In this document: piece after piece, positions 1 through 64,000 of the stretch
How the letters are laid out: every line of letters starts with the position of its first letter
Numbering within the stretch: the stretch's first letter is position 1
Virus record (IMG/VR): IMGVR_UViG_3300037467_002795
DNA from: an uncultured virus (IMG/VR IMGVR_UViG_3300037467_002795)
Taxonomy: Duplodnaviria > Heunggongvirae > Uroviricota > Caudoviricetes
Reading direction: 5' to 3' (one strand)
DNA length: 64,000 nt
Translations under genes and position numbers: made by a program
The notes under the pieces: model-generated
Told to the model about the DNA's origin: nothing
Seen by the model: only the letters and a program-made list of their open reading frames with translations
The model's database searches: none

Positions 1-110
1 GCCTTCCCGGCCAGCCAGTTGGCCGCCTCGTTAAATCGCTCGACCGTCTCCAGAAGTTTCTGGGCCTGGTCGGTATCCGGAAGGAGTTGTAGTTGCACTG
101 TGAGTTTCAT
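1..110 (-). CDS. tnpB: IS200/IS605-family TnpB (RNA-guided nuclease), N-terminus only; runs off the window
   Basis: ATG at 110 gives MKLTVQLQLLPDTDQAQKLLETVERFNEAANWLAGK, a typical TnpB N-terminus. An IS605-type hairpin lies just upstream. Confidence 0.75.
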   Translation of the reverse strand, partial: MKLTVQLQLLPDTDQAQKLLETVERFNEAANWLAGK

Positions 111-144
111 CCATTGAGGTAATACACTGATGCCAAAAAAGCAT

Positions 145-182
145 GCGATTCCCCCGTCCGCTTCAGCGGACGGCCCCCTCGC
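145..182. mobile_element. IS200/IS605 subterminal hairpin (left end of the tnpB element)
   Basis: GCGA-ttccc-CCGTCCGCT-tc-AGCGGACGG-ccccc-TCGC imperfect palindrome about 35 bp upstream of tnpB. Confidence 0.65.
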
Positions 183-241
183 TAAAAACCCTGTGGTTTA
201 CGCCACTGGGATAAAATCGACTTTCCGGCAGAGGAGTTCTT

Positions 242-820
242 ATGAAGAAGATTTTGGCACTTGTGGCAGCTGTTAGCGTCAGCCTCACGGGCTGTGGCAG
301 CCATAGCGGCGGCCCGGTGGTTCAGACCAAATCGGCCTCGGGCGTGTCCCAGACGACGGCCGAGGTCAAGACCGATGAAAAGGGCCACACTACGGAACAG
401 AACAATATTATCGAGCGGCTTAAGCGGGATAACGAGCCGGGTAGTATCAAGCACCTTTATCTGATTTCCGCCCACTCTGGGCAGGTCATTCTGTATAGCC
501 CGGTCAAGGGCAAGGTGACCAGTAGTGGGAAGCGACTGACCCCAACTTCCGTAGCGGCCGGTCAGCATTCGTCGCAGGGTTACAACGAGCTTCCTTACGG
601 GATTCCGGTAAACCTGAGTGGCAATAGATATCGCACGACCGAAGTTTTGCAAGACGACGGGACTTATGGCTCCAGTATTGAGTACCTCTACTGGTTTAGC
701 CCAAACGGTCGATTTTATCAAATTTACCGGTCGGCCGGAACGGAAATTGTGATAAGCGACCAGCCGATTGCCGCCATCAAGAACATTACCATGAACCTCG
801 AAATCACGGAGAAAAAGTGA
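242..820 (+). CDS. Lipoprotein of unknown function
   Basis: Signal peptide MKKILALVAAVSVS with lipobox LTGC; GAGGAG RBS. Confidence 0.75.
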   Translation: MKKILALVAAVSVSLTGCGSHSGGPVVQTKSASGVSQTTAEVKTDEKGHTTEQNNIIERLKRDNEPGSIKHLYLISAHSGQVILYSPVKGKVTSSGKRLTPTSVAAGQHSSQGYNELPYGIPVNLSGNRYRTTEVLQDDGTYGSSIEYLYWFSPNGRFYQIYRSAGTEIVISDQPIAAIKNITMNLEITEKK

Positions 821-1143
821 AAATTACCACTATTACTCTGAGCCGTCTGCGGTCCTACGGCTCCTACGACAACGTGCGGTTCGAAGCCACCGCGGTCATC
901 GACGAAGGAGAATCCGAGCACGATGCGGCCGATGTTCTAGCTCGTTTTGTCGATTTTCAACTCGACAAGCTGGTTGATGGGCAAACTCAACGTGACTATA
1001 CGAAAAATGAGTCTCAGCAACTGGAATGGGATTTGAAAGACAAGAAGGCCGAGCTCGAAACCTTGCAGGAAAAGGCCACGAAGGTAGTCGAATTTCTTGA
1101 ACGGCACGGGGTTAACGGCATCCGGTCTGAACTGCCTTTCTGA
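817..1143 (+). CDS. Hypothetical coiled-coil protein (C-terminal ELPF)
   Basis: 4-bp overlap with the previous gene. Confidence 0.6.
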   Translation: MKITTITLSRLRSYGSYDNVRFEATAVIDEGESEHDAADVLARFVDFQLDKLVDGQTQRDYTKNESQQLEWDLKDKKAELETLQEKATKVVEFLERHGVNGIRSELPF

Positions 1144-1242
1144 TGCCAGAAGCCGCGCAAATTCTGGGGGCCAGTCTTTTTATCGGCTGGCTCTCTTTAC
1201 GCCTCGGACCGCCCTTGTTGTTTATCGGCGACTTCCTCATGA

Positions 1243-1902
1243 ATGGAAGGACCATCCGTGAACATCCTCGAACTACTAAAGAGCCTCCCGCACCATGCGA
1301 GCCCGGGAACTGACTGGCTGTGTAGTGAGCACCAGTACCCTTGGTACGCGAGAGTCTTCCAGACTCTCAGCCCCAAATCCATTTTAGAAATCGGGACATT
1401 TTTGGGGTACAGCCTGGCAACCGCTGCTGTAGCACTGCCGGAACTGGACCGGGTCGAGTGGGTAGATAATGAAGCCTATCTGGAAGGCTCGAACCGACTG
1501 GCCGCCGAGAACATTCGGGTGGCCCGGGAGCGAGCCGGATATCGCCCGCTTATCTCCTGGTCGTGTCGGGAAATTCCGCTCGATGCGGCCGAACGCCAGT
1601 CGTATATGGAACTGGTTCACATCGACGGGGACCATAGAAAGGATTGTGTGCTCCGGGACCTCCAGTATGCGTTTCAGGTCGGCACTTCGTGCATTATCGG
1701 TCACGATTATAAGCTAGAAGGTGGGGTCCGGGAGGCGGTCGTCGAGACCTGCAACAGACTGGACATCCTCCATTATGTGCTGGATGACTTTACTCACGGC
1801 CTGTTCGTGATTCCACTAGTAGACCACGCCAGTGTCTTAATGAAGTTGGCTCGTGCCCGAATCGGGCGGATTTCCGTGATGCCCCCGCATGGGGGTAAAT
1901 AA
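1243..1902 (+). CDS. Class I SAM-dependent methyltransferase (Methyltransf_24-like)
   Basis: ILEIGTFLGYS motif I; LVHIDGDH and GHDY motifs. Confidence 0.85.
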   Translation: MEGPSVNILELLKSLPHHASPGTDWLCSEHQYPWYARVFQTLSPKSILEIGTFLGYSLATAAVALPELDRVEWVDNEAYLEGSNRLAAENIRVARERAGYRPLISWSCREIPLDAAERQSYMELVHIDGDHRKDCVLRDLQYAFQVGTSCIIGHDYKLEGGVREAVVETCNRLDILHYVLDDFTHGLFVIPLVDHASVLMKLARARIGRISVMPPHGGK

Positions 1903-2921
1903 TGGCGAACATCCTGTTTCTGGGCGGTGGCCGGCGAGTTGAGCTTGCCCGCCTGTTCAAGGTTCGTGGTCACGCCATCTTTGGATACGAAACCTCGACG
2001 CAGGTCCCGCTGGCGTCCGAAGCCCAGATAGTTCGTGGTTTGCCCTGGGCCGACACTGGCCTTGCGGCCAGCCTCTCGGACGCATGCAGGGTCCACGGTA
2101 TAGACTTGCTGCTCCCACTGGATTGTCGAGCCGTTGCTGAACTCGCTTCGCTTCGGACTGTAGGCGAGAGGGAACGGACGGCACGCATCGTCCACCGGTC
2201 CGTTTCCGAAAACTTGATGTTTTTGCTCCGGGAGCGATTCGTGGGCCCGGACAACGAAGAGACCGCCACGGCTTGCCTAGATAAGGGTCTGTTCGAGGCC
2301 TTCATCGTAGCCCACTTCGGGTTCGACACGGACCTATACCCGTTTCCGGTCTCGGGGAAGCCGGCCATCATCAAGCCGCGGAGGGGGTTCGGGTCGCGGG
2401 GTGTGATGAAGGTGGGGGCACTAGTGCCCGACAGTGTCCAATACGACGGCGACGAGGATGTGGCTCAGGTGTATTTACCGGGAACCGAGTGGTCGGTCGA
2501 CGCTTACTTCGGTCTGCGAAACGCCGACGGAGCCTCCGGGCTCCTGGGGGCATCCCCTCGCCAGCGTCTTCGGGTGGCCGGCGGCGAGGTCATCGAAAGT
2601 GTGACGGTCGACCGCCCCGACCTGGTCTCGATGACCAAAGAAGTGGGCGAGGCCCTTCGCCTTACCGGCCCCGCATGTTTCCAGTTCAAGGGCGATGTCG
2701 CTAATTCACCTCGTCTTATTGAGGTGAACGCTCGGTTCGGGGGCGGAGCCACGCTGAGCATCGAGGCAGGACTGCCGATGGTAGGCTATGTCTGTGGCGA
2801 GTATCTGGAATGTAGAACCTTTCCTGCCGGAAGTGGGTGTGCCCGTCAGGGCGTGTACATGAGTCGGTCGTATCGAGACCACTACTGGTTTCATTCTGCA
2901 AAACAAGGCGAGGCGATATGA
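1902..2921 (+). CDS. ATP-grasp ligase (carbamoyl-phosphate-synthase-like)
   Basis: NILFLGGGRRVEL, IIKPRRGFGSRG, QVYLPGTEWSVD, IEVNARFGGG. Confidence 0.85.
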   Translation: MANILFLGGGRRVELARLFKVRGHAIFGYETSTQVPLASEAQIVRGLPWADTGLAASLSDACRVHGIDLLLPLDCRAVAELASLRTVGERERTARIVHRSVSENLMFLLRERFVGPDNEETATACLDKGLFEAFIVAHFGFDTDLYPFPVSGKPAIIKPRRGFGSRGVMKVGALVPDSVQYDGDEDVAQVYLPGTEWSVDAYFGLRNADGASGLLGASPRQRLRVAGGEVIESVTVDRPDLVSMTKEVGEALRLTGPACFQFKGDVANSPRLIEVNARFGGGATLSIEAGLPMVGYVCGEYLECRTFPAGSGCARQGVYMSRSYRDHYWFHSAKQGEAI

Positions 2922-3100
2922 GGTGGCTTTTTCGAATCGCTACTTACCTCTTGGGCTGTCGCCACAAGTGGGAAATTTTTGGCGTGGGCCCCATCATGGA
3001 CGACGAAAATCGAGCGGTAGGCAATTATTTTAATTTGCGATGTGCAAAGTGTGGCTGGATTCGTCGGAAAAATGTTCATAGCGGAAGGGGTTGGTGGTAA
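2918..3100 (+). CDS. Small Cys/His zinc-binding hypothetical protein
   Basis: GCRHKW...RCAKCG; coupled to both neighbours. Confidence 0.55.
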   Translation: MRWLFRIATYLLGCRHKWEIFGVGPIMDDENRAVGNYFNLRCAKCGWIRRKNVHSGRGWW

Positions 3101-3459
3101 TGTGTGTTTACAGCATGATTGTCGACCATTATGGCGAGAAGTGGCGGAAAATTATCTCTGAGCCACCGTATGCACCGAGCGTGCCTTTTCCGAATCCTCA
3201 GCCTTTGAAACTTCCGGACATCCTCCCTCCCCTGCCGGAGCAGGGCTCTGGTGACCAGAGTCGACCGTCGGAAAATAACCCGGTCACCCAAGAAGACCTA
3301 GACAAAATTCGACGGGATATTCAGGACTTAAAGGACCTCCTAAAACGGGCCAAAGAATATGACGAAAAGACCGGCCAGCCGGACTGCGAGCTGGATGAGA
3401 AAAAGAGACGGCTAAAGGAAATCGCGGATATGGTCGGAGTGGACATCGAATTCCCCTGA
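3100..3459 (+). CDS. Hypothetical phage protein
   Basis: TAATG coupling; MCVYSMIVDHY...AKEYDEKTGQPDCE. Confidence 0.6.
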   Translation: MCVYSMIVDHYGEKWRKIISEPPYAPSVPFPNPQPLKLPDILPPLPEQGSGDQSRPSENNPVTQEDLDKIRRDIQDLKDLLKRAKEYDEKTGQPDCELDEKKRRLKEIADMVGVDIEFP

Positions 3460-3470
3460 CGGAGCATTGA

Positions 3471-4232
3471 ATGGTTAATATTGCCGTCGCGAGTATGTTC
3501 CGGAATTCGGAAGTTTGGCATGGCCGCCAAATTAACCAGGTGGACAAGTTTTTTAACAGCATTCTTGGACAGGAAGGTGGCAGTAAACACTTCGACCTAA
3601 CTTTCCACCTGGTTGAAGGGAATAGCACGGACACCACACTTAAGAAACTGCGTTACTGGCAATCCATCTTTCCCGACATCACCTTGTACCAAAAGCAGGT
3701 GAAGGGGTCAGAAGTCGCAAGCGTGGTGAGCGAAACCCGGTTTAAGAACTTATCGTCAGTTGGGAATGTGGCCCTGCAAGCCGCACGGGATAGCGGAACT
3801 GACTATGTTCTGTGGATGGAATCCGACCTGATTCCACCAGCAAATCTGGCTATCTCGCTCTTACTTCCGTTCATGGAAGAGTCGGCTGAACAAAGTATTT
3901 TTGCTGTGGCTCCAGTTCCGGTCTTTCACCAGGGCGGCCGAAAGCTCTTTTACGACACCTGGGCCTTCGAAGGGTCGGATGGGCAAAAATGGGGGAATGG
4001 AGACCTGGACAAGCTGGTCAAAACCAGCACCTGCCTTCGGTCCATGAACAGTATCGGGTCCTGCGCTTTGCTGAACGGTAGTATTTTGCGGGAACACCGA
4101 CTGGACTTCGGCGAAGGGTGTTTCCCGGCACTATGCAAGTCCGGCAGGGAAGCAGGATATGGGGTTTACTGCGACGTAACGGTTGAGGTCCAACACCCTT
4201 GCAACGAGAACGTCAACGGTCGACTGATTTGA
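3471..4232 (+). CDS. GT-A fold glycosyltransferase (Anp1/GT2-like)
   Basis: VEGNSTDTT, YVLWMESDL (DxD-like), FYDTWAF, SIGSCAL, terminal VQHP. Confidence 0.7.
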   Translation: MVNIAVASMFRNSEVWHGRQINQVDKFFNSILGQEGGSKHFDLTFHLVEGNSTDTTLKKLRYWQSIFPDITLYQKQVKGSEVASVVSETRFKNLSSVGNVALQAARDSGTDYVLWMESDLIPPANLAISLLLPFMEESAEQSIFAVAPVPVFHQGGRKLFYDTWAFEGSDGQKWGNGDLDKLVKTSTCLRSMNSIGSCALLNGSILREHRLDFGEGCFPALCKSGREAGYGVYCDVTVEVQHPCNENVNGRLI

Positions 4233-5371
4233 GGTCGGGTCCTCCGGACACCCTGGCAGTGCCAACAATTCCCGTGTACCGGCCGTACGTGGCCACGAAC
4301 CAGACCGCTTATGTGCTGGACTGTTTGCGGCGAAACGAACTGAGCTACCGGGGGTTCTGGGTTCCCCGGTTCGAGGAGAAGGTTTCACAGTACCTGGGCG
4401 TCAAGCACGTTGTCGCCACATGCAATGGGACACTATCGCTGTTCGCCGCCTATCAGGTAGTATTCGGTGCTGACTGTGCTGCTCCTGCCTTGAAGCAGGT
4501 GCGAAGCACGAACTATGTGGTGGTTCCGACGACGACGTATGCGGCGACCGTTTCCCAGCTTATCCTGGCCGGGTTTACCCCGCTCTACATCGACTGCGAC
4601 GAGGGTTTCCGGGCGGACCTGAACCAGCTCGATGATGCCCTTCGTCGCTACTTGGTCGCCGGTGTGGTGATTCCGACGCTGTACGCGGACGGCCCCGACA
4701 TGGGCGAGGTGGTGCGGCTTTGCCAAAAGAGGGGCGTTCCGCTGGTCGAGGATGCGGCCGAGGCTTTCGCTTGTGCTCAAGGAACGAAGTTCCTTGGCAC
4801 ATTCGGGGCCGCCAGCTCCTTTTCTTTTTTTGCCAACAAAATTATGACGAGCGGGGGCGAGGGCGGTTGCGTAGCGACCAACGATGATGGGGTGGCCGCT
4901 CGCGTTCGCCGGTTCATCAACCAAGGCACGGTCGGTGGCTATCGGCATTTGGAACCGGGGACGAACGCCCGGATGACGGCGATTCAGGCGGCCATCGGCT
5001 GTGCCCAGCTCGAAGACTTACCGACCATCCTTGAACGAAAGCGAGCTATCGCCCGGTTTTACCGGGAAAATCTGCGGTTCAAGGGTGTTACATCGAGGTC
5101 GTCTTCGACCTCGGAGTGGATGCCGGTCTTTCAGTTACCCTTCGCAACCTACGAAGACTTCCGCCAGCACTGCGAACGACACGGGGTCGAAGTAAGACCG
5201 ACCTTCCCGCCCCTGCACCACATGCCAGGATTTGCCGGTTATCAGCCGTTCGACCTGTGGACCTCACTATGGTTGGAAAACCGACATTTTATCGTGCCGT
5301 GTTTTCCGGACATATCGGAAGCGGAACTCGAAAGGGTGGTTGATGTGGTCAACAGTTGCGACTATTTTTAG
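4229..5371 (+). CDS. DegT/DnrJ/EryC1/StrS PLP-dependent sugar aminotransferase (perosamine synthase-like)
   Basis: CNGTLSL, VEDAAEA, SFSFFANKIMTSGGEGG (PLP lysine), QAAIGCAQL. Confidence 0.9.
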   Translation: MRSGPPDTLAVPTIPVYRPYVATNQTAYVLDCLRRNELSYRGFWVPRFEEKVSQYLGVKHVVATCNGTLSLFAAYQVVFGADCAAPALKQVRSTNYVVVPTTTYAATVSQLILAGFTPLYIDCDEGFRADLNQLDDALRRYLVAGVVIPTLYADGPDMGEVVRLCQKRGVPLVEDAAEAFACAQGTKFLGTFGAASSFSFFANKIMTSGGEGGCVATNDDGVAARVRRFINQGTVGGYRHLEPGTNARMTAIQAAIGCAQLEDLPTILERKRAIARFYRENLRFKGVTSRSSSTSEWMPVFQLPFATYEDFRQHCERHGVEVRPTFPPLHHMPGFAGYQPFDLWTSLWLENRHFIVPCFPDISEAELERVVDVVNSCDYF

Positions 5372-5382
5372 GAGTAGGAACC

Positions 5383-5874
5383 ATGCACTGGCGAACTTTC
5401 CTTGGCTCCCTTGCCACGCTCCTAATTCCTTTTCGGAAGTCTCGAGCGGCCCCGAAGGTAGTTCACCCGCTTTACGGCGAGTATGTCTCGCACCACTGTT
5501 CGAATAACATCAGACATATGGAATTGTGCCTGGACGACCTAAAGTATCCGCCAGTTTCCAAAACGGCTTCGTCGTATTTTCGATATGTGGATTTTCCAAT
5601 TGAAACCACTCTAGTTATTCGGCTGGGCAAGTCAGAATTCTTATATATGGCGTTTAACGCCTCGCAGCAACTATGCGATGAAATTAACCAGATGAGTCCG
5701 ACCGAAATCGTGCGAGTGTTGTCGCTAGATGTCGAGACGGAGGCCCACGATATCGAATTTATCGACAAGGGCTCCATTGTAAAGGAACAGTATCCAGACG
5801 CCATCACTGTTCAAGATTCAGGACCCCGTAAGGTTAAGTTTCGACTGACTTCCGTGGTTTTGAGGGGCGAATGA
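5383..5874 (+). CDS. Hypothetical protein with a short N-terminal leader
   Basis: ORF in the operon with RBS; WRTFLGSLA leader. Confidence 0.5.
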   Translation: MHWRTFLGSLATLLIPFRKSRAAPKVVHPLYGEYVSHHCSNNIRHMELCLDDLKYPPVSKTASSYFRYVDFPIETTLVIRLGKSEFLYMAFNASQQLCDEINQMSPTEIVRVLSLDVETEAHDIEFIDKGSIVKEQYPDAITVQDSGPRKVKFRLTSVVLRGE

Positions 5875-6455
5875 AACCCATTATTTTTTTTGACCTTGAC
5901 GGTGTCTTAGCCGACCTTGTCACCGGTGCTTTACGACACCACAAAGCCACGTTGCCTATTATGGAAGTCCAGTACGACTTTTGCACCCAACTTGGCTTCA
6001 GCGGACATACAGACCCAGCTTTTTGGGACCCTCTCGGATTCAATTTCTGGTCTACTTTGGGTATTTACCCGGACGGTCTCTGTTTGTTGCGTGCGGCCGA
6101 GTCGCTCGTCGGGCCTGACAGCATTGGATTCCTGACTGCTCCGACCAAGTCTCGCGGGTGTGTGGACGGCAAACTGGCGTGGGTCGAGAAGCATTTTCCG
6201 GATTACGTCGACCGGGTCTTTACCGGCAAATCGAAGGAGATGTTCGCCTCGCCCGACAAGATTCTGGTGGACGACTCGGATTTGAACATCGAGAAGTTTT
6301 CCGGCAGAGGAGGGAGGGGTGTGCTTGTGCCGCGGCCGTGGAATCGCAACCGGGCTGGCTGCAATAAGGATGGCTCGTTCAACGTGGTGGTCGCCCACTC
6401 AGAACTCCAGTATGTAGTGCGACTAATCGATTGTTTGCCGGCTCTCAAGGTGTAA
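5871..6455 (+). CDS. HAD-family 5'(3')-deoxyribonucleotidase (NT5C-like)
   Basis: FFDLDGVLAD motif I; KLAWVEKHF; ILVDD; PWN. Confidence 0.85.
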   Translation: MKPIIFFDLDGVLADLVTGALRHHKATLPIMEVQYDFCTQLGFSGHTDPAFWDPLGFNFWSTLGIYPDGLCLLRAAESLVGPDSIGFLTAPTKSRGCVDGKLAWVEKHFPDYVDRVFTGKSKEMFASPDKILVDDSDLNIEKFSGRGGRGVLVPRPWNRNRAGCNKDGSFNVVVAHSELQYVVRLIDCLPALKV

Positions 6456-6457
6456 TC

Positions 6458-6829
6458 ATGAGTTGGTATCCGGTTGTTTGTAAAAAGTGTGGGTTCGCGG
6501 ACCCCGAATTGTGGGTTCCGATGAGCGATGCGAACTGGCCCATCAAGTGCCCCCAGTGCAAGAAAAAGAAATTAGAGCGGGATTATGGGGTGCCCATTGT
6601 TCCGGTCATTCAAGACAAGACTCCGAAGACGGTAGGCCAACAGGCCGAGGCCAACAAAAAGGCAATGGGCAACGAACAGTGGCAAAAGAAGCGAGATGAA
6701 TTGCTGGGTGAAAAAGGTCGCCAGCAGCAGGCTACGCCAACACCGTGGTGGCGGCCGGAAGGGTCGAAACCGCTGGACGTGACGAAAATCAAGGATGTTC
6801 AAAAGTACATTGAGACTGGGGAGAAGTGA
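6458..6829 (+). CDS. FmdB-like zinc-ribbon protein
   Basis: CKKCG...CPQCKKKKLER. Confidence 0.7.
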   Translation: MSWYPVVCKKCGFADPELWVPMSDANWPIKCPQCKKKKLERDYGVPIVPVIQDKTPKTVGQQAEANKKAMGNEQWQKKRDELLGEKGRQQQATPTPWWRPEGSKPLDVTKIKDVQKYIETGEK

Positions 6830-6900
6830 GTTGAGCTTCGCTCAACGGCATAGGTCGTACTTTGTACGACGTCGCAGCTCACCTTGGAGGCCATTAGAAA

Positions 6901-7272
6901 GTGATTAAAACACAGTGGAATCATGTGACCGAACCGGCCAAGAAGGTCGGTCTTAGCGATGGTGGAGAACAAGTTCTCCGGTGTAGCAATTGTGATAAAC
7001 CTTTGTGCTGCCTGAAAATCGTCCGGCCTGATGTGCGGCACGCTTGGCGTGCCAGGGCGACTTGCCCATACGGCTGCGTGAAGCGAGACGGAACCCCGGA
7101 ACTCTCCTTCCCGGTCGAGATTGTCGGCCTGGTCAAGCAAGGCGGATACGGGGTCGACAGCGAAACGAATCCGAACGACAGCCGCATGCTGACTGCGATT
7201 TCGCATAGTACCGAGGATGTGGACTCGGAAGGACCCATCATTACTTTTCATTGCGTGAAACGTGCATACTGA
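6901..7272 (+). CDS. Hypothetical Zn-binding protein
   Basis: CSNC...CPYGC. Confidence 0.55.
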   Translation: MIKTQWNHVTEPAKKVGLSDGGEQVLRCSNCDKPLCCLKIVRPDVRHAWRARATCPYGCVKRDGTPELSFPVEIVGLVKQGGYGVDSETNPNDSRMLTAISHSTEDVDSEGPIITFHCVKRAY

Positions 7273-7663
7273 AAAAATCGACATTAATTGTTTTAGGCAG
7301 GAACCTCCTCCGGCCAAGCCGAGGGTGGCAAAGTCACCCGAGGGAAAGCCGGCTGGGGCGACTTACTGGTTGTTCGACCGGACCAAGGCGGAAGCGGATT
7401 CGCTGCACTGCGTGGCGAAGGCCACCCCGCTTCAGGACCGCGGCGGGTTCGCGTACTTTGTCCGCCGCAGCACGATGGGCGACAAGCGGTTTTTTAACGT
7501 GCTCGAGGATTCACCCGCGGAGCTGACCGGGCAGAACCGCTCAAGCGGCCGGCTCCGCTGGGAGTACGTGTCGGTTCCCGAAGACTCGTATCTGGCGTAC
7601 GTCCAGTTTCTGACCACTTCCAATCCTGTTCACCTGCGGCACGCGGAAAGGCTGGGCTCTTAA
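7262..7663 (+). CDS. Hypothetical protein
   Basis: Coupled ORF in the operon. Confidence 0.55.
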   Translation: MHTEKIDINCFRQEPPPAKPRVAKSPEGKPAGATYWLFDRTKAEADSLHCVAKATPLQDRGGFAYFVRRSTMGDKRFFNVLEDSPAELTGQNRSSGRLRWEYVSVPEDSYLAYVQFLTTSNPVHLRHAERLGS

Positions 7664-8079
7664 TGACTACTCCAAAGGGGGGTGCGTCCCGCACCAAAAA
7701 GGCAGCGAAATCTGAGCCCGCCACGCGGGCGAAGAAGTGGACTGAAGTCGAGGACTTCTACCTTCGTAACAATGCGACGGTCCCCGAGAAGGACCTGGCC
7801 AAGTCCCTGAAGCGACCCGTGAAACAGGTCCAGGACCGACTCAAGGAGCTGGAAATCGACGTGGACTCACTGCGGGCCCAACAGCGGCGAGAGGCCGGAA
7901 TGAAGGGGTTCCAGGTCGGGTCGGCCAACGACAAGAGCGCAAACATTGTCGCCATGACTGGAGGCAGGAGCCTCCAGGATGATATCAAAGCCGGCACGAG
8001 CCCGTTCGGGGCGAAGCCGGAGGAGAAGCCCGGCGAGGTGTTTATGGAGCGGTTTAAGAACCAAATTGCTCGCGGGTAA
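7663..8079 (+). CDS. Hypothetical protein with a Myb/HTH-like segment
   Basis: KKWTEVEDFYLRNN...DLAKSLKRPVKQV. Confidence 0.5.
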   Translation: MTTPKGGASRTKKAAKSEPATRAKKWTEVEDFYLRNNATVPEKDLAKSLKRPVKQVQDRLKELEIDVDSLRAQQRREAGMKGFQVGSANDKSANIVAMTGGRSLQDDIKAGTSPFGAKPEEKPGEVFMERFKNQIARG

Positions 8080-8147
8080 CTGCATTCCCCGGTTTTTAAA
8101 CCTATCCGGCACCGAAACAACTGCGAGAGCGGTGAGCGAAGCGAACC

Positions 8148-8576
8148 ATGGTAATTGGTGAAGACGACTGGACCCGGTCCCGCTGGCTTACCCACGCCCG
8201 GTGGGAAGCCGACCTGTCAGACGGGACGCTGGCCATCGGGGACGACGACCGGCTGCCGAATTCTTGGGGTCGGCTCAAGCTCTATTGCGAGGCTCGGAGT
8301 CTGACCGTCCGAACGGTCCGGCTCCGGTTCCGCACGAACACGGTCGAGGCCCTGCCCCGCAACGCCGCCGGCTACCTGGTCCGACCCGGGGTCTGGTCGG
8401 ACATGCACGAGCAGGTCACCCGGGGCACGTTCGCGGTGGGTTATCTGGACCCCGCCGTGAACAAGGTCAAGGTGTCTATCTTTTTCGTGCCCGAACTCGT
8501 CCTTTTCCGGCAGGAAGAGCGAGATGTGGGTGACGAGCAGGGTGTCGGGGAGTCCCTCTTGACCAACCCTGTTTAA
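8148..8576 (+). CDS. Hypothetical phage protein
   Basis: Clean ORF with GC-rich third codon positions. Confidence 0.55.
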   Translation: MVIGEDDWTRSRWLTHARWEADLSDGTLAIGDDDRLPNSWGRLKLYCEARSLTVRTVRLRFRTNTVEALPRNAAGYLVRPGVWSDMHEQVTRGTFAVGYLDPAVNKVKVSIFFVPELVLFRQEERDVGDEQGVGESLLTNPV

Positions 8577-8645
8577 GACACTATTATATAGGTACGCACC
8601 GTGACACCCTGATTGACTTCCCTGCCGGAACGGGCGGAGCCGCCA

Positions 8646-9401
8646 ATGCATATCAAGTCGGACCAGGAATACCTGGAAGTGTTTCGCCTTCGGCAGAAGT
8701 TGCTGAGGTCAGTTGACTCCGACGACGACTGGGGGCTCGACGGCGGGGAAGCCGCCCATCTCGACCGAGTCCTTCGCTCTGCACTCGATGAGTACGAAGA
8801 CGACAAAGGGGACGAGACCCGCCAGGGTCACTGGATACCCACCGTCTCCGGCCGCCGCTTCTGGTTGGGCGACCCTCGGCCCGAGGACATCGAGCCGTTC
8901 GACATCGCGTACGGGCTCAGCCGCATCCCCCGCTTTAACGGTATGACGGTCGGCGACCCGTACAGCGTGGCCCAGCACAGCACGGTCGGCTCGTTCTTGG
9001 CTCCGCCCGGGTTCGCCCTTCATTTTTTGCTGCACGATGCCCACGAGTTCTTGGGCCAAGACATCACGTCTCCCCTGAAGCGGGAGCTGGGCCCCGAATA
9101 CCGGAGGGTCGAAGAGGGTTTCAAGGACGCGGTCGACCGCCGGTTCGGGTTGGCCTGGACCGAAGAAGCGAAGCGAGTCGTCAAAGATGTCGACAACCAG
9201 ATGTTGTTGCTGGAAATTGAAGAACTGACGCCGTGGCGGGTGCTGAACGGACATGTGTCTGCGACACGGCCTCGCCTGCGGCTTCAGCCTCAGAAGTGGC
9301 AAATGGCCTTCGTCAGTTTTTCGTGGCGACTAAATGCTCTACTAGACTGCGAGGCCATCAAAATCCCCGATGACATCCGGGAGGCGGCAGGTGTCAGATG
9401 A
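8646..9401 (+). CDS. HD-superfamily nucleotidase (YfdR/YfbR-like)
   Basis: DIAYGLSRIPRFNG, YSVAQHS, LLHDAHE. Confidence 0.85.
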   Translation: MHIKSDQEYLEVFRLRQKLLRSVDSDDDWGLDGGEAAHLDRVLRSALDEYEDDKGDETRQGHWIPTVSGRRFWLGDPRPEDIEPFDIAYGLSRIPRFNGMTVGDPYSVAQHSTVGSFLAPPGFALHFLLHDAHEFLGQDITSPLKRELGPEYRRVEEGFKDAVDRRFGLAWTEEAKRVVKDVDNQMLLLEIEELTPWRVLNGHVSATRPRLRLQPQKWQMAFVSFSWRLNALLDCEAIKIPDDIREAAGVR

Positions 9402-9843
9402 GGCACGATACGAAAGCCAGTTCGGGGCAGGTCAGGTTAAAGTAGAACACTGGTTGGCAGAGTTCTTGTGTGCTCGCCAAGCCCGTTCGAAGAACGTAGA
9501 ATTGCCCCCGAAGTTCTGGTCACACCCGCAATACAAAACGATTTGGGAACGCTGTTATAAACAGCAACTGAGGGCGGCACTCGCCCTGTTGCGACTTTAT
9601 TCGCCCCGGGCCATCTCGGCGGCTCTCAGGTCGAAAGAGGGCAAAAAGGTACTATCGCTGGCGGCCCCCTGGTTCGACCCGCTCGTTCAGGCCGAACAAC
9701 ACAAATTGGATGTCGCGGAGCGGCTACGACAGGACCAACCGGCCGAGCCAGTGATTCCTGAACCACCGGTTCAAAACCTAAAAAGTATCAGGCCACCTTT
9801 TGTGTTGAATCGCAGTATTTTGGAGCGGCTGGATGAAGGGTGA
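9391..9843 (+). CDS. Hypothetical phage protein
   Basis: Coupled ORF; LPPKFW, SLAAPW. Confidence 0.55.
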   Translation: MSDEARYESQFGAGQVKVEHWLAEFLCARQARSKNVELPPKFWSHPQYKTIWERCYKQQLRAALALLRLYSPRAISAALRSKEGKKVLSLAAPWFDPLVQAEQHKLDVAERLRQDQPAEPVIPEPPVQNLKSIRPPFVLNRSILERLDEG

Positions 9844-10633
9844 GAGAAAGCCGTTGGTCCCAGGAGGTCTTTACGGCAAATGGAAAGTTATTGAGGTCGA
9901 CCCAGTAAGAGGGAGCCGCGGAAGCATAAAATACCTGTGTATTTGCACTCCGTGTGGAAAAACCTTTTCGGTTTATAAACATATCATTGTCAAGGGGCGA
10001 AGTAGCCAGTGCAGAAGCTGCGCAAGAAAGGAACAACGAGCCCAAAAGTACATGCTTCGGGAGGGAGAACGGTTTGGCAAGTGGGAGGTGATAAAGTTCG
10101 ACTCAAGACCCCGAAGCATAAAATATAAGGGGTTCAAGTTCATCTGCTTGTGTCATGAATGTGGCAAAAAGTGGTCGGTGATGGGTTCGCAGCTTCGAAG
10201 AGGCAAATCCACCTACTGTCGACCTTGTAATCTGGGAAAGCAACAAGAAGAAAACGTCAATTGGCGAGGATATGGAAAAATATCGCGGACTACCTTCTTT
10301 TTCATACAGAAAGGTGCGGAAACTCGCGGGTTGGAGTTCCGGGTCACAATTCAAGAATTATGGGAACTTTACGAGTCACAAGGAGGGCTTTGTGCCCTGA
10401 CCAAGCAACCTATTTCATTTGGCTCATACCGGTATGACAATATAACCGCATCTCTTGACCGAATTAACTCAGAATATGGTTATTACATAGGCAATGTCCA
10501 ATGGGTCCATAAAGACATCAACATGATGAAACTCGACTACGGTCAAGACGAGTTTATTGAGTGGTGTCGAAAAGTAGCGGACGCAAACCCTCGGAGACAA
10601 GAAAATGGCCAAGAAAACCCAGTCTCAGCCTGA
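9833..10633 (+). CDS. HNH-type homing endonuclease with Cys-rich N-terminal repeats
   Basis: GLCALT...ASLDRINSEYGY...GNVQWVHKDINMMK; AT-rich; paralog of 61729 and 62492. Confidence 0.8.
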   Translation: MKGERKPLVPGGLYGKWKVIEVDPVRGSRGSIKYLCICTPCGKTFSVYKHIIVKGRSSQCRSCARKEQRAQKYMLREGERFGKWEVIKFDSRPRSIKYKGFKFICLCHECGKKWSVMGSQLRRGKSTYCRPCNLGKQQEENVNWRGYGKISRTTFFFIQKGAETRGLEFRVTIQELWELYESQGGLCALTKQPISFGSYRYDNITASLDRINSEYGYYIGNVQWVHKDINMMKLDYGQDEFIEWCRKVADANPRRQENGQENPVSA

Positions 10634-11711
10634 TAGCAGTGTGTCGTCCGAGATTGCTCGCCTTATCGCTGAGGTCGACAAGGAGTACGGAGCCGGCATT
10701 ATCCGACCGGGCCAGTTCCTGCTTGAAAACCCGCCGAACATTATTCCTTTTAGTCCGGGAATTGACACGAAGGTAAAAGGATGTCCGGATGGCTCTTTCG
10801 TGACCATTTCCGGGCCGCCGAAGACCGGCAAGGGTGTTACGGCCCTGAGTTTCCTGGCCGAGTGCCAAAAGCCCGAAAACGGGTCTCGACCGGTCATGAT
10901 TCTGAGCGTTGAACACCGCCTTAGTCAGCGGGACCTTATGGGGATTGAGGGACTCAAGTACACCGAGCCGCATCTTTATTTCATCGAGTCTAAAAAGGGC
11001 AGATTGCTAAGTAGCGTAGATTTCTTAGACATCGGCGGGCGGTTTCTCAAGAGTTGCCCAGGTGGCGTTCTCCTGATTGACAGCGTGAGTGCCCTTGTCA
11101 ATCCGGACATGATGAACGAGAACCTGGACGCCCAGGACCGGGGGGCGGGCAACAAGTACGTGTGCCGCTTCTGCGACATTTACGGGCCGGTGTGTCGCGT
11201 TAACGGGAACATCGTGGTAGGCATCGTTCAAATGTATAGCAATACATCAGGAAAAGGCGCATGGGTGCTCGAAAAAGTCCCATCGAGATTTAAGCATCAG
11301 ACCGACCTCTGGCTCTGTCTCAAATCTAGTCGGCCCTGGAAGACATCTGACGCAGAAGACGCAGAAGAAGTTGGCCTCCAGGTGACTTGGGAGATAAAGA
11401 ACTCCAGCATCGGCAATAGAGGCAAGGTCGAGTCATGGATACGGTACGGGGTCGGCGTCGACAAGGTTTATGAACTCTTCTTGCTTGCCAACGCCTTCGG
11501 CATCATCAGCGGGACCGGTTGGTACACGTTCGATTTTTTGGAGAAGAAACCCGAGCTCCGCAAGGGAACTGACTACGCGGATAAGGAGGTAGTGAAAGTG
11601 CAGGGCAAAGAAAAGGCCTTGCAATTGTTAAAGGACCATCCTGCATGGATTGCAGCACTTTATGAAGCGGTAGGACCATTTATCCGGCCGGCGGCTTCGT
11701 CTGGGGCCTAA
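10605..11711 (+). CDS. recA: RecA/UvsX-like recombinase
   Basis: IAEVDKEYGAG, Walker A GPPKTGKG, Walker B LLIDSVSAL, IRYGVGVD, GWYTF. Confidence 0.8.
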   Translation: MAKKTQSQPDSSVSSEIARLIAEVDKEYGAGIIRPGQFLLENPPNIIPFSPGIDTKVKGCPDGSFVTISGPPKTGKGVTALSFLAECQKPENGSRPVMILSVEHRLSQRDLMGIEGLKYTEPHLYFIESKKGRLLSSVDFLDIGGRFLKSCPGGVLLIDSVSALVNPDMMNENLDAQDRGAGNKYVCRFCDIYGPVCRVNGNIVVGIVQMYSNTSGKGAWVLEKVPSRFKHQTDLWLCLKSSRPWKTSDAEDAEEVGLQVTWEIKNSSIGNRGKVESWIRYGVGVDKVYELFLLANAFGIISGTGWYTFDFLEKKPELRKGTDYADKEVVKVQGKEKALQLLKDHPAWIAALYEAVGPFIRPAASSGA

Positions 11712-11712
11712 G

Positions 11713-12126
11713 GTGGCTAATCCTTTTTTCCGGCAGGGAAACATCATGCTGCTGGCGACATTCGGCGTGGAAGATGTCGTCAATCTGGTTCGAACCCTCA
11801 CGGCTCAAGAAGGGCCGCATGAGTCGGTTGTCGTCACCGCCCCGACTTACGCCCAAGCCAAGAAGGTTCTTCGGCAACTGTCGACCGAACTTTTCGGCTG
11901 CAAAGAGCAGGTCACAGTCGAGTTCGACCGCACCTCGCTCAAGGTCTGGAATACGGAGGTCGTGGCTATGTCCCTCGGTCGAGTGGCGGACCTCAAGCCC
12001 GATGTTCTGGTCGTTGTGAATATCTACCAGGTCCCCCGCCAGGTACTCGGCAAAATCCTCGTGTCGCTCGGGGGGTCGCGAGCCGACCTGCTCGCCATCG
12101 GAAAGCACATGGAAATCTGCGGGTGA
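11713..12126 (+). CDS. Hypothetical protein (degenerate P-loop/terminase-like fragment)
   Basis: VVTAPTYAQAK. Confidence 0.4.
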   Translation: MANPFFRQGNIMLLATFGVEDVVNLVRTLTAQEGPHESVVVTAPTYAQAKKVLRQLSTELFGCKEQVTVEFDRTSLKVWNTEVVAMSLGRVADLKPDVLVVVNIYQVPRQVLGKILVSLGGSRADLLAIGKHMEICG

Positions 12127-12130
12127 GGGC

Positions 12131-12215
12131 ACACCTCCCTCTCCTGCCGGAACTGCGTTCCGGTCGCCAAAGGTGACTATGGAAGCTTCGCTCCCGTCGG
12201 CGGAGCCAACTGCCG
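12131..12215 (-). repeat. 85-bp multi-hairpin element, intergenic copy A
   Basis: Its reverse complement matches 40504-40588 at 73/85 nt with no gaps. Confidence 0.9.
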
Positions 12216-12230
12216 AAAGGTGTCCCACAC

Positions 12231-12677
12231 ATGCAGGTGACCGGTCTGGACTTTCGCACTTACAAATTGGACTTGGCCCGGAAGGTGGTAGTAGCGGACA
12301 CTCGCGTGCGTTCCTCGGGGCATCTGGAAGCCCGCCGCTTGTTGGTCGAGCTCTACCCCTTCGACCCCCCGCACGAAGAGGTATCATTGCCGGGGTGCCA
12401 GCGACCGCTGTATCTGGATTTTTTGCTGCCGACCCGGAAGCTGGCCGTCGAGGTCCAGGGCGTTCAGCACCGGCAGTTCACCCCCCACTTTCACGGCTCG
12501 CAAGCCAAGTTCCGCGAGCAGGTCCACCGCGACCGGCTCAAGGTTCAGTTTTGCGAACTCAACGGCATTGTTCTGGTGCATTTACATGACGATAGGCGAG
12601 AGGGATGGGCCGGACAACTCCGCAACGCCTGGCTGGCTGGCTCTCCAGCACCAGAGGCTGGACCAGTGGGAACTTGA
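12231..12677 (+). CDS. Vsr/DUF559-like PD-(D/E)XK endonuclease
   Basis: LYLDFLLP..KLAVEVQGVQH...RDRLKVQFCELNGI. Confidence 0.75.
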   Translation: MQVTGLDFRTYKLDLARKVVVADTRVRSSGHLEARRLLVELYPFDPPHEEVSLPGCQRPLYLDFLLPTRKLAVEVQGVQHRQFTPHFHGSQAKFREQVHRDRLKVQFCELNGIVLVHLHDDRREGWAGQLRNAWLAGSPAPEAGPVGT

Positions 12678-13104
12678 CGTGGGTTTACCCACCCTTCAGG
12701 TCCCCCTCATCAAGGACGAGGCCGTTCGACTACTAGAGCTGACCCCGGACGACCGCCGCAGGCTGTCCGGAGAAGAGCTGGCCGACGCCGCGGTGACCTT
12801 GAGTATGTACGCGACGTACCTTTCGAGATTGGCCCAGAGGGAGGAAGCTGACGCAGTCCTGCTCGATGAACGGGTAGTCTCGTTGTTACGATGTTCGCTT
12901 GCGAACCAGCCGGCTTACACCCCGCACGAACGGCGGGTTCTGGCACTGAACCAGAGCGTCGAAGCTCGGGCGACTGACCTTCAACGGGTTGGGGCCTCGG
13001 TGAAGGCCAAGCGGCTCGCGTTCTTTGCCGCTCGCGTGGACCGGGTAGCCCAGTCATACGAGCGGCTTGCTTATTCGAGGAGAGGGGAACGACATGGCCA
13101 GTAA
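12586..13104 (+). CDS. Hypothetical helical protein
   Basis: ORF in the replication operon. Confidence 0.5.
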   Translation: MTIGERDGPDNSATPGWLALQHQRLDQWELDVGLPTLQVPLIKDEAVRLLELTPDDRRRLSGEELADAAVTLSMYATYLSRLAQREEADAVLLDERVVSLLRCSLANQPAYTPHERRVLALNQSVEARATDLQRVGASVKAKRLAFFAARVDRVAQSYERLAYSRRGERHGQ

Positions 13105-13720
13105 GAAACCGACCGTGGCGGAACTGAAAGAGAAAATCCGCCATAGTATCGAAGCGGGTCGAATGGGTGATGCCCTGGAGGCGACAGAAGAGCTCGCAAA
13201 GCTCGCGGGAACTTCACCTCCCAAGAAAAAGGCGGCGGCCAAACCGAAGAGGTCGGCACCCAAAAAAAGCCGCGAGGCTGGGGCGAAGCCCCAGAAGCCC
13301 CAGAAGGCTATCGACCTACCTGACCTCGATACGACCGGGGCCGTCCTGCTTGATATTCCCAGTTCGACAAAGTCGAACAAGCCGGATATCGCCGACCAGT
13401 TCCGTGTGCAACCAAACCCCACGGCTCCCGACGGCCGCAAGTTTATGACCTCCGGAAAGGTCCAGACTGGCGTCAAAAAGAACACGTTCAGACCCAACAA
13501 AAAGGATGCGGTCAAGGAGCTGGAAGAGGACCGCCAGTTCTGGGAAGGGAAGGAGCCAACCTCTCGCGGCGACCGGGGCGAGGTGGATGTCCGCAGGGTG
13601 AAGGTTAAATGTGATAGATGCGAACGCACGTACGAGGCCGAGCCCTGGGACGTGGACCGACGGGTGGCGGGCGACGACGAGCGGATGGACAACGTGTGTC
13701 CGCGGTGCTTTCGTTCCTGA
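13094..13720 (+). CDS. Hypothetical protein with a C-terminal zinc finger
   Basis: CDRC...CPRC; basic low-complexity linker. Confidence 0.55.
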   Translation: MASKKPTVAELKEKIRHSIEAGRMGDALEATEELAKLAGTSPPKKKAAAKPKRSAPKKSREAGAKPQKPQKAIDLPDLDTTGAVLLDIPSSTKSNKPDIADQFRVQPNPTAPDGRKFMTSGKVQTGVKKNTFRPNKKDAVKELEEDRQFWEGKEPTSRGDRGEVDVRRVKVKCDRCERTYEAEPWDVDRRVAGDDERMDNVCPRCFRS

Positions 13721-13739
13721 CTGTTCTGGAGAACAGTAA

Positions 13740-15197
13740 ATGCCTGATGAGCTTTGCGACGTCTGGTCTGAGCGGGCAATTTTGGGGGCCTGCTTCCGGT
13801 ACGGAGCAGATGTCTTTATTGACGTGGACGATTTGGTTACCGACCGCTCGTTCACGGTTGATAGCAATAGGACCATCTTCAAGTGCCTGCGACACCTGTT
13901 CGGCCAGGACCCCGAATGCGTGCCGGATGTCCCGTCGATTTTATCCGCAGCTCGGGCCATCGGACTTGAAACGGTGTTTGAGGACGCGGAAGAACTCAAG
14001 CATCTGCGGGCGGTTCTGAATACGCCGGTCGAAAAAAACAATGCTCGCAAGCTCGCGGCGAAGGTCCGCAAGCTGGAAGTCGCTCGGGCCGGGCTCGAAA
14101 TCGGCGACCAAATCAAGGACGGGCTGCTGAAGGTCACCGGGGACGAGTCGGTCGCGGCCATCCTGAACCTGCTCGAGGCCCCCGTCTTCGAATTCGTTAA
14201 CGGTCTCGCCAAGGACCAGCAGGACGGCCCGAAACCCATCGGGGCCGACATTGACCTGTTCCTGGCCCACCTGGAGCAGCATCCAGTTGACCAGATGGGG
14301 CTGCCTCTGGGCCTGCCGAACTGGGAACGGGCAGTCGGGGGCGGAGCCAGGCCGGGCACACTGAACGTGTTCGGAGCTCGTCCAAAAACCGGGAAAACTT
14401 CCCTGGGTTTGAATATTGGAAGGTTTGTTGCCTCGCAGTTGAATTTGCCTGTCCTCTACCTCGATACGGAGATGACCGACAAGGACCACAAGGTCAAGAT
14501 GCTGGCCGCCCTGTCCGGGGTCCCCATGAAGACCATCGAGACGGGCAAGTTCGCGAGCACGGAGGAGGGACGACAGAAGGTGGCGGCAGCGGCCGACGTT
14601 ATCCGCCCGATGCCGTACGAGCCACTGAGCATCGCCGGGCAGCCGTTCGAGGAGACCGTGGCGATTATGCGGCGGTGGCTGGTCCGCCGGGTTGGGCTCG
14701 GGTCGGACGGCAAGGCCAAGCCCTGCCTGATTATTTTTGATTATCTGAAGCTGATGGAGGCCTCGGGGCTCTCGAAGCACCTCCAGGAGTTCCAATTACT
14801 GGGCTTCATCATGACCGGCCTGCACAACTTCGCGGTCAAGTATGGGGTGCCCATTGTCCTGTTTGTCCAGCTCAACCGGGACGGCATTGAGGCCGAAAAC
14901 TCGACGGCCGCTTCCGGCTCGGACCGCATCATTTGGCTGTGCAGCAACTTCACGATTTTCAAGCCGTTGACCGACGAAGAAATGGCCGACCAAACGGGCC
15001 GCAAAAAAAAGTTCAACCGCAAGTTCAAGGTCTCGGAATGTCGTCATGGGCCCGGACTCGACGGAGATGATTTTATTTACGTGGACTTCCAGCGGGACTG
15101 CTGCCTGATTACCGAGGGCCCCACGGTCAACCAGCTGCGGGCGAGCGACCCGACCAAACCGTTCTCGGTCGATGGGGGTGCGGATGTCGCGTTCTAG
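13740..15197 (+). CDS. dnaB: Replicative DNA helicase DnaB
   Basis: ERAILG, GARPKTGKT, YLDTEM, IIFDYLKL, QLNR, CRHGP. Confidence 0.92.
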   Translation: MPDELCDVWSERAILGACFRYGADVFIDVDDLVTDRSFTVDSNRTIFKCLRHLFGQDPECVPDVPSILSAARAIGLETVFEDAEELKHLRAVLNTPVEKNNARKLAAKVRKLEVARAGLEIGDQIKDGLLKVTGDESVAAILNLLEAPVFEFVNGLAKDQQDGPKPIGADIDLFLAHLEQHPVDQMGLPLGLPNWERAVGGGARPGTLNVFGARPKTGKTSLGLNIGRFVASQLNLPVLYLDTEMTDKDHKVKMLAALSGVPMKTIETGKFASTEEGRQKVAAAADVIRPMPYEPLSIAGQPFEETVAIMRRWLVRRVGLGSDGKAKPCLIIFDYLKLMEASGLSKHLQEFQLLGFIMTGLHNFAVKYGVPIVLFVQLNRDGIEAENSTAASGSDRIIWLCSNFTIFKPLTDEEMADQTGRKKKFNRKFKVSECRHGPGLDGDDFIYVDFQRDCCLITEGPTVNQLRASDPTKPFSVDGGADVAF

Positions 15198-16341
15198 CCA
15201 TCACCGCTTCTCGGATGTCGACCATGCGAGACTGAGTCTCTTGGGAGAACTCGCGTCCTACAAGACCGATGAGCTACTGACGCAACTGGACGTGCGGTGT
15301 CGGCGAACTGGCAAGTTGTACCTGGGTCCCTGCCCTGTTCATGACGGCGACCGGGCAAACGGCTGGAATTTTTACCCGGACGGGCACACGACGCGGGGCG
15401 TTTGGTATTGCCGGACCCGCGAGTGCCACAAGACGTTCGTCGGGGACATCCCGGGCTTGGTCCGCGGGATTCTGTCCCGGCGGGACCTGGGGTGGGAACC
15501 GGGGAGCCGCAAGCTTGTCCCGATGACGGAAGTCATCCAGTACCTGTGCGGGTTCGTCGGCCAGAGCTGGGACAGTCTCAAGGCAGACCTGGTGGCGGCC
15601 GAGAAGCGGCGGTTCGTGGCGGACATGGCGGTCCTGGGGCGGGCGGTAGAGACGCGAAGTGAGGGCTGGGACCCCAAGGTCGCCCGGGACCGGCTGTCGA
15701 TTCCCTCCCAATATTTTTTGAAGCGGGGGTGTTCCCGCGAGGTTCTCGAGCGGTATCTGGTGGGCGAATCCCGCGCGACGGACCCTGGTGCCGAGATGTA
15801 TCAGAGGGCGGTGGTCCCCATTTTTGACCGGGAAGGCCGGCGGGTGGTCGGGGGGACTGGACGCAGTGTGTGGGAGTGCTGCGCACGCTGTCGCCTCTGG
15901 CACAATCCCGAAGAGGGTTGTCCGTCCGGTGCGACGAGCGAAGCGAGAAGCACCAAGTGGAGACATAGCCGCGGATTCCCCGTCGAGCACACGCTGTATA
16001 ACTGGTGGGCGGCTCGCGAGCCGATTCGGACCCTGGGGCGGGTGGTCCTGGTCGAGGGCCCGCTCGATGTGCTCAAGCTCGAGATGGCCGGGGTGCGAAA
16101 CTCGGTCGCCCTCTTCGGGGTGAATCTCAGCGACCCCCAGCAGGTTTTGCTGGAAGGCTCCGGGGCCCACACGGTCATCCCCCTCCTGGACTCGGACCCC
16201 GCGGGGGCGGCCGGACGGGCGAACCTTATCAAGGAACTGCGTCGGTCGTTCCGGGTTCGGGCAGTTGAACTGCCGGGTAAGGACCCCGGGGATATGACTG
16301 CCGAACAGATTCGGGCCGAGCTAATTCCCCTGATTTCTTAG
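15184..16341 (+). CDS. dnaG: DNA primase (CHC2 zinc finger + TOPRIM)
   Basis: CPVHDGD...WYCRTREC; VLVEGPLDV; LDSDPAG; KDPGDM. Confidence 0.9.
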   Translation: MSRSSHHRFSDVDHARLSLLGELASYKTDELLTQLDVRCRRTGKLYLGPCPVHDGDRANGWNFYPDGHTTRGVWYCRTRECHKTFVGDIPGLVRGILSRRDLGWEPGSRKLVPMTEVIQYLCGFVGQSWDSLKADLVAAEKRRFVADMAVLGRAVETRSEGWDPKVARDRLSIPSQYFLKRGCSREVLERYLVGESRATDPGAEMYQRAVVPIFDREGRRVVGGTGRSVWECCARCRLWHNPEEGCPSGATSEARSTKWRHSRGFPVEHTLYNWWAAREPIRTLGRVVLVEGPLDVLKLEMAGVRNSVALFGVNLSDPQQVLLEGSGAHTVIPLLDSDPAGAAGRANLIKELRRSFRVRAVELPGKDPGDMTAEQIRAELIPLIS

Positions 16342-16365
16342 TGACCTATCCACGGAGTAGTTTTA

Positions 16366-16872
16366 GTGTCGACAAAACGACTACTCGTTGTCGGACATGG
16401 CAGGGCAGGCAAAGATACGGCCCTCGAGCACTTGGCCCTCATTACCGGGCTCAAGAATGCCGGAACGACCAGCCTGTACTTGGCCAAGTACGTAGCCGAA
16501 GCCCTTGGAGTTCCAAAGGAACTCGCGTACGCCGAACGCCACCAGAACCGCGAGATATGGAAACGAATTGGCGATGAAATCCGCCAAGACGACCCCACAA
16601 AGCTGATTCGCGAGGCGTTGGCGGTTGGGCCATTGACGGGCGGGGTGCGGGATATTGCGGAGGTCGCCGCGGCTCGGGCCGAAGGGCTATTCGACCTCAT
16701 TGTGTGGGTTCAAAACGACCGAGTCCCACCAGACCCCACGGTGACATTCACCGAGCGTGAGTGCGACGTGGTGATTCAGAATAATTGGGGTCTGTGTGAG
16801 TTCAAGAAGCGGCTGGAAAATATGGCGAAGTTTGGCGGATTTCTTTCGAGTCGGGATTTTCTTCACAGGTGA
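16366..16872 (+). CDS. Deoxynucleotide monophosphate kinase-like P-loop protein
   Basis: GHGRAGKDT; GVRD..E. Confidence 0.75.
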   Translation: MSTKRLLVVGHGRAGKDTALEHLALITGLKNAGTTSLYLAKYVAEALGVPKELAYAERHQNREIWKRIGDEIRQDDPTKLIREALAVGPLTGGVRDIAEVAAARAEGLFDLIVWVQNDRVPPDPTVTFTERECDVVIQNNWGLCEFKKRLENMAKFGGFLSSRDFLHR

Positions 16873-16885
16873 GCGGAGCGGACCC

Positions 16886-17122
16886 ATGAACCACATCAAC
16901 AATTTGCCCGTCGGGCTTCGTGAGGCCCTTAAGGATTACGCGACTCGTAAACGAGTCTTGGAACTGGCCGAGAAGGAATTGCAGGAGGCCCGGGACTGGG
17001 TTGAACAGTGTGTCGATACGCTCGACGGTCGCACGGTCGTGAATTACCTGGGCGTGGCCTACACGCTCGACCCGACCGACCGGTTTGTTCCATTTTCGGA
17101 CGACGGAGGGAGTTCGCGATGA
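16886..17122 (+). CDS. Hypothetical protein
   Basis: Short coupled ORF. Confidence 0.45.
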   Translation: MNHINNLPVGLREALKDYATRKRVLELAEKELQEARDWVEQCVDTLDGRTVVNYLGVAYTLDPTDRFVPFSDDGGSSR

Positions 17123-17277
17123 CTTGGGGTGAGTTCAAGCAATACTTGGCCGACCACGACGTGAAGGACTCGGACCCCATCTGGTATATAGACATTTCCC
17201 TGCCGGAACTCGAGAGTGTGACGAGGGAACCGACCGTAGTGGTTGACACCCAACTGGGGGTTGGGGTACACAATTGA
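17119..17277 (+). CDS. Small hypothetical protein (MTWGEFK...)
   Basis: ATGA overlap and GGAG RBS. Confidence 0.45.
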   Translation: MTWGEFKQYLADHDVKDSDPIWYIDISLPELESVTREPTVVVDTQLGVGVHN

Positions 17278-18305
17278 TTATCACATACCTGAGAAGTTCC
17301 TCGTATGGCACTTACTCCCTTTGCCCCTTCCAGTTCTATCTTAACTATACTTTAGGTATCCAACAGAAGCCGAATTTTAAGACTGAGAAGGGCTCAATTG
17401 TTCACAAGGCTCTCGAACTCCTGGCCCACCGCAAGGTGTGCGAACAGGGGGGATTGGCTGGATTCCGAGAGGACGAGCTCGGCCGCCAGTTCTGGGCCGA
17501 AGATATCAGTGTCGAGGCTGCGGTCGAAGCAGCCTGGCGGCATTACACGCACTTCAACGAAAGTGGGCACAATTGGCCACGGGCAGATTACGACGACTGC
17601 TTGCGGTGGACCCGGGACGTGGTCGAGTTCAACGATGGGTGTTTTAATCCGCTAAACCGACACATTGTTTGTCCGGAGCAATATTTCGACCTAACGGTCG
17701 ATGAGCCCTGGGCTCGGTACGAATACACCGACCCGTTCACGGGTAAAAAACTGGTGGGCCAACTGGCCGTCAAAGGTAGTATTGACCTGATTACGGAAGT
17801 GAACCAGGGTGTTCTCGAGTATCTAGACTGGAAGTCGGGCCGGCTCTGGGATTGGGCTAAGGACAAGCCAAAAGAGTACAAGGACCTATACGAGGACCCC
17901 CAACTTCTTCTTTATTTTTATGCCCTCAGCCGGCTTTACCCCCAATACCGGACCACGCTGGTGACCATCTTTTTCGCCCAGGTTCGAATGCCGTTTACTA
18001 TCCCATTTAACCGGGAAGTCGACGTGCCGCGGGCGCTCGACATGCTCCGAAAGCGGTTCGAGCTAATTCGCCACGACAACAAGCCGGCACGAATCATGGA
18101 CGACCCGGCGAAGCGGTGGAAGTGTGGCAGTTTCTGCTACTTCGGTCGCAATAAATATAAGGAGTCGAGCGACAGCATTTGCAATGTGGTCCACAAAGAT
18201 GTCGTGAAGCTGGGTCTGGAACGGGCAATGGTAAAACACGGACGATTTAACGCTTATAAGAATTACGGCAGCGGCGGCGGCCAATCTAATCGGGAGACGG
18301 TATGA
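17274..18305 (+). CDS. PD-(D/E)XK RecB/Cas4-like exonuclease
   Basis: CPFQF, GSIVHKALE, GSIDL, LDWKSG, QLLLY, C-terminal C..C..C. Confidence 0.85.
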   Translation: MIITYLRSSSYGTYSLCPFQFYLNYTLGIQQKPNFKTEKGSIVHKALELLAHRKVCEQGGLAGFREDELGRQFWAEDISVEAAVEAAWRHYTHFNESGHNWPRADYDDCLRWTRDVVEFNDGCFNPLNRHIVCPEQYFDLTVDEPWARYEYTDPFTGKKLVGQLAVKGSIDLITEVNQGVLEYLDWKSGRLWDWAKDKPKEYKDLYEDPQLLLYFYALSRLYPQYRTTLVTIFFAQVRMPFTIPFNREVDVPRALDMLRKRFELIRHDNKPARIMDDPAKRWKCGSFCYFGRNKYKESSDSICNVVHKDVVKLGLERAMVKHGRFNAYKNYGSGGGQSNRETV

Positions 18306-18514
18306 GCCTGACCCTAGTTGAAATCGACGGCGGATGGTCCGGTCTTTACCAAGACGGCGTCCTGAAAGTCGAAGGCCCCTTTATTACGGCTCAAGACCTG
18401 GCAGCCCTCGCCGGGATTCCGCTCGAAGTTCGCGAAGTGTCCGAACAGTTTTTGTTGAACAACGGCGGCTTACCGCTCAATCTGGCCCTGGTTTCTGACT
18501 CTCATAAGGAATAG
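18302..18514 (+). CDS. Hypothetical protein
   Basis: Coupled ORF; WSGLYQDGVL. Confidence 0.5.
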   Translation: MSLTLVEIDGGWSGLYQDGVLKVEGPFITAQDLAALAGIPLEVREVSEQFLLNNGGLPLNLALVSDSHKE

Positions 18515-18517
18515 TAA

Positions 18518-19009
18518 ATGGACCTCGATACTTTTCAGGCCAAGGTTCGCGAGACGGCGGCTTACCCCAGCGAAGCTTCGGTGGTTTACCCCGTGCTGGG
18601 CCTGGCGGGGGAAGCCGGTGAGGTCGCTGAAAAAGTCCGGGCTGCCCTCTTCCCTGCCGGACCTCCGACCGACTGGTCAGATATTTCCTGCCTGTTGAAG
18701 GAGCTCTACCGGTCATTAACCGAGGCTATGAACGCCGGCCGCCAGTGCGAACACCTCAAGAAGCGACTGCGGGACCGCACGGACAAGCTCCCACGGGGGT
18801 TCCTGGACGCTTTGGCCGGACTGGTTTCCCAGATTTCCGAGGATGCCAAGGTCGGAATCTTGAAGGAAGTCGGCGATGTGTGCTGGTACGGGCCTTCGGT
18901 CATCCACGACGTAGGTTCGACTCTCGAGAAGGTCTGTCAGGAGTTACTCGACAAGCTGGCCTCGCGGAAGGCTCGCGGGGTGATTGGGGGGTCGGGCGAC
19001 AACAGGTGA
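18518..19009 (+). CDS. MazG-like nucleotide pyrophosphohydrolase
   Basis: LGLAGEAGEVAEK, KEVGDVCWY, KLASRKARGVIGGSGDNR. Confidence 0.85.
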   Translation: MDLDTFQAKVRETAAYPSEASVVYPVLGLAGEAGEVAEKVRAALFPAGPPTDWSDISCLLKELYRSLTEAMNAGRQCEHLKKRLRDRTDKLPRGFLDALAGLVSQISEDAKVGILKEVGDVCWYGPSVIHDVGSTLEKVCQELLDKLASRKARGVIGGSGDNR

Positions 19010-19021
19010 ACGAAGTTCACT

Positions 19022-19077
19022 TCCGGCAGGAGAGGGACATGGGACATCTCTTGACCTTCCCTGCCGGACACTATAAT
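19022..19077 (+). promoter_or_regulatory. Sigma70-like promoter (TTGACC-15-TATAAT) overlapped by an inverted pair of the TCCGGCAG motif
   Basis: TTGACC 19051-19056, TATAAT 19072-19077; motif copies at 19022-19037(+) and 19053-19068(-). The spacer is short. Confidence 0.5.
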
Positions 19078-19096
19078 ATGAACTGTATAAAGACTC

Positions 19097-19801
19097 GTGA
19101 CAAGCGGAGAACAGGCGGTGTCGGCATTTCTTGAGCCCGAGCAGATTGAACGCTTTTGGTCCAAGGTCAACAAGTCGCCTGGACTTGGCCCAAATGGCGA
19201 CTGTTGGCATTGGACAGCGGGAAAGAAAAACTTAGAAGGCTATGGTGGTTTTTATCTTAAACAAATTGACAATACTATTAATTGCCACAAGCTTTCGTTT
19301 CTTTTGGCTCACAACTTCGGCCTTGAAGATATTCCGAATTCCGTCGTTGTTCGCCACTTATGCAACAATCCTATCTGTGTAAACCCAGCACATTTGGTTC
19401 TGGGCACCTACAAAGACAACAGTCAAGATATGGTGGCTGCCGGAAACGCCAGGAGCGGAGAAGGCAACTGCAATGCCAAACTGACCGAATTGCTAGTTGC
19501 GGAAATCCGAGAACTCTGGGACACCGGTAAGTGGTCCAAAGGTTCCTTGGCCGATAAATTCGGTGTTACGACGTCAGCCATTGGAAATATTGTGACGAAT
19601 AAAACATGGAAGGACCCCAATTACTCTCCACGAAAATTCGCAGAAAACGGGAATCACCGCTGGAAGTACGGCCAGCAGGTAATCGATGAGGTGAGAGAGT
19701 TAAGAGACAGTGGCAAGAGCTACGGCCAAATTTCTGCCATCACTGGGGTAAGCAAATCGCAGATTTCCAATATTATTCGCGGTCGACAACGAAAAGGATA
19801 A
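19097..19801 (+). CDS. HNH homing endonuclease with two C-terminal HTH domains
   Basis: RFWSKV..CWHWT..VRHLCNNPICVNPAHL..GT..DN..DM; AT-rich. Confidence 0.88.
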   Translation: MTSGEQAVSAFLEPEQIERFWSKVNKSPGLGPNGDCWHWTAGKKNLEGYGGFYLKQIDNTINCHKLSFLLAHNFGLEDIPNSVVVRHLCNNPICVNPAHLVLGTYKDNSQDMVAAGNARSGEGNCNAKLTELLVAEIRELWDTGKWSKGSLADKFGVTTSAIGNIVTNKTWKDPNYSPRKFAENGNHRWKYGQQVIDEVRELRDSGKSYGQISAITGVSKSQISNIIRGRQRKG

Positions 19802-19805
19802 TAAT

Positions 19806-21845
19806 ATGACATATGTCCCACTGCATTGTCATACAATGCTCTCCTTGCTCGACGGACTTTCCAAGCCCCACCAGGTGGCCGCTCGAACCCGGCATATTGG
19901 TGCTCCGGCTTGTGCAATCACTGACCACGGGAATGTTTCAGGGGTTCCGGCCTTTCAAAAGGCAATGTCGGCTGCTTGCAAGCACTGCGGAAACCAGCCC
20001 GACCGACACGCAGACGGCGGCAAGGGCCCGTGCGTACTCAAGGGAGTCGAATGCCCCGGCTACGAGAAGGCCCCGCTCAAAGCCATCCTGGGCGAAGAGT
20101 TCTATTTGTGCAAACAGAGCGCAACCCAGCGGGACAACGAGAACCGCTCGCTTTCGCACCTGTGTGTCCTGGCCAAGAACAAGGACGGCTGGCGGAATCT
20201 GGTCCAGGCGTCGACCGCGTCCAACCGGCCCGAGCATTATTATTACAAGCCGCGTCTGAGCCTCACCGAACTGGCGGCGTTCGCGAAGGGGAACTGGGTC
20301 ACCTTCAGTGGCCACCCCGGCTCGGACTTGGCCAACATCTGCTTTGCAGACCCCAAGGCCGCGTATGGGGCCCGGACTTACGAGGAGGCTCGCGGTTTCG
20401 TCAAGGACCAGCGGTCGCTCAAGAAGGACGTGACGGACTTGGCCGGGCTCTATCGGGAACTGTTCGGCCCCGACAACTTTTTCCTCGAAATTCAGCTGAT
20501 TGACCACCAGAACTGCCCGGCCGCCGGCATCGTCGCGAGCATCCTCCGGGACATCAGCCGCCGAACCGGCATCCCCTGTGTGGCCACTCCGGACGCTCAC
20601 TATCCCACCAAGGAAGATGCCAAGGACCAGCGAGTCCTTTTGTGCTCGGCTATCGACACGACGCTGGCCGAGGCCGAACGCAAGCTGGCGGCCGGCGAAG
20701 ATATCGGTCTGGGCGGCTTCTTCCGCTCGAACCGCTATCACATTCCGTCTTACGAGGAGATGGCTGAAGCAGGTCAGACAGCCGAGGAGTTGGCAAACAC
20801 GCTCCGAATCGCCGAGATGTGCGAGCCGTACGACATCTTGAAGCCGCCTCAACTTCCGCGGTTCGAATGTCCGGCAGGGAAGTCACCAGACCAGTACCTG
20901 CGGGAGATTTGCCGGGACGGCTGGAACCGGAAGGTCGAACCGCTGCTCGCGAGGGGACAGGGGAGTCGGGCAGAATACTCGGCCCGCATCCGGGAAGAAC
21001 TAGCGACGTTGACCGAGGTCGGGCTTGCCCCCTATTTCCTGATTGTCCGCGATTACAACAAGTACGCCCAGGAGGTGCTCGGGTGTCCGAAAGACCCGGG
21101 GCGGGGGTCGGCCGCCGGCTGCCTCGTCAGCTACCTGGCCGACATTACAGATACGGACCCCGTACTATATGAACTATCGTTTGTTAGATTTTTTAATAGA
21201 GGGAGGCACTCCCCCGAACACGGCCGGTACGCCATGCCCGACATCGACAGCGACTTTCCCTCGGGCAAACGGGACCAAATCATCGAGTATGTGCGGACCA
21301 AGTACGGGGACGAACACGTGGCCCAGATGGCGACGTTCGCCGAGCTCCAGGGCCGCGAGGCCATCACGGCGGTCTTGCGGGCTCACTCGTGGGGCTCGTT
21401 CGAGGACCGCAAAAAAGTCACGGCGGCCATCCCGGACAAGGCGGCCATCTCGGACGAACTCCAGGACATGATGGAAGAAGAAGGCGAGGCCTCGAGCATT
21501 CGCTGGACCCTCGAGAATAAACCCGACGCCCTCCGCGAATATTGCACGCTGAACGAAGACGGGACCCTGGAGGGGCCACTCGCCGCCCACTTCGAACAGG
21601 CGATGCGGCTGGAGGGTAACAAGAAGAGCCAGGGGCGGCACCCGTCCGGAATCGTCATCTCGCCGACCCCGCTCCGGGATGAGGTCCCGATGGTCTACGA
21701 CAAGAGCACCAAGCGGATGGTGACAGGGTTCGACATGCACGGGGTCGAGGCCGCCGGAATTCTCAAGTTCGACATTCTGGCAACACGCGCGTCCGATAAA
21801 ATTTTGGACGCCTGCGTCGGGGCCCGAACCGGGAGGGTTTCTTGA
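19806..21845 (+). CDS. dnaE: DNA polymerase III alpha, N-terminal half (PHP + palm/thumb)
   Basis: LHCHT..SLLDG, TDHG, DAHY, GRGSAAG, PDIDSD, HPSGIVIS, KFDIL. Confidence 0.92.
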   Translation: MTYVPLHCHTMLSLLDGLSKPHQVAARTRHIGAPACAITDHGNVSGVPAFQKAMSAACKHCGNQPDRHADGGKGPCVLKGVECPGYEKAPLKAILGEEFYLCKQSATQRDNENRSLSHLCVLAKNKDGWRNLVQASTASNRPEHYYYKPRLSLTELAAFAKGNWVTFSGHPGSDLANICFADPKAAYGARTYEEARGFVKDQRSLKKDVTDLAGLYRELFGPDNFFLEIQLIDHQNCPAAGIVASILRDISRRTGIPCVATPDAHYPTKEDAKDQRVLLCSAIDTTLAEAERKLAAGEDIGLGGFFRSNRYHIPSYEEMAEAGQTAEELANTLRIAEMCEPYDILKPPQLPRFECPAGKSPDQYLREICRDGWNRKVEPLLARGQGSRAEYSARIREELATLTEVGLAPYFLIVRDYNKYAQEVLGCPKDPGRGSAAGCLVSYLADITDTDPVLYELSFVRFFNRGRHSPEHGRYAMPDIDSDFPSGKRDQIIEYVRTKYGDEHVAQMATFAELQGREAITAVLRAHSWGSFEDRKKVTAAIPDKAAISDELQDMMEEEGEASSIRWTLENKPDALREYCTLNEDGTLEGPLAAHFEQAMRLEGNKKSQGRHPSGIVISPTPLRDEVPMVYDKSTKRMVTGFDMHGVEAAGILKFDILATRASDKILDACVGARTGRVS

Positions 21846-22402
21846 TGCACTCTTTGCCGGTTGTCAAAGAGGAAATCCTTGCCTGTCGCCGTTGTGAACT
21901 TCGCGGGGAGGATGAGCCGGTTCCCGGCCTCGGACCCGAAACCGCCTCCGTTATGGTTGTGGGCGACGGCCCGACCGGCGACGAAGGGTTGCTGGGTAGG
22001 CCGTTCGAGGAACGTTCCGGACTACTTCTAAAGAAAGTTATGCTTATGGCAGGCTTGCCTCACGAGCAGACCTACATGACGTTGCTGGTGCGATGCGGGG
22101 GTAAACCATCGGCTCCCTGTGTGAACCAGTGCAAGGGCTGGCTGTGGCAAGAAATGAGGGCCATGAGGCCCAAAGTTGTTGTCACACTGGGTCGATTGTC
22201 GACCACAGTTTTATCACGGTCCAAGACCGTCAAACTGGACGAGTTCGTCGGACGGTTTGTCCCGCTCGATTATTTGCCGGGAACTGTCTTGGCCCCCTGG
22301 TACAGTGCTTCGTTACTGGTTCAACGGGGTAAGGCCTTCGAATCCAAATGGGTTGAATTCTTTCGTTCTGTCAAGGAGCAGGCTCATGCGTTGGCTGCGT
22401 AA
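21845..22402 (+). CDS. Uracil-DNA glycosylase family 4-like
   Basis: CRRCEL, VVGDGP..E..GRPF, VRC, PKVVVTLG. Confidence 0.8.
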   Translation: MHSLPVVKEEILACRRCELRGEDEPVPGLGPETASVMVVGDGPTGDEGLLGRPFEERSGLLLKKVMLMAGLPHEQTYMTLLVRCGGKPSAPCVNQCKGWLWQEMRAMRPKVVVTLGRLSTTVLSRSKTVKLDEFVGRFVPLDYLPGTVLAPWYSASLLVQRGKAFESKWVEFFRSVKEQAHALAA

Positions 22403-22742
22403 ACTCCGTGCCCGATTTGCCGACCGGGTAGCCCGTGAAGACCTCGCCGATGCCATTCAAGAAGTTGAAGTCTTGGAGGACGAAAACAAAGCCTTGCGAG
22501 ACGCCCTCCGGAATAACCACGTGCAAATGTCCGAGGTCGTCGAAACACTCCACCAGATTATCGGGGCGGTCGTCCTCCAACAGGAAAAAGGTCAGCCCCT
22601 GGTCCTGTCGGGGGACCTGCTCGCCTCGGCCGCGTGCATGCCGGCGGTCGAACTGGAACAAGCCCAGGACGGGACTATGACCGTCTTTTTCCCCGGACAT
22701 ACCGAAAAAGACGAGAAGGAGTACCCTGCCGTATGCTGCTAG
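22386..22742 (+). CDS. Hypothetical coiled-coil protein
   Basis: Coupled ORF with AGGAG RBS. Confidence 0.5.
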   Translation: MRWLRKLRARFADRVAREDLADAIQEVEVLEDENKALRDALRNNHVQMSEVVETLHQIIGAVVLQQEKGQPLVLSGDLLASAACMPAVELEQAQDGTMTVFFPGHTEKDEKEYPAVCC

Positions 22743-23398
22743 AAAATCCTCTCGTCGTGTTCGACATGGAAACGAACGGCCTCGACATCGACACGTGCGA
22801 GTGCGTGGAAATCGCGTGCGTGGCCCTGGACCCGAACAAGCTCACAATTATTCCGGGTTCGGAGTTCGAATCACTGGCCCGACCAATCGACCTCGACACA
22901 GTCGACGACACGGACAAGAAGCGGGAGGCTTTGTCGGTCTCGGGCATTACGAAGGAGATGCTGAGAAACGCTCCGGTCCGACCGGCGGTCATCGACGGGT
23001 TTCTCAAACACATCAAGAAAATCACGGGCCGCAAGAAGGCGATTCCGTGTGGGTTCAACATTAGTTTGTTCGACCTCCCGCTTTTGAACCGGTTCTGTCG
23101 CGAGCAAAAGTTGGCGGACAAGGCCGGCAACAACCCGGTTTTCCGCGAAGGTGTCATTTTCGACTGGAAACATGACTTGTTCCGGTGGTGGTTTCAGGAC
23201 GAGAAAGGCCCAATCCCGTCCTTCGACGGCCTTCGGAAGTTTTTCGGCATGAGCCAAGAAGGGGCTCACCGGGCATATTTCGACTGTCTTCAGGAAGCAT
23301 GGGTGACCGTGAAGATGCTCACTCTTTACCAGTCGCTTCGGCCTCGCGTGCCGTTCGCCGGCTCGGCTAAAAACTGTGGAGGAGTTCTGCTCTCATGA
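22733..23398 (+). CDS. DEDDh 3'-5' exonuclease (DnaQ/epsilon-like)
   Basis: VFDMETNG, GFNISLFD, AHRAYFD. Confidence 0.88.
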   Translation: MLLENPLVVFDMETNGLDIDTCECVEIACVALDPNKLTIIPGSEFESLARPIDLDTVDDTDKKREALSVSGITKEMLRNAPVRPAVIDGFLKHIKKITGRKKAIPCGFNISLFDLPLLNRFCREQKLADKAGNNPVFREGVIFDWKHDLFRWWFQDEKGPIPSFDGLRKFFGMSQEGAHRAYFDCLQEAWVTVKMLTLYQSLRPRVPFAGSAKNCGGVLLS

Positions 23399-25005
23399 TG
23401 TACCGGTTTGAGTGTGGCTGCGAATTCCCGGTGACCGGGCCGCCACCTCGGCCCGGGGCCCCTCCGCTCATCGATATTGACCCCGACCACCTGCCCGACT
23501 GCAAGGCGGCATGGGCCATCTACGCAACCGGTCGAACCAAGGGTCTCTTTCAGGTCGAGGGCGGGACCGGTCGCAAGTGGAGCCCCATTTTGAAGCCCGA
23601 GAGTATCGAGCACTTGGGAGCTCTATTAGCGGTGATAAGGCCGGGTTGCCTTGAGGTTCAAATGGAAGATGGAATGACAGTTACCGAAAAATACTGTCGC
23701 CGGAAGAACGGCTTGGAGGCCCCGACCCCGTTTCATCCCGCTTTGGAAGAGGTGCTAAGGAAAACGTATGGCCTCATGCTCTACCAGGAGCAGATGACGA
23801 AAATTGCCGAAGTCCTGGCCGGGTTTGACTTGGTCGAGCAGGACATGCTGCGAAAAGCGGCCGGCAAGAAGGATATGGCCGCGATGGACAAGGTCGGGCT
23901 CCTGTTTGTCGAAAAAGCGGTCGCCAAGCGACTGGTCGGCAAGCAAGAAGCCGAAACCATATTCTCTAACATTCGTAAGTCTGGACGATACTTATTTAAT
24001 AAGAGCCACTCTATTTCTTATGCAAAGAAATCTTATCAGACGGCCTACCTGAAGACCCACATCTTGGGCTGGTTCTTTGCCTCGTGGCTGAAGAACGCCC
24101 AGGACGCGGCCGACTCCCAAGAAGAAGTTCTCGAACTGGTCGAAAACGCCAGGCAGTACGAGCTCGAAGTGCTGGTCCCGGACGTGCGAACCCTGTCCAC
24201 CACAATTTCTTCGGACGGACTCTCGGTCCGGTTCGGACTGGCGGACGTGAAGGGGGTCGGGCCGTCACAGCCCCAAAAGCTATCCGAGGCGTTCCCGGAC
24301 GGCTTCGGCGGCTGGACCTGGCCCGATTTTCTGTACAGGGCGGCCGACACGGTGGCCTCAACCGCAATGCGCGCTTGGGTCGGGGCCGGGGCGTTCGACT
24401 GGACCGGCGTGACCCGAACCCGGATGGGCAAGGAATTCGATGCCTGGTTGGAGTTGACGGACATCGAGAAAGAATGGGTGCGGAGCAAAGCTCCGGGCAC
24501 GACTCTCGTGGAAGCTCTGAAAAGCCTTGGTCGAACTCGCAAAGAAGGCGGCGGGTGCTCGAACCACAAGCGGGCCGACCTGGTCCGGTCCCTGGCCCTG
24601 ATGCTCGAGAACCAGGCCTCGTCCGATGCGGACCACCCGAACTTGCTCTGCGCGATGGAAGAGTCGTACCTGGGAGTCGCCCTGACCTGTTCCCGGGTCG
24701 ACGGGTGCGACGTGTCGTCGGCCAACGTGACGTGCGGGGAGTTTCTGGCGGGTAAGGCCGGGCACCTGATGCTGGCGTGCGAGGTAAAAGATGTCCGGAT
24801 AATCCGGACGAAGAAAGACGGGCGAGAGATGGCGTTCGTGACGGTGGCGGACCGTACCGCTTCCCTGCCGGATGTCGTCGTATTCCCCGACACATGGGCG
24901 AAGTTCGGGCGACTGTTCCGGGCTAAAAACACGGTTCTGCTGGAGGGGGAGCGGGACTACAAAAAGGGTGTTTCGTTCATTGTGAACCGCGCTATTCAAC
25001 TTTGA
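23395..25005 (+). CDS. dnaE: DNA polymerase III alpha, C-terminal half (fingers, HhH, OB)
   Basis: GLFQVE, IRPG, YQEQM, LRKAAGKK, YLFNKSH, GLADVKGVG, MAFVTVAD...VVFP. Confidence 0.92.
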   Translation: MMYRFECGCEFPVTGPPPRPGAPPLIDIDPDHLPDCKAAWAIYATGRTKGLFQVEGGTGRKWSPILKPESIEHLGALLAVIRPGCLEVQMEDGMTVTEKYCRRKNGLEAPTPFHPALEEVLRKTYGLMLYQEQMTKIAEVLAGFDLVEQDMLRKAAGKKDMAAMDKVGLLFVEKAVAKRLVGKQEAETIFSNIRKSGRYLFNKSHSISYAKKSYQTAYLKTHILGWFFASWLKNAQDAADSQEEVLELVENARQYELEVLVPDVRTLSTTISSDGLSVRFGLADVKGVGPSQPQKLSEAFPDGFGGWTWPDFLYRAADTVASTAMRAWVGAGAFDWTGVTRTRMGKEFDAWLELTDIEKEWVRSKAPGTTLVEALKSLGRTRKEGGGCSNHKRADLVRSLALMLENQASSDADHPNLLCAMEESYLGVALTCSRVDGCDVSSANVTCGEFLAGKAGHLMLACEVKDVRIIRTKKDGREMAFVTVADRTASLPDVVVFPDTWAKFGRLFRAKNTVLLEGERDYKKGVSFIVNRAIQL

Positions 25006-25017
25006 AAGTGACTATTT

Positions 25018-25299
25018 ATGAAAGTCGAAAACGTAATACGCATGGCTCTTTATGAGGCTGGCTTCGGCCAAGACGAAGGCGAGAAACTGCTCGAAGAGTT
25101 CGCGAAACTCGACCAATTCCGTGAGAGGCTCGATTATCTCCGTCAACGTAAGCTGGAAATCGACGAAGAGCGGAATAGGGCCTTGATGGTTCTCGAAGCA
25201 GAAATCGCAAAAGTTCAAAGTGAGTGCCCCCATCCGTCATTGGCACTGAACCGTTTTCAGGACGGGACGGAGTGTACGCTTTGTTGTCGAGTTTGGTAG
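25018..25299 (+). CDS. Hypothetical coiled-coil/Zn protein
   Basis: CPH...CTLC. Confidence 0.5.
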   Translation: MKVENVIRMALYEAGFGQDEGEKLLEEFAKLDQFRERLDYLRQRKLEIDEERNRALMVLEAEIAKVQSECPHPSLALNRFQDGTECTLCCRVW

Positions 25300-25380
25300 G
25301 TAGTATTAATTACAGGGCTGGCCCGAACATGATTCAGGCTATCGCTCTGGTAGGTATTATTTATTAACGAGGAGGATTGC

Positions 25381-25971
25381 ATGGCGTCTTACAACAAAGT
25401 TTTGCTGATTGGTCGTCTGACGGCGGACCCGGACGCCCCTCGGACGCTCCCAGGCGGCAGTTCGGTCATCAAGTGGCGATTCGCGGTCGGCCGCAGTCGA
25501 AAGAACCCACAGACGGGAGAGTGGGAGAACGACCCGAATCCCCTGTATGTGGACTGCGAGGCCTACTCGCGAGCGGAGGGTAGCCGAAACCTGGTCGACG
25601 TGATTGGGCAGTGGGCCAAGAAGGGGTCCGAACTACTCGTCGAGGGCCGACTCCAGCTCGACACCTGGGACGACAAGCAGAGCGGGCAGAAACGGTCCAA
25701 GCACAAGGTCGTGGTGGAGAACGTGGAGTTCCTGGGTGGTGGTGGCTCCGCCTCTCCTGGCGGCTCCTCGGATGTCCCCGCGAATTCGGGAGGGTCTTCT
25801 GGCTCCCAAGAAGGCGAATCTCCGGCGGTCGGCGGAGCCGACGCACAGTCGGTGAAGACCCGGGCTTCCAAGGGCGGTCGTAAGCCGGCCAAGTCTGCGG
25901 CTCCAGTCGCTCCCCCTCCCCCGCCTGATGAGGATGGCGGCGACGGTCATAATGACGACATTCCCTTCTAA
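25381..25971 (+). CDS. ssb: Single-stranded DNA-binding protein
   Basis: NKVLLIGRLTADP, KGSELLVEGRL, C-terminal DDIPF; GAGGAGG RBS. Confidence 0.95.
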   Translation: MASYNKVLLIGRLTADPDAPRTLPGGSSVIKWRFAVGRSRKNPQTGEWENDPNPLYVDCEAYSRAEGSRNLVDVIGQWAKKGSELLVEGRLQLDTWDDKQSGQKRSKHKVVVENVEFLGGGGSASPGGSSDVPANSGGSSGSQEGESPAVGGADAQSVKTRASKGGRKPAKSAAPVAPPPPPDEDGGDGHNDDIPF

Positions 25972-25981
25972 GGAGCAAAGC

Positions 25982-26341
25982 ATGAACACCATTAATAAGG
26001 AACGATTGCTGACGTTGGCCGACCGGCTCGACACGGTTCCGCCGCATGATTTCAGCCTCGGTAAGTGGGTCGAACGGCCCGCGGATTCCAAGTGTGGGTT
26101 CGCCGGGTGTGCCGTGGGCTGGGCCGGCACCATCGACGAGTTCAACCGGGACGGATTCAAGTTCGGCCCGGGTGGGTTTCATGTGGTGTACGGCCAGTCA
26201 CAGAATTGGCGGGCCGTAACCGAATTTTTCGGACTCGAATTCCACCAGGCCGAGTATTTATTCGATGTGGGGCGGTATTTGAACGGTCGCCACACAACTC
26301 CTGGTGAGGTGGCGTCGAGGATTCGTGCGGCCGTGGCATAA
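25982..26341 (+). CDS. Hypothetical phage protein (CGFAGCAVGW)
   Basis: AAGGAG RBS; Cys-Trp motif of the type seen in small phage proteins. Confidence 0.6.
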   Translation: MNTINKERLLTLADRLDTVPPHDFSLGKWVERPADSKCGFAGCAVGWAGTIDEFNRDGFKFGPGGFHVVYGQSQNWRAVTEFFGLEFHQAEYLFDVGRYLNGRHTTPGEVASRIRAAVA

Positions 26342-26357
26342 CCACAAGGAGGTTCTG

Positions 26358-26576
26358 GTGACGGATAAGAACGATGCGGTCGAACGATTTCGGTCGACTC
26401 CCAATCACAAGGTAAAGTTACCGGACGCCGTACATGTTTTGGCGGCGGTGAATCCTCCGGTCGTCCCGGCCGAAACGCAGCCGGTGGTGAAGGCAGTCGA
26501 AAAGCCAAAGGGTGAGACTATCGTCACGAAAGTGACCGAGGGGCCAAAAACCGAGACCAGCAAGGTAGAAAAGTGA
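26358..26576 (+). CDS. Hypothetical protein
   Basis: AAGGAGG RBS before GTG. Confidence 0.45.
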   Translation: MTDKNDAVERFRSTPNHKVKLPDAVHVLAAVNPPVVPAETQPVVKAVEKPKGETIVTKVTEGPKTETSKVEK

Positions 26577-26655
26577 CGGGACGGCGAGGGTGGTCATGTG
26601 GCCTTCCTCGTCGTCTTTTTTGGAGCCCACCTCTTTTCCTGCCGGAATTTCGAAC

Positions 26656-28359
26656 GTGCGTAAGCCGAGAGTCTTGGTGGCCGGTGAAAGTTCGTTCTTA
26701 AATTCTGGTTTTGCGACCTACGGTTACGAACTTCTCAAGCGATTGCACGCGACCGACCTGTTCGACCTGACCGAGTTCGGGTCGTTCGGCCAGTTCGACG
26801 ATGTGCGGGCTTTAGACCTGCCCTGGCGATTCATCTCCGCACTTCCCGACCCCGACAAGCCGGACGAAGTCGCCCGGTACGAATCGAACCCCCTCTACAA
26901 GTTCGGGGCATGGAAACTTGAAGAAGCCTTGCTCAATGTTAAGCCCGATATAGTCTTATCATGGCGCGATTTTTGGATGGATGAATGTATTTTTAGGTCT
27001 CCATTTCGCAAGTTTTATCATTATAGTCATATGCCGACTGTTGACGCGGCTCCGCTCAACCTACAGTGGGTAGCGTCTTATTTAGAAGCCGACGCGGTTT
27101 TTGCTTACACGGACTGGGGTCTGGAGACCCTCCGGCAGGAAGGTGGGGGCCGCATCAAGACGAAGTGTTCCGCCCCCCCGGGTGCCGACACGGAGGTCTT
27201 CCGCCCGCGGGGCGACCGCGAGAGCCTCAAACGGCTCATCGGACTTCCGGAAGGAGCTTTGGTCGTCGGGACTGTCATGCGGAATATGAAAAGGAAATTG
27301 TACCCGGACCTGTGCGAGGCATTCGCGATGTTCCTCCGCGAGGCCCCCGAGGACATCCGGAACCGAACTTATCTCTACCTGCACACCTGCTACCCGGACC
27401 TGGGCGGCTGGGACATCCCCCGGCTCATCAAGGACAACGGCATTGGCCACCGGGTCCTCGTCACCTACATTTGCCGGTCGTGCGGCGAGGCTTTCCCCTG
27501 CCCGTTCTCGGACGCCTTGACCCACTGTAGAAGTTGCGGCAAGTCGACCGCGGTCATGCCGGATTCGGGAGCCGGGGTCTCGCGGGAGACGCTGTCGAAA
27601 ATTTATAATATATTCGACTGTTATGTCCAATATTCAAGCAATGAAGGCATGGGTATGCCGGCTGTCGAGGCGGCGGCATGCGAAGTCCCCGTAATGGAAG
27701 TCGACTACAGCGCGATGTCGGATGTTGTCCGCAAACTCCACGGCGTACCCATCAAGGTCCAGCGGTTCTACCGAGAGGCCGAGACCTACCGGTTGTTCGC
27801 AATGCCTGACCAGGACGACTTCGTTTCGAAGTTGTCTCACCTCCTTTCCCTACCGGAAGTCATCCGTCGTCGCATGGGCTGGCAGGCCCGAAAGGGAGTG
27901 CTCGAGCACTACACGTACGACCGGACCGCCAAAATTTGGGCCGACCACCTGCTGAGCGTGCCGCTCCGCGACCATTCGGTCACCTGGGACAGTCCGCCCC
28001 GCTATCACGAACCGAACACACGAATCCCCGATGGCCTCTCGAACGAGGAGTGGGTTCGCTGGTGTTTCGTGAACGTACTCGGGCGGCCAGATTTGGTCGA
28101 TTCGTACGCCGCCGTGCGGATGACACGAGACCTGAACTGGCGGACGACAACCGGTGGGATGGGTGGCTTTATCTATAACGACGCCTCGGCTTTAGGGCTC
28201 GAAGTGGAGACCCGCCGGACGGCCTTCGACCGACAAGCGGCCCTGGACCAGATGTTGAACACCGTCGGCGAGTGGAATTACTGGGAGCGTCGTCGGTGTA
28301 TGTTCCGACAGACCGACTCTGTCGGCGTGAGCTCCGCTCACTCGGAGGTCCGGATTTGA
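26656..28359 (+). CDS. GT4 glycosyltransferase with an internal zinc ribbon
   Basis: SGFATYG, VMRNMKRK, YLYLHT, CRSC..CRSC, YNIFD..SNEGMGMPAVEAAAC. Confidence 0.88.
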   Translation: MRKPRVLVAGESSFLNSGFATYGYELLKRLHATDLFDLTEFGSFGQFDDVRALDLPWRFISALPDPDKPDEVARYESNPLYKFGAWKLEEALLNVKPDIVLSWRDFWMDECIFRSPFRKFYHYSHMPTVDAAPLNLQWVASYLEADAVFAYTDWGLETLRQEGGGRIKTKCSAPPGADTEVFRPRGDRESLKRLIGLPEGALVVGTVMRNMKRKLYPDLCEAFAMFLREAPEDIRNRTYLYLHTCYPDLGGWDIPRLIKDNGIGHRVLVTYICRSCGEAFPCPFSDALTHCRSCGKSTAVMPDSGAGVSRETLSKIYNIFDCYVQYSSNEGMGMPAVEAAACEVPVMEVDYSAMSDVVRKLHGVPIKVQRFYREAETYRLFAMPDQDDFVSKLSHLLSLPEVIRRRMGWQARKGVLEHYTYDRTAKIWADHLLSVPLRDHSVTWDSPPRYHEPNTRIPDGLSNEEWVRWCFVNVLGRPDLVDSYAAVRMTRDLNWRTTTGGMGGFIYNDASALGLEVETRRTAFDRQAALDQMLNTVGEWNYWERRRCMFRQTDSVGVSSAHSEVRI

Positions 28360-29510
28360 AAATCCTCGTCACTGGTGTGTTCACCGAACCGACCGGCTTC
28401 GGCCACGCGGTCCGCGAAACCATCCTAAGTCTCGACAGTGCCGGGGCCGATGTCGCCTGTCGCCCCATCCAGTTCACACCCAATCTTCCGGTCACCCACC
28501 CCCGCCTCCAGGAACTGTGCCGCAAGAGTTTCCCGGGCGGCTCGGATGTGCTCCTTCAGTACATGCCGCCGTACTGCCACCAGTACCACGCCAAGGGCGG
28601 CCTGAACGTCGGCAGTTTTTTCGCCGAAACCGAGCCAGTGCCTGGCTCGTGGGCTTCGCGAGCTAATCTGCTCGACCTGCAAGTGGTGCCGTGCCGGGAC
28701 CAGGCGGATGCCCTGCGAGCGTCCCCGCACTACCGGAAGCCCGTCGAGGTCGTCGGCTTGCCGTCCGACGTCAGTAAGTTTGACCGCCAGTATCCGGTGC
28801 CAAAGGCCATCGAGGGATTCAAGCGGGGCCGGTTCCTCTTTTACACGGTCGGCGAGTACGTCAAGCGGAAAGGGTTCTCGCTGCTCGTCCGGGCCTTCGT
28901 TCAGGAATTTCGCCTTGGCGAACCGGTCGGTCTCGTCCTTAAGGTTTCCAAGGAGCGGATGATGGCCGCCGAGCTTGTCAAGGGCGTGACGGGTGACGTC
29001 GAGGCCATCAAAGCCGGGTGCGGGCTGACCCGGACACCCCCCGTTCTGGTCTTGGGCGAGCGACTGAGCGAGGACGAATTGTGCGGCCTGCACCAGGCCT
29101 GCGACGTGTTCGTGCAGCCCTCCCACGCCGAAAGCTGGTCTTATCCCTCCTTCGACGCGATGGGTTTCGGCAAGACCCCCATTGTGACGGACTGGGGCGG
29201 GTTCCGCGAGTACGTCGACACCACCACAGGCTACCCCCTCTCCTGCCGGAAAGAACCGGTGTTCGGCGAAGGTCGGGTCCACGCCGAGTTGTTCACCGGT
29301 CGGGCCACCTGGGCCGCACCGGACCTGTTGGACATCCAGACGAAAATGCGCGAGGCGTACACGGATGCCGTGGGTCGGGCTGCCAAGGCAGCCAGTGGCC
29401 GGCTCCGGGTCCGCGAGTTCGACCACGGGCACATTGGTGCCCGGCTGTTGAAGGTGTTCGAAGATGCGCAAAAGTGTCGAGCTGAAAGACTGGGTTCGGG
29501 AACGCGATAA
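28356..29510 (+). CDS. GT4 glycosyltransferase
   Basis: TGFGHA, FYTVGEYVKRKG, DVFVQPSHAESWSYPSFDAMGFGK. Confidence 0.88.
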   Translation: MKILVTGVFTEPTGFGHAVRETILSLDSAGADVACRPIQFTPNLPVTHPRLQELCRKSFPGGSDVLLQYMPPYCHQYHAKGGLNVGSFFAETEPVPGSWASRANLLDLQVVPCRDQADALRASPHYRKPVEVVGLPSDVSKFDRQYPVPKAIEGFKRGRFLFYTVGEYVKRKGFSLLVRAFVQEFRLGEPVGLVLKVSKERMMAAELVKGVTGDVEAIKAGCGLTRTPPVLVLGERLSEDELCGLHQACDVFVQPSHAESWSYPSFDAMGFGKTPIVTDWGGFREYVDTTTGYPLSCRKEPVFGEGRVHAELFTGRATWAAPDLLDIQTKMREAYTDAVGRAAKAASGRLRVREFDHGHIGARLLKVFEDAQKCRAERLGSGTR

Positions 29511-30162
29511 GGATGTCGAGAGCCGCATCCAGCAGACCCGTCAGCTCAAGCCGCTCACGAAGAACCAGGCCGTTTACGCGGATGCCATTCGCAAGCACAC
29601 CGTCACGATTGCCGCCGGCCCGCCGGGCTCGGGCAAGACCTATATCCCCTGCGGTATTGCCGCCAAGATGCTGCAAGCGGGCGAGGTCGAGCGAATCGTC
29701 GTGGCCCGGCCGCTCATTCAGTGCGACGAAGAATTGGGCATTTTGCCCGGCGACCTGAACGAGAAAGTATCCCCTTTCCTGGCTCCCGTCTTCGACGCCT
29801 TCGGTGATTTTTTCGAGCAGAAGGACCTTCAGCGTCTGGAGTTCGAGAACAAGCTGGTCGTGTGCCCGCTCGCGGTCATGCGGGGGCGGACTTTCAAGAA
29901 TTCGTTCGTGATACTGGACGAGGCCTCGAACGCCACGGCCGGTCAACTCCGGATGTTTTTGACCCGGTTCGGGGTCGGGAGCAAGGTGGTGGTGTCGGGA
30001 GACATTTTTCAAAGCGACCTGACCCCCGGGAAGATGCCCCCACTGTTGGATGTCATGAAGAGGTTGCGGGGACACAAGGATATCGCGGTTGTTCAACTGA
30101 CCGACGCCGACGTGGTGCGACACCCGCTCATTAGCTTCATCGACGAGCGCCTTCACGGATAG
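29464..30162 (+). CDS. phoH: PhoH-family ATPase
   Basis: GPPGSGKT, LGILPGDL.EK, MRGRTF, ILDEA, LTRFG, GD..QSD, VVRHPL. Confidence 0.93.
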   Translation: MRKSVELKDWVRERDKDVESRIQQTRQLKPLTKNQAVYADAIRKHTVTIAAGPPGSGKTYIPCGIAAKMLQAGEVERIVVARPLIQCDEELGILPGDLNEKVSPFLAPVFDAFGDFFEQKDLQRLEFENKLVVCPLAVMRGRTFKNSFVILDEASNATAGQLRMFLTRFGVGSKVVVSGDIFQSDLTPGKMPPLLDVMKRLRGHKDIAVVQLTDADVVRHPLISFIDERLHG

Positions 30163-30276
30163 CGATGGTATTATTTAATAGTGCCACCCGAGCCAAGAGC
30201 TTGGGTTTGCACGGAACGAAAACGGTTATTGGTTTTTCGCCATCTTAACAGGTAGGTTTGGAAGTTGGACCTCAAA

Positions 30277-30489
30277 ATGGAAGACATTGAAGCCGAAGTC
30301 CGTAGTCTTCGTGAACAGGTCGAACACCTCGAACGATGGATTGAACGGTTACTGGTCGGCCGACGAATCGAAATTGATGCGAGGGGCAAAGAAAAGGGTG
30401 GCAAGGGCGTCTGCGTCGGCCCCGGTGTGGTTACGACCGACGATGGACGGAAACTCTATCGCGATTTGACGGAGTTGGACCTTATCTAA
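30277..30489 (+). CDS. Hypothetical protein
   Basis: Short ORF coupled to the next gene. Confidence 0.45.
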   Translation: MEDIEAEVRSLREQVEHLERWIERLLVGRRIEIDARGKEKGGKGVCVGPGVVTTDDGRKLYRDLTELDLI

Positions 30490-31019
30490 TGCCCCGCATG
30501 CTCGCTGCCTGTGTCCGGTCGGCTCTCCGTGGCCCGGACGACTCCCTCGATATTCTCGTATTTCGCTCGGGTGACCCATTCGATAGTCGCCTGGCGGCGA
30601 CCCTGTCAGCCCACAATATCTGGGTGCTCTCAGAGGGGATAGAGCAGTCCTGGCCTTCGCCGCCCGCCAATGTCGTCCTGCTGGACGAGCCGGTCATCGA
30701 GCACGACTACGACCTCGTCATCGCCCCATTCTCGGCCCCCGCCATTCCGCTGGCTCGACGGGTCTCGGCCGGGCTCCACGCCCCGCTCATTGCCCTCTTT
30801 CATGCTCCTCCTCCTGCCAGAACTTCCCCCGGTCGCCTCGCCCGCGAGCGGGCCCTGACCGGTCACGTGTCGATGTGCCCCTCGAAAGAAATTGCGGCAA
30901 GCTGGGGGTTCGGCCCGCACGAGGCCACCGTCATCCCGAACTGGCAGGCGGGCAAACTTCGCTACATGGTCGAGTTGATTGCTGCGCAACCGTACGAACT
31001 CAAATGGTCTATGACATGA
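30489..31019 (+). CDS. Hypothetical protein, GT-B N-terminal-like
   Basis: DYDLVI..H..CPS...WG...VIPN. Confidence 0.45.
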   Translation: MPRMLAACVRSALRGPDDSLDILVFRSGDPFDSRLAATLSAHNIWVLSEGIEQSWPSPPANVVLLDEPVIEHDYDLVIAPFSAPAIPLARRVSAGLHAPLIALFHAPPPARTSPGRLARERALTGHVSMCPSKEIAASWGFGPHEATVIPNWQAGKLRYMVELIAAQPYELKWSMT

Positions 31020-31432
31020 GAGTTGTCATCACCGACCGACCCGGCCACGAATTCGGGGCCATTGTGCCCGTACCGTTCGACCAGGAAGACCTGGGCGATT
31101 TGGTTTTCCCCGGCGAGGCGACCGAGGTTCTTATCCTTGATGTGCTCGAGCGGGTTGACCCGGCCGAACTGGACCGGTCACTGGACCGCTGGCTGAGCCT
31201 GGTCGGCTCGGGCGGCACAGTCATTATTGGCGGGACGGACCTGCTCCAAGTCTGCGAAGCCGTGTCGACTGGCAAACTGAACGAACTCGAGGCCGCGGAC
31301 TTTTTGTACAAGGGCCGGCTCGGGTGTTTTTCGGCCCCGCAAATTGTCGGGGTACTGGAATCCCGAGGCTTTCACATCGAGCGAGTGGTGGTCGAGAACC
31401 TGCGGTACAGTGTGGCGGCGAGGAAATCTTGA
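31016..31432 (+). CDS. Degenerate methyltransferase-like protein
   Basis: EVLILDVLE..LDRW..GGTVII. Confidence 0.5.
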   Translation: MRVVITDRPGHEFGAIVPVPFDQEDLGDLVFPGEATEVLILDVLERVDPAELDRSLDRWLSLVGSGGTVIIGGTDLLQVCEAVSTGKLNELEAADFLYKGRLGCFSAPQIVGVLESRGFHIERVVVENLRYSVAARKS

Positions 31433-32301
31433 TTAATACTGATTGCAGTCAGTGCCTCTTTCTTAAGGACGGCGTGTGCGACGTCGGTCGGCACGAGACT
31501 TACCAAAAATTGGGCGTGAAGGTTGAGCGGGCCGCAAATAGTGTCCTGGTCCAGGGCCGACTCTGCAACATGTGCCGGAACAAGGAGAGTGGTTGGGGCG
31601 GCGAGCTGACGCCTGCTGAGCAGATTCAAAAAGCCCGTGAGGAAATCTCGGTTCGGCTTCATGCCATCGTGCCCTGCCCGCACGGGACCGACGTCCGGGA
31701 TATTGTCGACACGGCCCGGAGCCTCGAGACCCAGACCCACCCCGTCACCGTTCACTTTGTGTTGGTGTCGAACACCCCGAACTCGGGCCGGGTGTTTGCC
31801 GCCCTTCGCAAGGAATTCCCACCGACATCCAGGCTCGCCTGGAATGTTCGTATCGCCCACGAGCGGGACCGAGACGGGCGACCTCTCCAGCGGCGGTTCG
31901 CGGTCGACCTGGTGGCGAATCAGCTCTCGCCGGCCGATTGCACTTATTATGCGGTGATGGACCCCGGGGCCATCGCCTGGTCGAACCTGACGGCCCAGCT
32001 GGAAGAAGCGGTCAACGGGCGGCTCGAACAATTCTTTTTGGTCGACCCGGTTCACCAGTGTAATTATCAGTTCGGGTCCGAGGATTTGAACGCCAGAGTG
32101 CTCGGGCCCATCGTCCACCTGCAAACACACCGGTTCGTCGGCGGGTCCGCTCGGGCCGTTCGGGACGAACCTCTCCCGGACGGGGGGACCATTTCGGTTC
32201 CGTACGACGACGTGTCCGACAAGATTCGCAAGCTGGTCGGGGACTCGGGCCGGCTCGACTTCGTCCGGAGGATGCACGACGTATGTCCGCCCCCGCAGTG
32301 A
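31429..32301 (+). CDS. Hypothetical protein (Cys-rich N-terminus, GT-A-like body)
   Basis: CSQCLF..C..CNMCR; located in the glycan cluster. Confidence 0.5.
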   Translation: MINTDCSQCLFLKDGVCDVGRHETYQKLGVKVERAANSVLVQGRLCNMCRNKESGWGGELTPAEQIQKAREEISVRLHAIVPCPHGTDVRDIVDTARSLETQTHPVTVHFVLVSNTPNSGRVFAALRKEFPPTSRLAWNVRIAHERDRDGRPLQRRFAVDLVANQLSPADCTYYAVMDPGAIAWSNLTAQLEEAVNGRLEQFFLVDPVHQCNYQFGSEDLNARVLGPIVHLQTHRFVGGSARAVRDEPLPDGGTISVPYDDVSDKIRKLVGDSGRLDFVRRMHDVCPPPQ

Positions 32302-32936
32302 TTTTCGCGGTATCCGCTCTCGGGCCCAGCCGGGCACCCGAGCTGGACGAAACCCTCCGGTCGATTGCCGCGTGTGCGGGGGTTCGCCGCGTGGCCATCA
32401 TGGTCGGACCGGAAAGTCTCGATGAGGCTGCCTCCCTTTTGAACAGTGTCACTATCGACGGGACCGAAGGTCCGGCAGGAGAGGGACCCTCCACCTTCAA
32501 CAAGTGTCCCCACGGAGTACCCGCCTTTTGCCTGGGGATGGGGGCGGGCGAAGTCCGGCGGGCTGACGTCCTGAACGCCCTCCTGGATACCGCCTGGGGC
32601 GGCCTCGACATTTTCGTGCCGCTCGAAGCCGGAGACGTGGTCGAACCCGAATATGTGGCGAAGGTGACCAGGGCGTTCGAAGAAGACCTCGGCGTCATCG
32701 GGGCCGTCCTGGTCGACAGGCTTCAAAACGGGTTCCGCGTCCACGAACAACCCTGGAGTGCCGGCGGCACTCACTGGAATCCTCCCGGTCTCGCCATCGC
32801 CCGGTACGTGTTCGAGCGGGTCGGTCGGTACGTGTCGGAAGCCGACACCCAGACCGAAGCCGAGTTCAACCGGCGGATGGGCTCGCAGTTCATGATTACT
32901 TCCCTGCCGGAACAATTACTGAGGGTCAGGCGGTGA
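32283..32936 (+). CDS. Divergent GT2-like protein
   Basis: TLRSI, LNALL, LEAGDVVEPEYV, VFERVGRY. Confidence 0.45.
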   Translation: MSAPAVIFAVSALGPSRAPELDETLRSIAACAGVRRVAIMVGPESLDEAASLLNSVTIDGTEGPAGEGPSTFNKCPHGVPAFCLGMGAGEVRRADVLNALLDTAWGGLDIFVPLEAGDVVEPEYVAKVTRAFEEDLGVIGAVLVDRLQNGFRVHEQPWSAGGTHWNPPGLAIARYVFERVGRYVSEADTQTEAEFNRRMGSQFMITSLPEQLLRVRR

Positions 32937-33613
32937 GCGACGAGTTCGCGGTGGTGATTCCGGCGGCGGGAATAGGGCGGCGGATGCGGTCGTACGGGCC
33001 CAAATGCCTGGTCCAGTTGGCCGACGGGCGGACGGTTCTTCGCCGGCAAATCGACTTGGTTCGTCAGCTGTGCCCGCGAGTAGACATTGTGGTGGTGGTC
33101 GGGTTCGAGGCCGAGCGGGTCATCCGCACGTTGCCCGCCGGGGTCCGGGTGGTCGAGAACGAGCACTACGAGGAAACCGGGGTGGCTCGGTCCATCGCAA
33201 TGGGCCTGCGGGCGACGACCGCCGACCGGGTCCTGGTCGTGTACGGAGACCTGGTATTTAACTGGGCCACCCTCAGAGGAATCGGAGGCACCAAATCGGT
33301 GGTCGTGGTAGACCGCTGCGGCAAGATGGGCACGGCCGAGGTCGGGGTGACTGTGGTCGGGCAGGCGGCGACCCACTTTGACTATGGGCTGAAGACCAAG
33401 TGGACCGGCATCGTCCTGCTGACCGGGCGGGAGCTAGCCCTGTTCAAACAGCTGGCGGCGACGGTGGACCGACGACGGGCGGCCGGACATGAACTGTTGA
33501 ATTGCATCATCGACCGAGGCGGGGAATTTCAGACCGTGTTGGTTGACACGGCCGAGCTGGTGGAAATCGACAGCGGGGCGGACATCAAGCGGGCCCGCGA
33601 GGTGCCGCTATGA
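32933..33613 (+). CDS. Nucleotidyltransferase (LicC/NTP_transf_3-like)
   Basis: IPAAGIGRRM..GPKCL, VVGF, VYGDLVF, EIDS. Confidence 0.85.
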   Translation: MSDEFAVVIPAAGIGRRMRSYGPKCLVQLADGRTVLRRQIDLVRQLCPRVDIVVVVGFEAERVIRTLPAGVRVVENEHYEETGVARSIAMGLRATTADRVLVVYGDLVFNWATLRGIGGTKSVVVVDRCGKMGTAEVGVTVVGQAATHFDYGLKTKWTGIVLLTGRELALFKQLAATVDRRRAAGHELLNCIIDRGGEFQTVLVDTAELVEIDSGADIKRAREVPL

Positions 33614-34239
33614 AGCTGTTATTCGCACTGGACCGCGTGGGCGGCTGGGTAAGGGCCGCCGGCTATCTGGGTCATCAGGGGTTCGCGTTCGACCCGGCCC
33701 GGCCGTTCGATTCCTTCTTATGCAATCCCGACATCGTCTTCTGTGGAAATAAAGTCTCCTTCCGGCAGGGAAGTGGGGGCAGGGCTCTGGCCCGATATCC
33801 ACGTACTCGTCTCGTTGAAGTCTCCGCCCTTCCTCCCGCGGCCGATTGCCCGCCTGATTTTGCCGGCGGCCGGGTCCGCCCCGAGTTCGTGTGTGATGTG
33901 GTAGTGGTCGGCGAATACCGGAGCGAGGTCGACGAACCACTCCGCCAGATTCTCGGAGCCGGCCTGCACCTGAAGGTGTTCGGTCGCGGTCCCTGGCCGG
34001 TCGCCCAGTGTGCCGGGTATGTGCCGGCCGTGGACATCGCGGACGTGTACGCCTCGGCCCGGTATACGTTGGACCTGGGGGGCGATGTGGGGCGAACAAT
34101 GACCGTCCGAAAAGCGGGCGGCCGACCGGCGAGTGTGACTCAGATTCTGGCGGGTGAGCCTGTTGAAGACGAGCCCGTAATAACACTGGCGGAGCAACTT
34201 CAAAAAATCCTCGCGGGGGTCGAACCGTGCCCGATTTGA
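33610..34239 (+). CDS. CgeB/GT-B-like protein
   Basis: LPPAAD, CDVVVVG, LKVFG..W, YASA. Confidence 0.5.
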   Translation: MKLLFALDRVGGWVRAAGYLGHQGFAFDPARPFDSFLCNPDIVFCGNKVSFRQGSGGRALARYPRTRLVEVSALPPAADCPPDFAGGRVRPEFVCDVVVVGEYRSEVDEPLRQILGAGLHLKVFGRGPWPVAQCAGYVPAVDIADVYASARYTLDLGGDVGRTMTVRKAGGRPASVTQILAGEPVEDEPVITLAEQLQKILAGVEPCPI

Positions 34240-34793
34240 CGATTCTCGCCACCGCCCACGAGCCCGAGACCCGAATCGACCGCCTGATGTGGTCGTTGTC
34301 GGTGGACCGGCCGACGGTCCCGTTCGACCTGGTCGTGGTGGACATCGCTCACGACGACGGGCTTATCGAGCAACTCCTACCCTACCGCACGACCTGTCCC
34401 TGGAAACTGGTCCGGCTCGGCGGTGATGTGAGGTTGGGGGAGTTAGTCCGGGGGCGAATGGTCCTTTCCCTGCCGGCGTCCGCCATCCCCCTTTCAGGGG
34501 CAGTCGAGCAAGTCCGCACCGCGGCAGAAAACGGACCGGTCGCGGCTCAGTTCCGGGCGGTCGGCCCGCTCGGTGTGTACGGACTGGACGACTTGGGGTC
34601 GAACTTGACGCCCGAGATGGTCGAGGACTCGCCTTCCGTCGCGACCATCGGGTGCTGTTGGCGGCGGGAAGAGTGGGCGGAAAACGTGGCAGGCAATTCG
34701 GCCGACAGCGGGGCGGCTTTTGTTCTGTATCCGTGCCCTCGAATCTGGACGACGGCCCCGGACGAGTTCGTTCATGTGGTGGCGAACAACTGA
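34227..34793 (+). CDS. Divergent GT2-like protein
   Basis: LMWSL...PFDLVVVD...DD. Confidence 0.45.
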   Translation: MPDLTILATAHEPETRIDRLMWSLSVDRPTVPFDLVVVDIAHDDGLIEQLLPYRTTCPWKLVRLGGDVRLGELVRGRMVLSLPASAIPLSGAVEQVRTAAENGPVAAQFRAVGPLGVYGLDDLGSNLTPEMVEDSPSVATIGCCWRREEWAENVAGNSADSGAAFVLYPCPRIWTTAPDEFVHVVANN

Positions 34794-35272
34794 TGTTAAC
34801 CCCTCAATTTCTGGTCGAACACATGACTCCCGCCGAACGCGGCAACTGGTCCGGCATCGGGCTCGTCGTTGTCAACGGACAACTCGTCGTTCGAGCCAAG
34901 GACCGACACGGGTATACGGTCGACGGCCCCCCGCAGCCGACCCCGGCCCTTCTGGTGGTTGACGGGGTGGCCGAACCCGAACAGGCGAAGCCGATTTCGG
35001 TGGCTGCGTGGTGGGCCTGCCTGTGGTGGGCCGAGCGGGCAGTCAAACGCGCACAGCACCAGGACTGGGAAGGGGTCGGCGAGGCGGTCGACCAGGCGTA
35101 CGGGGCCGAACGGGAACACCTTCTCGGACCCTCCGCGAAAGCGGACTTGGCATATGCGGCGGCCCGGTCGGCGGGAGCGTGGGGCGGCCGGCCGTCCGGC
35201 AACGCCTTGTTGTTGTTGGCCCCGCCCGAGCACCACGAGAGAATCCGAACTGAGGTCCGAAAGGTACTTTAA
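34793..35272 (+). CDS. Hypothetical protein
   Basis: TGATG coupling. Confidence 0.5.
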   Translation: MLTPQFLVEHMTPAERGNWSGIGLVVVNGQLVVRAKDRHGYTVDGPPQPTPALLVVDGVAEPEQAKPISVAAWWACLWWAERAVKRAQHQDWEGVGEAVDQAYGAEREHLLGPSAKADLAYAAARSAGAWGGRPSGNALLLLAPPEHHERIRTEVRKVL

Positions 35273-35274
35273 AC

Positions 35275-35574
35275 ATGGCGATTCGACCCGACACCGACGA
35301 ACTGATTGCTTATCTAAACAACTTACTACAAGTCGACCCGAGTCTCATCCACCAACTGGTTATTACTCGGTTTGCATGCAACACAAAAATGACCGAGCAC
35401 CCGACCGTTCAGGTTTATCCTATGGAAGGCGAATGGGCTGTCGGTCTCCTCGGGATTTTGAATGGCTATTGTGGCGTGTATGACGACGGTCCCCGACAAG
35501 GGTATGGGCCAATTTCGGTCTTGATGAGCACTGAAGGCGGCGTTGTTGGCTTTACCAGGACACCGAACGAATGA
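35275..35574 (+). CDS. Hypothetical phage protein (VGLLGILNG)
   Basis: ORF in the operon. Confidence 0.55.
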   Translation: MAIRPDTDELIAYLNNLLQVDPSLIHQLVITRFACNTKMTEHPTVQVYPMEGEWAVGLLGILNGYCGVYDDGPRQGYGPISVLMSTEGGVVGFTRTPNE

Positions 35575-36035
35575 ACCGCGTCGGCATAATGGTCAAGAAT
35601 TTGGGGCCGAGCGAGTTGAACTGGCGACTGGTTCGACAGGCCAATCACCTCATGGCCCGTGGACAAGCCTCGGTCGTTTTTTTTTACGAAGACCTCGCCC
35701 CTGCTTTCCAGGCCCCACTCGGGGCCACGATGAATACGGTCGAGGCCTGGGGATTCGACGGCCCCGTCGTCGCCACCAGCCTGTCGACCGCTCGCAAGCT
35801 CTCGCTGTGCCCGACCGCCCGGACCCGTCTGTTTTATTTGTGGGACCTCGAGTGGCTGAGGCTGACGGACCGGCCGTACCGGGCCCTCCGGTCAATTTAC
35901 AGCGATAAATCCTTGAAGCTGGTCTGTCAGACCGAAGAACACCGCCGGCTCGTTGAAGACCTATGGGGCGTCCCGGTGGCCGGGGTGGTGGAGCGGGCGA
36001 ACCTGAGTGAGTTGATGGAGCTATGCACGAGCTGA
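35571..36035 (+). CDS. Glycosyltransferase N-terminal-like protein
   Basis: FDGPVVATS..TA...FYLWDLEW. Confidence 0.55.
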   Translation: MNRVGIMVKNLGPSELNWRLVRQANHLMARGQASVVFFYEDLAPAFQAPLGATMNTVEAWGFDGPVVATSLSTARKLSLCPTARTRLFYLWDLEWLRLTDRPYRALRSIYSDKSLKLVCQTEEHRRLVEDLWGVPVAGVVERANLSELMELCTS

Positions 36036-36787
36036 CAAGAGAGTTTCTCGAGCGAGAATACTGGGCGAACGAAAAAAGTCCCCGGCAAATCGCGGCCGAG
36101 ACCGGCCTGAACATCAACCGCGTGAGGCGAGAATTACGCCGGCACTGGGACAAGTTGAGAACGCGGGCCGAGGCCCAGGCGGCGGCAATCCGGCAGGGAA
36201 GGCACAAGCACCCCACGAAAGGCCAGCCCTGCTCGGACGAACGACGCCTGAGCATTTCGCGGACCCTGGTCGGGCAGTGTATGCAGGCGACGGACCGGCG
36301 GCGGCGCGCGTGGTCGGAGGCCGGAAAAAAGGCCTGGGAAGGCAAAAATAGTGCCCAAAGACGCCGGGTCGCGCGCAGGGGCAACAGGGCCCTCCAGGCG
36401 GTTACCAAAACCGGGTCGCGGGCCGAACGCCTGCTAGCCGAGGGGCTCCGGCGGGCGGGGTACGAGGTGCTCCAGCGGGACGTCCATGCTGACCTTCTCC
36501 TGCCGGAAATCCGCGCGGCCGTCTGGGTCGAGGGAGCCCCCACTTACTTGCCGATTTGGGGCGAGGAGGCCTTGGAGGCGGCTCGCGAGCGGGCGGCCGA
36601 AAAGCGGACAAAGGCCCGCCAAGCCGGCTTTCATGTGGTCCGTGTCCGCATCCCCCCCGGGCGGCTGTCGGTGGTTTCAGGCATCGAACTATTGAATTCG
36701 CTGTTGGACACGCTAAAATTGGTGAAGGACGAGTCCGAACCGGGTGAATACGAAATCGGGGTGAGTGATGGCCAAGCGGAAAGTTGA
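36023..36787 (+). CDS. HTH + Vsr/DUF559-like nuclease (homing-endonuclease-like)
   Basis: FLEREY..KSPRQIAAE; SRAE; ADLLLPE..VWVEG. Confidence 0.6.
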   Translation: MHELTREFLEREYWANEKSPRQIAAETGLNINRVRRELRRHWDKLRTRAEAQAAAIRQGRHKHPTKGQPCSDERRLSISRTLVGQCMQATDRRRRAWSEAGKKAWEGKNSAQRRRVARRGNRALQAVTKTGSRAERLLAEGLRRAGYEVLQRDVHADLLLPEIRAAVWVEGAPTYLPIWGEEALEAARERAAEKRTKARQAGFHVVRVRIPPGRLSVVSGIELLNSLLDTLKLVKDESEPGEYEIGVSDGQAES

Positions 36788-37652
36788 ACTGGCCGAGCCG
36801 ACCGAAGAACTCCTGGGGGGCGTTTTGGACCGCCTGGAAGTCGCTCGACCGACAGTCGTTGCCGACATTCCGGCAGTCGGCTTCGCCGACGGAAGCGGAG
36901 CTTCCACCGGAGAGGGGGAGCAGTCCGTGGGCTGCGGAGCAGTCCCACCCATTAATTCGGCGGACTGGACTCCCTTCATTATGTCCAAACTGACACAGGA
37001 CGAGGTCCATGACGGGTGCCCGACCTACCAGGGCCTCGAACGCCTCTGTTACGAGTACCTCGGCGACATCGTGGACATCGACATCGACCCCCGCCAGGCC
37101 CCGAACGTCCACAACGGGAACCACACGTGTCTGGTGGCCCGCATCACGATTGACCACCCGCCGGAGTTCGACTGGCTCGGGCGGATTGCCGGGCGGACCA
37201 TTCGGTACTCGCATGTCGGGGACACGTTCAACGGGAACGGCGGCCGGAAGGACTCGTTCGCGTGGCAGTTCTCGTCCGCCACCTGCGCGACCCGGGCGAA
37301 GGCCAGCTTGCTCCGCGGGGCATTCCGCCTCCGGCACGTGTACGCCAAGGAAGAACTGTCCGGGCTAAGCCCCGGGGAAAGTGGGGCGGACGCCTATATT
37401 ATTGTGACCCAGGTTGACGGCCTGGACATGATGTGTAGTAGGCTGAACGTCAACGTGACCAAATTCCTGATGCAGACCTGGAAGCATTACGTGAAGGACC
37501 AGAAGGGTGAAGACCTGAACTTTATTCCTTATTGGGTGGTCCAAAAGTCGTTCGCCCAACTCCAGCCCTGGCAGCACGACAAGTCCACCATCCCTGCCGG
37601 AGTGCTCGGGTACGACCCGGACTGGAAGAACGGGTTGAAGTGTCTCGCATAA
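36768..37652 (+). CDS. Conserved phage protein (possible ssDNA-annealing protein)
   Basis: PTYQGLERL, ATCATRAKASLLR..L..YAKEE. Confidence 0.45.
   Translation: MAKRKVELAEPTEELLGGVLDRLEVARPTVVADIPAVGFADGSGASTGEGEQSVGCGAVPPINSADWTPFIMSKLTQDEVHDGCPTYQGLERLCYEYLGDIVDIDIDPRQAPNVHNGNHTCLVARITIDHPPEFDWLGRIAGRTIRYSHVGDTFNGNGGRKDSFAWQFSSATCATRAKASLLRGAFRLRHVYAKEELSGLSPGESGADAYIIVTQVDGLDMMCSRLNVNVTKFLMQTWKHYVKDQKGEDLNFIPYWVVQKSFAQLQPWQHDKSTIPAGVLGYDPDWKNGLKCLA
36869..36920 (+). repeat. Partial multi-hairpin element, copy C (in frame in the CDS)
   Basis: TCCGGCA-GTCGGC ttc GCCGAC-GGAAGC gga GCTTCC. Confidence 0.8.
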
Positions 37653-37690
37653 CTCACGTGTAATATTCCTTTAGCCAATTTGGAGTTTGT

Positions 37691-38080
37691 ATGCTTAAAG
37701 TTCAGGTTAAAATTAGCCCGACGGTGATTGTCGAGGCCCAGGGTGCGACCCAGAAAGAAGTTTATAACCAGCTCGCCATGTCGGCCGAAGTGTTCGGCGA
37801 GCGGGAGTGTGGCCTTTGCAAGTGTAAGGACATCGCGTTCACAAAACGAAACGTAGATTCCAATGATTATTTTGAGATGACCTGCCTCAATTACCAGTGT
37901 GGGGCCCGTCTCTCGATGGGTCAGTCCAAGCAGCGGCCGGGGGAACTTTTCCCGATTCGCAAGCTCATTACGAGCGGCCCCGAAAAGGGCAAGCCGTCTC
38001 GGAAAAAGGGCGATTATGGTGACCACCGCGGGTGGACCAAATACCGCGGGAAGCCCATCGAAGAAGATGGCGACGAATAA
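37691..38080 (+). CDS. Zn-ribbon phage protein
   Basis: CGLC...C...CGARL, GWTKY. Confidence 0.6.
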   Translation: MLKVQVKISPTVIVEAQGATQKEVYNQLAMSAEVFGERECGLCKCKDIAFTKRNVDSNDYFEMTCLNYQCGARLSMGQSKQRPGELFPIRKLITSGPEKGKPSRKKGDYGDHRGWTKYRGKPIEEDGDE

Positions 38081-38082
38081 TT

Positions 38083-39318
38083 GTGGCCGTTCTACACTGC
38101 ACCTGCAACGGTGCCCGGGACATTTCCTGCGAGCACTGTAAGGTTCGCTGGCAACTGACCAGCATTCACTCGGTCGCCCACCCCCCGTTCTGTCCCGGTG
38201 CTGTGGTTGTGGACCACGGGGCCGGCGGCATCGGGGACGGGCTCCTCGGCCTCCTCTCGGTCGCCCGCCTGTCTGCCGATAACCCGGACGTGCCGGTCGA
38301 ATATCGGGTGAGCGAGACGGCCGAGCCCTGGGTCCGGCTGTTCACCGGATACGCTCATCTGGGTCGACACACAAGGGCCCACAGTGAGGCCATGTTGGTC
38401 GGGGCCCGGCAATTGAACGCTGGGTATACTATAGAGAACGAGAACCGCTATAAAATCCCACGGTGGGAACGGTATTCCCGTAATATCGGAGCAAGCGGAG
38501 TTCTGATTCCGCCCCTCCGCGAAGCGGATGTGGTTCGGGCGGCGGGAACCGACCTCGCGGGTCGTGTTTGCCTGTTCCCGTTCTCGACCGACCGGGCTCG
38601 CGAATGGTCCCTCCAGCACTGGCTGATGCTGGAGGACATGCTACTGAGGGCCGGCTACCAGACAGCCGTCTTTCACACGAACGAAGACAAGGTCAGGCGG
38701 TTTCGGGGAGATAGGGTCGCCGGCCAGACGCCCGAGCGAGTTGCCGGTGTCATCTTGAATTCGCATTGTTCCATCGGAACAGACAGTGGGTTATCGCACC
38801 TGTCCGGGATTCTCGGCGTCCCGACCATTATTCTAGGCGGCTCGACCCCCGTCGAACAAATCTTCGGCGTTTATCCTCGCGTCACATGTGTCCAGGGCGG
38901 ACTGTCCTGTTCGGGCTGTTGTGGGTTTGGTGTGGACGAGCGGTGTCCGGCGTCCTGTTCGAACCTTCAGTCGATTTCACCGGACCGCGTTTTGGACGAA
39001 GTCGAACAGCTATCACCGCGTCCGGTTCCTCGGCGGACAACCGCCTTGTCCATGTTGGAGCCGTTCCGGGCGTACACCCCGGCGGATGATGACGAGCAGC
39101 GGCGGCATTTGGACAGGGACACCTGGTTGTACAAGCCGGGTCGGCGGAAGTATTTATGCTCGGTGCTCGGGGCCGTTCACGAAGAACTGGAATTGGACCG
39201 GCCGGATTTAGCTCGGCTGGTCCGCGAGGCGGTCTGTATGGCCCGGCGACTGAATGATTTTGGGGTCTCGCAAGAGAAGCTTGACTGGGACAGTCCGCCA
39301 AAGTTCGTCGGTGACTAA
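38083..39318 (+). CDS. GT9 (ADP-heptose heptosyltransferase-like) with a Cys-rich N-terminal tag
   Basis: GGIGDGL, REWS, IGTDSGLSHLSGILGVPTIIL, CSGC..C..C..ISPDRV. Confidence 0.85.
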   Translation: MAVLHCTCNGARDISCEHCKVRWQLTSIHSVAHPPFCPGAVVVDHGAGGIGDGLLGLLSVARLSADNPDVPVEYRVSETAEPWVRLFTGYAHLGRHTRAHSEAMLVGARQLNAGYTIENENRYKIPRWERYSRNIGASGVLIPPLREADVVRAAGTDLAGRVCLFPFSTDRAREWSLQHWLMLEDMLLRAGYQTAVFHTNEDKVRRFRGDRVAGQTPERVAGVILNSHCSIGTDSGLSHLSGILGVPTIILGGSTPVEQIFGVYPRVTCVQGGLSCSGCCGFGVDERCPASCSNLQSISPDRVLDEVEQLSPRPVPRRTTALSMLEPFRAYTPADDDEQRRHLDRDTWLYKPGRRKYLCSVLGAVHEELELDRPDLARLVREAVCMARRLNDFGVSQEKLDWDSPPKFVGD

Positions 39319-39331
39319 CTCCGGAGACGCT

Positions 39332-39919
39332 ATGTTAACTTTCCTCACAAATCACGATTCGAGCGAAGCCCGTGAGTTCGCGGCCGGATTTACTGACCCT
39401 CAAGCCGCCTGGGACACCTGCGAGCGAGGCGACTGGATGCTGTGGGTCGCCGGCAAACTAAGCGGCAACCGCGAGTCGGCGGCCCGGCAGAAGCTCGTGC
39501 GGGTCGCGACCGAGTGTGCCCGGCTGGCTCCCCCGATTCAAGGCAGCGTGGTTCTAGAAACCGACCGGGTCCGGTCTCTTGACCTTTGCGAGAGATGGGC
39601 CCGGGGCGACGAGGGTGTATCGCTGGAGGACGTGCGAGCAGCCCGCCGAATTGTCCCCTTCGGTGGCTCTGCCGATACCGCCGTCGTCGATGTTGCTTTT
39701 GCGGTCTACGCCGACGCCTCTGGTGTCATCGACCGAGACACCTACGGCATCGCCTCGGCCGACAACGCCGCGGGTGCCGCCGCTTACAGGGCTGCCGTTT
39801 CGTACGCCGGTCACGTCTCCGGCTATCCGGTCGTCCACCCCGACGACGCCAATCTGAAGATGGTCCTCAAGGAGGCGGCGGATATTGTCCGTTGGCACTA
39901 CCCGACCGTGCCGGCATGA
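39332..39919 (+). CDS. Hypothetical Ala-rich phage protein (AWDTCERGDWMLW)
   Basis: GGAG RBS; helical low-complexity ORF. Confidence 0.55.
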   Translation: MLTFLTNHDSSEAREFAAGFTDPQAAWDTCERGDWMLWVAGKLSGNRESAARQKLVRVATECARLAPPIQGSVVLETDRVRSLDLCERWARGDEGVSLEDVRAARRIVPFGGSADTAVVDVAFAVYADASGVIDRDTYGIASADNAAGAAAYRAAVSYAGHVSGYPVVHPDDANLKMVLKEAADIVRWHYPTVPA

Positions 39920-40788
39920 TTGACGCTGGGCGGTTCCGCGGCAAACGAATTCTCGTCGTCGGCGACCTGATGCTGGACGTGGACATTCGCGGTCGCATTG
40001 ACCGGTTCGACGCCGCCTTCCCCGAATGCCCGGTGTTCACGGAGACTCACCGGGAATCCCGACCGGGCGGGGCCGGGGCCGTTGCGGCGATGGTCGAGGT
40101 GCTTGGCGGGGTCGTCCAGCTCGTTGCCGGTCCGGCCTCAATCAAGACCCGATTTTTGGTCGACGGCCGTCAGGCCTGGCGGCACGATATGGACACTTCG
40201 GGCGGGTTAACCACCGACCCCGTTCATCTCGTGTCTGAGGTGGATGTCGTCCTGGTGTGCGACCACGGGAAGGGCACTCTTACTGAATCTCTCCTGCCGG
40301 AACTGATGGCGACTGCGGGCCGGCACAACGTGCCCGTTTTGGTCGACCCGGCCCGGGGACGGCCCTGGGACATTTATCAGGGTGCGACCCTCATCAAGTG
40401 CAACGAGCATGAGTTGGCCGGGATAGCCCCGGTCACCGTCATTACGAAAGGCGGGGCCGGCTTGGAACTCTGGATGTCGACTCAGTCAACAGGACCGGAG
40501 GTCCGGCAGTTGGCTTCGCCAACGGGAGTGAAACTCCCACAGTCACCATTGGCGACCGGAGCGCAGCTCCGGCAGGGAAGTGAGGTGTCCATCGTCCCCG
40601 CCCGCCCCTCCCGAGTTGTCGACACAACCGGGTGTGGGGACCAGGTACTCGCCGTGCTCGGGCTGTGCGCCGCGGCCGGCATTGGCTGGCTCGAGGCCTG
40701 TCGGTTGGCGGTCGTAGCCGCCGGACTCCAGGCCGAGCGGCGGGGGGCGGTCCCGGTCCGACCGGACGAAGTCCGGTCCGGTGTATGA
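39916..40788 (+). CDS. Heptose-7-phosphate kinase (RfaE/HldE domain I, PfkB family)
   Basis: ILVVGDLMLD, PGGAG, KTRF, DHGKG, VLVDP, IKCNEHE, DTTGCGD. Confidence 0.88.
   Translation: MIDAGRFRGKRILVVGDLMLDVDIRGRIDRFDAAFPECPVFTETHRESRPGGAGAVAAMVEVLGGVVQLVAGPASIKTRFLVDGRQAWRHDMDTSGGLTTDPVHLVSEVDVVLVCDHGKGTLTESLLPELMATAGRHNVPVLVDPARGRPWDIYQGATLIKCNEHELAGIAPVTVITKGGAGLELWMSTQSTGPEVRQLASPTGVKLPQSPLATGAQLRQGSEVSIVPARPSRVVDTTGCGDQVLAVLGLCAAAGIGWLEACRLAVVAAGLQAERRGAVPVRPDEVRSGV
40504..40588 (+). repeat. 85-bp multi-hairpin element, copy B, in frame inside the heptose kinase
   Basis: 73/85 identity to the reverse complement of 12131-12215. Confidence 0.9.
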
Positions 40789-40818
40789 GCCCTTTCGGAG
40801 AGTGTCTCCGGAGGAGCC

Positions 40819-41802
40819 GTGGCTGTATATCAGTGTAACTGCGAAGGTGCCCGGTCCCCGACCTGCCCGCACTGTTGTTCCAGATGGCCCACCCCGCGGG
40901 AATTTCTTCCGGGTGTGTTCGACCCGTTGACCTGTCCGTACGGCTCCCCGGCCCCCGCCGCCTCTCACCACGAAGCCCTGTGTGAACTAGCCGGCCGCCC
41001 GCTAGCCCCACCGCCGATGGGCGGGGCCGCCGTCCTCTACTGTGGCGAAGCCACGTACTGGACCATGTTGGCCGCCTCGGTCCGTGTGCTTCGGGACGTG
41101 GGCTGCACGCTGCCGGTCGAGGTCTGGTGGCGGTCGTCGGCCGGGAGCATCCGTCCGGAGGACGTCGAAGGCCTGAACGTGCGGCTGGTCGACGCGGACG
41201 CGATTGCCCGGGACCACCAAGACAACCGGGTCCCTCCGCGGGACGGGGGCTGGCCCGCCAAGCTCTATGCGTTGACCCACACCTCGTACCGGCACATGCT
41301 GTTTCTTGATGCCGACGCCTATGTGGCCGCAGACCCGTCCGTCCTCCTGGGCACGGGCCCGTTCGCGGCCTGGGAGAAGGGACTGGATTCGACCCGCTGG
41401 GACCGACTCGGCTTCGCCGCCCGACCACCGAAAGCCCCCCGGGGTTTTCAGGGCGGTCAGTTCGCCGTCGACCGACTCCTGTGCTGGACGGAGCTCGTCG
41501 TCGCCCACTGGCTGTGTCAGCACCGGGACTACTACTTTCCTGCCGGAAAATCACCCACCGAATGGGCCATTTACGGGGATGAGGATGCCCTCCAGGTGAG
41601 CTTTGCCTTGTCGGCGAAGCCGACAAGGGTGAATATTCTCGGGTCGGTCGAATACCTGAACGGCTGGGGAAGCCTCTGTCGACACGAAGGCCGTGTTCTT
41701 GTTGAGCACCCGTTTCACAAAAAACAGGTCCCGCAAGGTACGCCCGGCGAAGCCCGGTTCTTTCGGCACTACGCGGCCGTCCTGACCGGGCGGGGGGACT
41801 GA
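40819..41802 (+). CDS. GT71/Mannosyl_trans3-like GT-A glycosyltransferase with a Cys-rich N-terminal tag
   Basis: VRVLRDVGCTLPVEVW, GWPAKLYAL, LFLDAD, GGQ, YGDED. Confidence 0.75.
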   Translation: MAVYQCNCEGARSPTCPHCCSRWPTPREFLPGVFDPLTCPYGSPAPAASHHEALCELAGRPLAPPPMGGAAVLYCGEATYWTMLAASVRVLRDVGCTLPVEVWWRSSAGSIRPEDVEGLNVRLVDADAIARDHQDNRVPPRDGGWPAKLYALTHTSYRHMLFLDADAYVAADPSVLLGTGPFAAWEKGLDSTRWDRLGFAARPPKAPRGFQGGQFAVDRLLCWTELVVAHWLCQHRDYYFPAGKSPTEWAIYGDEDALQVSFALSAKPTRVNILGSVEYLNGWGSLCRHEGRVLVEHPFHKKQVPQGTPGEARFFRHYAAVLTGRGD

Positions 41803-41803
41803 C

Positions 41804-43138
41804 GTGCCGACTCAAACGTACAGCACAGCCGGCACCTTTCACTGGGTCTGCCCGGACGGCGTGTTCTTCGTCACCGCGGCTAACACCGGGCCGGGCGGGG
41901 GCGGGGCGTCGACCACCGGGGCGGAAGGGGGCGAGGCCGGCGGGGGCGGCGGGGGCGAGTACGCCACGGCGACGGTTGCGGTCACCCCGACTCACACGTA
42001 CATGGTTGTCGTCGGGGCCGGCGGTCCGGCGGCTCCCTACGGGTCGAGTGGGTTCGACGGGTCCGGGCCGACCACCTTCAGCGGCGACACAATCACAGTT
42101 TCCGCGGATTACGGGCGGAAAGGGACAGGAACAGGAGGCGGGGCCGGTGGGTCGTCAGGAGGAACAGCCGGCGGGTCAGGCGGCTTCGGGGTCGGAGCAG
42201 TCGGGGGTGGTGGGGGGGGGAGCGGGTCGGCATCTGGAGTGGGTGGAAATGGTCAGCCGGACGGGACTGGAGGGATAGCTGGGACTGGCGGTGGAAATGG
42301 AGGTGCGGGTGGGGCACCTTCTGTCGCGGCCCAGAACGGGTTTTCTCCGGGTGGTGGCGGGGGTGGGGTGTACGCCGGGGCGGTTGGGAGCGGGGGGGAA
42401 GCTTCTCCGGCAGGGAAGGGAGCAGACGGACAAGTCGTACTGACCTGGGATGACCCCCCGACCAGCAGCCTTCCGCTCTATATTTGCGGGGCGTCCCCCG
42501 TCTCGGGCGGGCTGCCACTATGCGTGAGCGGGGACCAGGTTAAAAGTGGCGGGCTTCCCCTCGTCCTGCTCGGGTCGGCTCCCTTTTCGGGCGGCCTGTC
42601 ACTTGTCCTCCAGGGCCCGCACCCGTTCAGTGGTGGGTTACCTCTGGTGGCGGTCGGGGCCGGACCCGTTAGTGGTGGGCTGCCTCTCTTCCTACACGGG
42701 GCGACCCCTCTTTCGGGTGGGCTCCCGCTTTACGTCGGTGCGGCCTTCGCTGTGTCCGGCGGACTCCCCCTATTCACCAAGGGCCCGATGCCAGTGTCGG
42801 CCGGGCTCAACCTGTACGTGAAGGGGGCACCTCCCTCGGCCGCGGACGGCCTTCCCCTTATTCTCGTTGGTGACCAACCCTGGCGGCAAGACGGGTTACC
42901 GCTCGTCCTCTGGGGCTCCCCCATCGGGTACGAGTCGGCCGGGCTGAACCTGTATTTGAGGACCGGCGAGGGGGGTGGGTTACCGCTCGTGCTATTGGGC
43001 CCGGGTGCTCCCTCCTCTGCCGGAATCCCCCTGGTCATTACCGGGGCGACTGGCGTGACCGGCGGCCTCCCCCTCGTCATGGCGAGCCCGGTCGGGCCCG
43101 GCTCGGGACATCTTCCTCTGTACGTATGCGGGTGGTGA
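41804..43138 (+). CDS. Glycine-rich virion/fibre-like protein with 14-aa tandem repeats
   Basis: TYSTAGTFHWVCPDGV..GGGGG..GADGQVVLTW, then about 15 SGGLPLxxxG units. Confidence 0.75.
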   Translation: MPTQTYSTAGTFHWVCPDGVFFVTAANTGPGGGGASTTGAEGGEAGGGGGGEYATATVAVTPTHTYMVVVGAGGPAAPYGSSGFDGSGPTTFSGDTITVSADYGRKGTGTGGGAGGSSGGTAGGSGGFGVGAVGGGGGGSGSASGVGGNGQPDGTGGIAGTGGGNGGAGGAPSVAAQNGFSPGGGGGGVYAGAVGSGGEASPAGKGADGQVVLTWDDPPTSSLPLYICGASPVSGGLPLCVSGDQVKSGGLPLVLLGSAPFSGGLSLVLQGPHPFSGGLPLVAVGAGPVSGGLPLFLHGATPLSGGLPLYVGAAFAVSGGLPLFTKGPMPVSAGLNLYVKGAPPSAADGLPLILVGDQPWRQDGLPLVLWGSPIGYESAGLNLYLRTGEGGGLPLVLLGPGAPSSAGIPLVITGATGVTGGLPLVMASPVGPGSGHLPLYVCGW

Positions 43139-43139
43139 T

Positions 43140-44636
43140 GTGGCAGATTATCAGGTCAGTTTGAGTTACGCCGGACGGAAGCTGGTGCCCGCCGGGCAGG
43201 TGTCTTGGAAGCTGGTCCCGCAACGGTCCGCGGACGGCACTCGCCGGACCGGCGTCTTCCAAATCACGCTCAACGGCCGCCTGGTCGCCTTCAAGGGGAG
43301 TCCCGACCCGTCCCTGGGCGGCGATTTTTTCTGGCAGGGAAGCGGGTATCCGCCCGACCCCGACCCCGCCACGACCGACCCCTCGACGCGAGTGGCCCGT
43401 CTGCGAGACAAGATGGGTGCGCTCCGCGCACTGTTTAGTCAGGACGGGCAGACCTTTCTGATTCAGCCGGGCGACGGTTCGGCCCCCATCCGGTTCAACC
43501 CCCGTATCGGCGATATTGCGATTGATGAGGGGTCCTGGTTTCAAGATGCCAAGTACAGCATCTCGATGGAAGCCGACGTTATCTATTTCGGGACGACGGC
43601 TCTCGACGCCTCGCAGATGGGTCAGGCCGACAACGCCCCGAGCCACGAGTGGTCCACCGAGCAGGCGGACGACGTCGGGCGCATTTTCAAGGTCACGCAC
43701 ACGGCATCCGCGGTCGGCCGCCGGCAATACGACGGCAGCGGCAACGTGACGGCGGAGGGCTGGCAGGTCGCCCGGGATTTGGTCCTGGGAGGGCCACTGG
43801 CCGGGACCGGGGCCGCAACGCAGCTGGGGTTCGACTCGCAGTTTTTGACCGCGACCGGCGTTCTCAACCAGTCCTCGTTTCAGCCCTACAACTACGTGAG
43901 AGGCCAACAGGTCGACGGGCCGGGCGGGCGGTTCACGGTCACCGAGACCTGGACCTGTGTCGACCCGACCGCCGCGGGGCCGACCGGGCAGACTGCGGGT
44001 AAGGCGGTCGAAGATTTGACGGTCGAGAACCGGTATGATGTCGAGACGGGTTTATATACGGTCACGGCGAACGGGGTGGTGACGGGGCTCGAAGAACGAG
44101 ACCCGGTCACCCGCAATTTTATCCGCTCGCGATACGACAATGCTCAGCTTCGCTTCACGGCCATCACCCCGTCGGTGCTGCTGGGAGTGTGCCAGAACAC
44201 AACCGGGCTCACGCTCAACCCACAAGTAGTTTCGAGCACGATTGCCCGCAACAAAATCACCGGCGTTTTTCAATACTCGATGGTGTTTAACACGCGGGTC
44301 GGTAATACCGATGCGAGCTACCTGACCGAGTCCATCGAAATCGAATGGGAGAACCCGGCGGACGTGTTCGCGGAAATCGGCGTCGTGGGGCGGGCGGCCG
44401 GGCCCATCCTACAGGTGATTGGTTCGAAAACCCGGGCCGCGGTCACGGTCTCAGCCTCCATTCAGGTGCCGGTCGCCTATAACGTGTGGCCCACGATTCC
44501 CGTCTTTAATCCCTTGCCGTACGCCCTGACGGCCATCGGGCGGGTTCCCGCACAGATTTTCGTCGCGAGCGACAGGCCTCATTTTGATTTGAAGCGGGGT
44601 CATTATAGTCGGTCTACGACCTACGTATTTCAGTGA
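43140..44636 (+). CDS. Putative tail/baseplate structural protein
   Basis: Thr/Gly/Val-rich beta protein in the structural operon. Confidence 0.6.
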   Translation: MADYQVSLSYAGRKLVPAGQVSWKLVPQRSADGTRRTGVFQITLNGRLVAFKGSPDPSLGGDFFWQGSGYPPDPDPATTDPSTRVARLRDKMGALRALFSQDGQTFLIQPGDGSAPIRFNPRIGDIAIDEGSWFQDAKYSISMEADVIYFGTTALDASQMGQADNAPSHEWSTEQADDVGRIFKVTHTASAVGRRQYDGSGNVTAEGWQVARDLVLGGPLAGTGAATQLGFDSQFLTATGVLNQSSFQPYNYVRGQQVDGPGGRFTVTETWTCVDPTAAGPTGQTAGKAVEDLTVENRYDVETGLYTVTANGVVTGLEERDPVTRNFIRSRYDNAQLRFTAITPSVLLGVCQNTTGLTLNPQVVSSTIARNKITGVFQYSMVFNTRVGNTDASYLTESIEIEWENPADVFAEIGVVGRAAGPILQVIGSKTRAAVTVSASIQVPVAYNVWPTIPVFNPLPYALTAIGRVPAQIFVASDRPHFDLKRGHYSRSTTYVFQ

Positions 44637-44686
44637 GTTACGCTTCACTCCACGCTCGCTATTTTTAACGTGCCTGAGTTTCCCAA

Positions 44687-47644
44687 ATGGCATTTTTTCA
44701 GAGTCGGTTTTTCGGGTTAACTCTCCGCGATGTCAAGACTTCACTCGGGTGGGGAACGCAGCCGTCGACTTTGACGTGCCAGCTCGTCCAGGACGTCCTG
44801 AGCGGGGACCGGCTGACGGCTCCCCCCGTCGGCTCTCCTTGTTTTTTTGAGTTCGGTTCTTTGACGTTTTGGGGACTTCTCCAGCGATTGACGCAGTCCA
44901 ACGGGGTCGACGGCCAAGTCTACGAGGCCACATTGATTGACCCGCGAGAGGTGCTCGAGGGAGCTCAGGTTATCACGAGCGGGTACGCGGGGACCGTGCC
45001 AGGCGGGCTGGCCAACGTTTTTAATGTCTACGGATATTGGGAGGCCCGGGGGTTCGGGCTCTCACAGTCGACTCCGGCAGGGATGCCAGGGGCTCTGGTG
45101 GTCTCGGCTTTGCGAGACCTGGCGAATACCTCGGGGCCGGGGGCATTTGGTGGGCCCCTCAATTACAAGGGCTATCAATACGGGCTCGACCTGAGTCAGT
45201 TGCCGACACCACCGGGTTATTATCGGCTCCCGGGCGGGTCGATGAATCTTTTGGATTTGGTCCAGACGATTTGCGAGGATTCGGGCTGCGACTTTTTTGT
45301 GGAGCTGGTCGGCCTGACCATCGTCGTGCGGGTCGTCTCGCGGTTCTTCCAGCCACCGCTCGGGACCATTACGGCATTGGCCGCCGGAGCGACTTTCTCG
45401 GGTCAGGCGGTCCGGACCGAGGCCGGGGTTGAGGCCCGGAATGAGACGACGTCAGTTTTGTTGACTGGCGGGGAAAAGACCGGGGTTTACATTACGTCCT
45501 CGCTACTTTCGTACTGGGGGACGGACGTTCTTGGTAATCCGGTGGTCGGGACGGCCGGCACACTATCGCCGTTCGGGACGGTCGAGTTCGCGAATTTGAA
45601 TGCGGCCGACTGTGCGGATATCGTTGGGTCGACAACTTATCAGTGTAGCACTATCGAAATGCGGTTCGCCCTGTGGGGCGTGGAAATGTGGGCCGCTTTT
45701 GTCAATAAGTTCAAACCAGATATCGGGACCCTGATTGGGGATACGCTATATGGTGACAACGGGATTCCGTTCCCCGGAGGTGCCCAGCCGGACATGATTA
45801 AAGACGCCCCGGAGGTCGTCAACCAGAACGTTTCCGATGTGTTGGCCGACCGGAGAAGTCGGCTGTATGACTTGGTCCGGCGGTATGCCGAAGACTTTTA
45901 TGGTAAGCAGTTTTTGGTCCAGATTCCGGACATCGCTGCCAATATCGACCCCGAAACCGGCATTATCACTTCCTCGATGGAAGTGTCACAGGCCGGCTAT
46001 CTGGAATTTGGTGCCGCATCACTCGGCGTCCCAGAGACGCGACTGGACGTGCTCCAGCAGGAGGACGACCGGGTCGTGGCGTTCGCCTATTACCAGAACG
46101 TGGTCGGGGCGGACACCTCCCGCATGAACTGGGGTGAAACCGCCGTTGACGCGAACGGCCAACTCTGGTGTCGCGTGCAGGCATCCTCTCGGATTTTGTT
46201 TTTGCCCAATAATACGACTCCGTACGTACATGTCCGTCTCGGGGCCCCCCTCTACGACATCAACGCGGACCAGTTCGGTGACATAACGGTCCTTAAAAAC
46301 ATTTTCGGCCCGAATATTGACGAGACTGCAATCCAGAACGTGAACACATCTCTGACCGGAACGGTCGGGTATTGCGGAGTGCATCAGGCGGCCCGTTACC
46401 CAGCGGCCATCGGGGTGCCACTTAAATCAAATGTGGAAGTGTATGGACCATGGTTTATCGCCGGAACCCCCGGACGAGTGCGGGTCGAACAAGACCCCTC
46501 CCTGACCCCCTGGGATTACGGGTCGGCCGACGTGATGAATTTGGCCGGACAGGCTCGTGTACAGACTACGGTCACCAACCAGACCGTCCAGGAGTCAGGT
46601 GGGATTGTCGTGGCCGGAGCTCCGTCGTGGTCGCTCGGCAACACCATGACGACCGGGGGGCCGAACCTGACGAACCTCGAGGTGCAGTTCGGGCCGCAGG
46701 GGGTGACGACCTCGTATCGGTTCCAGACCTTTACCCCGCGGTTCGGCCTGTTCGCTCGGCAAAACGTCGAGCGGATTCGCCGATTGGCCCTGAGTGCGGT
46801 CGAGCAGAGGCGGCAGATTCGACGGGCACTCAACCGGGCCCTGATTGCGGCTTCGACGTTCGATAGGGCGGCCCGGGGAGCGAAAGCCAACAAGGAGTTC
46901 TGGAATAAAAAGCAGAGCCCGCACACCGTGCTTATGGCCCAGTCCATCGCAAACGGGGATGATACGCGAGCGTTTTCCGGGACCGAGACCTACGAGACAT
47001 CGCTGTCGCTACTGAATCAGGGCGGCAGCTTTACGGACCGGGCCATCATGTCTCTGTCGGGGTTGGTCCGCGGGTTTTCCACGAACCGCAGTGGGGGCAC
47101 AAAACTGGCCTACTACCCGCAGGTGGTCGGGTCCTCCTGTCCGATTACGCAGACCACGCTCGACCCGTTCCAGGCCGGGAACGATGTCGAGGTCCTGGCG
47201 TGGGGACAGAGTTATAGCGGGGCTCATGCCTACCGGCGGGGGGCGACAGCGGGCGACACACGGGCCCTGGCACTCCGCGGACCTCTGGTCGTCGCGGGGT
47301 GGGGCTGGGGGATTGATGGGAAGCCGGTGCCAGGAGACGGAAATGGTGGGTTCGCCTCGAATTATCTGAGACGGTCTGACCTGTGGCCGGCGGGCCCGCT
47401 CGAGGTGTTCTGGGACAAATGGAGGGGTGTCTGGACCGGACAGGCCCTTTTGTCAGCGGTCAACGTGGGGGACGTGGGAGCCGGCGGGACCGGCTGGGTG
47501 AATGTCGTGGGGTATACGGCACAGTCTCCGGGGCATGTACAGGTTTTCAACCAGTGGTCGAGCACGATTAAGGCCGGCAAAAAGTGTTTAATTAGCTGGG
47601 TGGGCAACGAGGGACGATTTCAGTTTGTCGCGGTGGATTGTTAG
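44687..47644 (+). CDS. Putative tail hub/baseplate protein (985 aa)
   Basis: SLGWG..STLT..LV.D, LLDLVQTICEDSGCDFFVEL, AGPLEVFWD; structural context. Confidence 0.6.
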   Translation: MAFFQSRFFGLTLRDVKTSLGWGTQPSTLTCQLVQDVLSGDRLTAPPVGSPCFFEFGSLTFWGLLQRLTQSNGVDGQVYEATLIDPREVLEGAQVITSGYAGTVPGGLANVFNVYGYWEARGFGLSQSTPAGMPGALVVSALRDLANTSGPGAFGGPLNYKGYQYGLDLSQLPTPPGYYRLPGGSMNLLDLVQTICEDSGCDFFVELVGLTIVVRVVSRFFQPPLGTITALAAGATFSGQAVRTEAGVEARNETTSVLLTGGEKTGVYITSSLLSYWGTDVLGNPVVGTAGTLSPFGTVEFANLNAADCADIVGSTTYQCSTIEMRFALWGVEMWAAFVNKFKPDIGTLIGDTLYGDNGIPFPGGAQPDMIKDAPEVVNQNVSDVLADRRSRLYDLVRRYAEDFYGKQFLVQIPDIAANIDPETGIITSSMEVSQAGYLEFGAASLGVPETRLDVLQQEDDRVVAFAYYQNVVGADTSRMNWGETAVDANGQLWCRVQASSRILFLPNNTTPYVHVRLGAPLYDINADQFGDITVLKNIFGPNIDETAIQNVNTSLTGTVGYCGVHQAARYPAAIGVPLKSNVEVYGPWFIAGTPGRVRVEQDPSLTPWDYGSADVMNLAGQARVQTTVTNQTVQESGGIVVAGAPSWSLGNTMTTGGPNLTNLEVQFGPQGVTTSYRFQTFTPRFGLFARQNVERIRRLALSAVEQRRQIRRALNRALIAASTFDRAARGAKANKEFWNKKQSPHTVLMAQSIANGDDTRAFSGTETYETSLSLLNQGGSFTDRAIMSLSGLVRGFSTNRSGGTKLAYYPQVVGSSCPITQTTLDPFQAGNDVEVLAWGQSYSGAHAYRRGATAGDTRALALRGPLVVAGWGWGIDGKPVPGDGNGGFASNYLRRSDLWPAGPLEVFWDKWRGVWTGQALLSAVNVGDVGAGGTGWVNVVGYTAQSPGHVQVFNQWSSTIKAGKKCLISWVGNEGRFQFVAVDC

Positions 47645-47645
47645 T

Positions 47646-48209
47646 GCAGTTCCGGCAGGGAAGGGAGTAGTTCGGTGTATTTTCCTGTGGATACTGTCTA
47701 AACGCCACAGGGACCAACCATGACCTCTCAACTCCTTCCGCCTAACTCACCGGATGACGCGGAGGGATGCCTGCACCGAACCGTCATATCCCTCCAGGTC
47801 GACGACGACGTGCCAGTGACCCCGGTGCGGCGGGGCCATCTTCACCGGGCTGACCAGAGCCAACCCACCGCGAAACTCGTACGAGTCCCCGCGGTCGTAT
47901 TTGGCGAACTCGTGGTGCTCCAGAAGGCGGACGTTGGCCTGCTTATCGAGGCTGATTTCGATGACGCTTTCTGGGCCAATAATTCCCAAGTCGCGGTGCA
48001 GATAAACCATCATGACACGCCCTGGGGTGACGGTCAGTTCGCCTGACGGGTAACGCCGGCACTATTCCGGCCGTCCTCGTATCGGCATGACAACACGGCG
48101 AGTGTAACGAGAACTTATGGTCGACGCCAGAAAAAACTTGTCGTGACGGCGGAGAGGCCGACCGGAACGCAGTTCCGGCAGGAAAGGGAACAAGGGTAGT
48201 CCGGTGTAT
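47646..48209 (+). repeat. Direct repeats (47646-47680 and 48169-48209) flanking the DUF1883 gene
   Basis: GCAGTTCCGGCAGG(G/A)AAGGGA...GTAGT(T/C)CGGTGTAT occurs twice. Confidence 0.75.
47747..48013 (-). CDS. DUF1883-domain protein
   Basis: YLHRDLG..ANVRLL..F..Y..G..GG..SPV..P..GHWHVVVDL.G. Confidence 0.75.
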   Translation of the reverse strand: MMVYLHRDLGIIGPESVIEISLDKQANVRLLEHHEFAKYDRGDSYEFRGGLALVSPVKMAPPHRGHWHVVVDLEGYDGSVQASLRVIR

Positions 48210-48252
48210 GAGACTGGCACAGACTATGTCTATTTCCTGCCGGAAACTATAA

Positions 48253-48906
48253 ATGTCAGCTCAGATTACGTGGTGGGGGAGCGACGGCACGAACCTGAAT
48301 AGCTTAGCCGGCTCTGGCATCGGCTTTTACGGGGCCGGCGGGTTCGGTGCGTCTGTTACAATTGGAGATTTCAACAGTCGGTCCTTCGAAACAGACGCAA
48401 GCGGCCTTCTTCAAGGCAACGAACTCTGGAACAACAAATATTTGAACCCGACCGGGGTCATTCTCGGCCAAACCGGGTCGGGAATTCCACTTAACTGCAT
48501 CCCGAACCAACAAGCGGTGGTTAACCCTCGCTTCGTCGCGGATTCTCCTGTCCGTGTTCAAAACGCGACTTTCACGTTTTACGACCGAGTTTCCACGTCG
48601 AACCCGCCGTCTGGTCTTGTGGCTGTCGCGTACGAAGTCCGACATCCGGGCTCTGGCCAAACCCCCGACGGGTCTGGCGGGCCGGGCACGCCTGTTATCA
48701 GCGGGAATCACGCCTGGTGGCTGTGGGGGACCGGCACCCCCACTGGCGCAATGCCGCTTTCCGCCTCCCCGGGGACAAGCGGTCTGAGCCCGAGTGGGTC
48801 GAGTACAGTCGACACTCGCCATGACTATTATCTAAGTATTAGTACGAGCCCAACCACAACGGGCACAAAGCTATTTGCGTGTTCATTATACTTAGAATAT
48901 CTTTAA
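48253..48906 (+). CDS. Putative virion structural protein
   Basis: GSGIGFYG..FGASV, SASPGTSG, HDYYLSISTSP, YLEYL. Confidence 0.6.
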   Translation: MSAQITWWGSDGTNLNSLAGSGIGFYGAGGFGASVTIGDFNSRSFETDASGLLQGNELWNNKYLNPTGVILGQTGSGIPLNCIPNQQAVVNPRFVADSPVRVQNATFTFYDRVSTSNPPSGLVAVAYEVRHPGSGQTPDGSGGPGTPVISGNHAWWLWGTGTPTGAMPLSASPGTSGLSPSGSSTVDTRHDYYLSISTSPTTTGTKLFACSLYLEYL

Positions 48907-48926
48907 TATATTATAGTAATTAGCCG

Positions 48927-48962
48927 AAACAAAGCCCGGCAATTTGCCGGGCCCTTTTGTTT
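48927..48962. terminator. Intrinsic terminator, probably bidirectional
   Basis: AAACAAA-GCCCGGCAA t TTGCCGGGC-ccTTTTGTTT between convergent genes. Confidence 0.8.
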
Positions 48963-49043
48963 TACGGGACCATCAGGTCCGAATTGCCGATAGCTATAAA
49001 CTGAATATTTATAGCGTTTTGCCCAATTTTTCCCACCTGCATA

Positions 49044-49316
49044 TCATTTAGAACCCGAATGTCCGTCCGTTCGTCCCTGGACCGGCACGCGGGCCCAGGT
49101 CCCGGTCGGCAGGGCGAACACGGTGCCGTTTTCGGCCGCGAAGAAGTCGAGTTCCCCAGTCGAGTCGGGCTCAAGAGAACGGACCCTGAACACCTCTCCT
49201 GCCGGAACATCGACACTGTCCCAATCAGGCATACTGTTCACGAAGGCCTCAGGCACAAGCAGAACCGAAGCGGGGACGAGCAGGACGAGCGTGAACATCG
49301 GGCGGGTCCTCGGCAA
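49044..49316 (-). CDS. Small hypothetical protein with a hydrophobic N-terminus
   Basis: Lies downstream of a leftward promoter; start uncertain. Confidence 0.35.
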   Translation of the reverse strand: MPRTRPMFTLVLLVPASVLLVPEAFVNSMPDWDSVDVPAGEVFRVRSLEPDSTGELDFFAAENGTVFALPTGTWARVPVQGRTDGHSGSK

Positions 49317-49423
49317 GGTGCGCAGCGGGACGAATGGAAATCAGCCCCCAAGGGGGTTGACGCCGGCAGAATAAAACGCGAGGATAAAGCCCCCACGGGG
49401 TGAGGGCCGTCAGGGTTTCCAGT

Positions 49424-49452
49424 ACAGTATCCCACTTGGGAAACCGTGTCAA
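49424..49452 (-). promoter_or_regulatory. Leftward sigma70 promoter TTGACA-17-TACTGT with a palindromic operator-like site (TCCCA ct TGGGA, 49430-49441)
   Basis: Divergent from the XRE gene. Confidence 0.55.
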
Positions 49453-49503
49453 CTGAAAAACCATATGCAATCACCTCTGCTACAATCTGGCTTTGGCTTC
49501 AGA

Positions 49504-49752
49504 ATGCCTAAAGATGCGTTCAGTGAGGAGTTACGGCGACTCAGAAAGGAATCTGGCCTGACCCAGGAAGAGGTTTCGGTTGCCGCAGATGTGCCCATCT
49601 CAACGTATCGGAACTGGGAAGGTGGACACCGAAGACCTGAATTGGCGGCGGCTTACCGTCTGGCAAAGGCCCTCGGTGTCGAGGTGTCGGTTCTCGCAAA
49701 GCTCGCTAACGAACATCCACTTCGCAAAAAACGAGAGTCCGGAGAAGAATAG
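49504..49752 (+). CDS. XRE/Cro-C1 HTH regulator
   Basis: LRRLRKESGLTQEEVS..STYRNWEGG.RRP..RLAKALGV. Confidence 0.9.
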   Translation: MPKDAFSEELRRLRKESGLTQEEVSVAADVPISTYRNWEGGHRRPELAAAYRLAKALGVEVSVLAKLANEHPLRKKRESGEE

Positions 49753-49760
49753 GAACCGTT

Positions 49761-50486
49761 ATGGCCACCGCCCTCGAAACCACCTGTCCGACATGTCAGA
49801 CATCCTTTTCGCTGACATCTCGAGTGGTCAGCCGTAACGTGGTCTGTCCTGTTTGCAGGTCCATCGTCAAGGCTCAGCCAGTCAGGGCGAAAGAATCCGC
49901 CACTTCCTCTTCAGGTCCCTCTCTTGCCAGACGGGCCGGAAAATGGACCCGAAATAATGCGGCGATTGCGGCGATTATCGTGAGTGTTGGTGGAACCTCA
50001 TTACTTATCTTCATAATTGTTTTGTTTTTACAGAACCGCACGATATCTGCTGACTCGGGCATCCTGACAACTCAACCAACAGGCCGGGCAAAATACGACA
50101 TCTCGGGTCGGACAGGCCCCGAGCCGGCGAAGGCAACCGAGAGCGAGGAAACATACAAAGCCTGGCTGAGCCGAAAAGTGCCATCTCGCTGGACCGTCCA
50201 CCGAGTCACGCTTTCCGACAGATACAACATCTCGAGCGCGACTTTTTTCACATACCTGGGTGGTGCCCGCTGCCGGTTTTCAGTTAGTCATATTAAGGCT
50301 TACGCTTGGGTCGTTACGGCCGAAGAGCAAGGTGTGGACGCACCACGGACCGCAGACATCACCTTCTTCCCCGATTACACTTACGATTACTTCTTCGCAA
50401 CCGGACAAAACAAAAAATGGACCGAAGAAATCACGCCACAGGCAAAAGAACTTGTGGAATATTTCCGTTCAGTTCTTCCGGACTAA
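49761..50486 (+). CDS. Zn-ribbon + single-transmembrane membrane protein
   Basis: CPTC..CPVC followed by a long hydrophobic segment. Confidence 0.65.
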   Translation: MATALETTCPTCQTSFSLTSRVVSRNVVCPVCRSIVKAQPVRAKESATSSSGPSLARRAGKWTRNNAAIAAIIVSVGGTSLLIFIIVLFLQNRTISADSGILTTQPTGRAKYDISGRTGPEPAKATESEETYKAWLSRKVPSRWTVHRVTLSDRYNISSATFFTYLGGARCRFSVSHIKAYAWVVTAEEQGVDAPRTADITFFPDYTYDYFFATGQNKKWTEEITPQAKELVEYFRSVLPD

Positions 50487-50489
50487 GCC

Positions 50490-50831
50490 ATGACAACAGT
50501 GGTAATCCAAATAAAAAAGAATTCCGGGTCGCGCAATGTGTTTTACAGATTCTGCAAAAATCACAATCTTAACTATGAGGCAATTGAGTTTTATTCCCCA
50601 GATGGGGCCTACCACAAAAATACTGGAGCGATAAGGGCTTGGGCAGTGGTTAATGGTGAATTAAAAAAGTTACCGTATGTCTTTGTTGTTTCTGGCAAAC
50701 TTGAAGCAATTGACGAACTTAGTAGGAGACCGTTTGTCGAACTGACCACTGAATCGAGCCGCCGTTCGGTCCTACCGGCCCAAGGTCAATCCAAGAAGGA
50801 CGGAGCACATAGTCAAAGTCGGCACAGTTAG
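50490..50831 (+). CDS. Hypothetical protein, tandem paralog 1
   Basis: AIEFYSP.G.Y.KN.G..R.WA..NGE, VLPAQGQSKKDG. Confidence 0.65.
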   Translation: MTTVVIQIKKNSGSRNVFYRFCKNHNLNYEAIEFYSPDGAYHKNTGAIRAWAVVNGELKKLPYVFVVSGKLEAIDELSRRPFVELTTESSRRSVLPAQGQSKKDGAHSQSRHS

Positions 50832-50840
50832 GGGATACCG

Positions 50841-51182
50841 ATGGCAACACTCGTAGTTAGAATTAAAATGAAAGGAAGATGTCGTCGCAGTTTTTACGGG
50901 TTTTGCGAACTTCATGGCCTTGCTTATCAGGCAATCGAATTTTACTCGCCGAACGGAACTTACCGCAAAAATGACGGCACACCGCGAGATTGGGCAATAG
51001 AAAACGGCGAGGTCACAGAGGTTCCTTGCGTTTTTGTTGTCAATGGTGACAAAGAGAAACTCGAAATACTCAAGTCCCTAAAATGCACTGAGGGTTGCGA
51101 AGAAACACAAAAGGGATGTGTGCTGCCAGCTCAAGGTCAATCAAAGAAAGACGGGTCGCACGGCCAAGGTCGTCACAAATAA
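50841..51182 (+). CDS. Hypothetical protein, tandem paralog 2
   Basis: Same length (113 aa) and motifs as 50490. Confidence 0.65.
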   Translation: MATLVVRIKMKGRCRRSFYGFCELHGLAYQAIEFYSPNGTYRKNDGTPRDWAIENGEVTEVPCVFVVNGDKEKLEILKSLKCTEGCEETQKGCVLPAQGQSKKDGSHGQGRHK

Positions 51183-51382
51183 TGAGCGAAGAGGTTTTTG
51201 TTGAGTTGTGGAATCGAGCAGAAACTTTTGAAGACGCCTGCCGCAGTATCGCCGAGTACGCCCGCAGCCACGGTCTTCCCGACCTACCCAAGGTGAAAGT
51301 CGCCGCCCGCGTGGCCGAGTATAGGCTTCGCGGGCTGGAATTAAAAAGGCAGGTTTCCGGCAGGTCGGCTCCGCCGACGTGA
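51182..51382 (+). CDS. Small HTH-like hypothetical protein
   Basis: TAATG coupling; FVELWN..YRLRGLELK. Confidence 0.5.
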   Translation: MSEEVFVELWNRAETFEDACRSIAEYARSHGLPDLPKVKVAARVAEYRLRGLELKRQVSGRSAPPT

Positions 51383-51387
51383 CGAAG

Positions 51388-52017
51388 TCAGGCCCGACCA
51401 TCCCCTGGGGACGAACCGGGCGTGTATTGCCAGTGCAGCTCGACAAGAGGGCCGAAGTCGTTCTTGTCGGCCGCCCGGATGGCCGAAAGGTACGTCGCTC
51501 GGATGGGGCTCACCTCACCCATCTGGGGCTCGGGCCAAACCGTGGGGTGGGCTCCGTGTCTCCGAAGCCAAATGTTCGCCAGCATCCGCGACCACCGACC
51601 GTTGCCGTTCAAGAAAGGGTGGATTTTGACCGCCCGGTAGTGCAGGAGGGCGGCGTCTTCGACTAGCGAGAAAGGGCCTTTTCCCCAGTAGGGGATGGTT
51701 TCGACGAGGTCTAGAACCTGAGCCTCCACGTCGTAGAACCGACATCCTAAGTTCAGGTCGCACTTCCTGGGAGTACCAGCCCAGGCCCAGACCTGTCCGA
51801 ACATCTCCTTGTGCAACCCGAACACCCAGTCGAAGGTGAACGGGGCTTCGGCCGGCCTCAGCCGACCCACCAAGTATTTTGACGCGGCGACGGCGATATT
51901 TTCCGCCTCGACCTGGTTTAGTTGGCGGCGGGTTCCGACCCAGGGCAGGAGCAACCCGGACACGTCGTCGATGGGTGTTTCGCCGGGAACATGCCCCCAG
52001 TCAATTTTAGTCGTCAT
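51388..52017 (-). CDS. Fic-domain protein (mobile mystery protein B)
   Basis: GETPID, LHKEMFGQVWAWAG, HPFLNGNGRWSR. Confidence 0.88.
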   Translation of the reverse strand: MTTKIDWGHVPGETPIDDVSGLLLPWVGTRRQLNQVEAENIAVAASKYLVGRLRPAEAPFTFDWVFGLHKEMFGQVWAWAGTPRKCDLNLGCRFYDVEAQVLDLVETIPYWGKGPFSLVEDAALLHYRAVKIHPFLNGNGRWSRMLANIWLRRHGAHPTVWPEPQMGEVSPIRATYLSAIRAADKNDFGPLVELHWQYTPGSSPGDGRA

Positions 52018-52372
52018 CCCACAACTTCCGTTTTTTTCCTGCGAGCAGGGTCGCGGTCGAGACCTCTACCAGACGTTCGAACCCGGGCCCGTCCACGCCC
52101 GCGGATTCGAGTCCCTGTGTTCCCTGCACGAGCTTGGCCACGTACCGGGCCTTGGCGGTCGCCCGGTCGCGGAGAATCCGCTTGACCGGAATCCTGCTCC
52201 CCGTCGCAAAGTCCACGCCGAGGGCTTTTGCGACGGACGCGACGTGTTCGAACCGGACCTTGGTCGGGTCGGCCAGGATGCGGTTAACGGTGGCGACCGG
52301 GACACCGCTCAGTTTCGCCAAACAACTGATGGTCATGCCGAGCTGTCGACGTCGCTTGTTGAGAAGTTTCAT
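52007..52372 (-). CDS. HTH partner (mobile mystery protein A-like)
   Basis: RRQLGMT..LAKLSGV; TQGLE; C-terminal RKLW; directly upstream of the Fic gene. Confidence 0.8.
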   Translation of the reverse strand: MKLLNKRRRQLGMTISCLAKLSGVPVATVNRILADPTKVRFEHVASVAKALGVDFATGSRIPVKRILRDRATAKARYVAKLVQGTQGLESAGVDGPGFERLVEVSTATLLAGKKRKLWDDD

Positions 52373-52430
52373 CTGCGTTACTCCCCCTTGAAATATATCA
52401 CTGGTGATACAAAAAATCCAGAGCCGCTCG

Positions 52431-55400
52431 TTATCGCAGCGACCCCGAATCAGACGCAAGAGGAGCCGTCGCCTCGGGCATCCGCCGGTTGAATTCGCCG
52501 CCCATCATGCTGCGAATCTGGCGGTTGATTTCTGCTTTGACCGCGTCGGATACGCCCGGCTGGGCCACCGCACCGCCAACCAGATTCACGTCGATTTGCC
52601 CGGAATACTCGATGTGGGTCGGGATTTTGTCGAGCGACGTGACAAGCTTGTCCACTGTCGACTCGAACCTGCTGAACCCGCTATTCATGGTCGTAACCGA
52701 GTTGTTAAACCCGCTCATCCCCTCGTTAAATCGGGCCGCGGATTCGCCCATTTTGGCCGCCGCATCCGACGCCCGGCTCGACCCGTCCGAGCCGCCGGGG
52801 GACCCACCACGATTCAGTGACGCCAACCCGGACGCCCCGAGCGACTGCATGCCGGCCCGGCTGACGACACCTTCGCCTTTTTCGAGCATGGCCAGCGTGC
52901 TGTCGTAGTTCGGAGAACCGCTGGTCACCAACCCACCCGCTGCGAACCGGTGAATTGGCTCGGTCGGAGCGGACACCAAAAAGTGCCGGTCGAGCGGGGG
53001 GTTATTCTTTGGACGAGGGGCCGGGGCGATGGGCAGTTTGCCCTTGGTCGGCCGCTTGAGGGCCGCTCGCTGGGCCTTCTTCCACGCGACATCAGCCGCC
53101 CGCTGGTCGGCTCGCTCGGCCATCCGGTGGGCGACGTCGCGGTGGACATCCCAGAACCCACGGCCGAACTTTTGCATGAATAGGGCCTGGTCTTCGGCCT
53201 CGCGGTGTTGGAGGCGGGCGACCACCCCGCCGTACACCTCATCCTCACCGGGAAGCCCTCCGGCACCCGCGTAGGCTTGTTGCTCGAGGAGCGAACCGAC
53301 CTGACGGCGGGCGTTGACCTGCGCGAGGTTCCTCGCCATGTACAGCCCCAGGTCTTCAGCTTTCAATTTGCCCTTTGCGATTAATGCCCGACCTTGTTTC
53401 TCTAGCTGGTGGTGCATCCGGTCCAGCCCGGCTTCCCCGTTCGGGTTATAGCTTGTCTCGAAGATGGCCTTTTTGTTGGACTCGGCGAATTTAGTCCGAG
53501 CGTCTTTGATGGCTTCGCGGTAGAGCCGTTCTTCGGCCGGGGTCTTCGACTTTTTTAGAGCCTCTTTATAACGGGCAATGTCGCCCTCAATTTTGTCGGC
53601 TTGTTTGTGATTCCACCCACCCAGGAAAAATGTGTCGAACGGATTGGTCGCCCCCTCCGCTGCCGCTCCCCGCTGAGCGCGTTCCATGTCACGAGCTCGA
53701 GCTTCATCCTCTTTAGTGAGCTTTCGAGCCACCCCACCGGCAGCCAAATACTGGGGCACCACCCCGCCCCGGGCGAGTCCCAACCAGTCTGCGGCCGATA
53801 CCATTCCTTGGCGGATGGTTTCGTAAGTGCCCATCGCCCCACGGATGATGCGTCTCTTACGGTCGTCCCCGTCCGCCACAAATCGACTGTCGTCCAGAGG
53901 GCCACGGGCGTTGTTTATCGCATGGAGCAAAGGCCGGTTGGCAACTGATGACTTTGCATTAATAATATATTCATTTGGACTTAACATCGCTGGAACAACA
54001 TCGCTGCCCCTGGGCGACCAGTTAATAAGTCCGCCCTGGGCCCTGTGCTGGGGCTGGGCCGGCAATTGTTTGTTCAAATCACTCAACATCGTCCCGAGGG
54101 CAGCTAGCTCCTTGTTGACGTTTCGTAGGTTCTCGTCGAGTTTGTCCAGCCCCTGAATGGACTCGGATTTTTTCTCAGGGTCCAAGGCCGACATAAGCTT
54201 AGCACGGTCTTCCCGGTTGATGCCGGCGAGTCCTTCAGGGCTGATTTTTCCGAGCCGGAGTTCGCCGGCCGCCTTGTCCATTTCGTCCCGAGCCCACCCC
54301 TTCACCGTATCAACCCGCCGGAAAACGGCCCCGTGGAGCCGCTCGGCGGCGACATCATTCATCGTGTCCTGCCGTTCTTCGGGAGTCAATGACCGGCCGA
54401 GCTCTTTGGAACGGTGGCCCAACTTCTCGTTGATGTCCATAAACAGGGAACCATTGGCGGCCTCGTCGATGGCGTTCGATTTGTACTCCGGTAGCAGGTC
54501 CTTGCCGATTTTGCTGCTGTCCAGAATCCTGGAGAAAATCAGTCTCCGTTCTTCCCGGCTCGCGTGCAACAGGTCGGTCTCGTTGCCGCCGGCCGACCGC
54601 TGCAAATATCCCCGGGCCTTTTCGCGGTCCTCCCCCGGTGCGTTCACCTCGTCAAGCTTCTCGAAATACTTTTTCAGGTCGGGGAAATATCGTTGAGCTT
54701 CCTTTACGCTCGCATCTGTTCCTTCAATACCCACCGCTCCGAGTACCTTTCTCAGATTGACCTGCTCATTGAGCCTGTTTTTTTCGAGGGCCTGCGAACT
54801 AATCATTGACTGGGTCTGCCGCCGTTGTTCGTAAACGGACTGGGTGGCGAGTCCGGAAACGACCGTGTCCCGGGCCCCCTGGACGAACTTCTTGACCCAG
54901 TCGTTCGCCTTGACTAGGTCCGCCGCGATGCCGCCCTGGGCCCGCACGCTTACCCCAGCAACCCGAGCATTTTCGTCAGTGAGTTTCTGTCGCCCCCGCC
55001 GCATCTCGGGCGGAACAATCCCCGTGTCCTCGAGCACGAAATTCCGCAGGCTGTCCCCAGTAAACCCGTTCTTGAATTGAGAGGGTCCAATGTCGTGAGA
55101 GGCCTGTATGAACAATCGCTTGTTTTCTTCCGACATCCTCTTAAACAACTCCGGGTCTTGGGCGACCTGAGCGGCCAGCGTCTGCCCTCGCCGCATTTTT
55201 TGGCGTTCTTCTGGACTCGCCATAATAAATTTCTCCGCGAAACTCAAACGATTATCGCGGTCACTATTAATGGTGTTGAGTCGCTCCTGAATGGCGGCCC
55301 CCCTTTTTCCCGCGTCGGCCAGATTCCGAAGGGCTTCCTGCAAATTCTGGGTCCGCTGGACGGTTGCCTCGAACTCTCTCGACAACTGCGCAAAGCGTTC

Positions 55401-58400
55401 GGGATTACCTTCGGCCTTATCCTTGTTAGTTTTTATCGAGTCGAGACTTTGCCGTTCTTTCTCCAGCAAACTCGAAATACCGCTGACGTCCTCGTTACGG
55501 AGCCCAGTCCCCGCCAACAACCGGGACTGTCGAGCTTCGTGCGGTGCGGTCAGGTCTTCGAGCGATAAAAACCGACTCGCGTCACCACCCCCCAGGCGTT
55601 CCGACCGGCTCACCGCCAGGGCCCGCGTGAGCCCCAGACGAGCTTCGGCAAGTCGGTCCTGTTCGGAGCCGACCGTGCTCGCGTTCTGCCGCACGGTGGA
55701 TAGGCCGGTCGCATAGGCCAGGTTCGCCTCCTGGATGCGGCGGGCAATCTCCTGGCTGTAAGCCGCAGCCTTGGCGTTATCGACGTTCAGGTTTTTGGCC
55801 GCCCCCTGCGTATCGTGCCCGATGTAGGGCAGGGCGTTCCCGCCGTGTTGCTGGTCCAGTTTCCGGACCTGAGAACTGACGTTCGCGATTGCCAGCCGCA
55901 GTTCCGGGTTCTCCTTCAGGGCCTTCTCCCGAGCCTCGTCCGACATTTCCGGCAGGAGAGATTCCCGCAGGCCCTTCTCGACCCGCGTGTGCGTCGTGTG
56001 CTCGGTCGAATTCCCTTCCCGGACGAGCTGGTCCAGAACGCTGGGCAGAATTCGGGCGATGTCGTCGGCGGCCTGACTGCTCCTGACCAGTCCCTTCCCT
56101 GCCGGACCGAGCATTCCCCCGACCACGCCGAGGGCCTCGCGGAAGCCGCCCGGGTTGGGGGCCCCGAGAATACCCAGGTTGTTCGCGTAGTTCGGGGCAC
56201 CCACGGGCGTGTGCCCGCCAAACGCGAGCATTGGTAAATCTAGTTTGGTCTTAAAATCATTCAATGATGCAGAAACGGCATCGAACGCCACGACCAGCCG
56301 ACCCGCCGAGTGCGCCTGCCGCTCGCTCACCACCCGGGCGTCCTCTACGGCCTTCTGGCCGGCGAAGTTTCGCTGGGCCTCACGCACGTCCTGTGCCATT
56401 TCGTTTAGGATTTTTGCCAGCGGCACATTGCGGATGTCGGCAACCACTCTCAGCAGTTCACCCCGGACGCCCTTATTGAGTTCGTCCACCAACTCCTCGG
56501 GCCTCGCCTCCGGCCGGGCCTTGGCCAGTCCGGTCGCTTCGGACGACAAAATACTGGCGAACCCACCCGCTTGGTTCGCGAGGGCTTTGCGGAGTTCGAG
56601 AGTCTGCGCCTTGGCCAACACGTCCGAGTCCGGCGTTTTCCGCCAGAAACTGCTCGAATTTTCGAACGCCCGCGTGGTCGCGGCTGCTCGGACCTCCCGA
56701 ATATCGCTGATGATGCCGTACCGGTTGGCGCTCATCAGGCCTTCCTTGCCCTCGACCACCCGCCGCAAATTCTCGTTGAGGTGTTCGGTGGCGTTCGCCG
56801 CCTTGGCCTCGGCCAGGTTCTTCGAGGCGTCCTTTAGAGAGGTCGTAAACCCGTAAACCGCCCCGATGGCTCCGCCGATAGCCGCCCCCCACGGGCCGAA
56901 CACCATCCCCACGCCGGCTCCCATCGCGCCGTACTGGAGGGTCCCACCCGTCACCGTTTGGTTCGTAAAAGAGGATTCGGCACCACTGTTGCCGACCGCC
57001 CTCGCCGCCGCTCCGTCTTCCGGGCTGAACGCCTGACCGATGAGCGGAGCGGCCATCATACCGGCGTAAGCCGCCCCCGCCCCGCCACTTCCCCGGATGC
57101 GACCCAGGGCACCCGACCCGACGGACACGACTCCGGCCGCCTGTCGACTCAGCCAGCCCCCTTGTCCCAGTCGGTCGGCCAGCCGCCCGAACCGCCCCCG
57201 GCCACTTTCATCAATCGTGCCGCTGAACCAGCTCCGCCGGGTCGTTTCCGTAATCTGTTGACCCAGGTCGGCGAGCCCGACAACTTTCCCGTTCCTGTTT
57301 CGAATCACCTGGGCGTTCGTCCGGTACGCCTCTGCCGCCATTTCCTCGGCGATGGCCAGTCGTTCTTGGGCCTTGAGGGCGGGGGCCAGTGTCTGAAGCT
57401 GTCGACGAATCCCCGCGGCTAACTCATTCTGGGCCTTTGAGACCTCTCGACCGGCTAGGTTGGCGGTCGCAGCGGGGGCCAGGCCGCCCAACCGGTGCAT
57501 CTGGGCCGCATCCAGGGACGTAGCCCCGCGGGCATTGGCGATATCGGCGAATCCGAGTCCGGTCGGACTGAGCGGCCGGTCCCGGAACCGTTCCCCGGCC
57601 AGGAGGTCGTTCAGGCGGAGACGGGCCCTGAAGGTATTGACGGCACCGTCACCGGGACCGTTCGGCGGGGCCACCGCCGGCAGACGCCCGGCCAAGAAAT
57701 CGCGGACCGTCAGCGGGTTATAGGCCACCGACCCGCCCGGCCGGTACTGAGTTTCACGGTGTCGGTACGGGGACGGTTCCCCCTCGACACTCAGGAGGGA
57801 CGCAGCCGCGTTCGGCGTGATGGGGCGGCCGGGAGCATTTCCGAAACCGTACGTGGGTCCGACCGGACCGGGTTCGCCCGGCCGGTATCCGGGGCGGTTC
57901 GTCGGGGACTGGCCGCGTCCGATGGCCGGCATGAGGCCGTACGGGGCCGGGAACAAACCCGTTTTGGGAGAGGACGGGGATTCGACCCACGGGTCCGTCC
58001 GGAAGCCGATGGGGGACCCGGCGACCGGGTCCCGCAAATTTCTCATTTCCCGCCGGAATCGCCGTTCCACTTCCTTTTCGGCGTACCCCGGGATGACGGC
58101 CCCCCGGCCCCCGCTCAGGTGGACGTAGCCGGGCGGCAAAGACGGGACGTGAACGAGCGGGTACGACGGCCTGTCATTATTTGACGGAGCCGGACTTCCG
58201 GCAGGAGAGGGAGGGGCCGGCGGTGGGGGCGGAGGCAACGGCGGCTGGCTCCCCGAAGTGGCTGGACCAGTTCCGCCGGCCTTTCTCGCCTTCAGCCACG
58301 CCGTGAGGGAGGCCGGGTTGCCCAACTGGACGCCCGCCGTGTCCCCGGTCGTATACGCGGCAGTTCCCTTGAGGGCCGCCTGGCGAATTTCATTGGCCTT

Positions 58401-61400
58401 CGCCTTGCGACGGGCCACTTCCTCCTCGGTCCTGCGGACCTCGTCGGCACTCAGTCGCTGGAGGGCTTCCTCCGCGGCGGCCGGGGCATGCCGCTTGTGC
58501 GAATCGGGGTTGTTCTCGGCACTGGTCAGGCTGACGCGACTGAGGTTTTTGCCGCCGAGCCGCCCGGCACCGTAGTGCTTGTTGAGTTCGTCCTTGACCT
58601 TTCGCTGGGCGGCCCGGAATATCAAGGCATTAATATTGCCCTTCGAGGGGTCGTACCCGACCATCACGGTGCGGGCCGCGTCGTGGACGGCCCCCAGGGC
58701 GTCTTCCCGGCCGAACGTGGGGTGATTGCGGCTGAGGTTGGCCGCGAACCGCTCCAATAACCCAGGGTTCTTCTCCAGGTACTGGGTGAAAACGTCCCGC
58801 TGATTGTTAGTGAGGGCGGTCCGGGTTTTCGGCCGAGCCCGGCTCGCGAGTCGGCCCAGAACCGCCTGAATCTGGTTATCGCCCTTCCCGGTCAGGAAGT
58901 CCGCATGGGCTCGGGCGAATCCCTCCTTGTCCGAGTACAGGTACTGGGATTCTTTTTCGCTCAGGATGCGGCCCGCCTTCAGCATCTTTTCGCGGGTCGC
59001 CACCACGTTAGCCTGGGCCACCTGCCTGGCACTGTCGTCACTGAGCGAGGCCGCCTTGCCGCCGCCCACCTTATAGTCGACCGCGTGCCCCAGCTCGTGG
59101 GCGAGCACCTCACGAAGTTCGTCGGCCGTCTTGATGCGGTCCTGGTTCAAGAACAGGTTCCCGCTCTTGTTGGCGTACCCGCCTCGGGCCACCTTCCCGG
59201 GCTGGACCGCCAGCGAGCGATTGAAGAGAGCCAGGGTCTCTTGGTCCAACCCTCGGTGGTTAACAATAAGACGCTTGAACAGACTCTTATAGTCAATGCC
59301 GGTCTTTGTTTGAAACTCTTGGAGGATGCTGTTGATATTGGCTTCGGAGACGACCCCACTCGCCCCGGCACTAATCAAACCACCGTCGGCGAACCGGGGA
59401 AGTCGGCCCGTCCGGTTCATGTAGCGGACGCGGTTAATGCCTAGTCCTTGGACTGCGTTGCGGTTCAGTACGAACTCGCCGTCCTGCGCAAGAATTTCGA
59501 CACTATCAACGCCCCGAGTTCCGCCCCGTACCTGCCCGCCGCCCGCGAACTTCCGCTGTGGTTTTAGGCCGAGTGGAGAACCTTGCACGACGGCGACTTG
59601 ACTGCGTTCGGTCTGGCGCCGCTGGACGTATTCCAGTAGGTCGTCCTGGCCCACGCCCGTGGCGAGCGAGAGAGAAGACACGAGCTCGGCGACCCGCTCT
59701 CGTTTGCCGAGCGTCCGCCCCACTTTGCGGCCGACCGCAGCCACACCGCGACCGACGAACCCGCCGAAAGCGTACCGCGGGAATCGACCCGTGCGGTTCA
59801 GTTCCTCGACCCGCCCCCGCCCCAGTCGGTCCACCGCGGCCTTCCGCAGCACATACTCGCCCTCCTGGGCCATGATGGGGACACTGTCGACGCCGGGGGT
59901 GCCGCCGTGGACCGGTCCGCCGGCCGCGAAGCGGCGGGTCGGAGCCCGCGACGACCCGTACAGTTCGGGGGTCAAAACACCCGCCGCGAACCGCATCGAC
60001 CCGCCCATCAACCGCCCGATGCCCAGGGCTGCGACTACCGGCAGGAGAGGGCCCAGGGCCTTGACGAGTTCGGCCGCCGCCGTCGCCGCTGTGGTGAGCC
60101 CGTCAGCTAGCTTTTTGAATCCACTCGACTGGACCAAATCATTACCAAGCTGCTGGTAAGTCTCTTTGATTTTGGTCAATTTTGTCAACAAGGCATCCTG
60201 GCGAACGGCCGCGGCTGCCTCGATGGACGCACTGCCGAGCCGGGCCACGTTCAGGGCTTTTTGGGCTTCGCCGAACTGCTGGATGAGGGGCAGGACCCTG
60301 CTCACCTGCCGGATGCCCCCCAAATCTTCGACGACTTGCGCGTACCGTGGGTCGGTGGACCGTAACTTACTGAGGCCTTCCGAAAGTCGCTGTACGGCCC
60401 GGAATTGGCCCACAAACTGGTCGGTCAAATCTTCCTGGCCGAGGGCCTTGGCCTCTTCCTTAGTATAGCGAAGATTAATACCTAACTGTTTTAAATTCTC
60501 TATAGTATCAGAGCGTTGCACGTAAGTGAATATACTTCGGAGCCCGGTCGCGATTTGGTCGGCCGATTCCCGCGTGGTTGCACGAATACTTGTAAATAGT
60601 GCAAGAAGCTCATTCAATTGCCCGCCAGCCGTAGCAAACGCACCACCACTTTTTTGCACGGCAGTGATTAGGTCTTGGCTTTCCGTTGCGAAGGTCGCGG
60701 CGACCGCATTTACCGAACCCAGCTGGTCTTTCAGTTTTTCGGTGTCCTTGCCGAACTGCTGAAAAATCGCCAGCATCCCCTCCGTGGTTTTGCGGGCGTC
60801 CGCGAAGGACGGACTGGACAGGGCGAGGGCCAGTGTCTCGACCGCCTGGGCGCTCTGACGAGCATTGAGGCCAGCCTGCACGAATGCTTCGGCCCCAGCC
60901 GCCAGGTCCCGACTCGCCACACCGTATGTGGTAGACAGTCGGCCAATCTCGGCCCGTAGACGAGACACGCCCCTCTGTCCATCGTCTGACACTTGCAATA
61001 GTTTATTCATCGCAAGGTCGAACTGAACTGCTTCTCGCCCGACTGCTTTTAGGGCGTTGACGGCCGCGAACATCCCACCGGTCGCCACGCTGAACGCGAC
61101 AAATCTGCGTCCAGCAAGCGACACTTGCCGACCAAAGTTCGTTACCGTATCTGAGGCCTCCGCGTAGGCGGCAGACGCTCGGCGGGCCGCTCCGGCAGAG
61201 GTGGTCAGGCTTGCGACCGACGCCTGAGCCAGCGGGTTCACCCGGGCGTAGGCGGTCGCCATCTGACTGACTCGACTGGTCGCAGACGCCAGTTCCCCGC
61301 TCAGGCCTCGCGTGGCCGTCCGTAGGGCGTTCATGTTCTGGGCGAGCGAAGCAATCTCGCTCTTGGCACGCGGCGAAATCTCGAGGTCGATTTTTGCCGA

Positions 61401-61493
61401 CAGACCGTTCGTTATGCCTTGTAGTTGCGAGCGAATATTCGCCGTAGCACCACGAGCCAAGTTGAGGTTAATTTGAGCCGCGAGGTTGAACAC
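52431..61493 (-). CDS. Tail tape measure protein (~3,020 aa) with cargo domains
   Basis: TMP core (FVQAGL, ALSSPSF, NAVAATFATESQDLI, TTRESADQIATGLRSIF), repeated FAxGG..DSV..GEYV units, HEXXH; likely GTG start at 61493. Confidence 0.88.
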   Translation of the reverse strand: MFNLAAQINLNLARGATANIRSQLQGITNGLSAKIDLEISPRAKSEIASLAQNMNALRTATRGLSGELASATSRVSQMATAYARVNPLAQASVASLTTSAGAARRASAAYAEASDTVTNFGRQVSLAGRRFVAFSVATGGMFAAVNALKAVGREAVQFDLAMNKLLQVSDDGQRGVSRLRAEIGRLSTTYGVASRDLAAGAEAFVQAGLNARQSAQAVETLALALSSPSFADARKTTEGMLAIFQQFGKDTEKLKDQLGSVNAVAATFATESQDLITAVQKSGGAFATAGGQLNELLALFTSIRATTRESADQIATGLRSIFTYVQRSDTIENLKQLGINLRYTKEEAKALGQEDLTDQFVGQFRAVQRLSEGLSKLRSTDPRYAQVVEDLGGIRQVSRVLPLIQQFGEAQKALNVARLGSASIEAAAAVRQDALLTKLTKIKETYQQLGNDLVQSSGFKKLADGLTTAATAAAELVKALGPLLPVVAALGIGRLMGGSMRFAAGVLTPELYGSSRAPTRRFAAGGPVHGGTPGVDSVPIMAQEGEYVLRKAAVDRLGRGRVEELNRTGRFPRYAFGGFVGRGVAAVGRKVGRTLGKRERVAELVSSLSLATGVGQDDLLEYVQRRQTERSQVAVVQGSPLGLKPQRKFAGGGQVRGGTRGVDSVEILAQDGEFVLNRNAVQGLGINRVRYMNRTGRLPRFADGGLISAGASGVVSEANINSILQEFQTKTGIDYKSLFKRLIVNHRGLDQETLALFNRSLAVQPGKVARGGYANKSGNLFLNQDRIKTADELREVLAHELGHAVDYKVGGGKAASLSDDSARQVAQANVVATREKMLKAGRILSEKESQYLYSDKEGFARAHADFLTGKGDNQIQAVLGRLASRARPKTRTALTNNQRDVFTQYLEKNPGLLERFAANLSRNHPTFGREDALGAVHDAARTVMVGYDPSKGNINALIFRAAQRKVKDELNKHYGAGRLGGKNLSRVSLTSAENNPDSHKRHAPAAAEEALQRLSADEVRRTEEEVARRKAKANEIRQAALKGTAAYTTGDTAGVQLGNPASLTAWLKARKAGGTGPATSGSQPPLPPPPPPAPPSPAGSPAPSNNDRPSYPLVHVPSLPPGYVHLSGGRGAVIPGYAEKEVERRFRREMRNLRDPVAGSPIGFRTDPWVESPSSPKTGLFPAPYGLMPAIGRGQSPTNRPGYRPGEPGPVGPTYGFGNAPGRPITPNAAASLLSVEGEPSPYRHRETQYRPGGSVAYNPLTVRDFLAGRLPAVAPPNGPGDGAVNTFRARLRLNDLLAGERFRDRPLSPTGLGFADIANARGATSLDAAQMHRLGGLAPAATANLAGREVSKAQNELAAGIRRQLQTLAPALKAQERLAIAEEMAAEAYRTNAQVIRNRNGKVVGLADLGQQITETTRRSWFSGTIDESGRGRFGRLADRLGQGGWLSRQAAGVVSVGSGALGRIRGSGGAGAAYAGMMAAPLIGQAFSPEDGAAARAVGNSGAESSFTNQTVTGGTLQYGAMGAGVGMVFGPWGAAIGGAIGAVYGFTTSLKDASKNLAEAKAANATEHLNENLRRVVEGKEGLMSANRYGIISDIREVRAAATTRAFENSSSFWRKTPDSDVLAKAQTLELRKALANQAGGFASILSSEATGLAKARPEARPEELVDELNKGVRGELLRVVADIRNVPLAKILNEMAQDVREAQRNFAGQKAVEDARVVSERQAHSAGRLVVAFDAVSASLNDFKTKLDLPMLAFGGHTPVGAPNYANNLGILGAPNPGGFREALGVVGGMLGPAGKGLVRSSQAADDIARILPSVLDQLVREGNSTEHTTHTRVEKGLRESLLPEMSDEAREKALKENPELRLAIANVSSQVRKLDQQHGGNALPYIGHDTQGAAKNLNVDNAKAAAYSQEIARRIQEANLAYATGLSTVRQNASTVGSEQDRLAEARLGLTRALAVSRSERLGGGDASRFLSLEDLTAPHEARQSRLLAGTGLRNEDVSGISSLLEKERQSLDSIKTNKDKAEGNPERFAQLSREFEATVQRTQNLQEALRNLADAGKRGAAIQERLNTINSDRDNRLSFAEKFIMASPEERQKMRRGQTLAAQVAQDPELFKRMSEENKRLFIQASHDIGPSQFKNGFTGDSLRNFVLEDTGIVPPEMRRGRQKLTDENARVAGVSVRAQGGIAADLVKANDWVKKFVQGARDTVVSGLATQSVYEQRRQTQSMISSQALEKNRLNEQVNLRKVLGAVGIEGTDASVKEAQRYFPDLKKYFEKLDEVNAPGEDREKARGYLQRSAGGNETDLLHASREERRLIFSRILDSSKIGKDLLPEYKSNAIDEAANGSLFMDINEKLGHRSKELGRSLTPEERQDTMNDVAAERLHGAVFRRVDTVKGWARDEMDKAAGELRLGKISPEGLAGINREDRAKLMSALDPEKKSESIQGLDKLDENLRNVNKELAALGTMLSDLNKQLPAQPQHRAQGGLINWSPRGSDVVPAMLSPNEYIINAKSSVANRPLLHAINNARGPLDDSRFVADGDDRKRRIIRGAMGTYETIRQGMVSAADWLGLARGGVVPQYLAAGGVARKLTKEDEARARDMERAQRGAAAEGATNPFDTFFLGGWNHKQADKIEGDIARYKEALKKSKTPAEERLYREAIKDARTKFAESNKKAIFETSYNPNGEAGLDRMHHQLEKQGRALIAKGKLKAEDLGLYMARNLAQVNARRQVGSLLEQQAYAGAGGLPGEDEVYGGVVARLQHREAEDQALFMQKFGRGFWDVHRDVAHRMAERADQRAADVAWKKAQRAALKRPTKGKLPIAPAPRPKNNPPLDRHFLVSAPTEPIHRFAAGGLVTSGSPNYDSTLAMLEKGEGVVSRAGMQSLGASGLASLNRGGSPGGSDGSSRASDAAAKMGESAARFNEGMSGFNNSVTTMNSGFSRFESTVDKLVTSLDKIPTHIEYSGQIDVNLVGGAVAQPGVSDAVKAEINRQIRSMMGGEFNRRMPEATAPLASDSGSLR

Positions 61494-61728
61494 AATGCAC
61501 CCGGGTACTACCAAGTATTTCCACTTGACTAATACACCGGTCAAGTTGCGGCTTCCAGGCTCTTCATCCCGTTGACTCCGGTCTTCTTCCGCCCTGTACT
61601 CCGCTCGTCTTCGAATCGCAAGCTCTTTGAGCACAACCGTTTATAAAAAGTTAAAAACACTATTTACGACACTGTTAATTACAGGTAGTATATCCTTGGG
61701 CCAACTGCGCAACTTCGAGGTTTTTCCT

Positions 61729-62478
61729 GTGGGTGGTAAGCGAATCGTTCTAGTCCCAGGCCAAGCCATTAACGACTGGGAGTACGTCGGACCCGACGAA
61801 AAGAAGCATCATGTGAAGTGCAAATGCAAATTGTGCGGAGAAATCTATCGCGTATCCAAAGACGGATTCGTTCACGGCAGAAGTAAGCGATGCAAACCAT
61901 GCGCGGACAAGCAAAAATCGCACGGGCTTCATCCTTATGAAATCGGGCAAATGGTAGGCGACTGGGAGGTCCTTGGTCTTGTCCCGAGTTCGGCCACCAA
62001 CAAAACCTTAATCCATCTACTGTGTCATAGGTGTAACAAAAAGCACTACATGAAGAAAGGAAACTTCGACAGAGGGAAATCGAAATGCTGCGCCGGTTGC
62101 CTTCAGGAATCCGATAGGTCCGGATGCAATTCTGCGACATGGAAAGGCCACGAAGGTATCCCCGGGCAATTTTACACTAGCATCATGCTTAGCGCAGAGG
62201 CAAGAAATATCGAATTCAATGTGAGCATCGAATACTTATGGGATTTGTATAAAAGCCAAAACGGCCTATGTGCGATAACTAAAATCCCCATTTATTTCAA
62301 TAAGAGAATTAGAGAGCCACGAACCGTCTCCTTGGACAGGATAGACAGCGGCAAAGGGTACATAGAATGGAACGTGCAGTGGGTCCACAAAGTTATTAAC
62401 TTGATGAAACTAGATTTTCCTCAAGATTATTTTATTGAATGGTGTCACAAGATAACAGAAGCCAATTCGGGCAAATAA
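61729..62478 (+). CDS. HNH-type homing endonuclease
   Basis: GLCAIT..SLDRIDSGKGY..NVQWVHKVINLMK; AT-rich. Confidence 0.8.
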   Translation: MGGKRIVLVPGQAINDWEYVGPDEKKHHVKCKCKLCGEIYRVSKDGFVHGRSKRCKPCADKQKSHGLHPYEIGQMVGDWEVLGLVPSSATNKTLIHLLCHRCNKKHYMKKGNFDRGKSKCCAGCLQESDRSGCNSATWKGHEGIPGQFYTSIMLSAEARNIEFNVSIEYLWDLYKSQNGLCAITKIPIYFNKRIREPRTVSLDRIDSGKGYIEWNVQWVHKVINLMKLDFPQDYFIEWCHKITEANSGK

Positions 62479-62491
62479 TTCAGGAGGCATT

Positions 62492-63121
62492 ATGGATTCC
62501 GCGAATAACGAATGTCACCGACTTGCTCCGTACAAAATCGGCGAAAGAATCGGAGACCTGGAGGTGCTGGGTGTCACCCCAAAAGAACGAGGCGAAAGAC
62601 TCAAGATTCACCTGTTGTGCCATAAATGCAACAAAAAATATTACATAACAAAATCAATGCTTAAAAGAAACAGACAGGGCTGTTGCAAATCGTGCTATAA
62701 CTCCTGTGGAAACACGTCGCCCAGATGGAAAGGGTGTGGAGAAATATCGGCCATAAAGCTCATTAATATAAAAAGAAACGCGAGGCTCAGAGGATTCGAA
62801 TTTACACTAAACGACGAAGAGATATGGATGTTGTTCGAAAAACAAAATCGTCGGTGTGCCATCTCTGGCGAACCAATCCACTTTGGAAAAGTGCGATACG
62901 AAGAGACGACTGCATCCCTTGACCGTATCGATTCATCCAAGGGATACGTGGAGGGAAATGTTCAGTGGATACATAAAGATGTTAACCTTATGAAACTTGA
63001 CTATTCTACAGATGAGTTTTTATACTGGTGCCGCCTGGTGACCGAAGCCAACCCGCGACCAACACCCAAACAAGAAGTGAAAACCGACCCGCCTAAGCCC
63101 GAACCGACAACTGTTGCCTAA
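62492..63121 (+). CDS. HNH-type homing endonuclease
   Basis: RCAISG..ASLDRIDSSKGYVEGNVQWIHKDVNLMK. Confidence 0.8.
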   Translation: MDSANNECHRLAPYKIGERIGDLEVLGVTPKERGERLKIHLLCHKCNKKYYITKSMLKRNRQGCCKSCYNSCGNTSPRWKGCGEISAIKLINIKRNARLRGFEFTLNDEEIWMLFEKQNRRCAISGEPIHFGKVRYEETTASLDRIDSSKGYVEGNVQWIHKDVNLMKLDYSTDEFLYWCRLVTEANPRPTPKQEVKTDPPKPEPTTVA

Positions 63122-63135
63122 TGGCAACCACCAAC

Positions 63136-63166
63136 AAAAAAAAAGAGGAGGGATGGTCCCTCCTCT
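63136..63166 (-). terminator. Intrinsic terminator on the minus strand
   Basis: A-run followed by AGAGGAGGGA tgg TCCCTCCTCT (stem plus U-tract on the minus strand). Confidence 0.75.
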
Positions 63167-63196
63167 CCCGACCAACCATCAAGGTAGGTCGTCTGG

Positions 63197-63550
63197 TCAA
63201 ACCCCGGGTTGTGCTTCGTATAATTCAACCGCCCGCCCGTCCGGGTCCCGAATAATCGCGCAGGGGCCCCACGAAGTCTCTTGGTGGGAACTAATAATTG
63301 GAGTTCCCATACCATCCAACTTGTTCACCACAGTTTCCAGCCCGAGAACCCCAAACCCGAGGCGAGTGTCGTCGGGTGTCCGACCCGACGACGACGGGTA
63401 GAGTTCGAACACGAGGTCACCCATCTCGGCCGCATAATGCAGTGGTCCTGAACCGTGCCGTTCGGCCTTGAACTGGAAACCGAGTATTTCATAAAAAAGT
63501 TTCGCTCTTTCGAGATATTCGCTTCGCAGAACTAGCAATCGCAGCTTCAT
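63197..63550 (-). CDS. VOC/glyoxalase-family protein
   Basis: LERAKLFYEILG, LGFGV, WG..IRDPDGRAVEL. Confidence 0.88.
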   Translation of the reverse strand: MKLRLLVLRSEYLERAKLFYEILGFQFKAERHGSGPLHYAAEMGDLVFELYPSSSGRTPDDTRLGFGVLGLETVVNKLDGMGTPIISSHQETSWGPCAIIRDPDGRAVELYEAQPGV

Positions 63551-64000
63551 TGCGTGCTCACCCAGTCGTCCTCGACCTCAAACATCTCGGTCTCGCCCCC
63601 GTCGCTCTTTTCCGGCAGAGGATTGCCGTCTTCCCCGACCGGATTCTCCTCCACGTCACACAAGTTCCCCTGCCGGTCCACCAACGCCAGGTCCTTGTCC
63701 CGAATCATTTTATGACGAAGCAGGAACTGATTCTCAACAAGATTCCGCTCGTCCGCGTCCGGGTCGTACCCGAAGTACAAGTTCGCGAACTCCTCGGCCG
63801 CCTTCAGGGTGTCCGGGTCCCCGCCGCGGGCCTTGTAGTCCTCGACGTCCTTGAAATAAGCCTTGCCCGTGTCGGCCACCTTGACACACCGGCTGGCCAG
63901 GAAGTTGAACCGGTCCTGATTGGCGAGCCCTTCGGCGGTCAGCGACTTGAGCCGCGTAAAATCGTTCAGGAGGCGGACCCGCTCGACCCGGGCCACCCGC
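63547..64000 (-). CDS. Partial protein, candidate tail assembly chaperone
   Basis: Same strand as and upstream of the TMP; ENQFL..LVDRQGNLCD; 5' end outside the window. Confidence 0.5.
   Translation of the reverse strand, partial: RVARVERVRLLNDFTRLKSLTAEGLANQDRFNFLASRCVKVADTGKAYFKDVEDYKARGGDPDTLKAAEEFANLYFGYDPDADERNLVENQFLLRHKMIRDKDLALVDRQGNLCDVEENPVGEDGNPLPEKSDGGETEMFEVEDDWVSTQ

Follow-up and report, generated by a model that had tools for sequence, protein, structure and literature searches.

A non-palindromic motif, TCCGGCAGRRR, recurs on both strands of the phage DNA analysed here (64,000 nucleotides, referred to as the window), and its excess withstands a codon-preserving shuffle; the original observation is confirmed and proves stronger than first claimed. 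The results support a specific recognition signal, neither a protein motif nor a product of chance, and point to the target of a strand-specific reader rather than an orientation-neutral mark. We tentatively propose that the phage's own replisome uses it as an extended signal for lagging-strand priming, a reading of the sequence in which our confidence is limited.

The window comes from a soil siphovirus of roughly 150 kb and is not a demonstrable prophage; at 99.2% identity it matches a section of a 100-kb viral contig (G002) without host flank. The sequence-only reading had suggested a recognition site marking a resident phage genome. A specific, phage-owned signal is indeed present, but neither the prophage framing nor the orientation-neutral mark was upheld.

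Abundance and strictness of the motif

Exact copies of TCCGGCAGRRR numbered 39 in the window (20 plus, 19 minus), compared with a mean of 0.45 and a maximum of 2 in 100 dinucleotide-preserving shuffles of the window, in agreement with the earlier estimates of at least 36 copies and less than one by chance. All 36 coordinates given earlier are among the 39 (minus-strand positions had been given as the 11-mer start minus 5); the copies absent from that list are 24862..24872 (−), 29240..29250 (−) and 61191..61201 (+). The full 16-mer TCCGGCAGRRRAGGGA was found eleven times (7+/4−), as had been reported, for example at 3229..3239 (−), 6300..6310 (+), 42406..42416 (+), 43014..43024 (−), 56096..56106 (−) and 58197..58207 (+). 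Further copies lie on the plus strand at 4140..4150, 27131..27141, 33761..33771, 36189..36199, 45073..45083 and 63611..63621, and on the minus strand at 2821..2831, 17197..17207, 18651..18661, 26636..26646, 32901..32911, 36497..36507, 37591..37601, 40291..40301, 41537..41547 and 49196..49206.

The octamer core TCCGGCAG occurs 45 times in the window (23+/22−) and is the top-ranking octamer of the phage genome, at about one per 1.3 kb. Core-only copies are found at 1435..1442 (−), which lacks the purine run, and 60306..60313 (−). When synonymous codons were permuted and every protein sequence was kept, the 45 cores compared with 16.6 ± 2.7 in 200 shuffles (maximum 25), 9 of the 45 sitting in DNA that this test leaves unshuffled, and the 39 11-mers with 10.1 ± 1.4 (maximum 14). 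On the 100-kb contig, 78 cores were counted against 35.3 ± 3.0 in 100 such shuffles.

The motif logo reads (T)TCCGGCAG-G-R-R-A-G and carries information over 13–14 nt; its complement is 5'-pyrimidines-CTG-CCGGA. The purine run that starts at the A of CAG is at least 7 nt long in 56 of the 78 copies, compared with 4.4% of all CAG starts, and the mode of its length is exactly 7. One-mismatch variants of the core occur at background frequency only, so the core is all-or-none, and no cloud of near-consensus sites was seen. Motif sites are also less diverged than their flanks between phage variants (4 mismatches in 294 motif positions, 3.7% elsewhere).

Gene context, orientation and spacing

According to the crude gene calls made in this analysis, 36 of the 45 window cores are inside genes, for example within the DnaE N-terminal gene (20870..20880, +). 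The 17 sense cores are distributed over frames 0, 1 and 2 as 2, 8 and 7 and the 19 antisense cores as 10, 9 and 0, which bears out the earlier remark that the copies are read in different frames and encode no protein motif. Copies had also been placed beside starts or promoters. This is true of single cases: TCCGGCAGAGG at 224..234 (+) lies 8 nt before the ATG at 242, the copy at 11729..11739 (+) in the gap 3' of a RecA-like gene, that at 19058..19068 (−), where the sequence was read directly, between TTGACC (19051-19056) and TATAAT (19072-19077) upstream of the HNH gene at 19097, and that at 48234..48244 (−) is followed by ACTATAAATG on the plus strand. Overall, however, no association with gene boundaries was found (median distance 136 vs 200 nt, P = 0.07). 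The copy at 8619..8629 (−) has TTGACT before it on the plus strand, and that at 47651..47661 (+) is directly 3' of a 985-aa gene.

The AT-rich islands are core-poor, as had been noticed: 9833-10633 and 61627-63121 contain no core, 48253-51382 contains two and 19097-19801 one core-only copy; the latter (19437..19444, −) lies inside an AT-rich HNH gene.

Orientation is balanced in the window (20+/19−), as originally described, and the ratio for the 78 cores of the contig is 35:43, but the direction-free reading drawn from this balance was not sustained, since spacing is regular on each strand and not when the strands are pooled. On the 100-kb contig, plus-strand gaps had a CV of 0.65 (simulated 0.96, P = 0.005) and a maximum of 7.3 kb (simulated 11.6 kb, P = 0.02); minus-strand gaps had a CV of 0.77 (P = 0.05) and a maximum of 6.9 kb (simulated 9.9 kb, P = 0.06), and pooling the strands gave no regularity (CV 0.95, P = 0.42). 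The mean same-strand gaps on this contig were 2.8 kb (plus) and 2.3 kb (minus). Pairs within 200 bp comprised 8 convergent, 5 divergent and 1 tandem, so that 13 were inverted where about 4.6 were expected, and some convergent copies on opposite strands were only 35–39 nt apart. Convergent pairs in the window include 8506..8516 (+) with 8619 (−), 19022..19032 (+) with 19058 (−), 36 nt, 48174..48184 (+) with 48234 (−), 60 nt, and 55948..55958 (+), within the tape-measure gene, with 56096 (−). Because spacing is regular per strand only and close pairs are inverted, a strand-specific reader that works in both directions is indicated.

Uptake signals share some of these properties. Neisseria DUS and Pasteurellaceae USS are non-palindromic 10–12-mers that occur about once per kb as host-genome signals, in both orientations, within genes in all frames and often as inverted pairs. 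Unlike these, our motif belongs to a phage clade, is not enriched in 1,103 sampled bacterial genomes and is regularly spaced per strand but not when pooled.

It is rather unlikely that the motif is a double-stranded binding site of a clade-conserved phage protein, such as a stoperator-like repressor or roadblock, a genome organiser or a self-marking protein. Its length, asymmetry and density do resemble those of Cluster A mycobacteriophage stoperators, which are asymmetric sites of about 13 bp present with high fidelity in tens of copies genome-wide; the copies at 19058 and 48234 lie between or beside promoter-like hexamers, close pairs are inverted as if monomers paired, relatives carry variants, and the phage encodes HTH proteins. 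According to the excerpt of PMC4351075, Cluster O phages likewise have 17-bp repeats scattered in more than 30 copies, about a third of them intragenic and not tied to promoters, although those have dyad symmetry and ours is asymmetric and strand-specific. The same excerpt describes stoperators as mostly intergenic and following the direction of transcription, whereas 36 of our 45 copies are intragenic and their orientation bears no relation to it (17 sense, 19 antisense). Per-strand but not pooled regularity would be unexpected for an orientation-neutral binder, the absence of near-consensus sites also speaks against one, and the covarying hairpin-split copies described below suggest a single-stranded form. 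The 100 kb examined showed neither integrase nor partition genes, and no repressor was identified for this phage. The binders named earlier (XRE at 49504, HTH at 7663 and 51182) are located in part within an AT-rich cassette that was probably acquired recently, and showed no link to the clade-conserved signal.

Composite copies with hairpins

In six copies the core is directly followed by tandem 15-nt hairpins with compensatory changes, while 72 of the 78 cores are solitary 13–14-mers without flanking repeats. The composites include 36869..36920 (+; core, two triloop hairpins, then ACCGGAGAGGGGGAG), 40502..40580 (+; core and four hairpins, with a second full motif after them at 40568) and 51356..51392 (+; core and two hairpins, without the 3' purine half). 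Across the six, 95.8% of cells were paired, 6 of 12 pairs had compensatory changes, and the pairing score was reached by 0 of 500 shuffles. The palindromic insertions begin exactly after core base 8, and in three of the six the CAG is repeated on the far side of the hairpins. Hairpins also touch other copies: TTCCGG of the copy at 12141..12151 (−) is the 3' arm of CCGGAAC-GCA-GTTCCGG, the copy at 48174 carries the same hairpin, GTGAAC-GAA-GTTCAC lies directly upstream of 19022, and GGACC-GAA-GGTCC overlaps the 5' end of 32471..32481 (+).

Such structures could suggest that a small mobile or templated element, for instance a hairpin miniature linked to TnpB, left the copies behind as its footprints or ends and that they have no function for the phage. 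Perfect triloop hairpins are in excess in the genome (87 vs 33.5 ± 6.7 expected), an IS200/IS605-type TnpB fragment is present on G002 (positions 3-665), and one composite occupies a variable linker of a portal-like gene with about 14 extra residues in this phage. We consider this origin very improbable, given the solitary cores, the copies that lie in conserved genes in all frames with no evident insertion, the regular per-strand spacing, the reduced divergence, and the retention of a signal variant by relatives whose base composition differs widely.

Alternatively, a phage endonuclease might nick one strand at the motif or mark it enzymatically in another way, much as fixed single-strand interruptions occur in T5-like and some Pseudomonas phages. 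All-or-none recognition is enzyme-like, the signal behaves strand-specifically, the window has at least four HNH endonuclease genes, and snap-back synthesis from a 3' end could yield palindromes that start after core base 8 with CAG repeated beyond them. Yet the HNH genes are AT-rich, resemble free-standing homing endonucleases and are not known in the signal-bearing relatives, and nicks at convergent copies 35–39 nt apart would risk double-strand breaks, which makes this explanation improbable.

On the template strand the composite hairpins are immediately 5' of CTG. The complementary-strand origin of phage G4 has a hairpin-plus-CTG layout, which the composite copies recall.

Variants in relatives and the priming proposal

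Versions of TYR-GCA(G)-purine run are present on both strands in relatives of 38%, 39% and 71% GC, which indicates a signal proper to the phage clade rather than to a host. GCA followed by at least 7 purines was found 65 times in G002 (23.9 expected), 90 in G008 (30.5), 12 in L178 (4.6), 8 in L179 (2.4), 13 in L192 (4.0) and 23 in L182 (10.0). Among the 64 trinucleotides that can precede a purine run, GCA ranked 1–4 in 7 of 14 sequences; in the other 7 tested, G009 and G010 included, there was no enrichment. Among the relatives' loci, which are only 17–23 kb long, L178 (38% GC) has T[CA]AGCAG+R5 8 times (4+/4−; 0.14 expected) and L179 (71% GC) has CCGGCAGG 13 times (5+/8−; 3.3 expected). G008 has 51 signal copies (32+/19−), independent of gene direction, and its minus strand is not regularly spaced (P = 0.35); simulated P values for relatives are optimistic because the variant patterns were picked after viewing the data.

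We found no enrichment in 401 Acidobacteriota (maximum 15 per genome), 401 Pseudomonadota and 301 Planctomycetota, and in one bacterial genome where the octamer is frequent it was not over-represented. The variants in relatives support a signal of the phage rather than of a host, as had been supposed. These results weigh against a Chi-like signal that turns a helicase-nuclease, of host RecBCD/AddAB type or phage-encoded, from degradation to recombination, with both orientations present because ends arise anywhere. Relatives of such different GC probably have different hosts, which argues against a host-defined sequence. In favour of such a signal, the core is strict, regular spacing per orientation is expected from selection against long unprotected stretches, and hairpin insertions right after the core could mark frequent 3' ends. 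Against it, no Chi to our knowledge specifies as much as 13–14 nt. This phage also encodes a RecA-like recombinase and an exonuclease of its own, a kind of module that in lambdoid phages accompanies a low number of Chi sites. In the excerpt of PMC12315714, the Chi-rich phages LLS, P1 and MD8 resemble ours in their strict top octamer (23 sites, 1 per 1.86 kb, in LLS; 50 sites, 1 per 1.9 kb, in P1; 1 per 1.3 kb here), but the sites of known Chi-rich phages show strong polarity (20:3 and 32:0) compared with our 35:43. A Chi-like role therefore seems unlikely.

Under the priming proposal, what the primase reads would be the complementary single strand, 5'-(C/T)n-CTG-CCGGA(A)-3'. RNA synthesis would begin at the T of CTG and yield a primer rich in purines, pppA-G-G-R-R-A-G..., with the same sequence as the motif's 3' half; the CCGGA(A) stretch, strictly conserved, would remain uncopied as a 3' flank and hold the primase in place. 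Composites of core and tandem hairpins may be stronger starts of the single-strand-initiation type. We infer that the reader is the DnaG-type primase (Toprim; 15172..16341, +), partnered by a DnaB-like replicative helicase (13740..15197, +); the phage also encodes a DnaE polymerase.

Several features were counted in favour of priming: the regular per-strand spacing, the purine run, the all-or-none core, site conservation, the hairpins of the six composites, the clade-intrinsic signal and a primase conserved full-length between G002 and G008. The complement of the core begins with CTG, the trinucleotide used for initiation by DnaG of E. coli, Yersinia and Pseudomonas, which starts from its middle base so that the primers begin with pppAG (excerpt of PMC2978363). 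In T7, a 10-nt 3' flank is reported to decide which sites, about 26 per genome, prime strongly (excerpt of PMC12839067), and the polarity of the motif agrees: the uncopied 3' part is strict and the copied 5' part looser. As with DnaG/T7-type sites, intervals are a few kb and some copies have hairpins at the start; the same-strand gaps of 2.8 and 2.3 kb fall within the range quoted for Okazaki fragments, 1.5–2 kb in E. coli to 1–6 kb in T7 (excerpts of PMC8599759 and PMC12839067).

Unlike known primase sites, the motif specifies 13–14 bases, tops the octamers of the genome and bears a genome-wide selection signature on both strands, priming being a proposal here. For the DnaG-type primases known to us a trinucleotide suffices, and we know of no primase that requires five or six fixed, uncopied flanking bases. 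Neither the excess of close inverted pairs nor the copies within promoter-like sequence is predicted by priming. The sequences without GCA-purine enrichment and the irregular G008 minus strand also count against it, as does the domain content of the G002 primase: no domain is added relative to the primase of G008, a phage with a looser signal.

If the motif is a priming signal, this phage would keep sites about every 2.3–2.8 kb per strand, and, as they are kept on each strand, either strand could be the lagging-strand template.

Motif copies in a large tailed phage genome

The 36 positions of TCCGGCAGRRR given by the sequence-only reading were all confirmed, and an exact search of the window returned 39 copies (20 plus, 19 minus); the three overlooked copies lie at 24862 (minus), 29240 (minus) and 61191 (plus). 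Dinucleotide-preserving shuffles of the window contained on average 0.45 copies and never more than 2. Eleven copies continue into the 16-mer with AGGGA, the same number as claimed before. The invariant core is the octamer TCCGGCAG, found 45 times (23 plus, 22 minus). It is flanked by T at −1 in 28 of the 45 copies, G at +9 in 36, purines at +10 and +11, A at +12 in 35 and G at +13 in 34; beyond these, no position is conserved in the 20 nt before or the 30 nt after the core. Two motif copies, at window 47647-47683 and 48169-48212, have a longer downstream block in common, GTAGTYCGGTGTAT, 16-22 nt past the core.

A longer viral contig, G002 (100,338 bp), contains a stretch that matches the window at 99.2% identity over 61 kb, and a variant at 93-98.7% is present as G003, a contig of 41 kb. 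The 11-mer occurs 63 times in G002 (29 plus, 34 minus), with orientation mixed all along the contig, and 25 times in G003; the reversed control gave no copies in G002. In the same contig TCCGGCAGG was counted 62 times, and the 24 variants with one base changed in the first eight positions 0-5 times each, near expectation; the core is all-or-none.

By its genes this is a large tailed phage, with a terminase, a portal-like protein and a tape-measure protein of 3,067 residues (52431-61634, minus strand) that implies a very long tail. Neither the window nor G002 showed a host flank, an integrase or a tRNA, so the earlier framing of a resident phage set against a host chromosome does not apply as written; the window lies within a viral contig. 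Its sequence is present in 11 soil or rhizosphere runs, all of them DNA, and no RNA run was listed; no Rfam family reached the gathering score in it, and we found no phage record with DNA-level similarity. Replication genes encode a DnaB-like helicase (13740..15197, plus strand), a DnaG-type primase (15172..16341, plus strand), an SSB and a DnaE polymerase in two separate genes (19806-21845 and 23395-25005), with genes for a UDG-superfamily protein (21842-22402) and an RNase_T-type exonuclease (22634-23398) between them. A RecA-like recombinase, a PD-(D/E)XK exonuclease, ThyX and ribonucleotide reductase are also encoded.

Sugar-nucleotide and glycosyltransferase genes are numerous (1243-5371, 26590-29510, 32933-33613 and 38032-41802); the set comprises a methyltransferase, an ATP-grasp protein, GT2, a perosamine-synthetase-like aminotransferase, several GT1/GT4 enzymes, a nucleotidyltransferase, a GT9 heptosyltransferase-like protein, a PfkB kinase and a mannosyltransferase, and its target may be the cell surface, the virion or DNA. 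Two genes for dNMP phosphatases or nucleotidases were seen at 5871-6455 and 8613-9401. A Fic/DOC-domain gene followed by an HTH_3 gene (51388-52459, minus strand) adjoins an AT-rich block (48253-51382) with an XRE-type HTH gene (49465-49752), and the whole looks like an acquired cassette. There are four free-standing, AT-rich HNH endonuclease genes (45-47% GC; 9833-10633, 19097-19801, 61627-62478 and 62492-63121). The HNH gene at 19097, just upstream of DnaE, bears an HTH at its C-terminus; ahead of it, at 19051-19077, TTGACC, 15 nt containing a reverse motif and TATAAT make up a promoter-like sequence, the 15-nt spacer being one base under the minimum of the promoter scan. The start of G002 (L018, 3-665) carries the C-terminal part of a TnpB / Cas12f-like (IS200/IS605 OrfB) gene, with a motif copy 45 nt past its stop, and the contig gave two weak sub-threshold matches at 11338-11886 and 4505-6139, to ECF-type sigma-70 (E = 9e-6) and a DndB/DGQHR domain (E = 9e-6 and 2e-4).

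According to our own crude gene calls, which are approximate and miss some AT-rich genes, 36 of the 45 cores lie within genes, 17 in sense and 19 in antisense orientation, and no association with gene starts or ends was found. Cluster A stoperators differ in both respects, since their orientation follows transcription and they are mostly intergenic. The in-gene copies occupy five of the six frame/strand classes, and a protein motif was rejected on this ground, in line with the sequence-only reading. A promoter was rejected too: half of the copies are antisense in a unidirectional gene block, and there is no second conserved block up to 20 nt upstream or 30 nt downstream.

The enrichment persisted when synonymous codons were permuted within each gene with all proteins kept. 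The window has 45 cores against 16.6 ± 2.7 after shuffling, 9 of the 45 lying in DNA that was left unshuffled, and 39 copies of the 11-mer against 10.1 ± 1.4. As 16.6 cores and 10.1 11-mers remain in the window after shuffling, the amino-acid sequences carry part of the signal, but the bulk of the excess is left unexplained by them. Between G003 and G002 only 4 of 294 motif positions differ, compared with 3.7% elsewhere, and six sites amid surroundings diverged by 7-14% show zero changes.

Spacing on each strand and copies with hairpins

The distances between cores were analysed in G002. On the plus strand the gap CV was 0.65 against 0.96 simulated (P = 0.005) and the largest gap 7.3 kb against 11.6 kb expected (P = 0.02); on the minus strand the values were 0.77 against 0.97 (P = 0.05) and 6.9 kb against 9.9 kb (P = 0.06). 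When the strands were pooled, the gap CV was 0.95 against 0.98 simulated (P = 0.42) and the largest gap 5.1 kb against 6.3 kb expected (P = 0.20). Since regularity is found per strand but not in the pooled set, each orientation acts as its own regular series, which argues for a reader that tells the strands apart and operates both ways; orientation balance does not imply orientation-neutral function. The mean same-strand gaps, 2.8 and 2.3 kb, are under-dispersed and correspond to Okazaki-scale intervals, with a putative role on the lagging strand. Such a series might also be made of predicted strand-specific nick sites, comparable to the fixed single-strand interruptions in virion DNA of T5-like phages, which we regard as very unlikely. 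Neighbours no more than 200 bp apart were convergent in 8 cases, divergent in 5 and tandem in 1 (expected, about 2.3, 2.3 and 4.6).

Six cores in G002, three of them in the window (36869, 40502 and 51356), have no purine extension; instead, two or four perfect 15-nt hairpins in tandem, each with a 6-bp stem and a 3-nt loop, come directly after the core. After the hairpins a CAGGAGAGGGAG-like sequence was seen in three of these six composite copies, and in two a second full motif, whose TCCGG is the last hairpin arm. When the six were aligned, 95.8% of cells were paired and compensatory changes occurred in 6 of 12 pairs; the covariation score was reached by none of 500 shuffles, which for six sequences is suggestive but no proof. 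The composites differ in frame and lie on either strand relative to the genes, so what is constrained is the nucleic acid, most simply as single-stranded DNA. The composite in the portal-like gene sits in a variable linker in which this phage has about 14 residues more than its closest relatives. Perfect triloop hairpins with a stem of at least 6 numbered 87 in G002, against 33.5 ± 6.7 in Markov simulations. Many of these are GTYGRC-NNN-GYCRAC, and many stand in tandem 15-nt pairs.

The composites would fit footprints of a small mobile element, an explanation that is highly improbable for the motif as a whole, as it does not suit the 72 solitary, regularly spaced and conserved copies. A putative binding site for a protein that contacts double-stranded DNA, akin to stoperators or Cluster O repeats (PMC4351075), would account for the length, the asymmetry, the inverted pairs and the promoter overlaps, and HTH proteins encoded in the phage are candidate binders. 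It leaves over the strand-wise spacing, the antisense half and the copies split by hairpins, and we consider it unlikely; the dyad symmetry expected of a Cluster O-type repeat is absent, the motif logo being asymmetric.

Bacterial genomes and related phages

Scanning a bacterial genome collection with TCCGGCAGGNNAGGGA matched at least 120 assemblies, with one match each among the matches listed. In 401 Acidobacteriota, three unpublished genomes included, the 13-mer reached at most 15 per genome; the matches in the two top genomes were scattered, with the octamer at 1 per 4-5 kb. The maximum was 1 per genome for the 15-mer in 401 Pseudomonadota, a pattern that an octamer-only excess would escape; in 301 Planctomycetota the highest count per genome was 9. 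In G377, the one such genome examined, the octamer was not over-represented (z about 0 across 360 kb), and by itself it has a density of one per 4-8 kb in GC-rich bacteria. Considered as a possible DNA uptake sequence, which would be dense in the genome of a competent host, the motif showed no enrichment in these sampled genomes. Ten viral contigs outside this phage lineage share the 16-mer; for the shorter patterns that were counted, they gave 1-4 copies. An unrelated 25-kb viral contig of 49% GC, G818 (L199-L200), contains six TCCGGCAG cores, five on one strand, where about 0.7 are expected; their extensions are inconsistent.

Relatives of the phage were gathered via the terminase (45-68% identity) and an aminotransferase; the related terminase is also encoded on contigs of 176-184 kb. 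Plain k-mer counts gave no shared signal among them; one emerged only when the 3' part was treated as a degenerate purine run. GCA followed by at least seven purines was observed 65 times in G002 (23.9 simulated) and, in the related phage sequences, 90 times in G008 (30.5), 12 in L178 (4.6), 8 in L179 (2.4), 13 in L192 (4.0) and 23 in L182 (10.0). Among the 64 trinucleotides preceding purine runs, GCA ranked 1-4 in 7 of 14 sequences and 14-54 in the other 7. L178 (38% GC, terminase 63% identical) has eight copies of T[CA]AGCAG+R5, four on each strand, against 0.14 simulated; L179 (71% GC, 61% identical) has 13 of CCGGCAGG (5 plus, 8 minus) against 3.3. G008 (39% GC, complete with terminal repeats) has 51 of TnAGCA+R6 (32 plus, 19 minus), regardless of gene direction, spaced regularly on the plus strand (P = 0.02) but not on the minus strand (P = 0.35). 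The context of the template trinucleotide is CTGC in L178 and L179 and TTGC in G008 and L192, and the flank reads TTCCG, CCG, TTCA, TTCG or TTTA depending on the lineage.

Choosing these patterns from data already inspected, in loci that are short, makes the P values optimistic. The effects themselves are large, though, and the architecture recurs (T-T-Y-(N)-R, GCA(G), purines). As the signal is kept across 38-71% GC, it is, judged from these sequences, a property of the phage clade and not one host's imposition.

These results bear on a Chi-like signal. A commonest octamer at one per 1.3-1.9 kb, a hallmark of phages LLS and P1 (PMC12315714), speaks for it. A Chi site is over-represented in the host chromosome, with a leading-strand skew. 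Its sequence is set by a host enzyme and so differs between phages whose hosts are unrelated, whereas variants of the GCA(G)-purine signal are kept in relatives with 38%, 39% and 71% GC; moreover, orientation is balanced, the phage has its own recombinase and the samples of the three bacterial phyla were negative. We therefore find a Chi-like signal quite unlikely. Per-strand spacing statistics, together with degenerate versions in relatives, can separate signals intrinsic to a phage from those that a host imposes, like Chi. The string GGGAAGGG matches the E. coli KOPS pattern; this resemblance was set aside, because only some copies carry it and polarity is absent.

A candidate extended priming signal

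Genome-wide short phage repeats are already known as stoperators, Cluster O repeats and Chi-rich phages, and extended priming sites are now under discussion for T7. In open-access full text we found no description of an asymmetric 13-14-mer that lies mostly in genes, is balanced yet regular per strand, and has hairpin versions and lineage variants across a clade, which is not proof of novelty; the motif string itself returned only unrelated primer sequences.

We tentatively propose that the motif is an extended priming signal for the phage's own replisome. On the other strand it reads 5'-pyrimidine run-CTG-CCGGA(A)-3', and all 78 G002 copies have CTGCCGGA as the complement of their core, so that each offers CTG, a DnaG-type initiation trinucleotide, on the template. 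According to PMC2978363, d(CTG) serves as start site for DnaG of E. coli, Yersinia and Pseudomonas, which begins at its middle base and makes pppAG primers; initiation trinucleotides fall into the classes CTG, CTA or TTA, and the choice among them is set by residues in the zinc-binding domain of the primase. A start at the middle base of CTG would give the primer pppAGGRRAG, and the strict part of the motif would be the uncopied 3' flank. From the predicted start A the purine run is at least 7 nt long in 56 of the 78 copies, compared with 4.4% of all CAG starts, and its mode is exactly 7. For T7, a 10-nt 3' flank is reported in PMC12839067 to pick out about 26 strong sites at intervals of 1-6 kb.

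The proposed priming role is consistent with same-strand spacing of 2.3-2.8 kb, regular on each strand, and with a DnaG-type primase conserved in the clade (33% identity over the full length between G002 and G008). Composite hairpins lie immediately 5' of CTG on the template, and insertions beginning right past the core fit a site where DNA or RNA ends arise. Against it, the primase has no extra domain, half of the relatives give no signal, and the excess of close inverted pairs and the promoter-like context of the minus-strand copies at 19058 and 48234 are unaccounted for. To our knowledge, five or six fixed uncopied bases at a primase site are also without precedent.

Why primases pass over most trinucleotides is a stated open problem (PMC8599759 and PMC12839067). 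A natural genome with a long, strict preferred site, present dozens-fold and selected per strand, would be a ready-made system for primase site choice, and the leading hypothesis is directly testable with two cloned proteins, primase and helicase, and short oligonucleotides. It is possible, if short of probable, that a large environmental siphovirus clade uses a genome-wide 'priming code' of 13-14 nt, in which Okazaki start sites every 2-3 kb on both strands run through coding sequence in every frame, a number of them with hairpins, and the uncopied flank changes from lineage to lineage along with the replisome. Should a protein other than the primase read the motif, it would nonetheless be a strand-specific cis-signal, so far undescribed, of a phage machine for DNA processing.

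Follow-up and report, generated by a model that had tools for sequence, protein, structure and literature searches.

A 33-nucleotide two-hairpin unit dispersed with a short motif in an uncultured soil phage, a candidate mobile cassette

What is the 85-bp, four-hairpin element that occurs twice in a 64,000-nucleotide stretch (the window) of an uncultured tailed phage from soil, and how does it relate to the short motif in which it ends? The initial annotation took it to be a new repeated element, REP/MITE-like or else origin- or promoter-like, and a possible source of the dispersed motif. As a description this stands up well. In a gap-free alignment copies A (12131-12215, minus) and B (40504-40588, plus) agree at 73 of 85 positions; they form an inverted-repeat pair of 85 nt that is 86% complementary, their four hairpins fold as described on either strand, and the further sites cited (48162-48178, 36876, 36891, 51364 and 25828) all exist. 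A model search of the window and of L015-L017 for more copies gave four full four-hairpin copies (102-110 bits) and around ten shorter members, which supports a repeated and structured family. Full copies C and D lie outside the window in G002, a longer record (100 kb) of the same phage; G003 is a sister strain, and the strains compared are 93-99% identical. In total 103 kb of sequence is available for the lineage (completeness by CheckV 43% for G001 and 66% for G002), and the host probably belongs to the Gemmataceae. One big ORF has no megablast match in cultured phages, helicase relatives are all below 30% identity, and a tRNA scan of the window found none.

The covariation of the stems is borne out: across the full copies A to D, 89.6% of 96 pair cells are standard against 25-54% in slid controls, and five pairs have changed on both sides. 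The claim of GNA-type loops also holds, the loops often being GC-GNA-GC with hairpin potential kept rather than sequence, and many stems close as GC-GAA-GC or GC-GCA-GC, types known for very stable mini-hairpins in DNA. Triloop hairpins with stems of at least 6 bp number 87, compared with a mean of 33.8 and a maximum of 46 in 20 shuffles. What did not survive is the 85-bp element as the basic unit, the real repeat being 33 nt: two 15-nt triloop hairpins in a row, the first usually GT-NNNN-loop-NNNN-AC, followed by a linker of three nucleotides (ACA, GCA or CAG). Because the repeating unit is 33 nt, the 85-mer is a unit dimer plus the motif. With 16 units aligned at this length, 176 of 192 cells are paired, as against 52-99 of 192 with slid partners, and the median identity between units is 20/33. 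Copy B reaches one unit further upstream than the 40504 start given at first, its left flank (CTCTGGAT) holding a weak half-motif only. The family occupies at least 12 places in the one phage lineage, as single cassettes or arrays of two or three units, and the 15-nt hairpins occur in arrays of 2-6 (Table 1). Members B, D, E, F, G and P are inside ORFs; J is intergenic at a switch of gene orientation.

Table 1. Cassette family members, motif copies and adjoining genes in the window
Feature	Position	Strand	Remarks
Copy A	12131..12218	minus	intergenic; 107.6 bits
Copy A, left half-motif TTTCGGCA	12211-12218	minus	
Copy A, units	A1 12178-12210; A2 12145-12177	minus	
Copy A, terminal motif T-CCGGCAGG-AGAG	12139-12151	minus	
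Copy A, tail GGGAGGTGT	12131-12139	minus	
Unknown-function gene	11713..12126	plus	ends 5 nt before copy A
HNH-type homing endonuclease-like gene	12231..12677	plus	starts 13 nt past left end of A
Copy B	40476..40588	plus	109.6 bits; three 33-nt units, 99 nt = 33 codons
Copy B, units	B0 40476-40508; B1 40509-40541; B2 40542-40574	plus	
Copy B, terminal motif	40568-40580	plus	
Heptose-7-phosphate kinase (PfkB/HldA-like) gene	39943..40788	plus	hosts copy B
Member E, one unit	36868..36918	plus	46.7 bits; inside ORF 36765-37652; TTCCGGCA -> GTCGGCttcGCCGAC GGAAGCggaGCTTCC ACC -> GGAGAGGGGG
Member F, one unit	28303..28344	plus	inside glycosyltransferase ORF; TTCCGACAG -> ACCGACtctGTCGGC GTGAGCtccGCTCAC TCG
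Member J	51354..51396	plus	14.7 bits; TTTCCGGCAG -> GTCGGCtccGCCGAC + shorter second hairpin
Single hairpin CCGGAACgcaGTTCCGG fused to motif	48162..48187	plus	same as HP4 of copy A; faces minus-strand motif (core start 48243); inverted pair 31 nt, 97%
Single hairpin GGGACCgaaGGTCC fused to motif	32456..32486	plus	like HP4 of copy C; inside ORF 32283-32936
Hairpin GTGAACgaaGTTCAC, then plus-strand motif (core 19023)	19006..19068		faces minus-strand motif 19055-19068
Degenerate partial copy	3214..3316	minus	51 nt, 75% match to right part of B; 19.1 bits
Solitary HP1-type hairpin GTCGGCggaGCCGAC	25828..25842		
Motif, all copies	1..64000	both	25 full copies (12 plus, 13 minus); 39 CCGGCAGG cores

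The architecture proposed at first does end in the dispersed motif, whereas the GAGGTGT tail is common to A and B only. The motif, T-CCGGCAGG-RRAG (13-14 nt), is phage-specific and far outnumbers the cassettes. Its cores number 71 against about 8.5 expected from base composition, divided about equally between the strands (34 and 37), and when up to two mismatches are allowed the 14-mer is found 24 times where shuffles give 0.84. In G002 there are 42 full copies, spread over both strands and all six reading frames. Long ORFs contain 49 of the 71 cores, again in all six frames, with 22 outside. Outside this phage a 19-mer version found 110 scattered single matches and no genome with several among 185,579 species genomes, the 14-mer pattern occurred up to six times per genome in 401 Planctomycetota genomes, near its reversed-pattern control and so at chance level, and among the matches listed for viral contigs it gave scattered single matches. 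The motif is not enriched in 20 terminase-related loci, G003 excepted, nor in the kinase relatives L256 and L257. Between strains its canonical copies vary less than their flanks (3/98 against 39/420, Fisher p = 0.04). So abundant on both strands, and overlapping coding sequence, the 14-nt motif is an unexplained phage-specific DNA signal.

Most arrays interrupt the motif as TTCCGGCAG^GRRAG. A mini-hairpin can form from the motif alone (TTCC-GGCAG-GGAA), and the junction falls at the 3' edge of its loop. By hand count the left half-motif precedes some 9-10 of 12 arrays and the right half follows 7 of 12; longer arrays have TCCGGCA(G) on both flanks, which may be target or element sequence. Hairpins are present at only about 12 of the 71 cores, the motif is intact in G003 where G002 has a unit, and the kinase gene that hosts copy B also carries a solo motif (minus strand, core start 40300) in a stretch with no length change relative to homologues. 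These observations speak against the element as source of the motif, and it looks as if the motif is the target of the element and not its product.

Whether the units move can be asked at two genes. Copy A is intergenic, as first described; copy B lies inside the kinase gene, as an in-frame insertion of 33 codons, and the segment of about 32-33 residues that it encodes is absent from 8 of 8 aligned homologues, chosen from the best-scoring of 533 matches. An AlphaFold model of the kinase (mean pLDDT 86.8) is poor only at residues 181-210 (block means 54, 41 and 46), a stretch that matches the insert, residues 179-211, which the model places between two strands. Assembled contigs of four runs across 32000-51999 included none that skips copy B, and contigs break within it, which a repeat would be expected to cause. 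At A and B the two strains compared are identical, and no version of either site lacking its copy was seen. The second gene, portal-like, does differ between strains: G002 has one clean 33-bp unit where G003 has the intact motif TCCGGCAGGAGAGGGAG, with about 50 nt on each flank identical and CAGG repeated at both ends, and the G003 protein is shorter by exactly 11 residues at the site. This unit (G against P) is 30/33 identical to one 90 kb away, two of the three differences making up a compensating pair. At locus C a four-hairpin copy in G002 is replaced in G001 and G003 by an unrelated hairpin array adjoining the same conserved motif, and another between-strain indel is a single 16-bp hairpin. 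An exact deletion in G003 would explain the portal-like difference equally well. Terminal inverted repeats are absent, the two ends of a 33- or 66-nt insert do not complement each other, and since the direct repeat is just 3-4 nt (CAG or CAGG) the insertion point is ambiguous. Independent events are few because a single phage lineage carries the family.

On balance we favour, somewhat cautiously, the view that the element is a small non-autonomous palindromic insertion cassette, REP/RPE-like, which targets the motif. The 85-bp element would then be a tandem dimer of the 33-nt cassette, with units copied from site to site either by an HUH-like, hairpin-directed single-strand DNA nuclease-transferase encoded outside the 103 kb or by short-homology gene conversion between motif copies. 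Insertions within genes would survive as extra loops or disordered linkers, presumably because a unit spans exactly 11 codons and 2-6 of the six frames stay open through the GC-rich palindromes. A compact, almost fully coding phage genome can thus tolerate a selfish repeat, the unit being a whole number of codons. The cassettes themselves may be selfish or neutral, and the solo motif probably benefits the phage through a role on DNA. A cognate RAYT/HUH gene, the search for which the initial annotation had proposed, was not found in the 103 kb (PF01797 has no match in G001 or G002, 43% and 66% complete), and Pfam and PHROG scans of the ORFs gave no cassette transposase; the 3.3 kb at the right end of G003 that extends beyond G002 also holds no transposase. 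The sole transposon-type gene is a C-terminal fragment of TnpB, truncated where contig G002 stops on the left; no record was found that continues beyond this end. In a bolder form, which we consider rather improbable, a dedicated hairpin-directed phage system would write the two-hairpin cassettes into the loop of the 14-nt mini-hairpin, the motif being kept across coding regions as landing pad or self-mark; its enzyme could be an unrecognised single-strand DNA nuclease-transferase among the phage's many proteins of unknown function or lie on the missing third of the genome. If true, such a system would be a built-in generator of peptide insertions and of recombination break-points in phage genes.

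Alternatively the motif and hairpins may be functional DNA structures, sites that a phage protein binds or processes when the DNA is single-stranded or in cruciform, and selected rather than mobile; roles in lagging-strand priming, recombination, packaging or the marking of self come into consideration. Retention of hairpin potential via double changes, the frequency of stable-loop types, the conservation of the motif relative to its flanks, its near-equal use of both strands and its overlay of coding sequence at 40300 without an indel all fit such sites. However, arrays are dispensable or replaceable between strains 93-99% identical, within proteins they fall in loops or disordered stretches, their locations are scattered and about a dozen in number, and relatives with a 61-63% identical terminase are without the motif. 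This reading fits the solo motif better than the cassettes, and as a whole it is unlikely. The single-site, origin- or promoter-like role of the initial annotation is not supported, given at least 12 arrays, some of them dispensable between strains.

Compensating changes need not reflect selection, and could come from template switching within palindromes, which is able to mimic them. Each array might then have formed at its own locus, through slippage or a template switch on the quasi-palindromic motif, and have drifted since without any copying to other loci. GGAAG, the right half-motif, has the same sequence as the 5' arm of the adjoining hairpin, which leaves CTTCC two possible partners, and locus C is hypervariable. 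Such an origin is nonetheless improbable, as distant loci have near-identical units (A/B 73/85 at 28 kb, G/P 30/33 at 90 kb), and the fixed 33-nt unit with its constant two-hairpin order is unlike random fold-back synthesis.

It is very doubtful that the cassettes regulate at the RNA level, whether by ending or stabilising transcripts or as a module of promoter and ribosome site, in the manner of the PeSL of T4-type phages. Motif copies do occur just before start codons (224-237 before ATG 242; in G002, 17734 before ATG 17749), A and B terminate in a GGAGGTG-like sequence, and the cores are more frequent outside long ORFs (the 22 of 71 above). Against this, the 49 cores within long ORFs are in six frames, the hairpins are followed by GCAGGRRAG or another hairpin and not by the T-run of an intrinsic terminator, and the logo has no conserved upstream element. 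A DNA role is the likelier, as had been argued earlier, because orientation to transcription is mixed (about five sense and five antisense) and many copies are inside genes. Scarcely credible is a parallel with phage N4, in which hairpins serve as promoters for a virion RNA polymerase specific for single strands: N4 early promoters resemble the stems of 5-7 bp with 3-nt loops present here, but no such polymerase is seen in the 103 kb, the match to PhageMin_Tail (2e-19) and to PHROG tape-measure families makes the 3067-aa protein a tape measure, and co-oriented early genes do not lie downstream of the elements.

The window has no Rfam match at the gathering threshold, and no match was found in cultured phages or plasmids. 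In viral contigs the core pattern picked out only this phage again, in near-identical records, plus one match due to chance, and a degenerate HP1-HP2 pattern gave 0 matches in metagenome contigs, a set that may omit near-identical records. The open-access literature gave no account of such cassettes, whether from phages of Planctomycetota or from other sources. Bacterial chromosomes are well known to carry small palindromic repeats; to our knowledge their mobility is rarely seen as a clean filled and empty-site pair, and the repeats themselves are little described in phages. Here the mechanism becomes testable, since the unit is minimal (33 nt), its target motif is defined, one site is filled in one sister strain and empty in the other, and two recognisable genes carry in-frame insertions.

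Several known systems share some of these features. IS200/IS605 elements and their miniature derivatives have no terminal inverted repeats, hairpin-defined ends, and insertion beside a short specific sequence. The cassettes likewise have hairpin ends, no inverted repeats and insertion 3' of a short specific sequence, and the TnpB fragment is of that family, with a motif 46 nt past its stop; however, no Y1 TnpA was found in G001 or G002, there is no strand bias, and the sequence after the TnpB stop has by eye no cassette similarity, its fold giving only the motif mini-hairpin. Hairpin-forming modules in varying number also make up the BOX elements of Streptococcus pneumoniae, which are bacterial and for the most part intergenic, with modules of 45-59 bp; the phage arrays share this modular build and variable hairpin number, the unit being 33 nt. 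For the motif only, the stoperators of cluster A mycobacteriophages offer an analogue, as asymmetric 13-14-bp sites in tens of copies per genome, intergenic and oriented with transcription, whereas the motif here is mostly intragenic and on both strands.

Some REP families are described as sitting within a small abundant target palindrome, as for GTAG-23 of Thermomicrobium roseum (PMC3733652). REP/BIME are palindromes of 20-40 bp, in mosaics and sometimes in genes, and the phage hairpin arrays are such palindrome mosaics. They differ in lacking a conserved GTAG/CGTC tag (the junction is GCA|G or CAG|G, with GTAG in copy D only) and, on the 103 kb available, a detected RAYT gene, in residing in a phage genome, and in their intragenic members. 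We know of no counterpart in REP/BIME to a 33-nt two-hairpin unit of 3n length. The PeSL cassettes combine a stem-loop with a conserved motif, repeated genome-wide and at indel boundaries as described (PMC4122927); they are intergenic terminator/promoter units co-oriented with genes, whereas the copies here are mostly intragenic and in either orientation. Small non-autonomous mobile elements are reported in phage genomes as vMITEs (PMC11602168), which occur also in the host genus and have terminal inverted repeats as their defining feature; here the motif is at chance level in the 401 Planctomycetota genomes, and the cassettes have no such repeats. As regards the fixed-length target-site duplication expected of a DDE-type MITE, the portal-like site shows the CAGG repeat only, and the flanks of the longer arrays may be target or element sequence. 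Rickettsia palindromic elements (RPE) are described as palindromic repeats lying in frame in unrelated protein genes, the encoded peptide being tolerated by the fold (PMC10969869, PMC3733652). Here too insertions are in frame and missing from the compared proteins (the kinase in 8/8 homologues, the portal-like gene by 11 codons between G002 and G003), the kinase insert being placed by the model in a fold-compatible loop or surface segment. Compared by description, RPE are about 150 bp, bacterial, and encode a conserved peptide per family, whereas the phage unit is 33 nt, modular, used in several frames and both orientations, and tied to a 14-nt motif.

The four-hairpin element of 85 bp is built from a smaller modular cassette, a 33-nt unit of two hairpins. 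Copies A and B align without gaps at 73/85 and both fold into four hairpins (HP1-HP4) on either strand, as the initial annotation had it, and the further hairpin sites that it listed are all present. Two more full copies, C and D, lie outside the window in the related IMG/VR contig G002, and a covariance model built from A-D, a search that the annotation had proposed, scores the four at 102-110 bits and also matches about ten weaker, shorter members in the 100.5 kb searched. The covariation claimed for the stems holds across A-D, with standard pairs in 89.6% of 96 pair cells and two-sided change at 5 pairs, as against 25-54% pairing when partners are slid, and the observed values were reached by only 2-15 of 500 shuffles. 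HP1 and HP2 with the following ACA make one unit, HP3 and HP4 with GCA a second, and a third unit upstream extends copy B to 99 nt.

Each unit comprises a hairpin a of 15 nt (mostly GT-NNNN-loop-NNNN-AC), a hairpin b of 15 nt and a linker of 3 nt, and in this register 16 units from 12 loci align with 176/192 cells paired, against 52-99/192 with a slid partner, and with 32 pair types against 17-28 in the slid controls. Since pairing is kept while median identity between the 16 units is only 20/33, it is hairpin potential and not sequence that the units have in common. Three sub-types are visible, in which hairpin b and the linker are GGRAGY-gaa-RCTYCC with ACA or ATA, SGGANC-gna-GNTCCG with GCA, and GTGARC-ttt-GYTCAC with CAG. 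Genome-wide there are 87 triloop hairpins with a stem of at least 6, whereas 20 dinucleotide shuffles averaged 33.8 and never exceeded 46, and the loops GAA/TTC, GGA/TCC and GCA/TGC account for 37 of them.

Cassettes survive in frame inside genes. Copy B lies in a kinase gene, where a segment of about 32 residues coinciding with it is absent from 8/8 aligned homologues, chosen from the best-scoring of 533 matches, and its three units encode STQSTGPEVRQ, LASPTGVKLPQ and SPLATGAQLRQ. The AlphaFold model of the kinase (mean pLDDT 86.8, pTM 0.86) is confident except at residues 181-210, between strands 173-179 and 213-219, where block means drop to 54, 41 and 46, and this stretch matches the copy B insert. 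The strains are nearly identical at A and B and no polymorphism was seen at either, nor did any record in contigs of four runs skip copy B. Contigs of four runs carry A>G at window position 40545, at the A-C mismatch of HP3, each time at 31 nt from where the contig ends; this is probably no allele but a paralogue whose stem pairs perfectly.

Filled and empty states are found between strains elsewhere. In the portal-like gene G002 carries a 33-bp unit, GTCGGCttcGCCGAC GTGAGCtttGCTCAC CAG, where the related contig G003 has an intact uninterrupted TCCGGCAGGAGAGGGAG, with about 50 nt identical on each side. The G002 protein has exactly 11 residues, GEQSSRRRSRP, that the G003 protein lacks; the insertion site is a low-complexity linker. 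The unit shares 30/33 positions with another on the opposite strand at G002 5816-5848, two of the three differences being a compensating pair. Locus C is occupied in G002 by the four-hairpin copy and a further long hairpin, and in G003 and a third related contig, G001, by another hairpin array that these two share, with the conserved motif and flanks the same in all. G002 also has a 16-bp single hairpin, GTCGAACaaaGTTCGAC, that G003 lacks, and copy D with two or three more members occupies a C-terminal tail of low complexity in a DndB-like ORF. Window 61437-63560, which holds tandem HNH/endonuclease VII-like genes, is not matched by BLAST in G002, which has some 1.5 kb (83400-84913) at the same place; this difference is a homing-endonuclease-type polymorphism.

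The dispersed motif is T-CCGGCAGG-RRAG, with no further conservation over the 30 nt before it or the 45 nt after it, and is predicted to fold as a TTCC-GGCAG-GGAA mini-hairpin. With at most 2 mismatches allowed, its 14-mer form is found 24 times in the window, where shuffled sequence gives 0.84; the window holds 39 cores and 25 full copies, and G002 has 42 full 13-mer copies and 71 CCGGCAGG cores, of which 34 are plus and 37 minus and for which base composition predicts about 8.5. Because 49 of those 71 lie in long ORFs, in all three frames, sense and antisense, the motif seems to be a DNA-level signal overlying coding sequence. At least the minus-strand copy in the kinase gene (core start 40300) came about through substitution and not insertion, as the protein alignment with homologues has no length change there. 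Between strains canonical copies changed at 3/98 positions against 39/420 in flanks (p = 0.04), a weak hint of constraint. Among terminase-related phages only G003 (91% amino acid identity) has the motif, which is absent from relatives at 61-63%. The motif is no host-type repeat: 185,579 species genomes yielded 110 scattered single matches to a 19-mer version, and no more than 6 matches to the 14-mer pattern occur in any of 401 Planctomycetota genomes, which is close to control level. Facing motif pairs 40-70 nt apart (window 19023/19067 and 48175/48243, G002 15913/15953) form longer inverted repeats, and one of them encloses a start codon.

By our count on the aligned-unit table the left half-motif (TTCCGGCA or a close variant) directly precedes about 9-10 of 12 arrays and the right half (GGRRAG) follows 7 of 12, and so the motif is split, with the arrays between its halves. 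The linker of a terminal unit, together with the 3' arm of its hairpin b, re-creates the left half-motif. Cassettes show no preference of orientation relative to transcription (about 5 sense, 5 antisense). Cassettes would be copied between loci, the junction falling behind GGCAG, where the loop that the motif itself can form has its edge. Their having no inverted repeats, in which they differ from MITEs, may point either to an HUH-like mechanism that is directed by hairpins and acts on single strands or to conversion of one motif copy by another, the 8-9-nt half-motifs serving as homology. The cognate HUH gene that the initial annotation had suggested looking for was not found, there being no Y1/HUH gene in the 103 kb covered (G002 is rated 66% complete). 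A motif lies 46 nt past the stop codon of a TnpB fragment in G002, and folding of the sequence beyond that stop gave only the mini-hairpin of the motif, with nothing like the hairpins of a cassette.

Template switching as a purely local source, without transfer between loci, fits in part, accounting for the palindromes and compensating changes but leaving unexplained the near-identical units at distances of 28 and 90 kb. Selection for a structural role accounts better for the solo motif than for the cassettes, which one strain or another can do without. Roles at the RNA level suit a minority of intergenic copies but not the 49 intragenic cores in all frames, and N4-type hairpin promoters fail because no such polymerase was found in the 103 kb covered.

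As to known elements, the miniature derivatives of IS200/IS605 are among the closest analogues; assignment to IS200/IS605 cannot be made without a TnpA. RPEs are in-frame palindromic insertions (PMC10969869, PMC3733652), and some REPs are located within small target palindromes (PMC3733652), which puts both among the closest analogues. Unlike REPs, the phage family has no conserved REP tag and is not confined to extragenic positions. The repeats known from phage genomes, PeSLs (PMC4122927) and vMITEs (PMC11602168), are both unlike the cassettes in structure and location. In the open-access papers searched, hairpin cassettes of 33 nt are nowhere described from phages.

Coordinates and annotation of the features discussed
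Feature	Record	Position	Strand	Remarks
Copy A	window	12131-12215	minus	
Copy B	window	40504-40588	plus	
Third unit of B	window	40476-40508		
Copy C	G002	86935-87017	minus	full copy, 78% identity to B
Copy D	G002	5972-6049	plus	full copy, 78% identity to B
PfkB-family heptose-7-phosphate kinase	window	39943-40788		Pfam 2e-15; PDB 4e84 2.8e-15
Portal-like gene	G002	95476-97758	minus	adjoins terminase
TnpB/Cas12f-like C-terminal fragment	G002 (left-end stretch L015)	75-665	plus	PF07282 1.5e-22; PHROG 'transposase'; cut by left contig end
Ribonucleotide reductase-like ORF, 1079 aa	G002	17749-20988 (L015 17749-20000 onward)		LAGLIDADG domain
Region of the split DNA polymerase	window	19097-25005		ORFs 19806-21845, 23395-25005
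DnaB-like helicase, primase, split family-A DNA polymerase, SSB	window			PHROG + Pfam scans
PD-(D/E)XK nuclease	window			PHROG + Pfam scans
HNH endonucleases, several	window			PHROG + Pfam scans
Sugar-metabolism and glycosyltransferase block	window			PHROG + Pfam scans
Methyltransferase, ATP-grasp, DegT aminotransferase, several glycosyltransferases, heptosyltransferase-like, heptose kinase	window	1243-6455, 26590-43138		
NTP transferase, dNMP phosphatase-like, NT5C, MazG	window	1243-6455, 26590-43138		
Region of the Fic/DOC-domain protein	window	51388-52459	minus	adjoins HTH regulator
Tape measure protein, very long, 3067 aa	window	52431-61634	minus	PHROG + Pfam scans
HNH/endonuclease VII-like genes	window	61627-62478, 62492-63121		tandem

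Judged by its gene content the window is part of a tailed phage, with a GC of about 0.6 and nearly all genes on the plus strand up to about 51 kb, followed by structural genes on the minus strand, as read from codon-position GC. No close relative was found among cultured phages, and among public records those closest to the window are G001 (64 kb, with a single mismatch over 3292-64000 and thus practically identical there), G002 (100 kb, 99.2% identity to 203-61436) and G003 (41 kb, 93-98.7% identity to the right part of G002). Strain divergence is mosaic, nearly all 468 mismatches to G002 falling in 0-3.5 kb and 59-64 kb, with 4-58 kb nearly identical. A Planctomycetota host is likely, given the Gemmataceae label of the best kinase homologue and of one terminase homologue and the soil or rhizosphere origin of all sequencing runs that contain the phage DNA. 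The many sugar and nucleotide-modification genes suggest virion glycosylation or modified DNA.

Between the two polymerase ORFs lie a UDG-family gene and an RNase T-like exonuclease gene, with an HNH-HTH endonuclease gene just upstream. The LAGLIDADG domain of the ribonucleotide reductase-like ORF is probably an intein, and an intein is also present in P0126, a terminase relative at 91% identity. Known tape-measure profiles match only residues ~67-627 and 2513-2579 of the tape measure protein, and the Fic/DOC-domain gene sits at the point where gene orientation switches.
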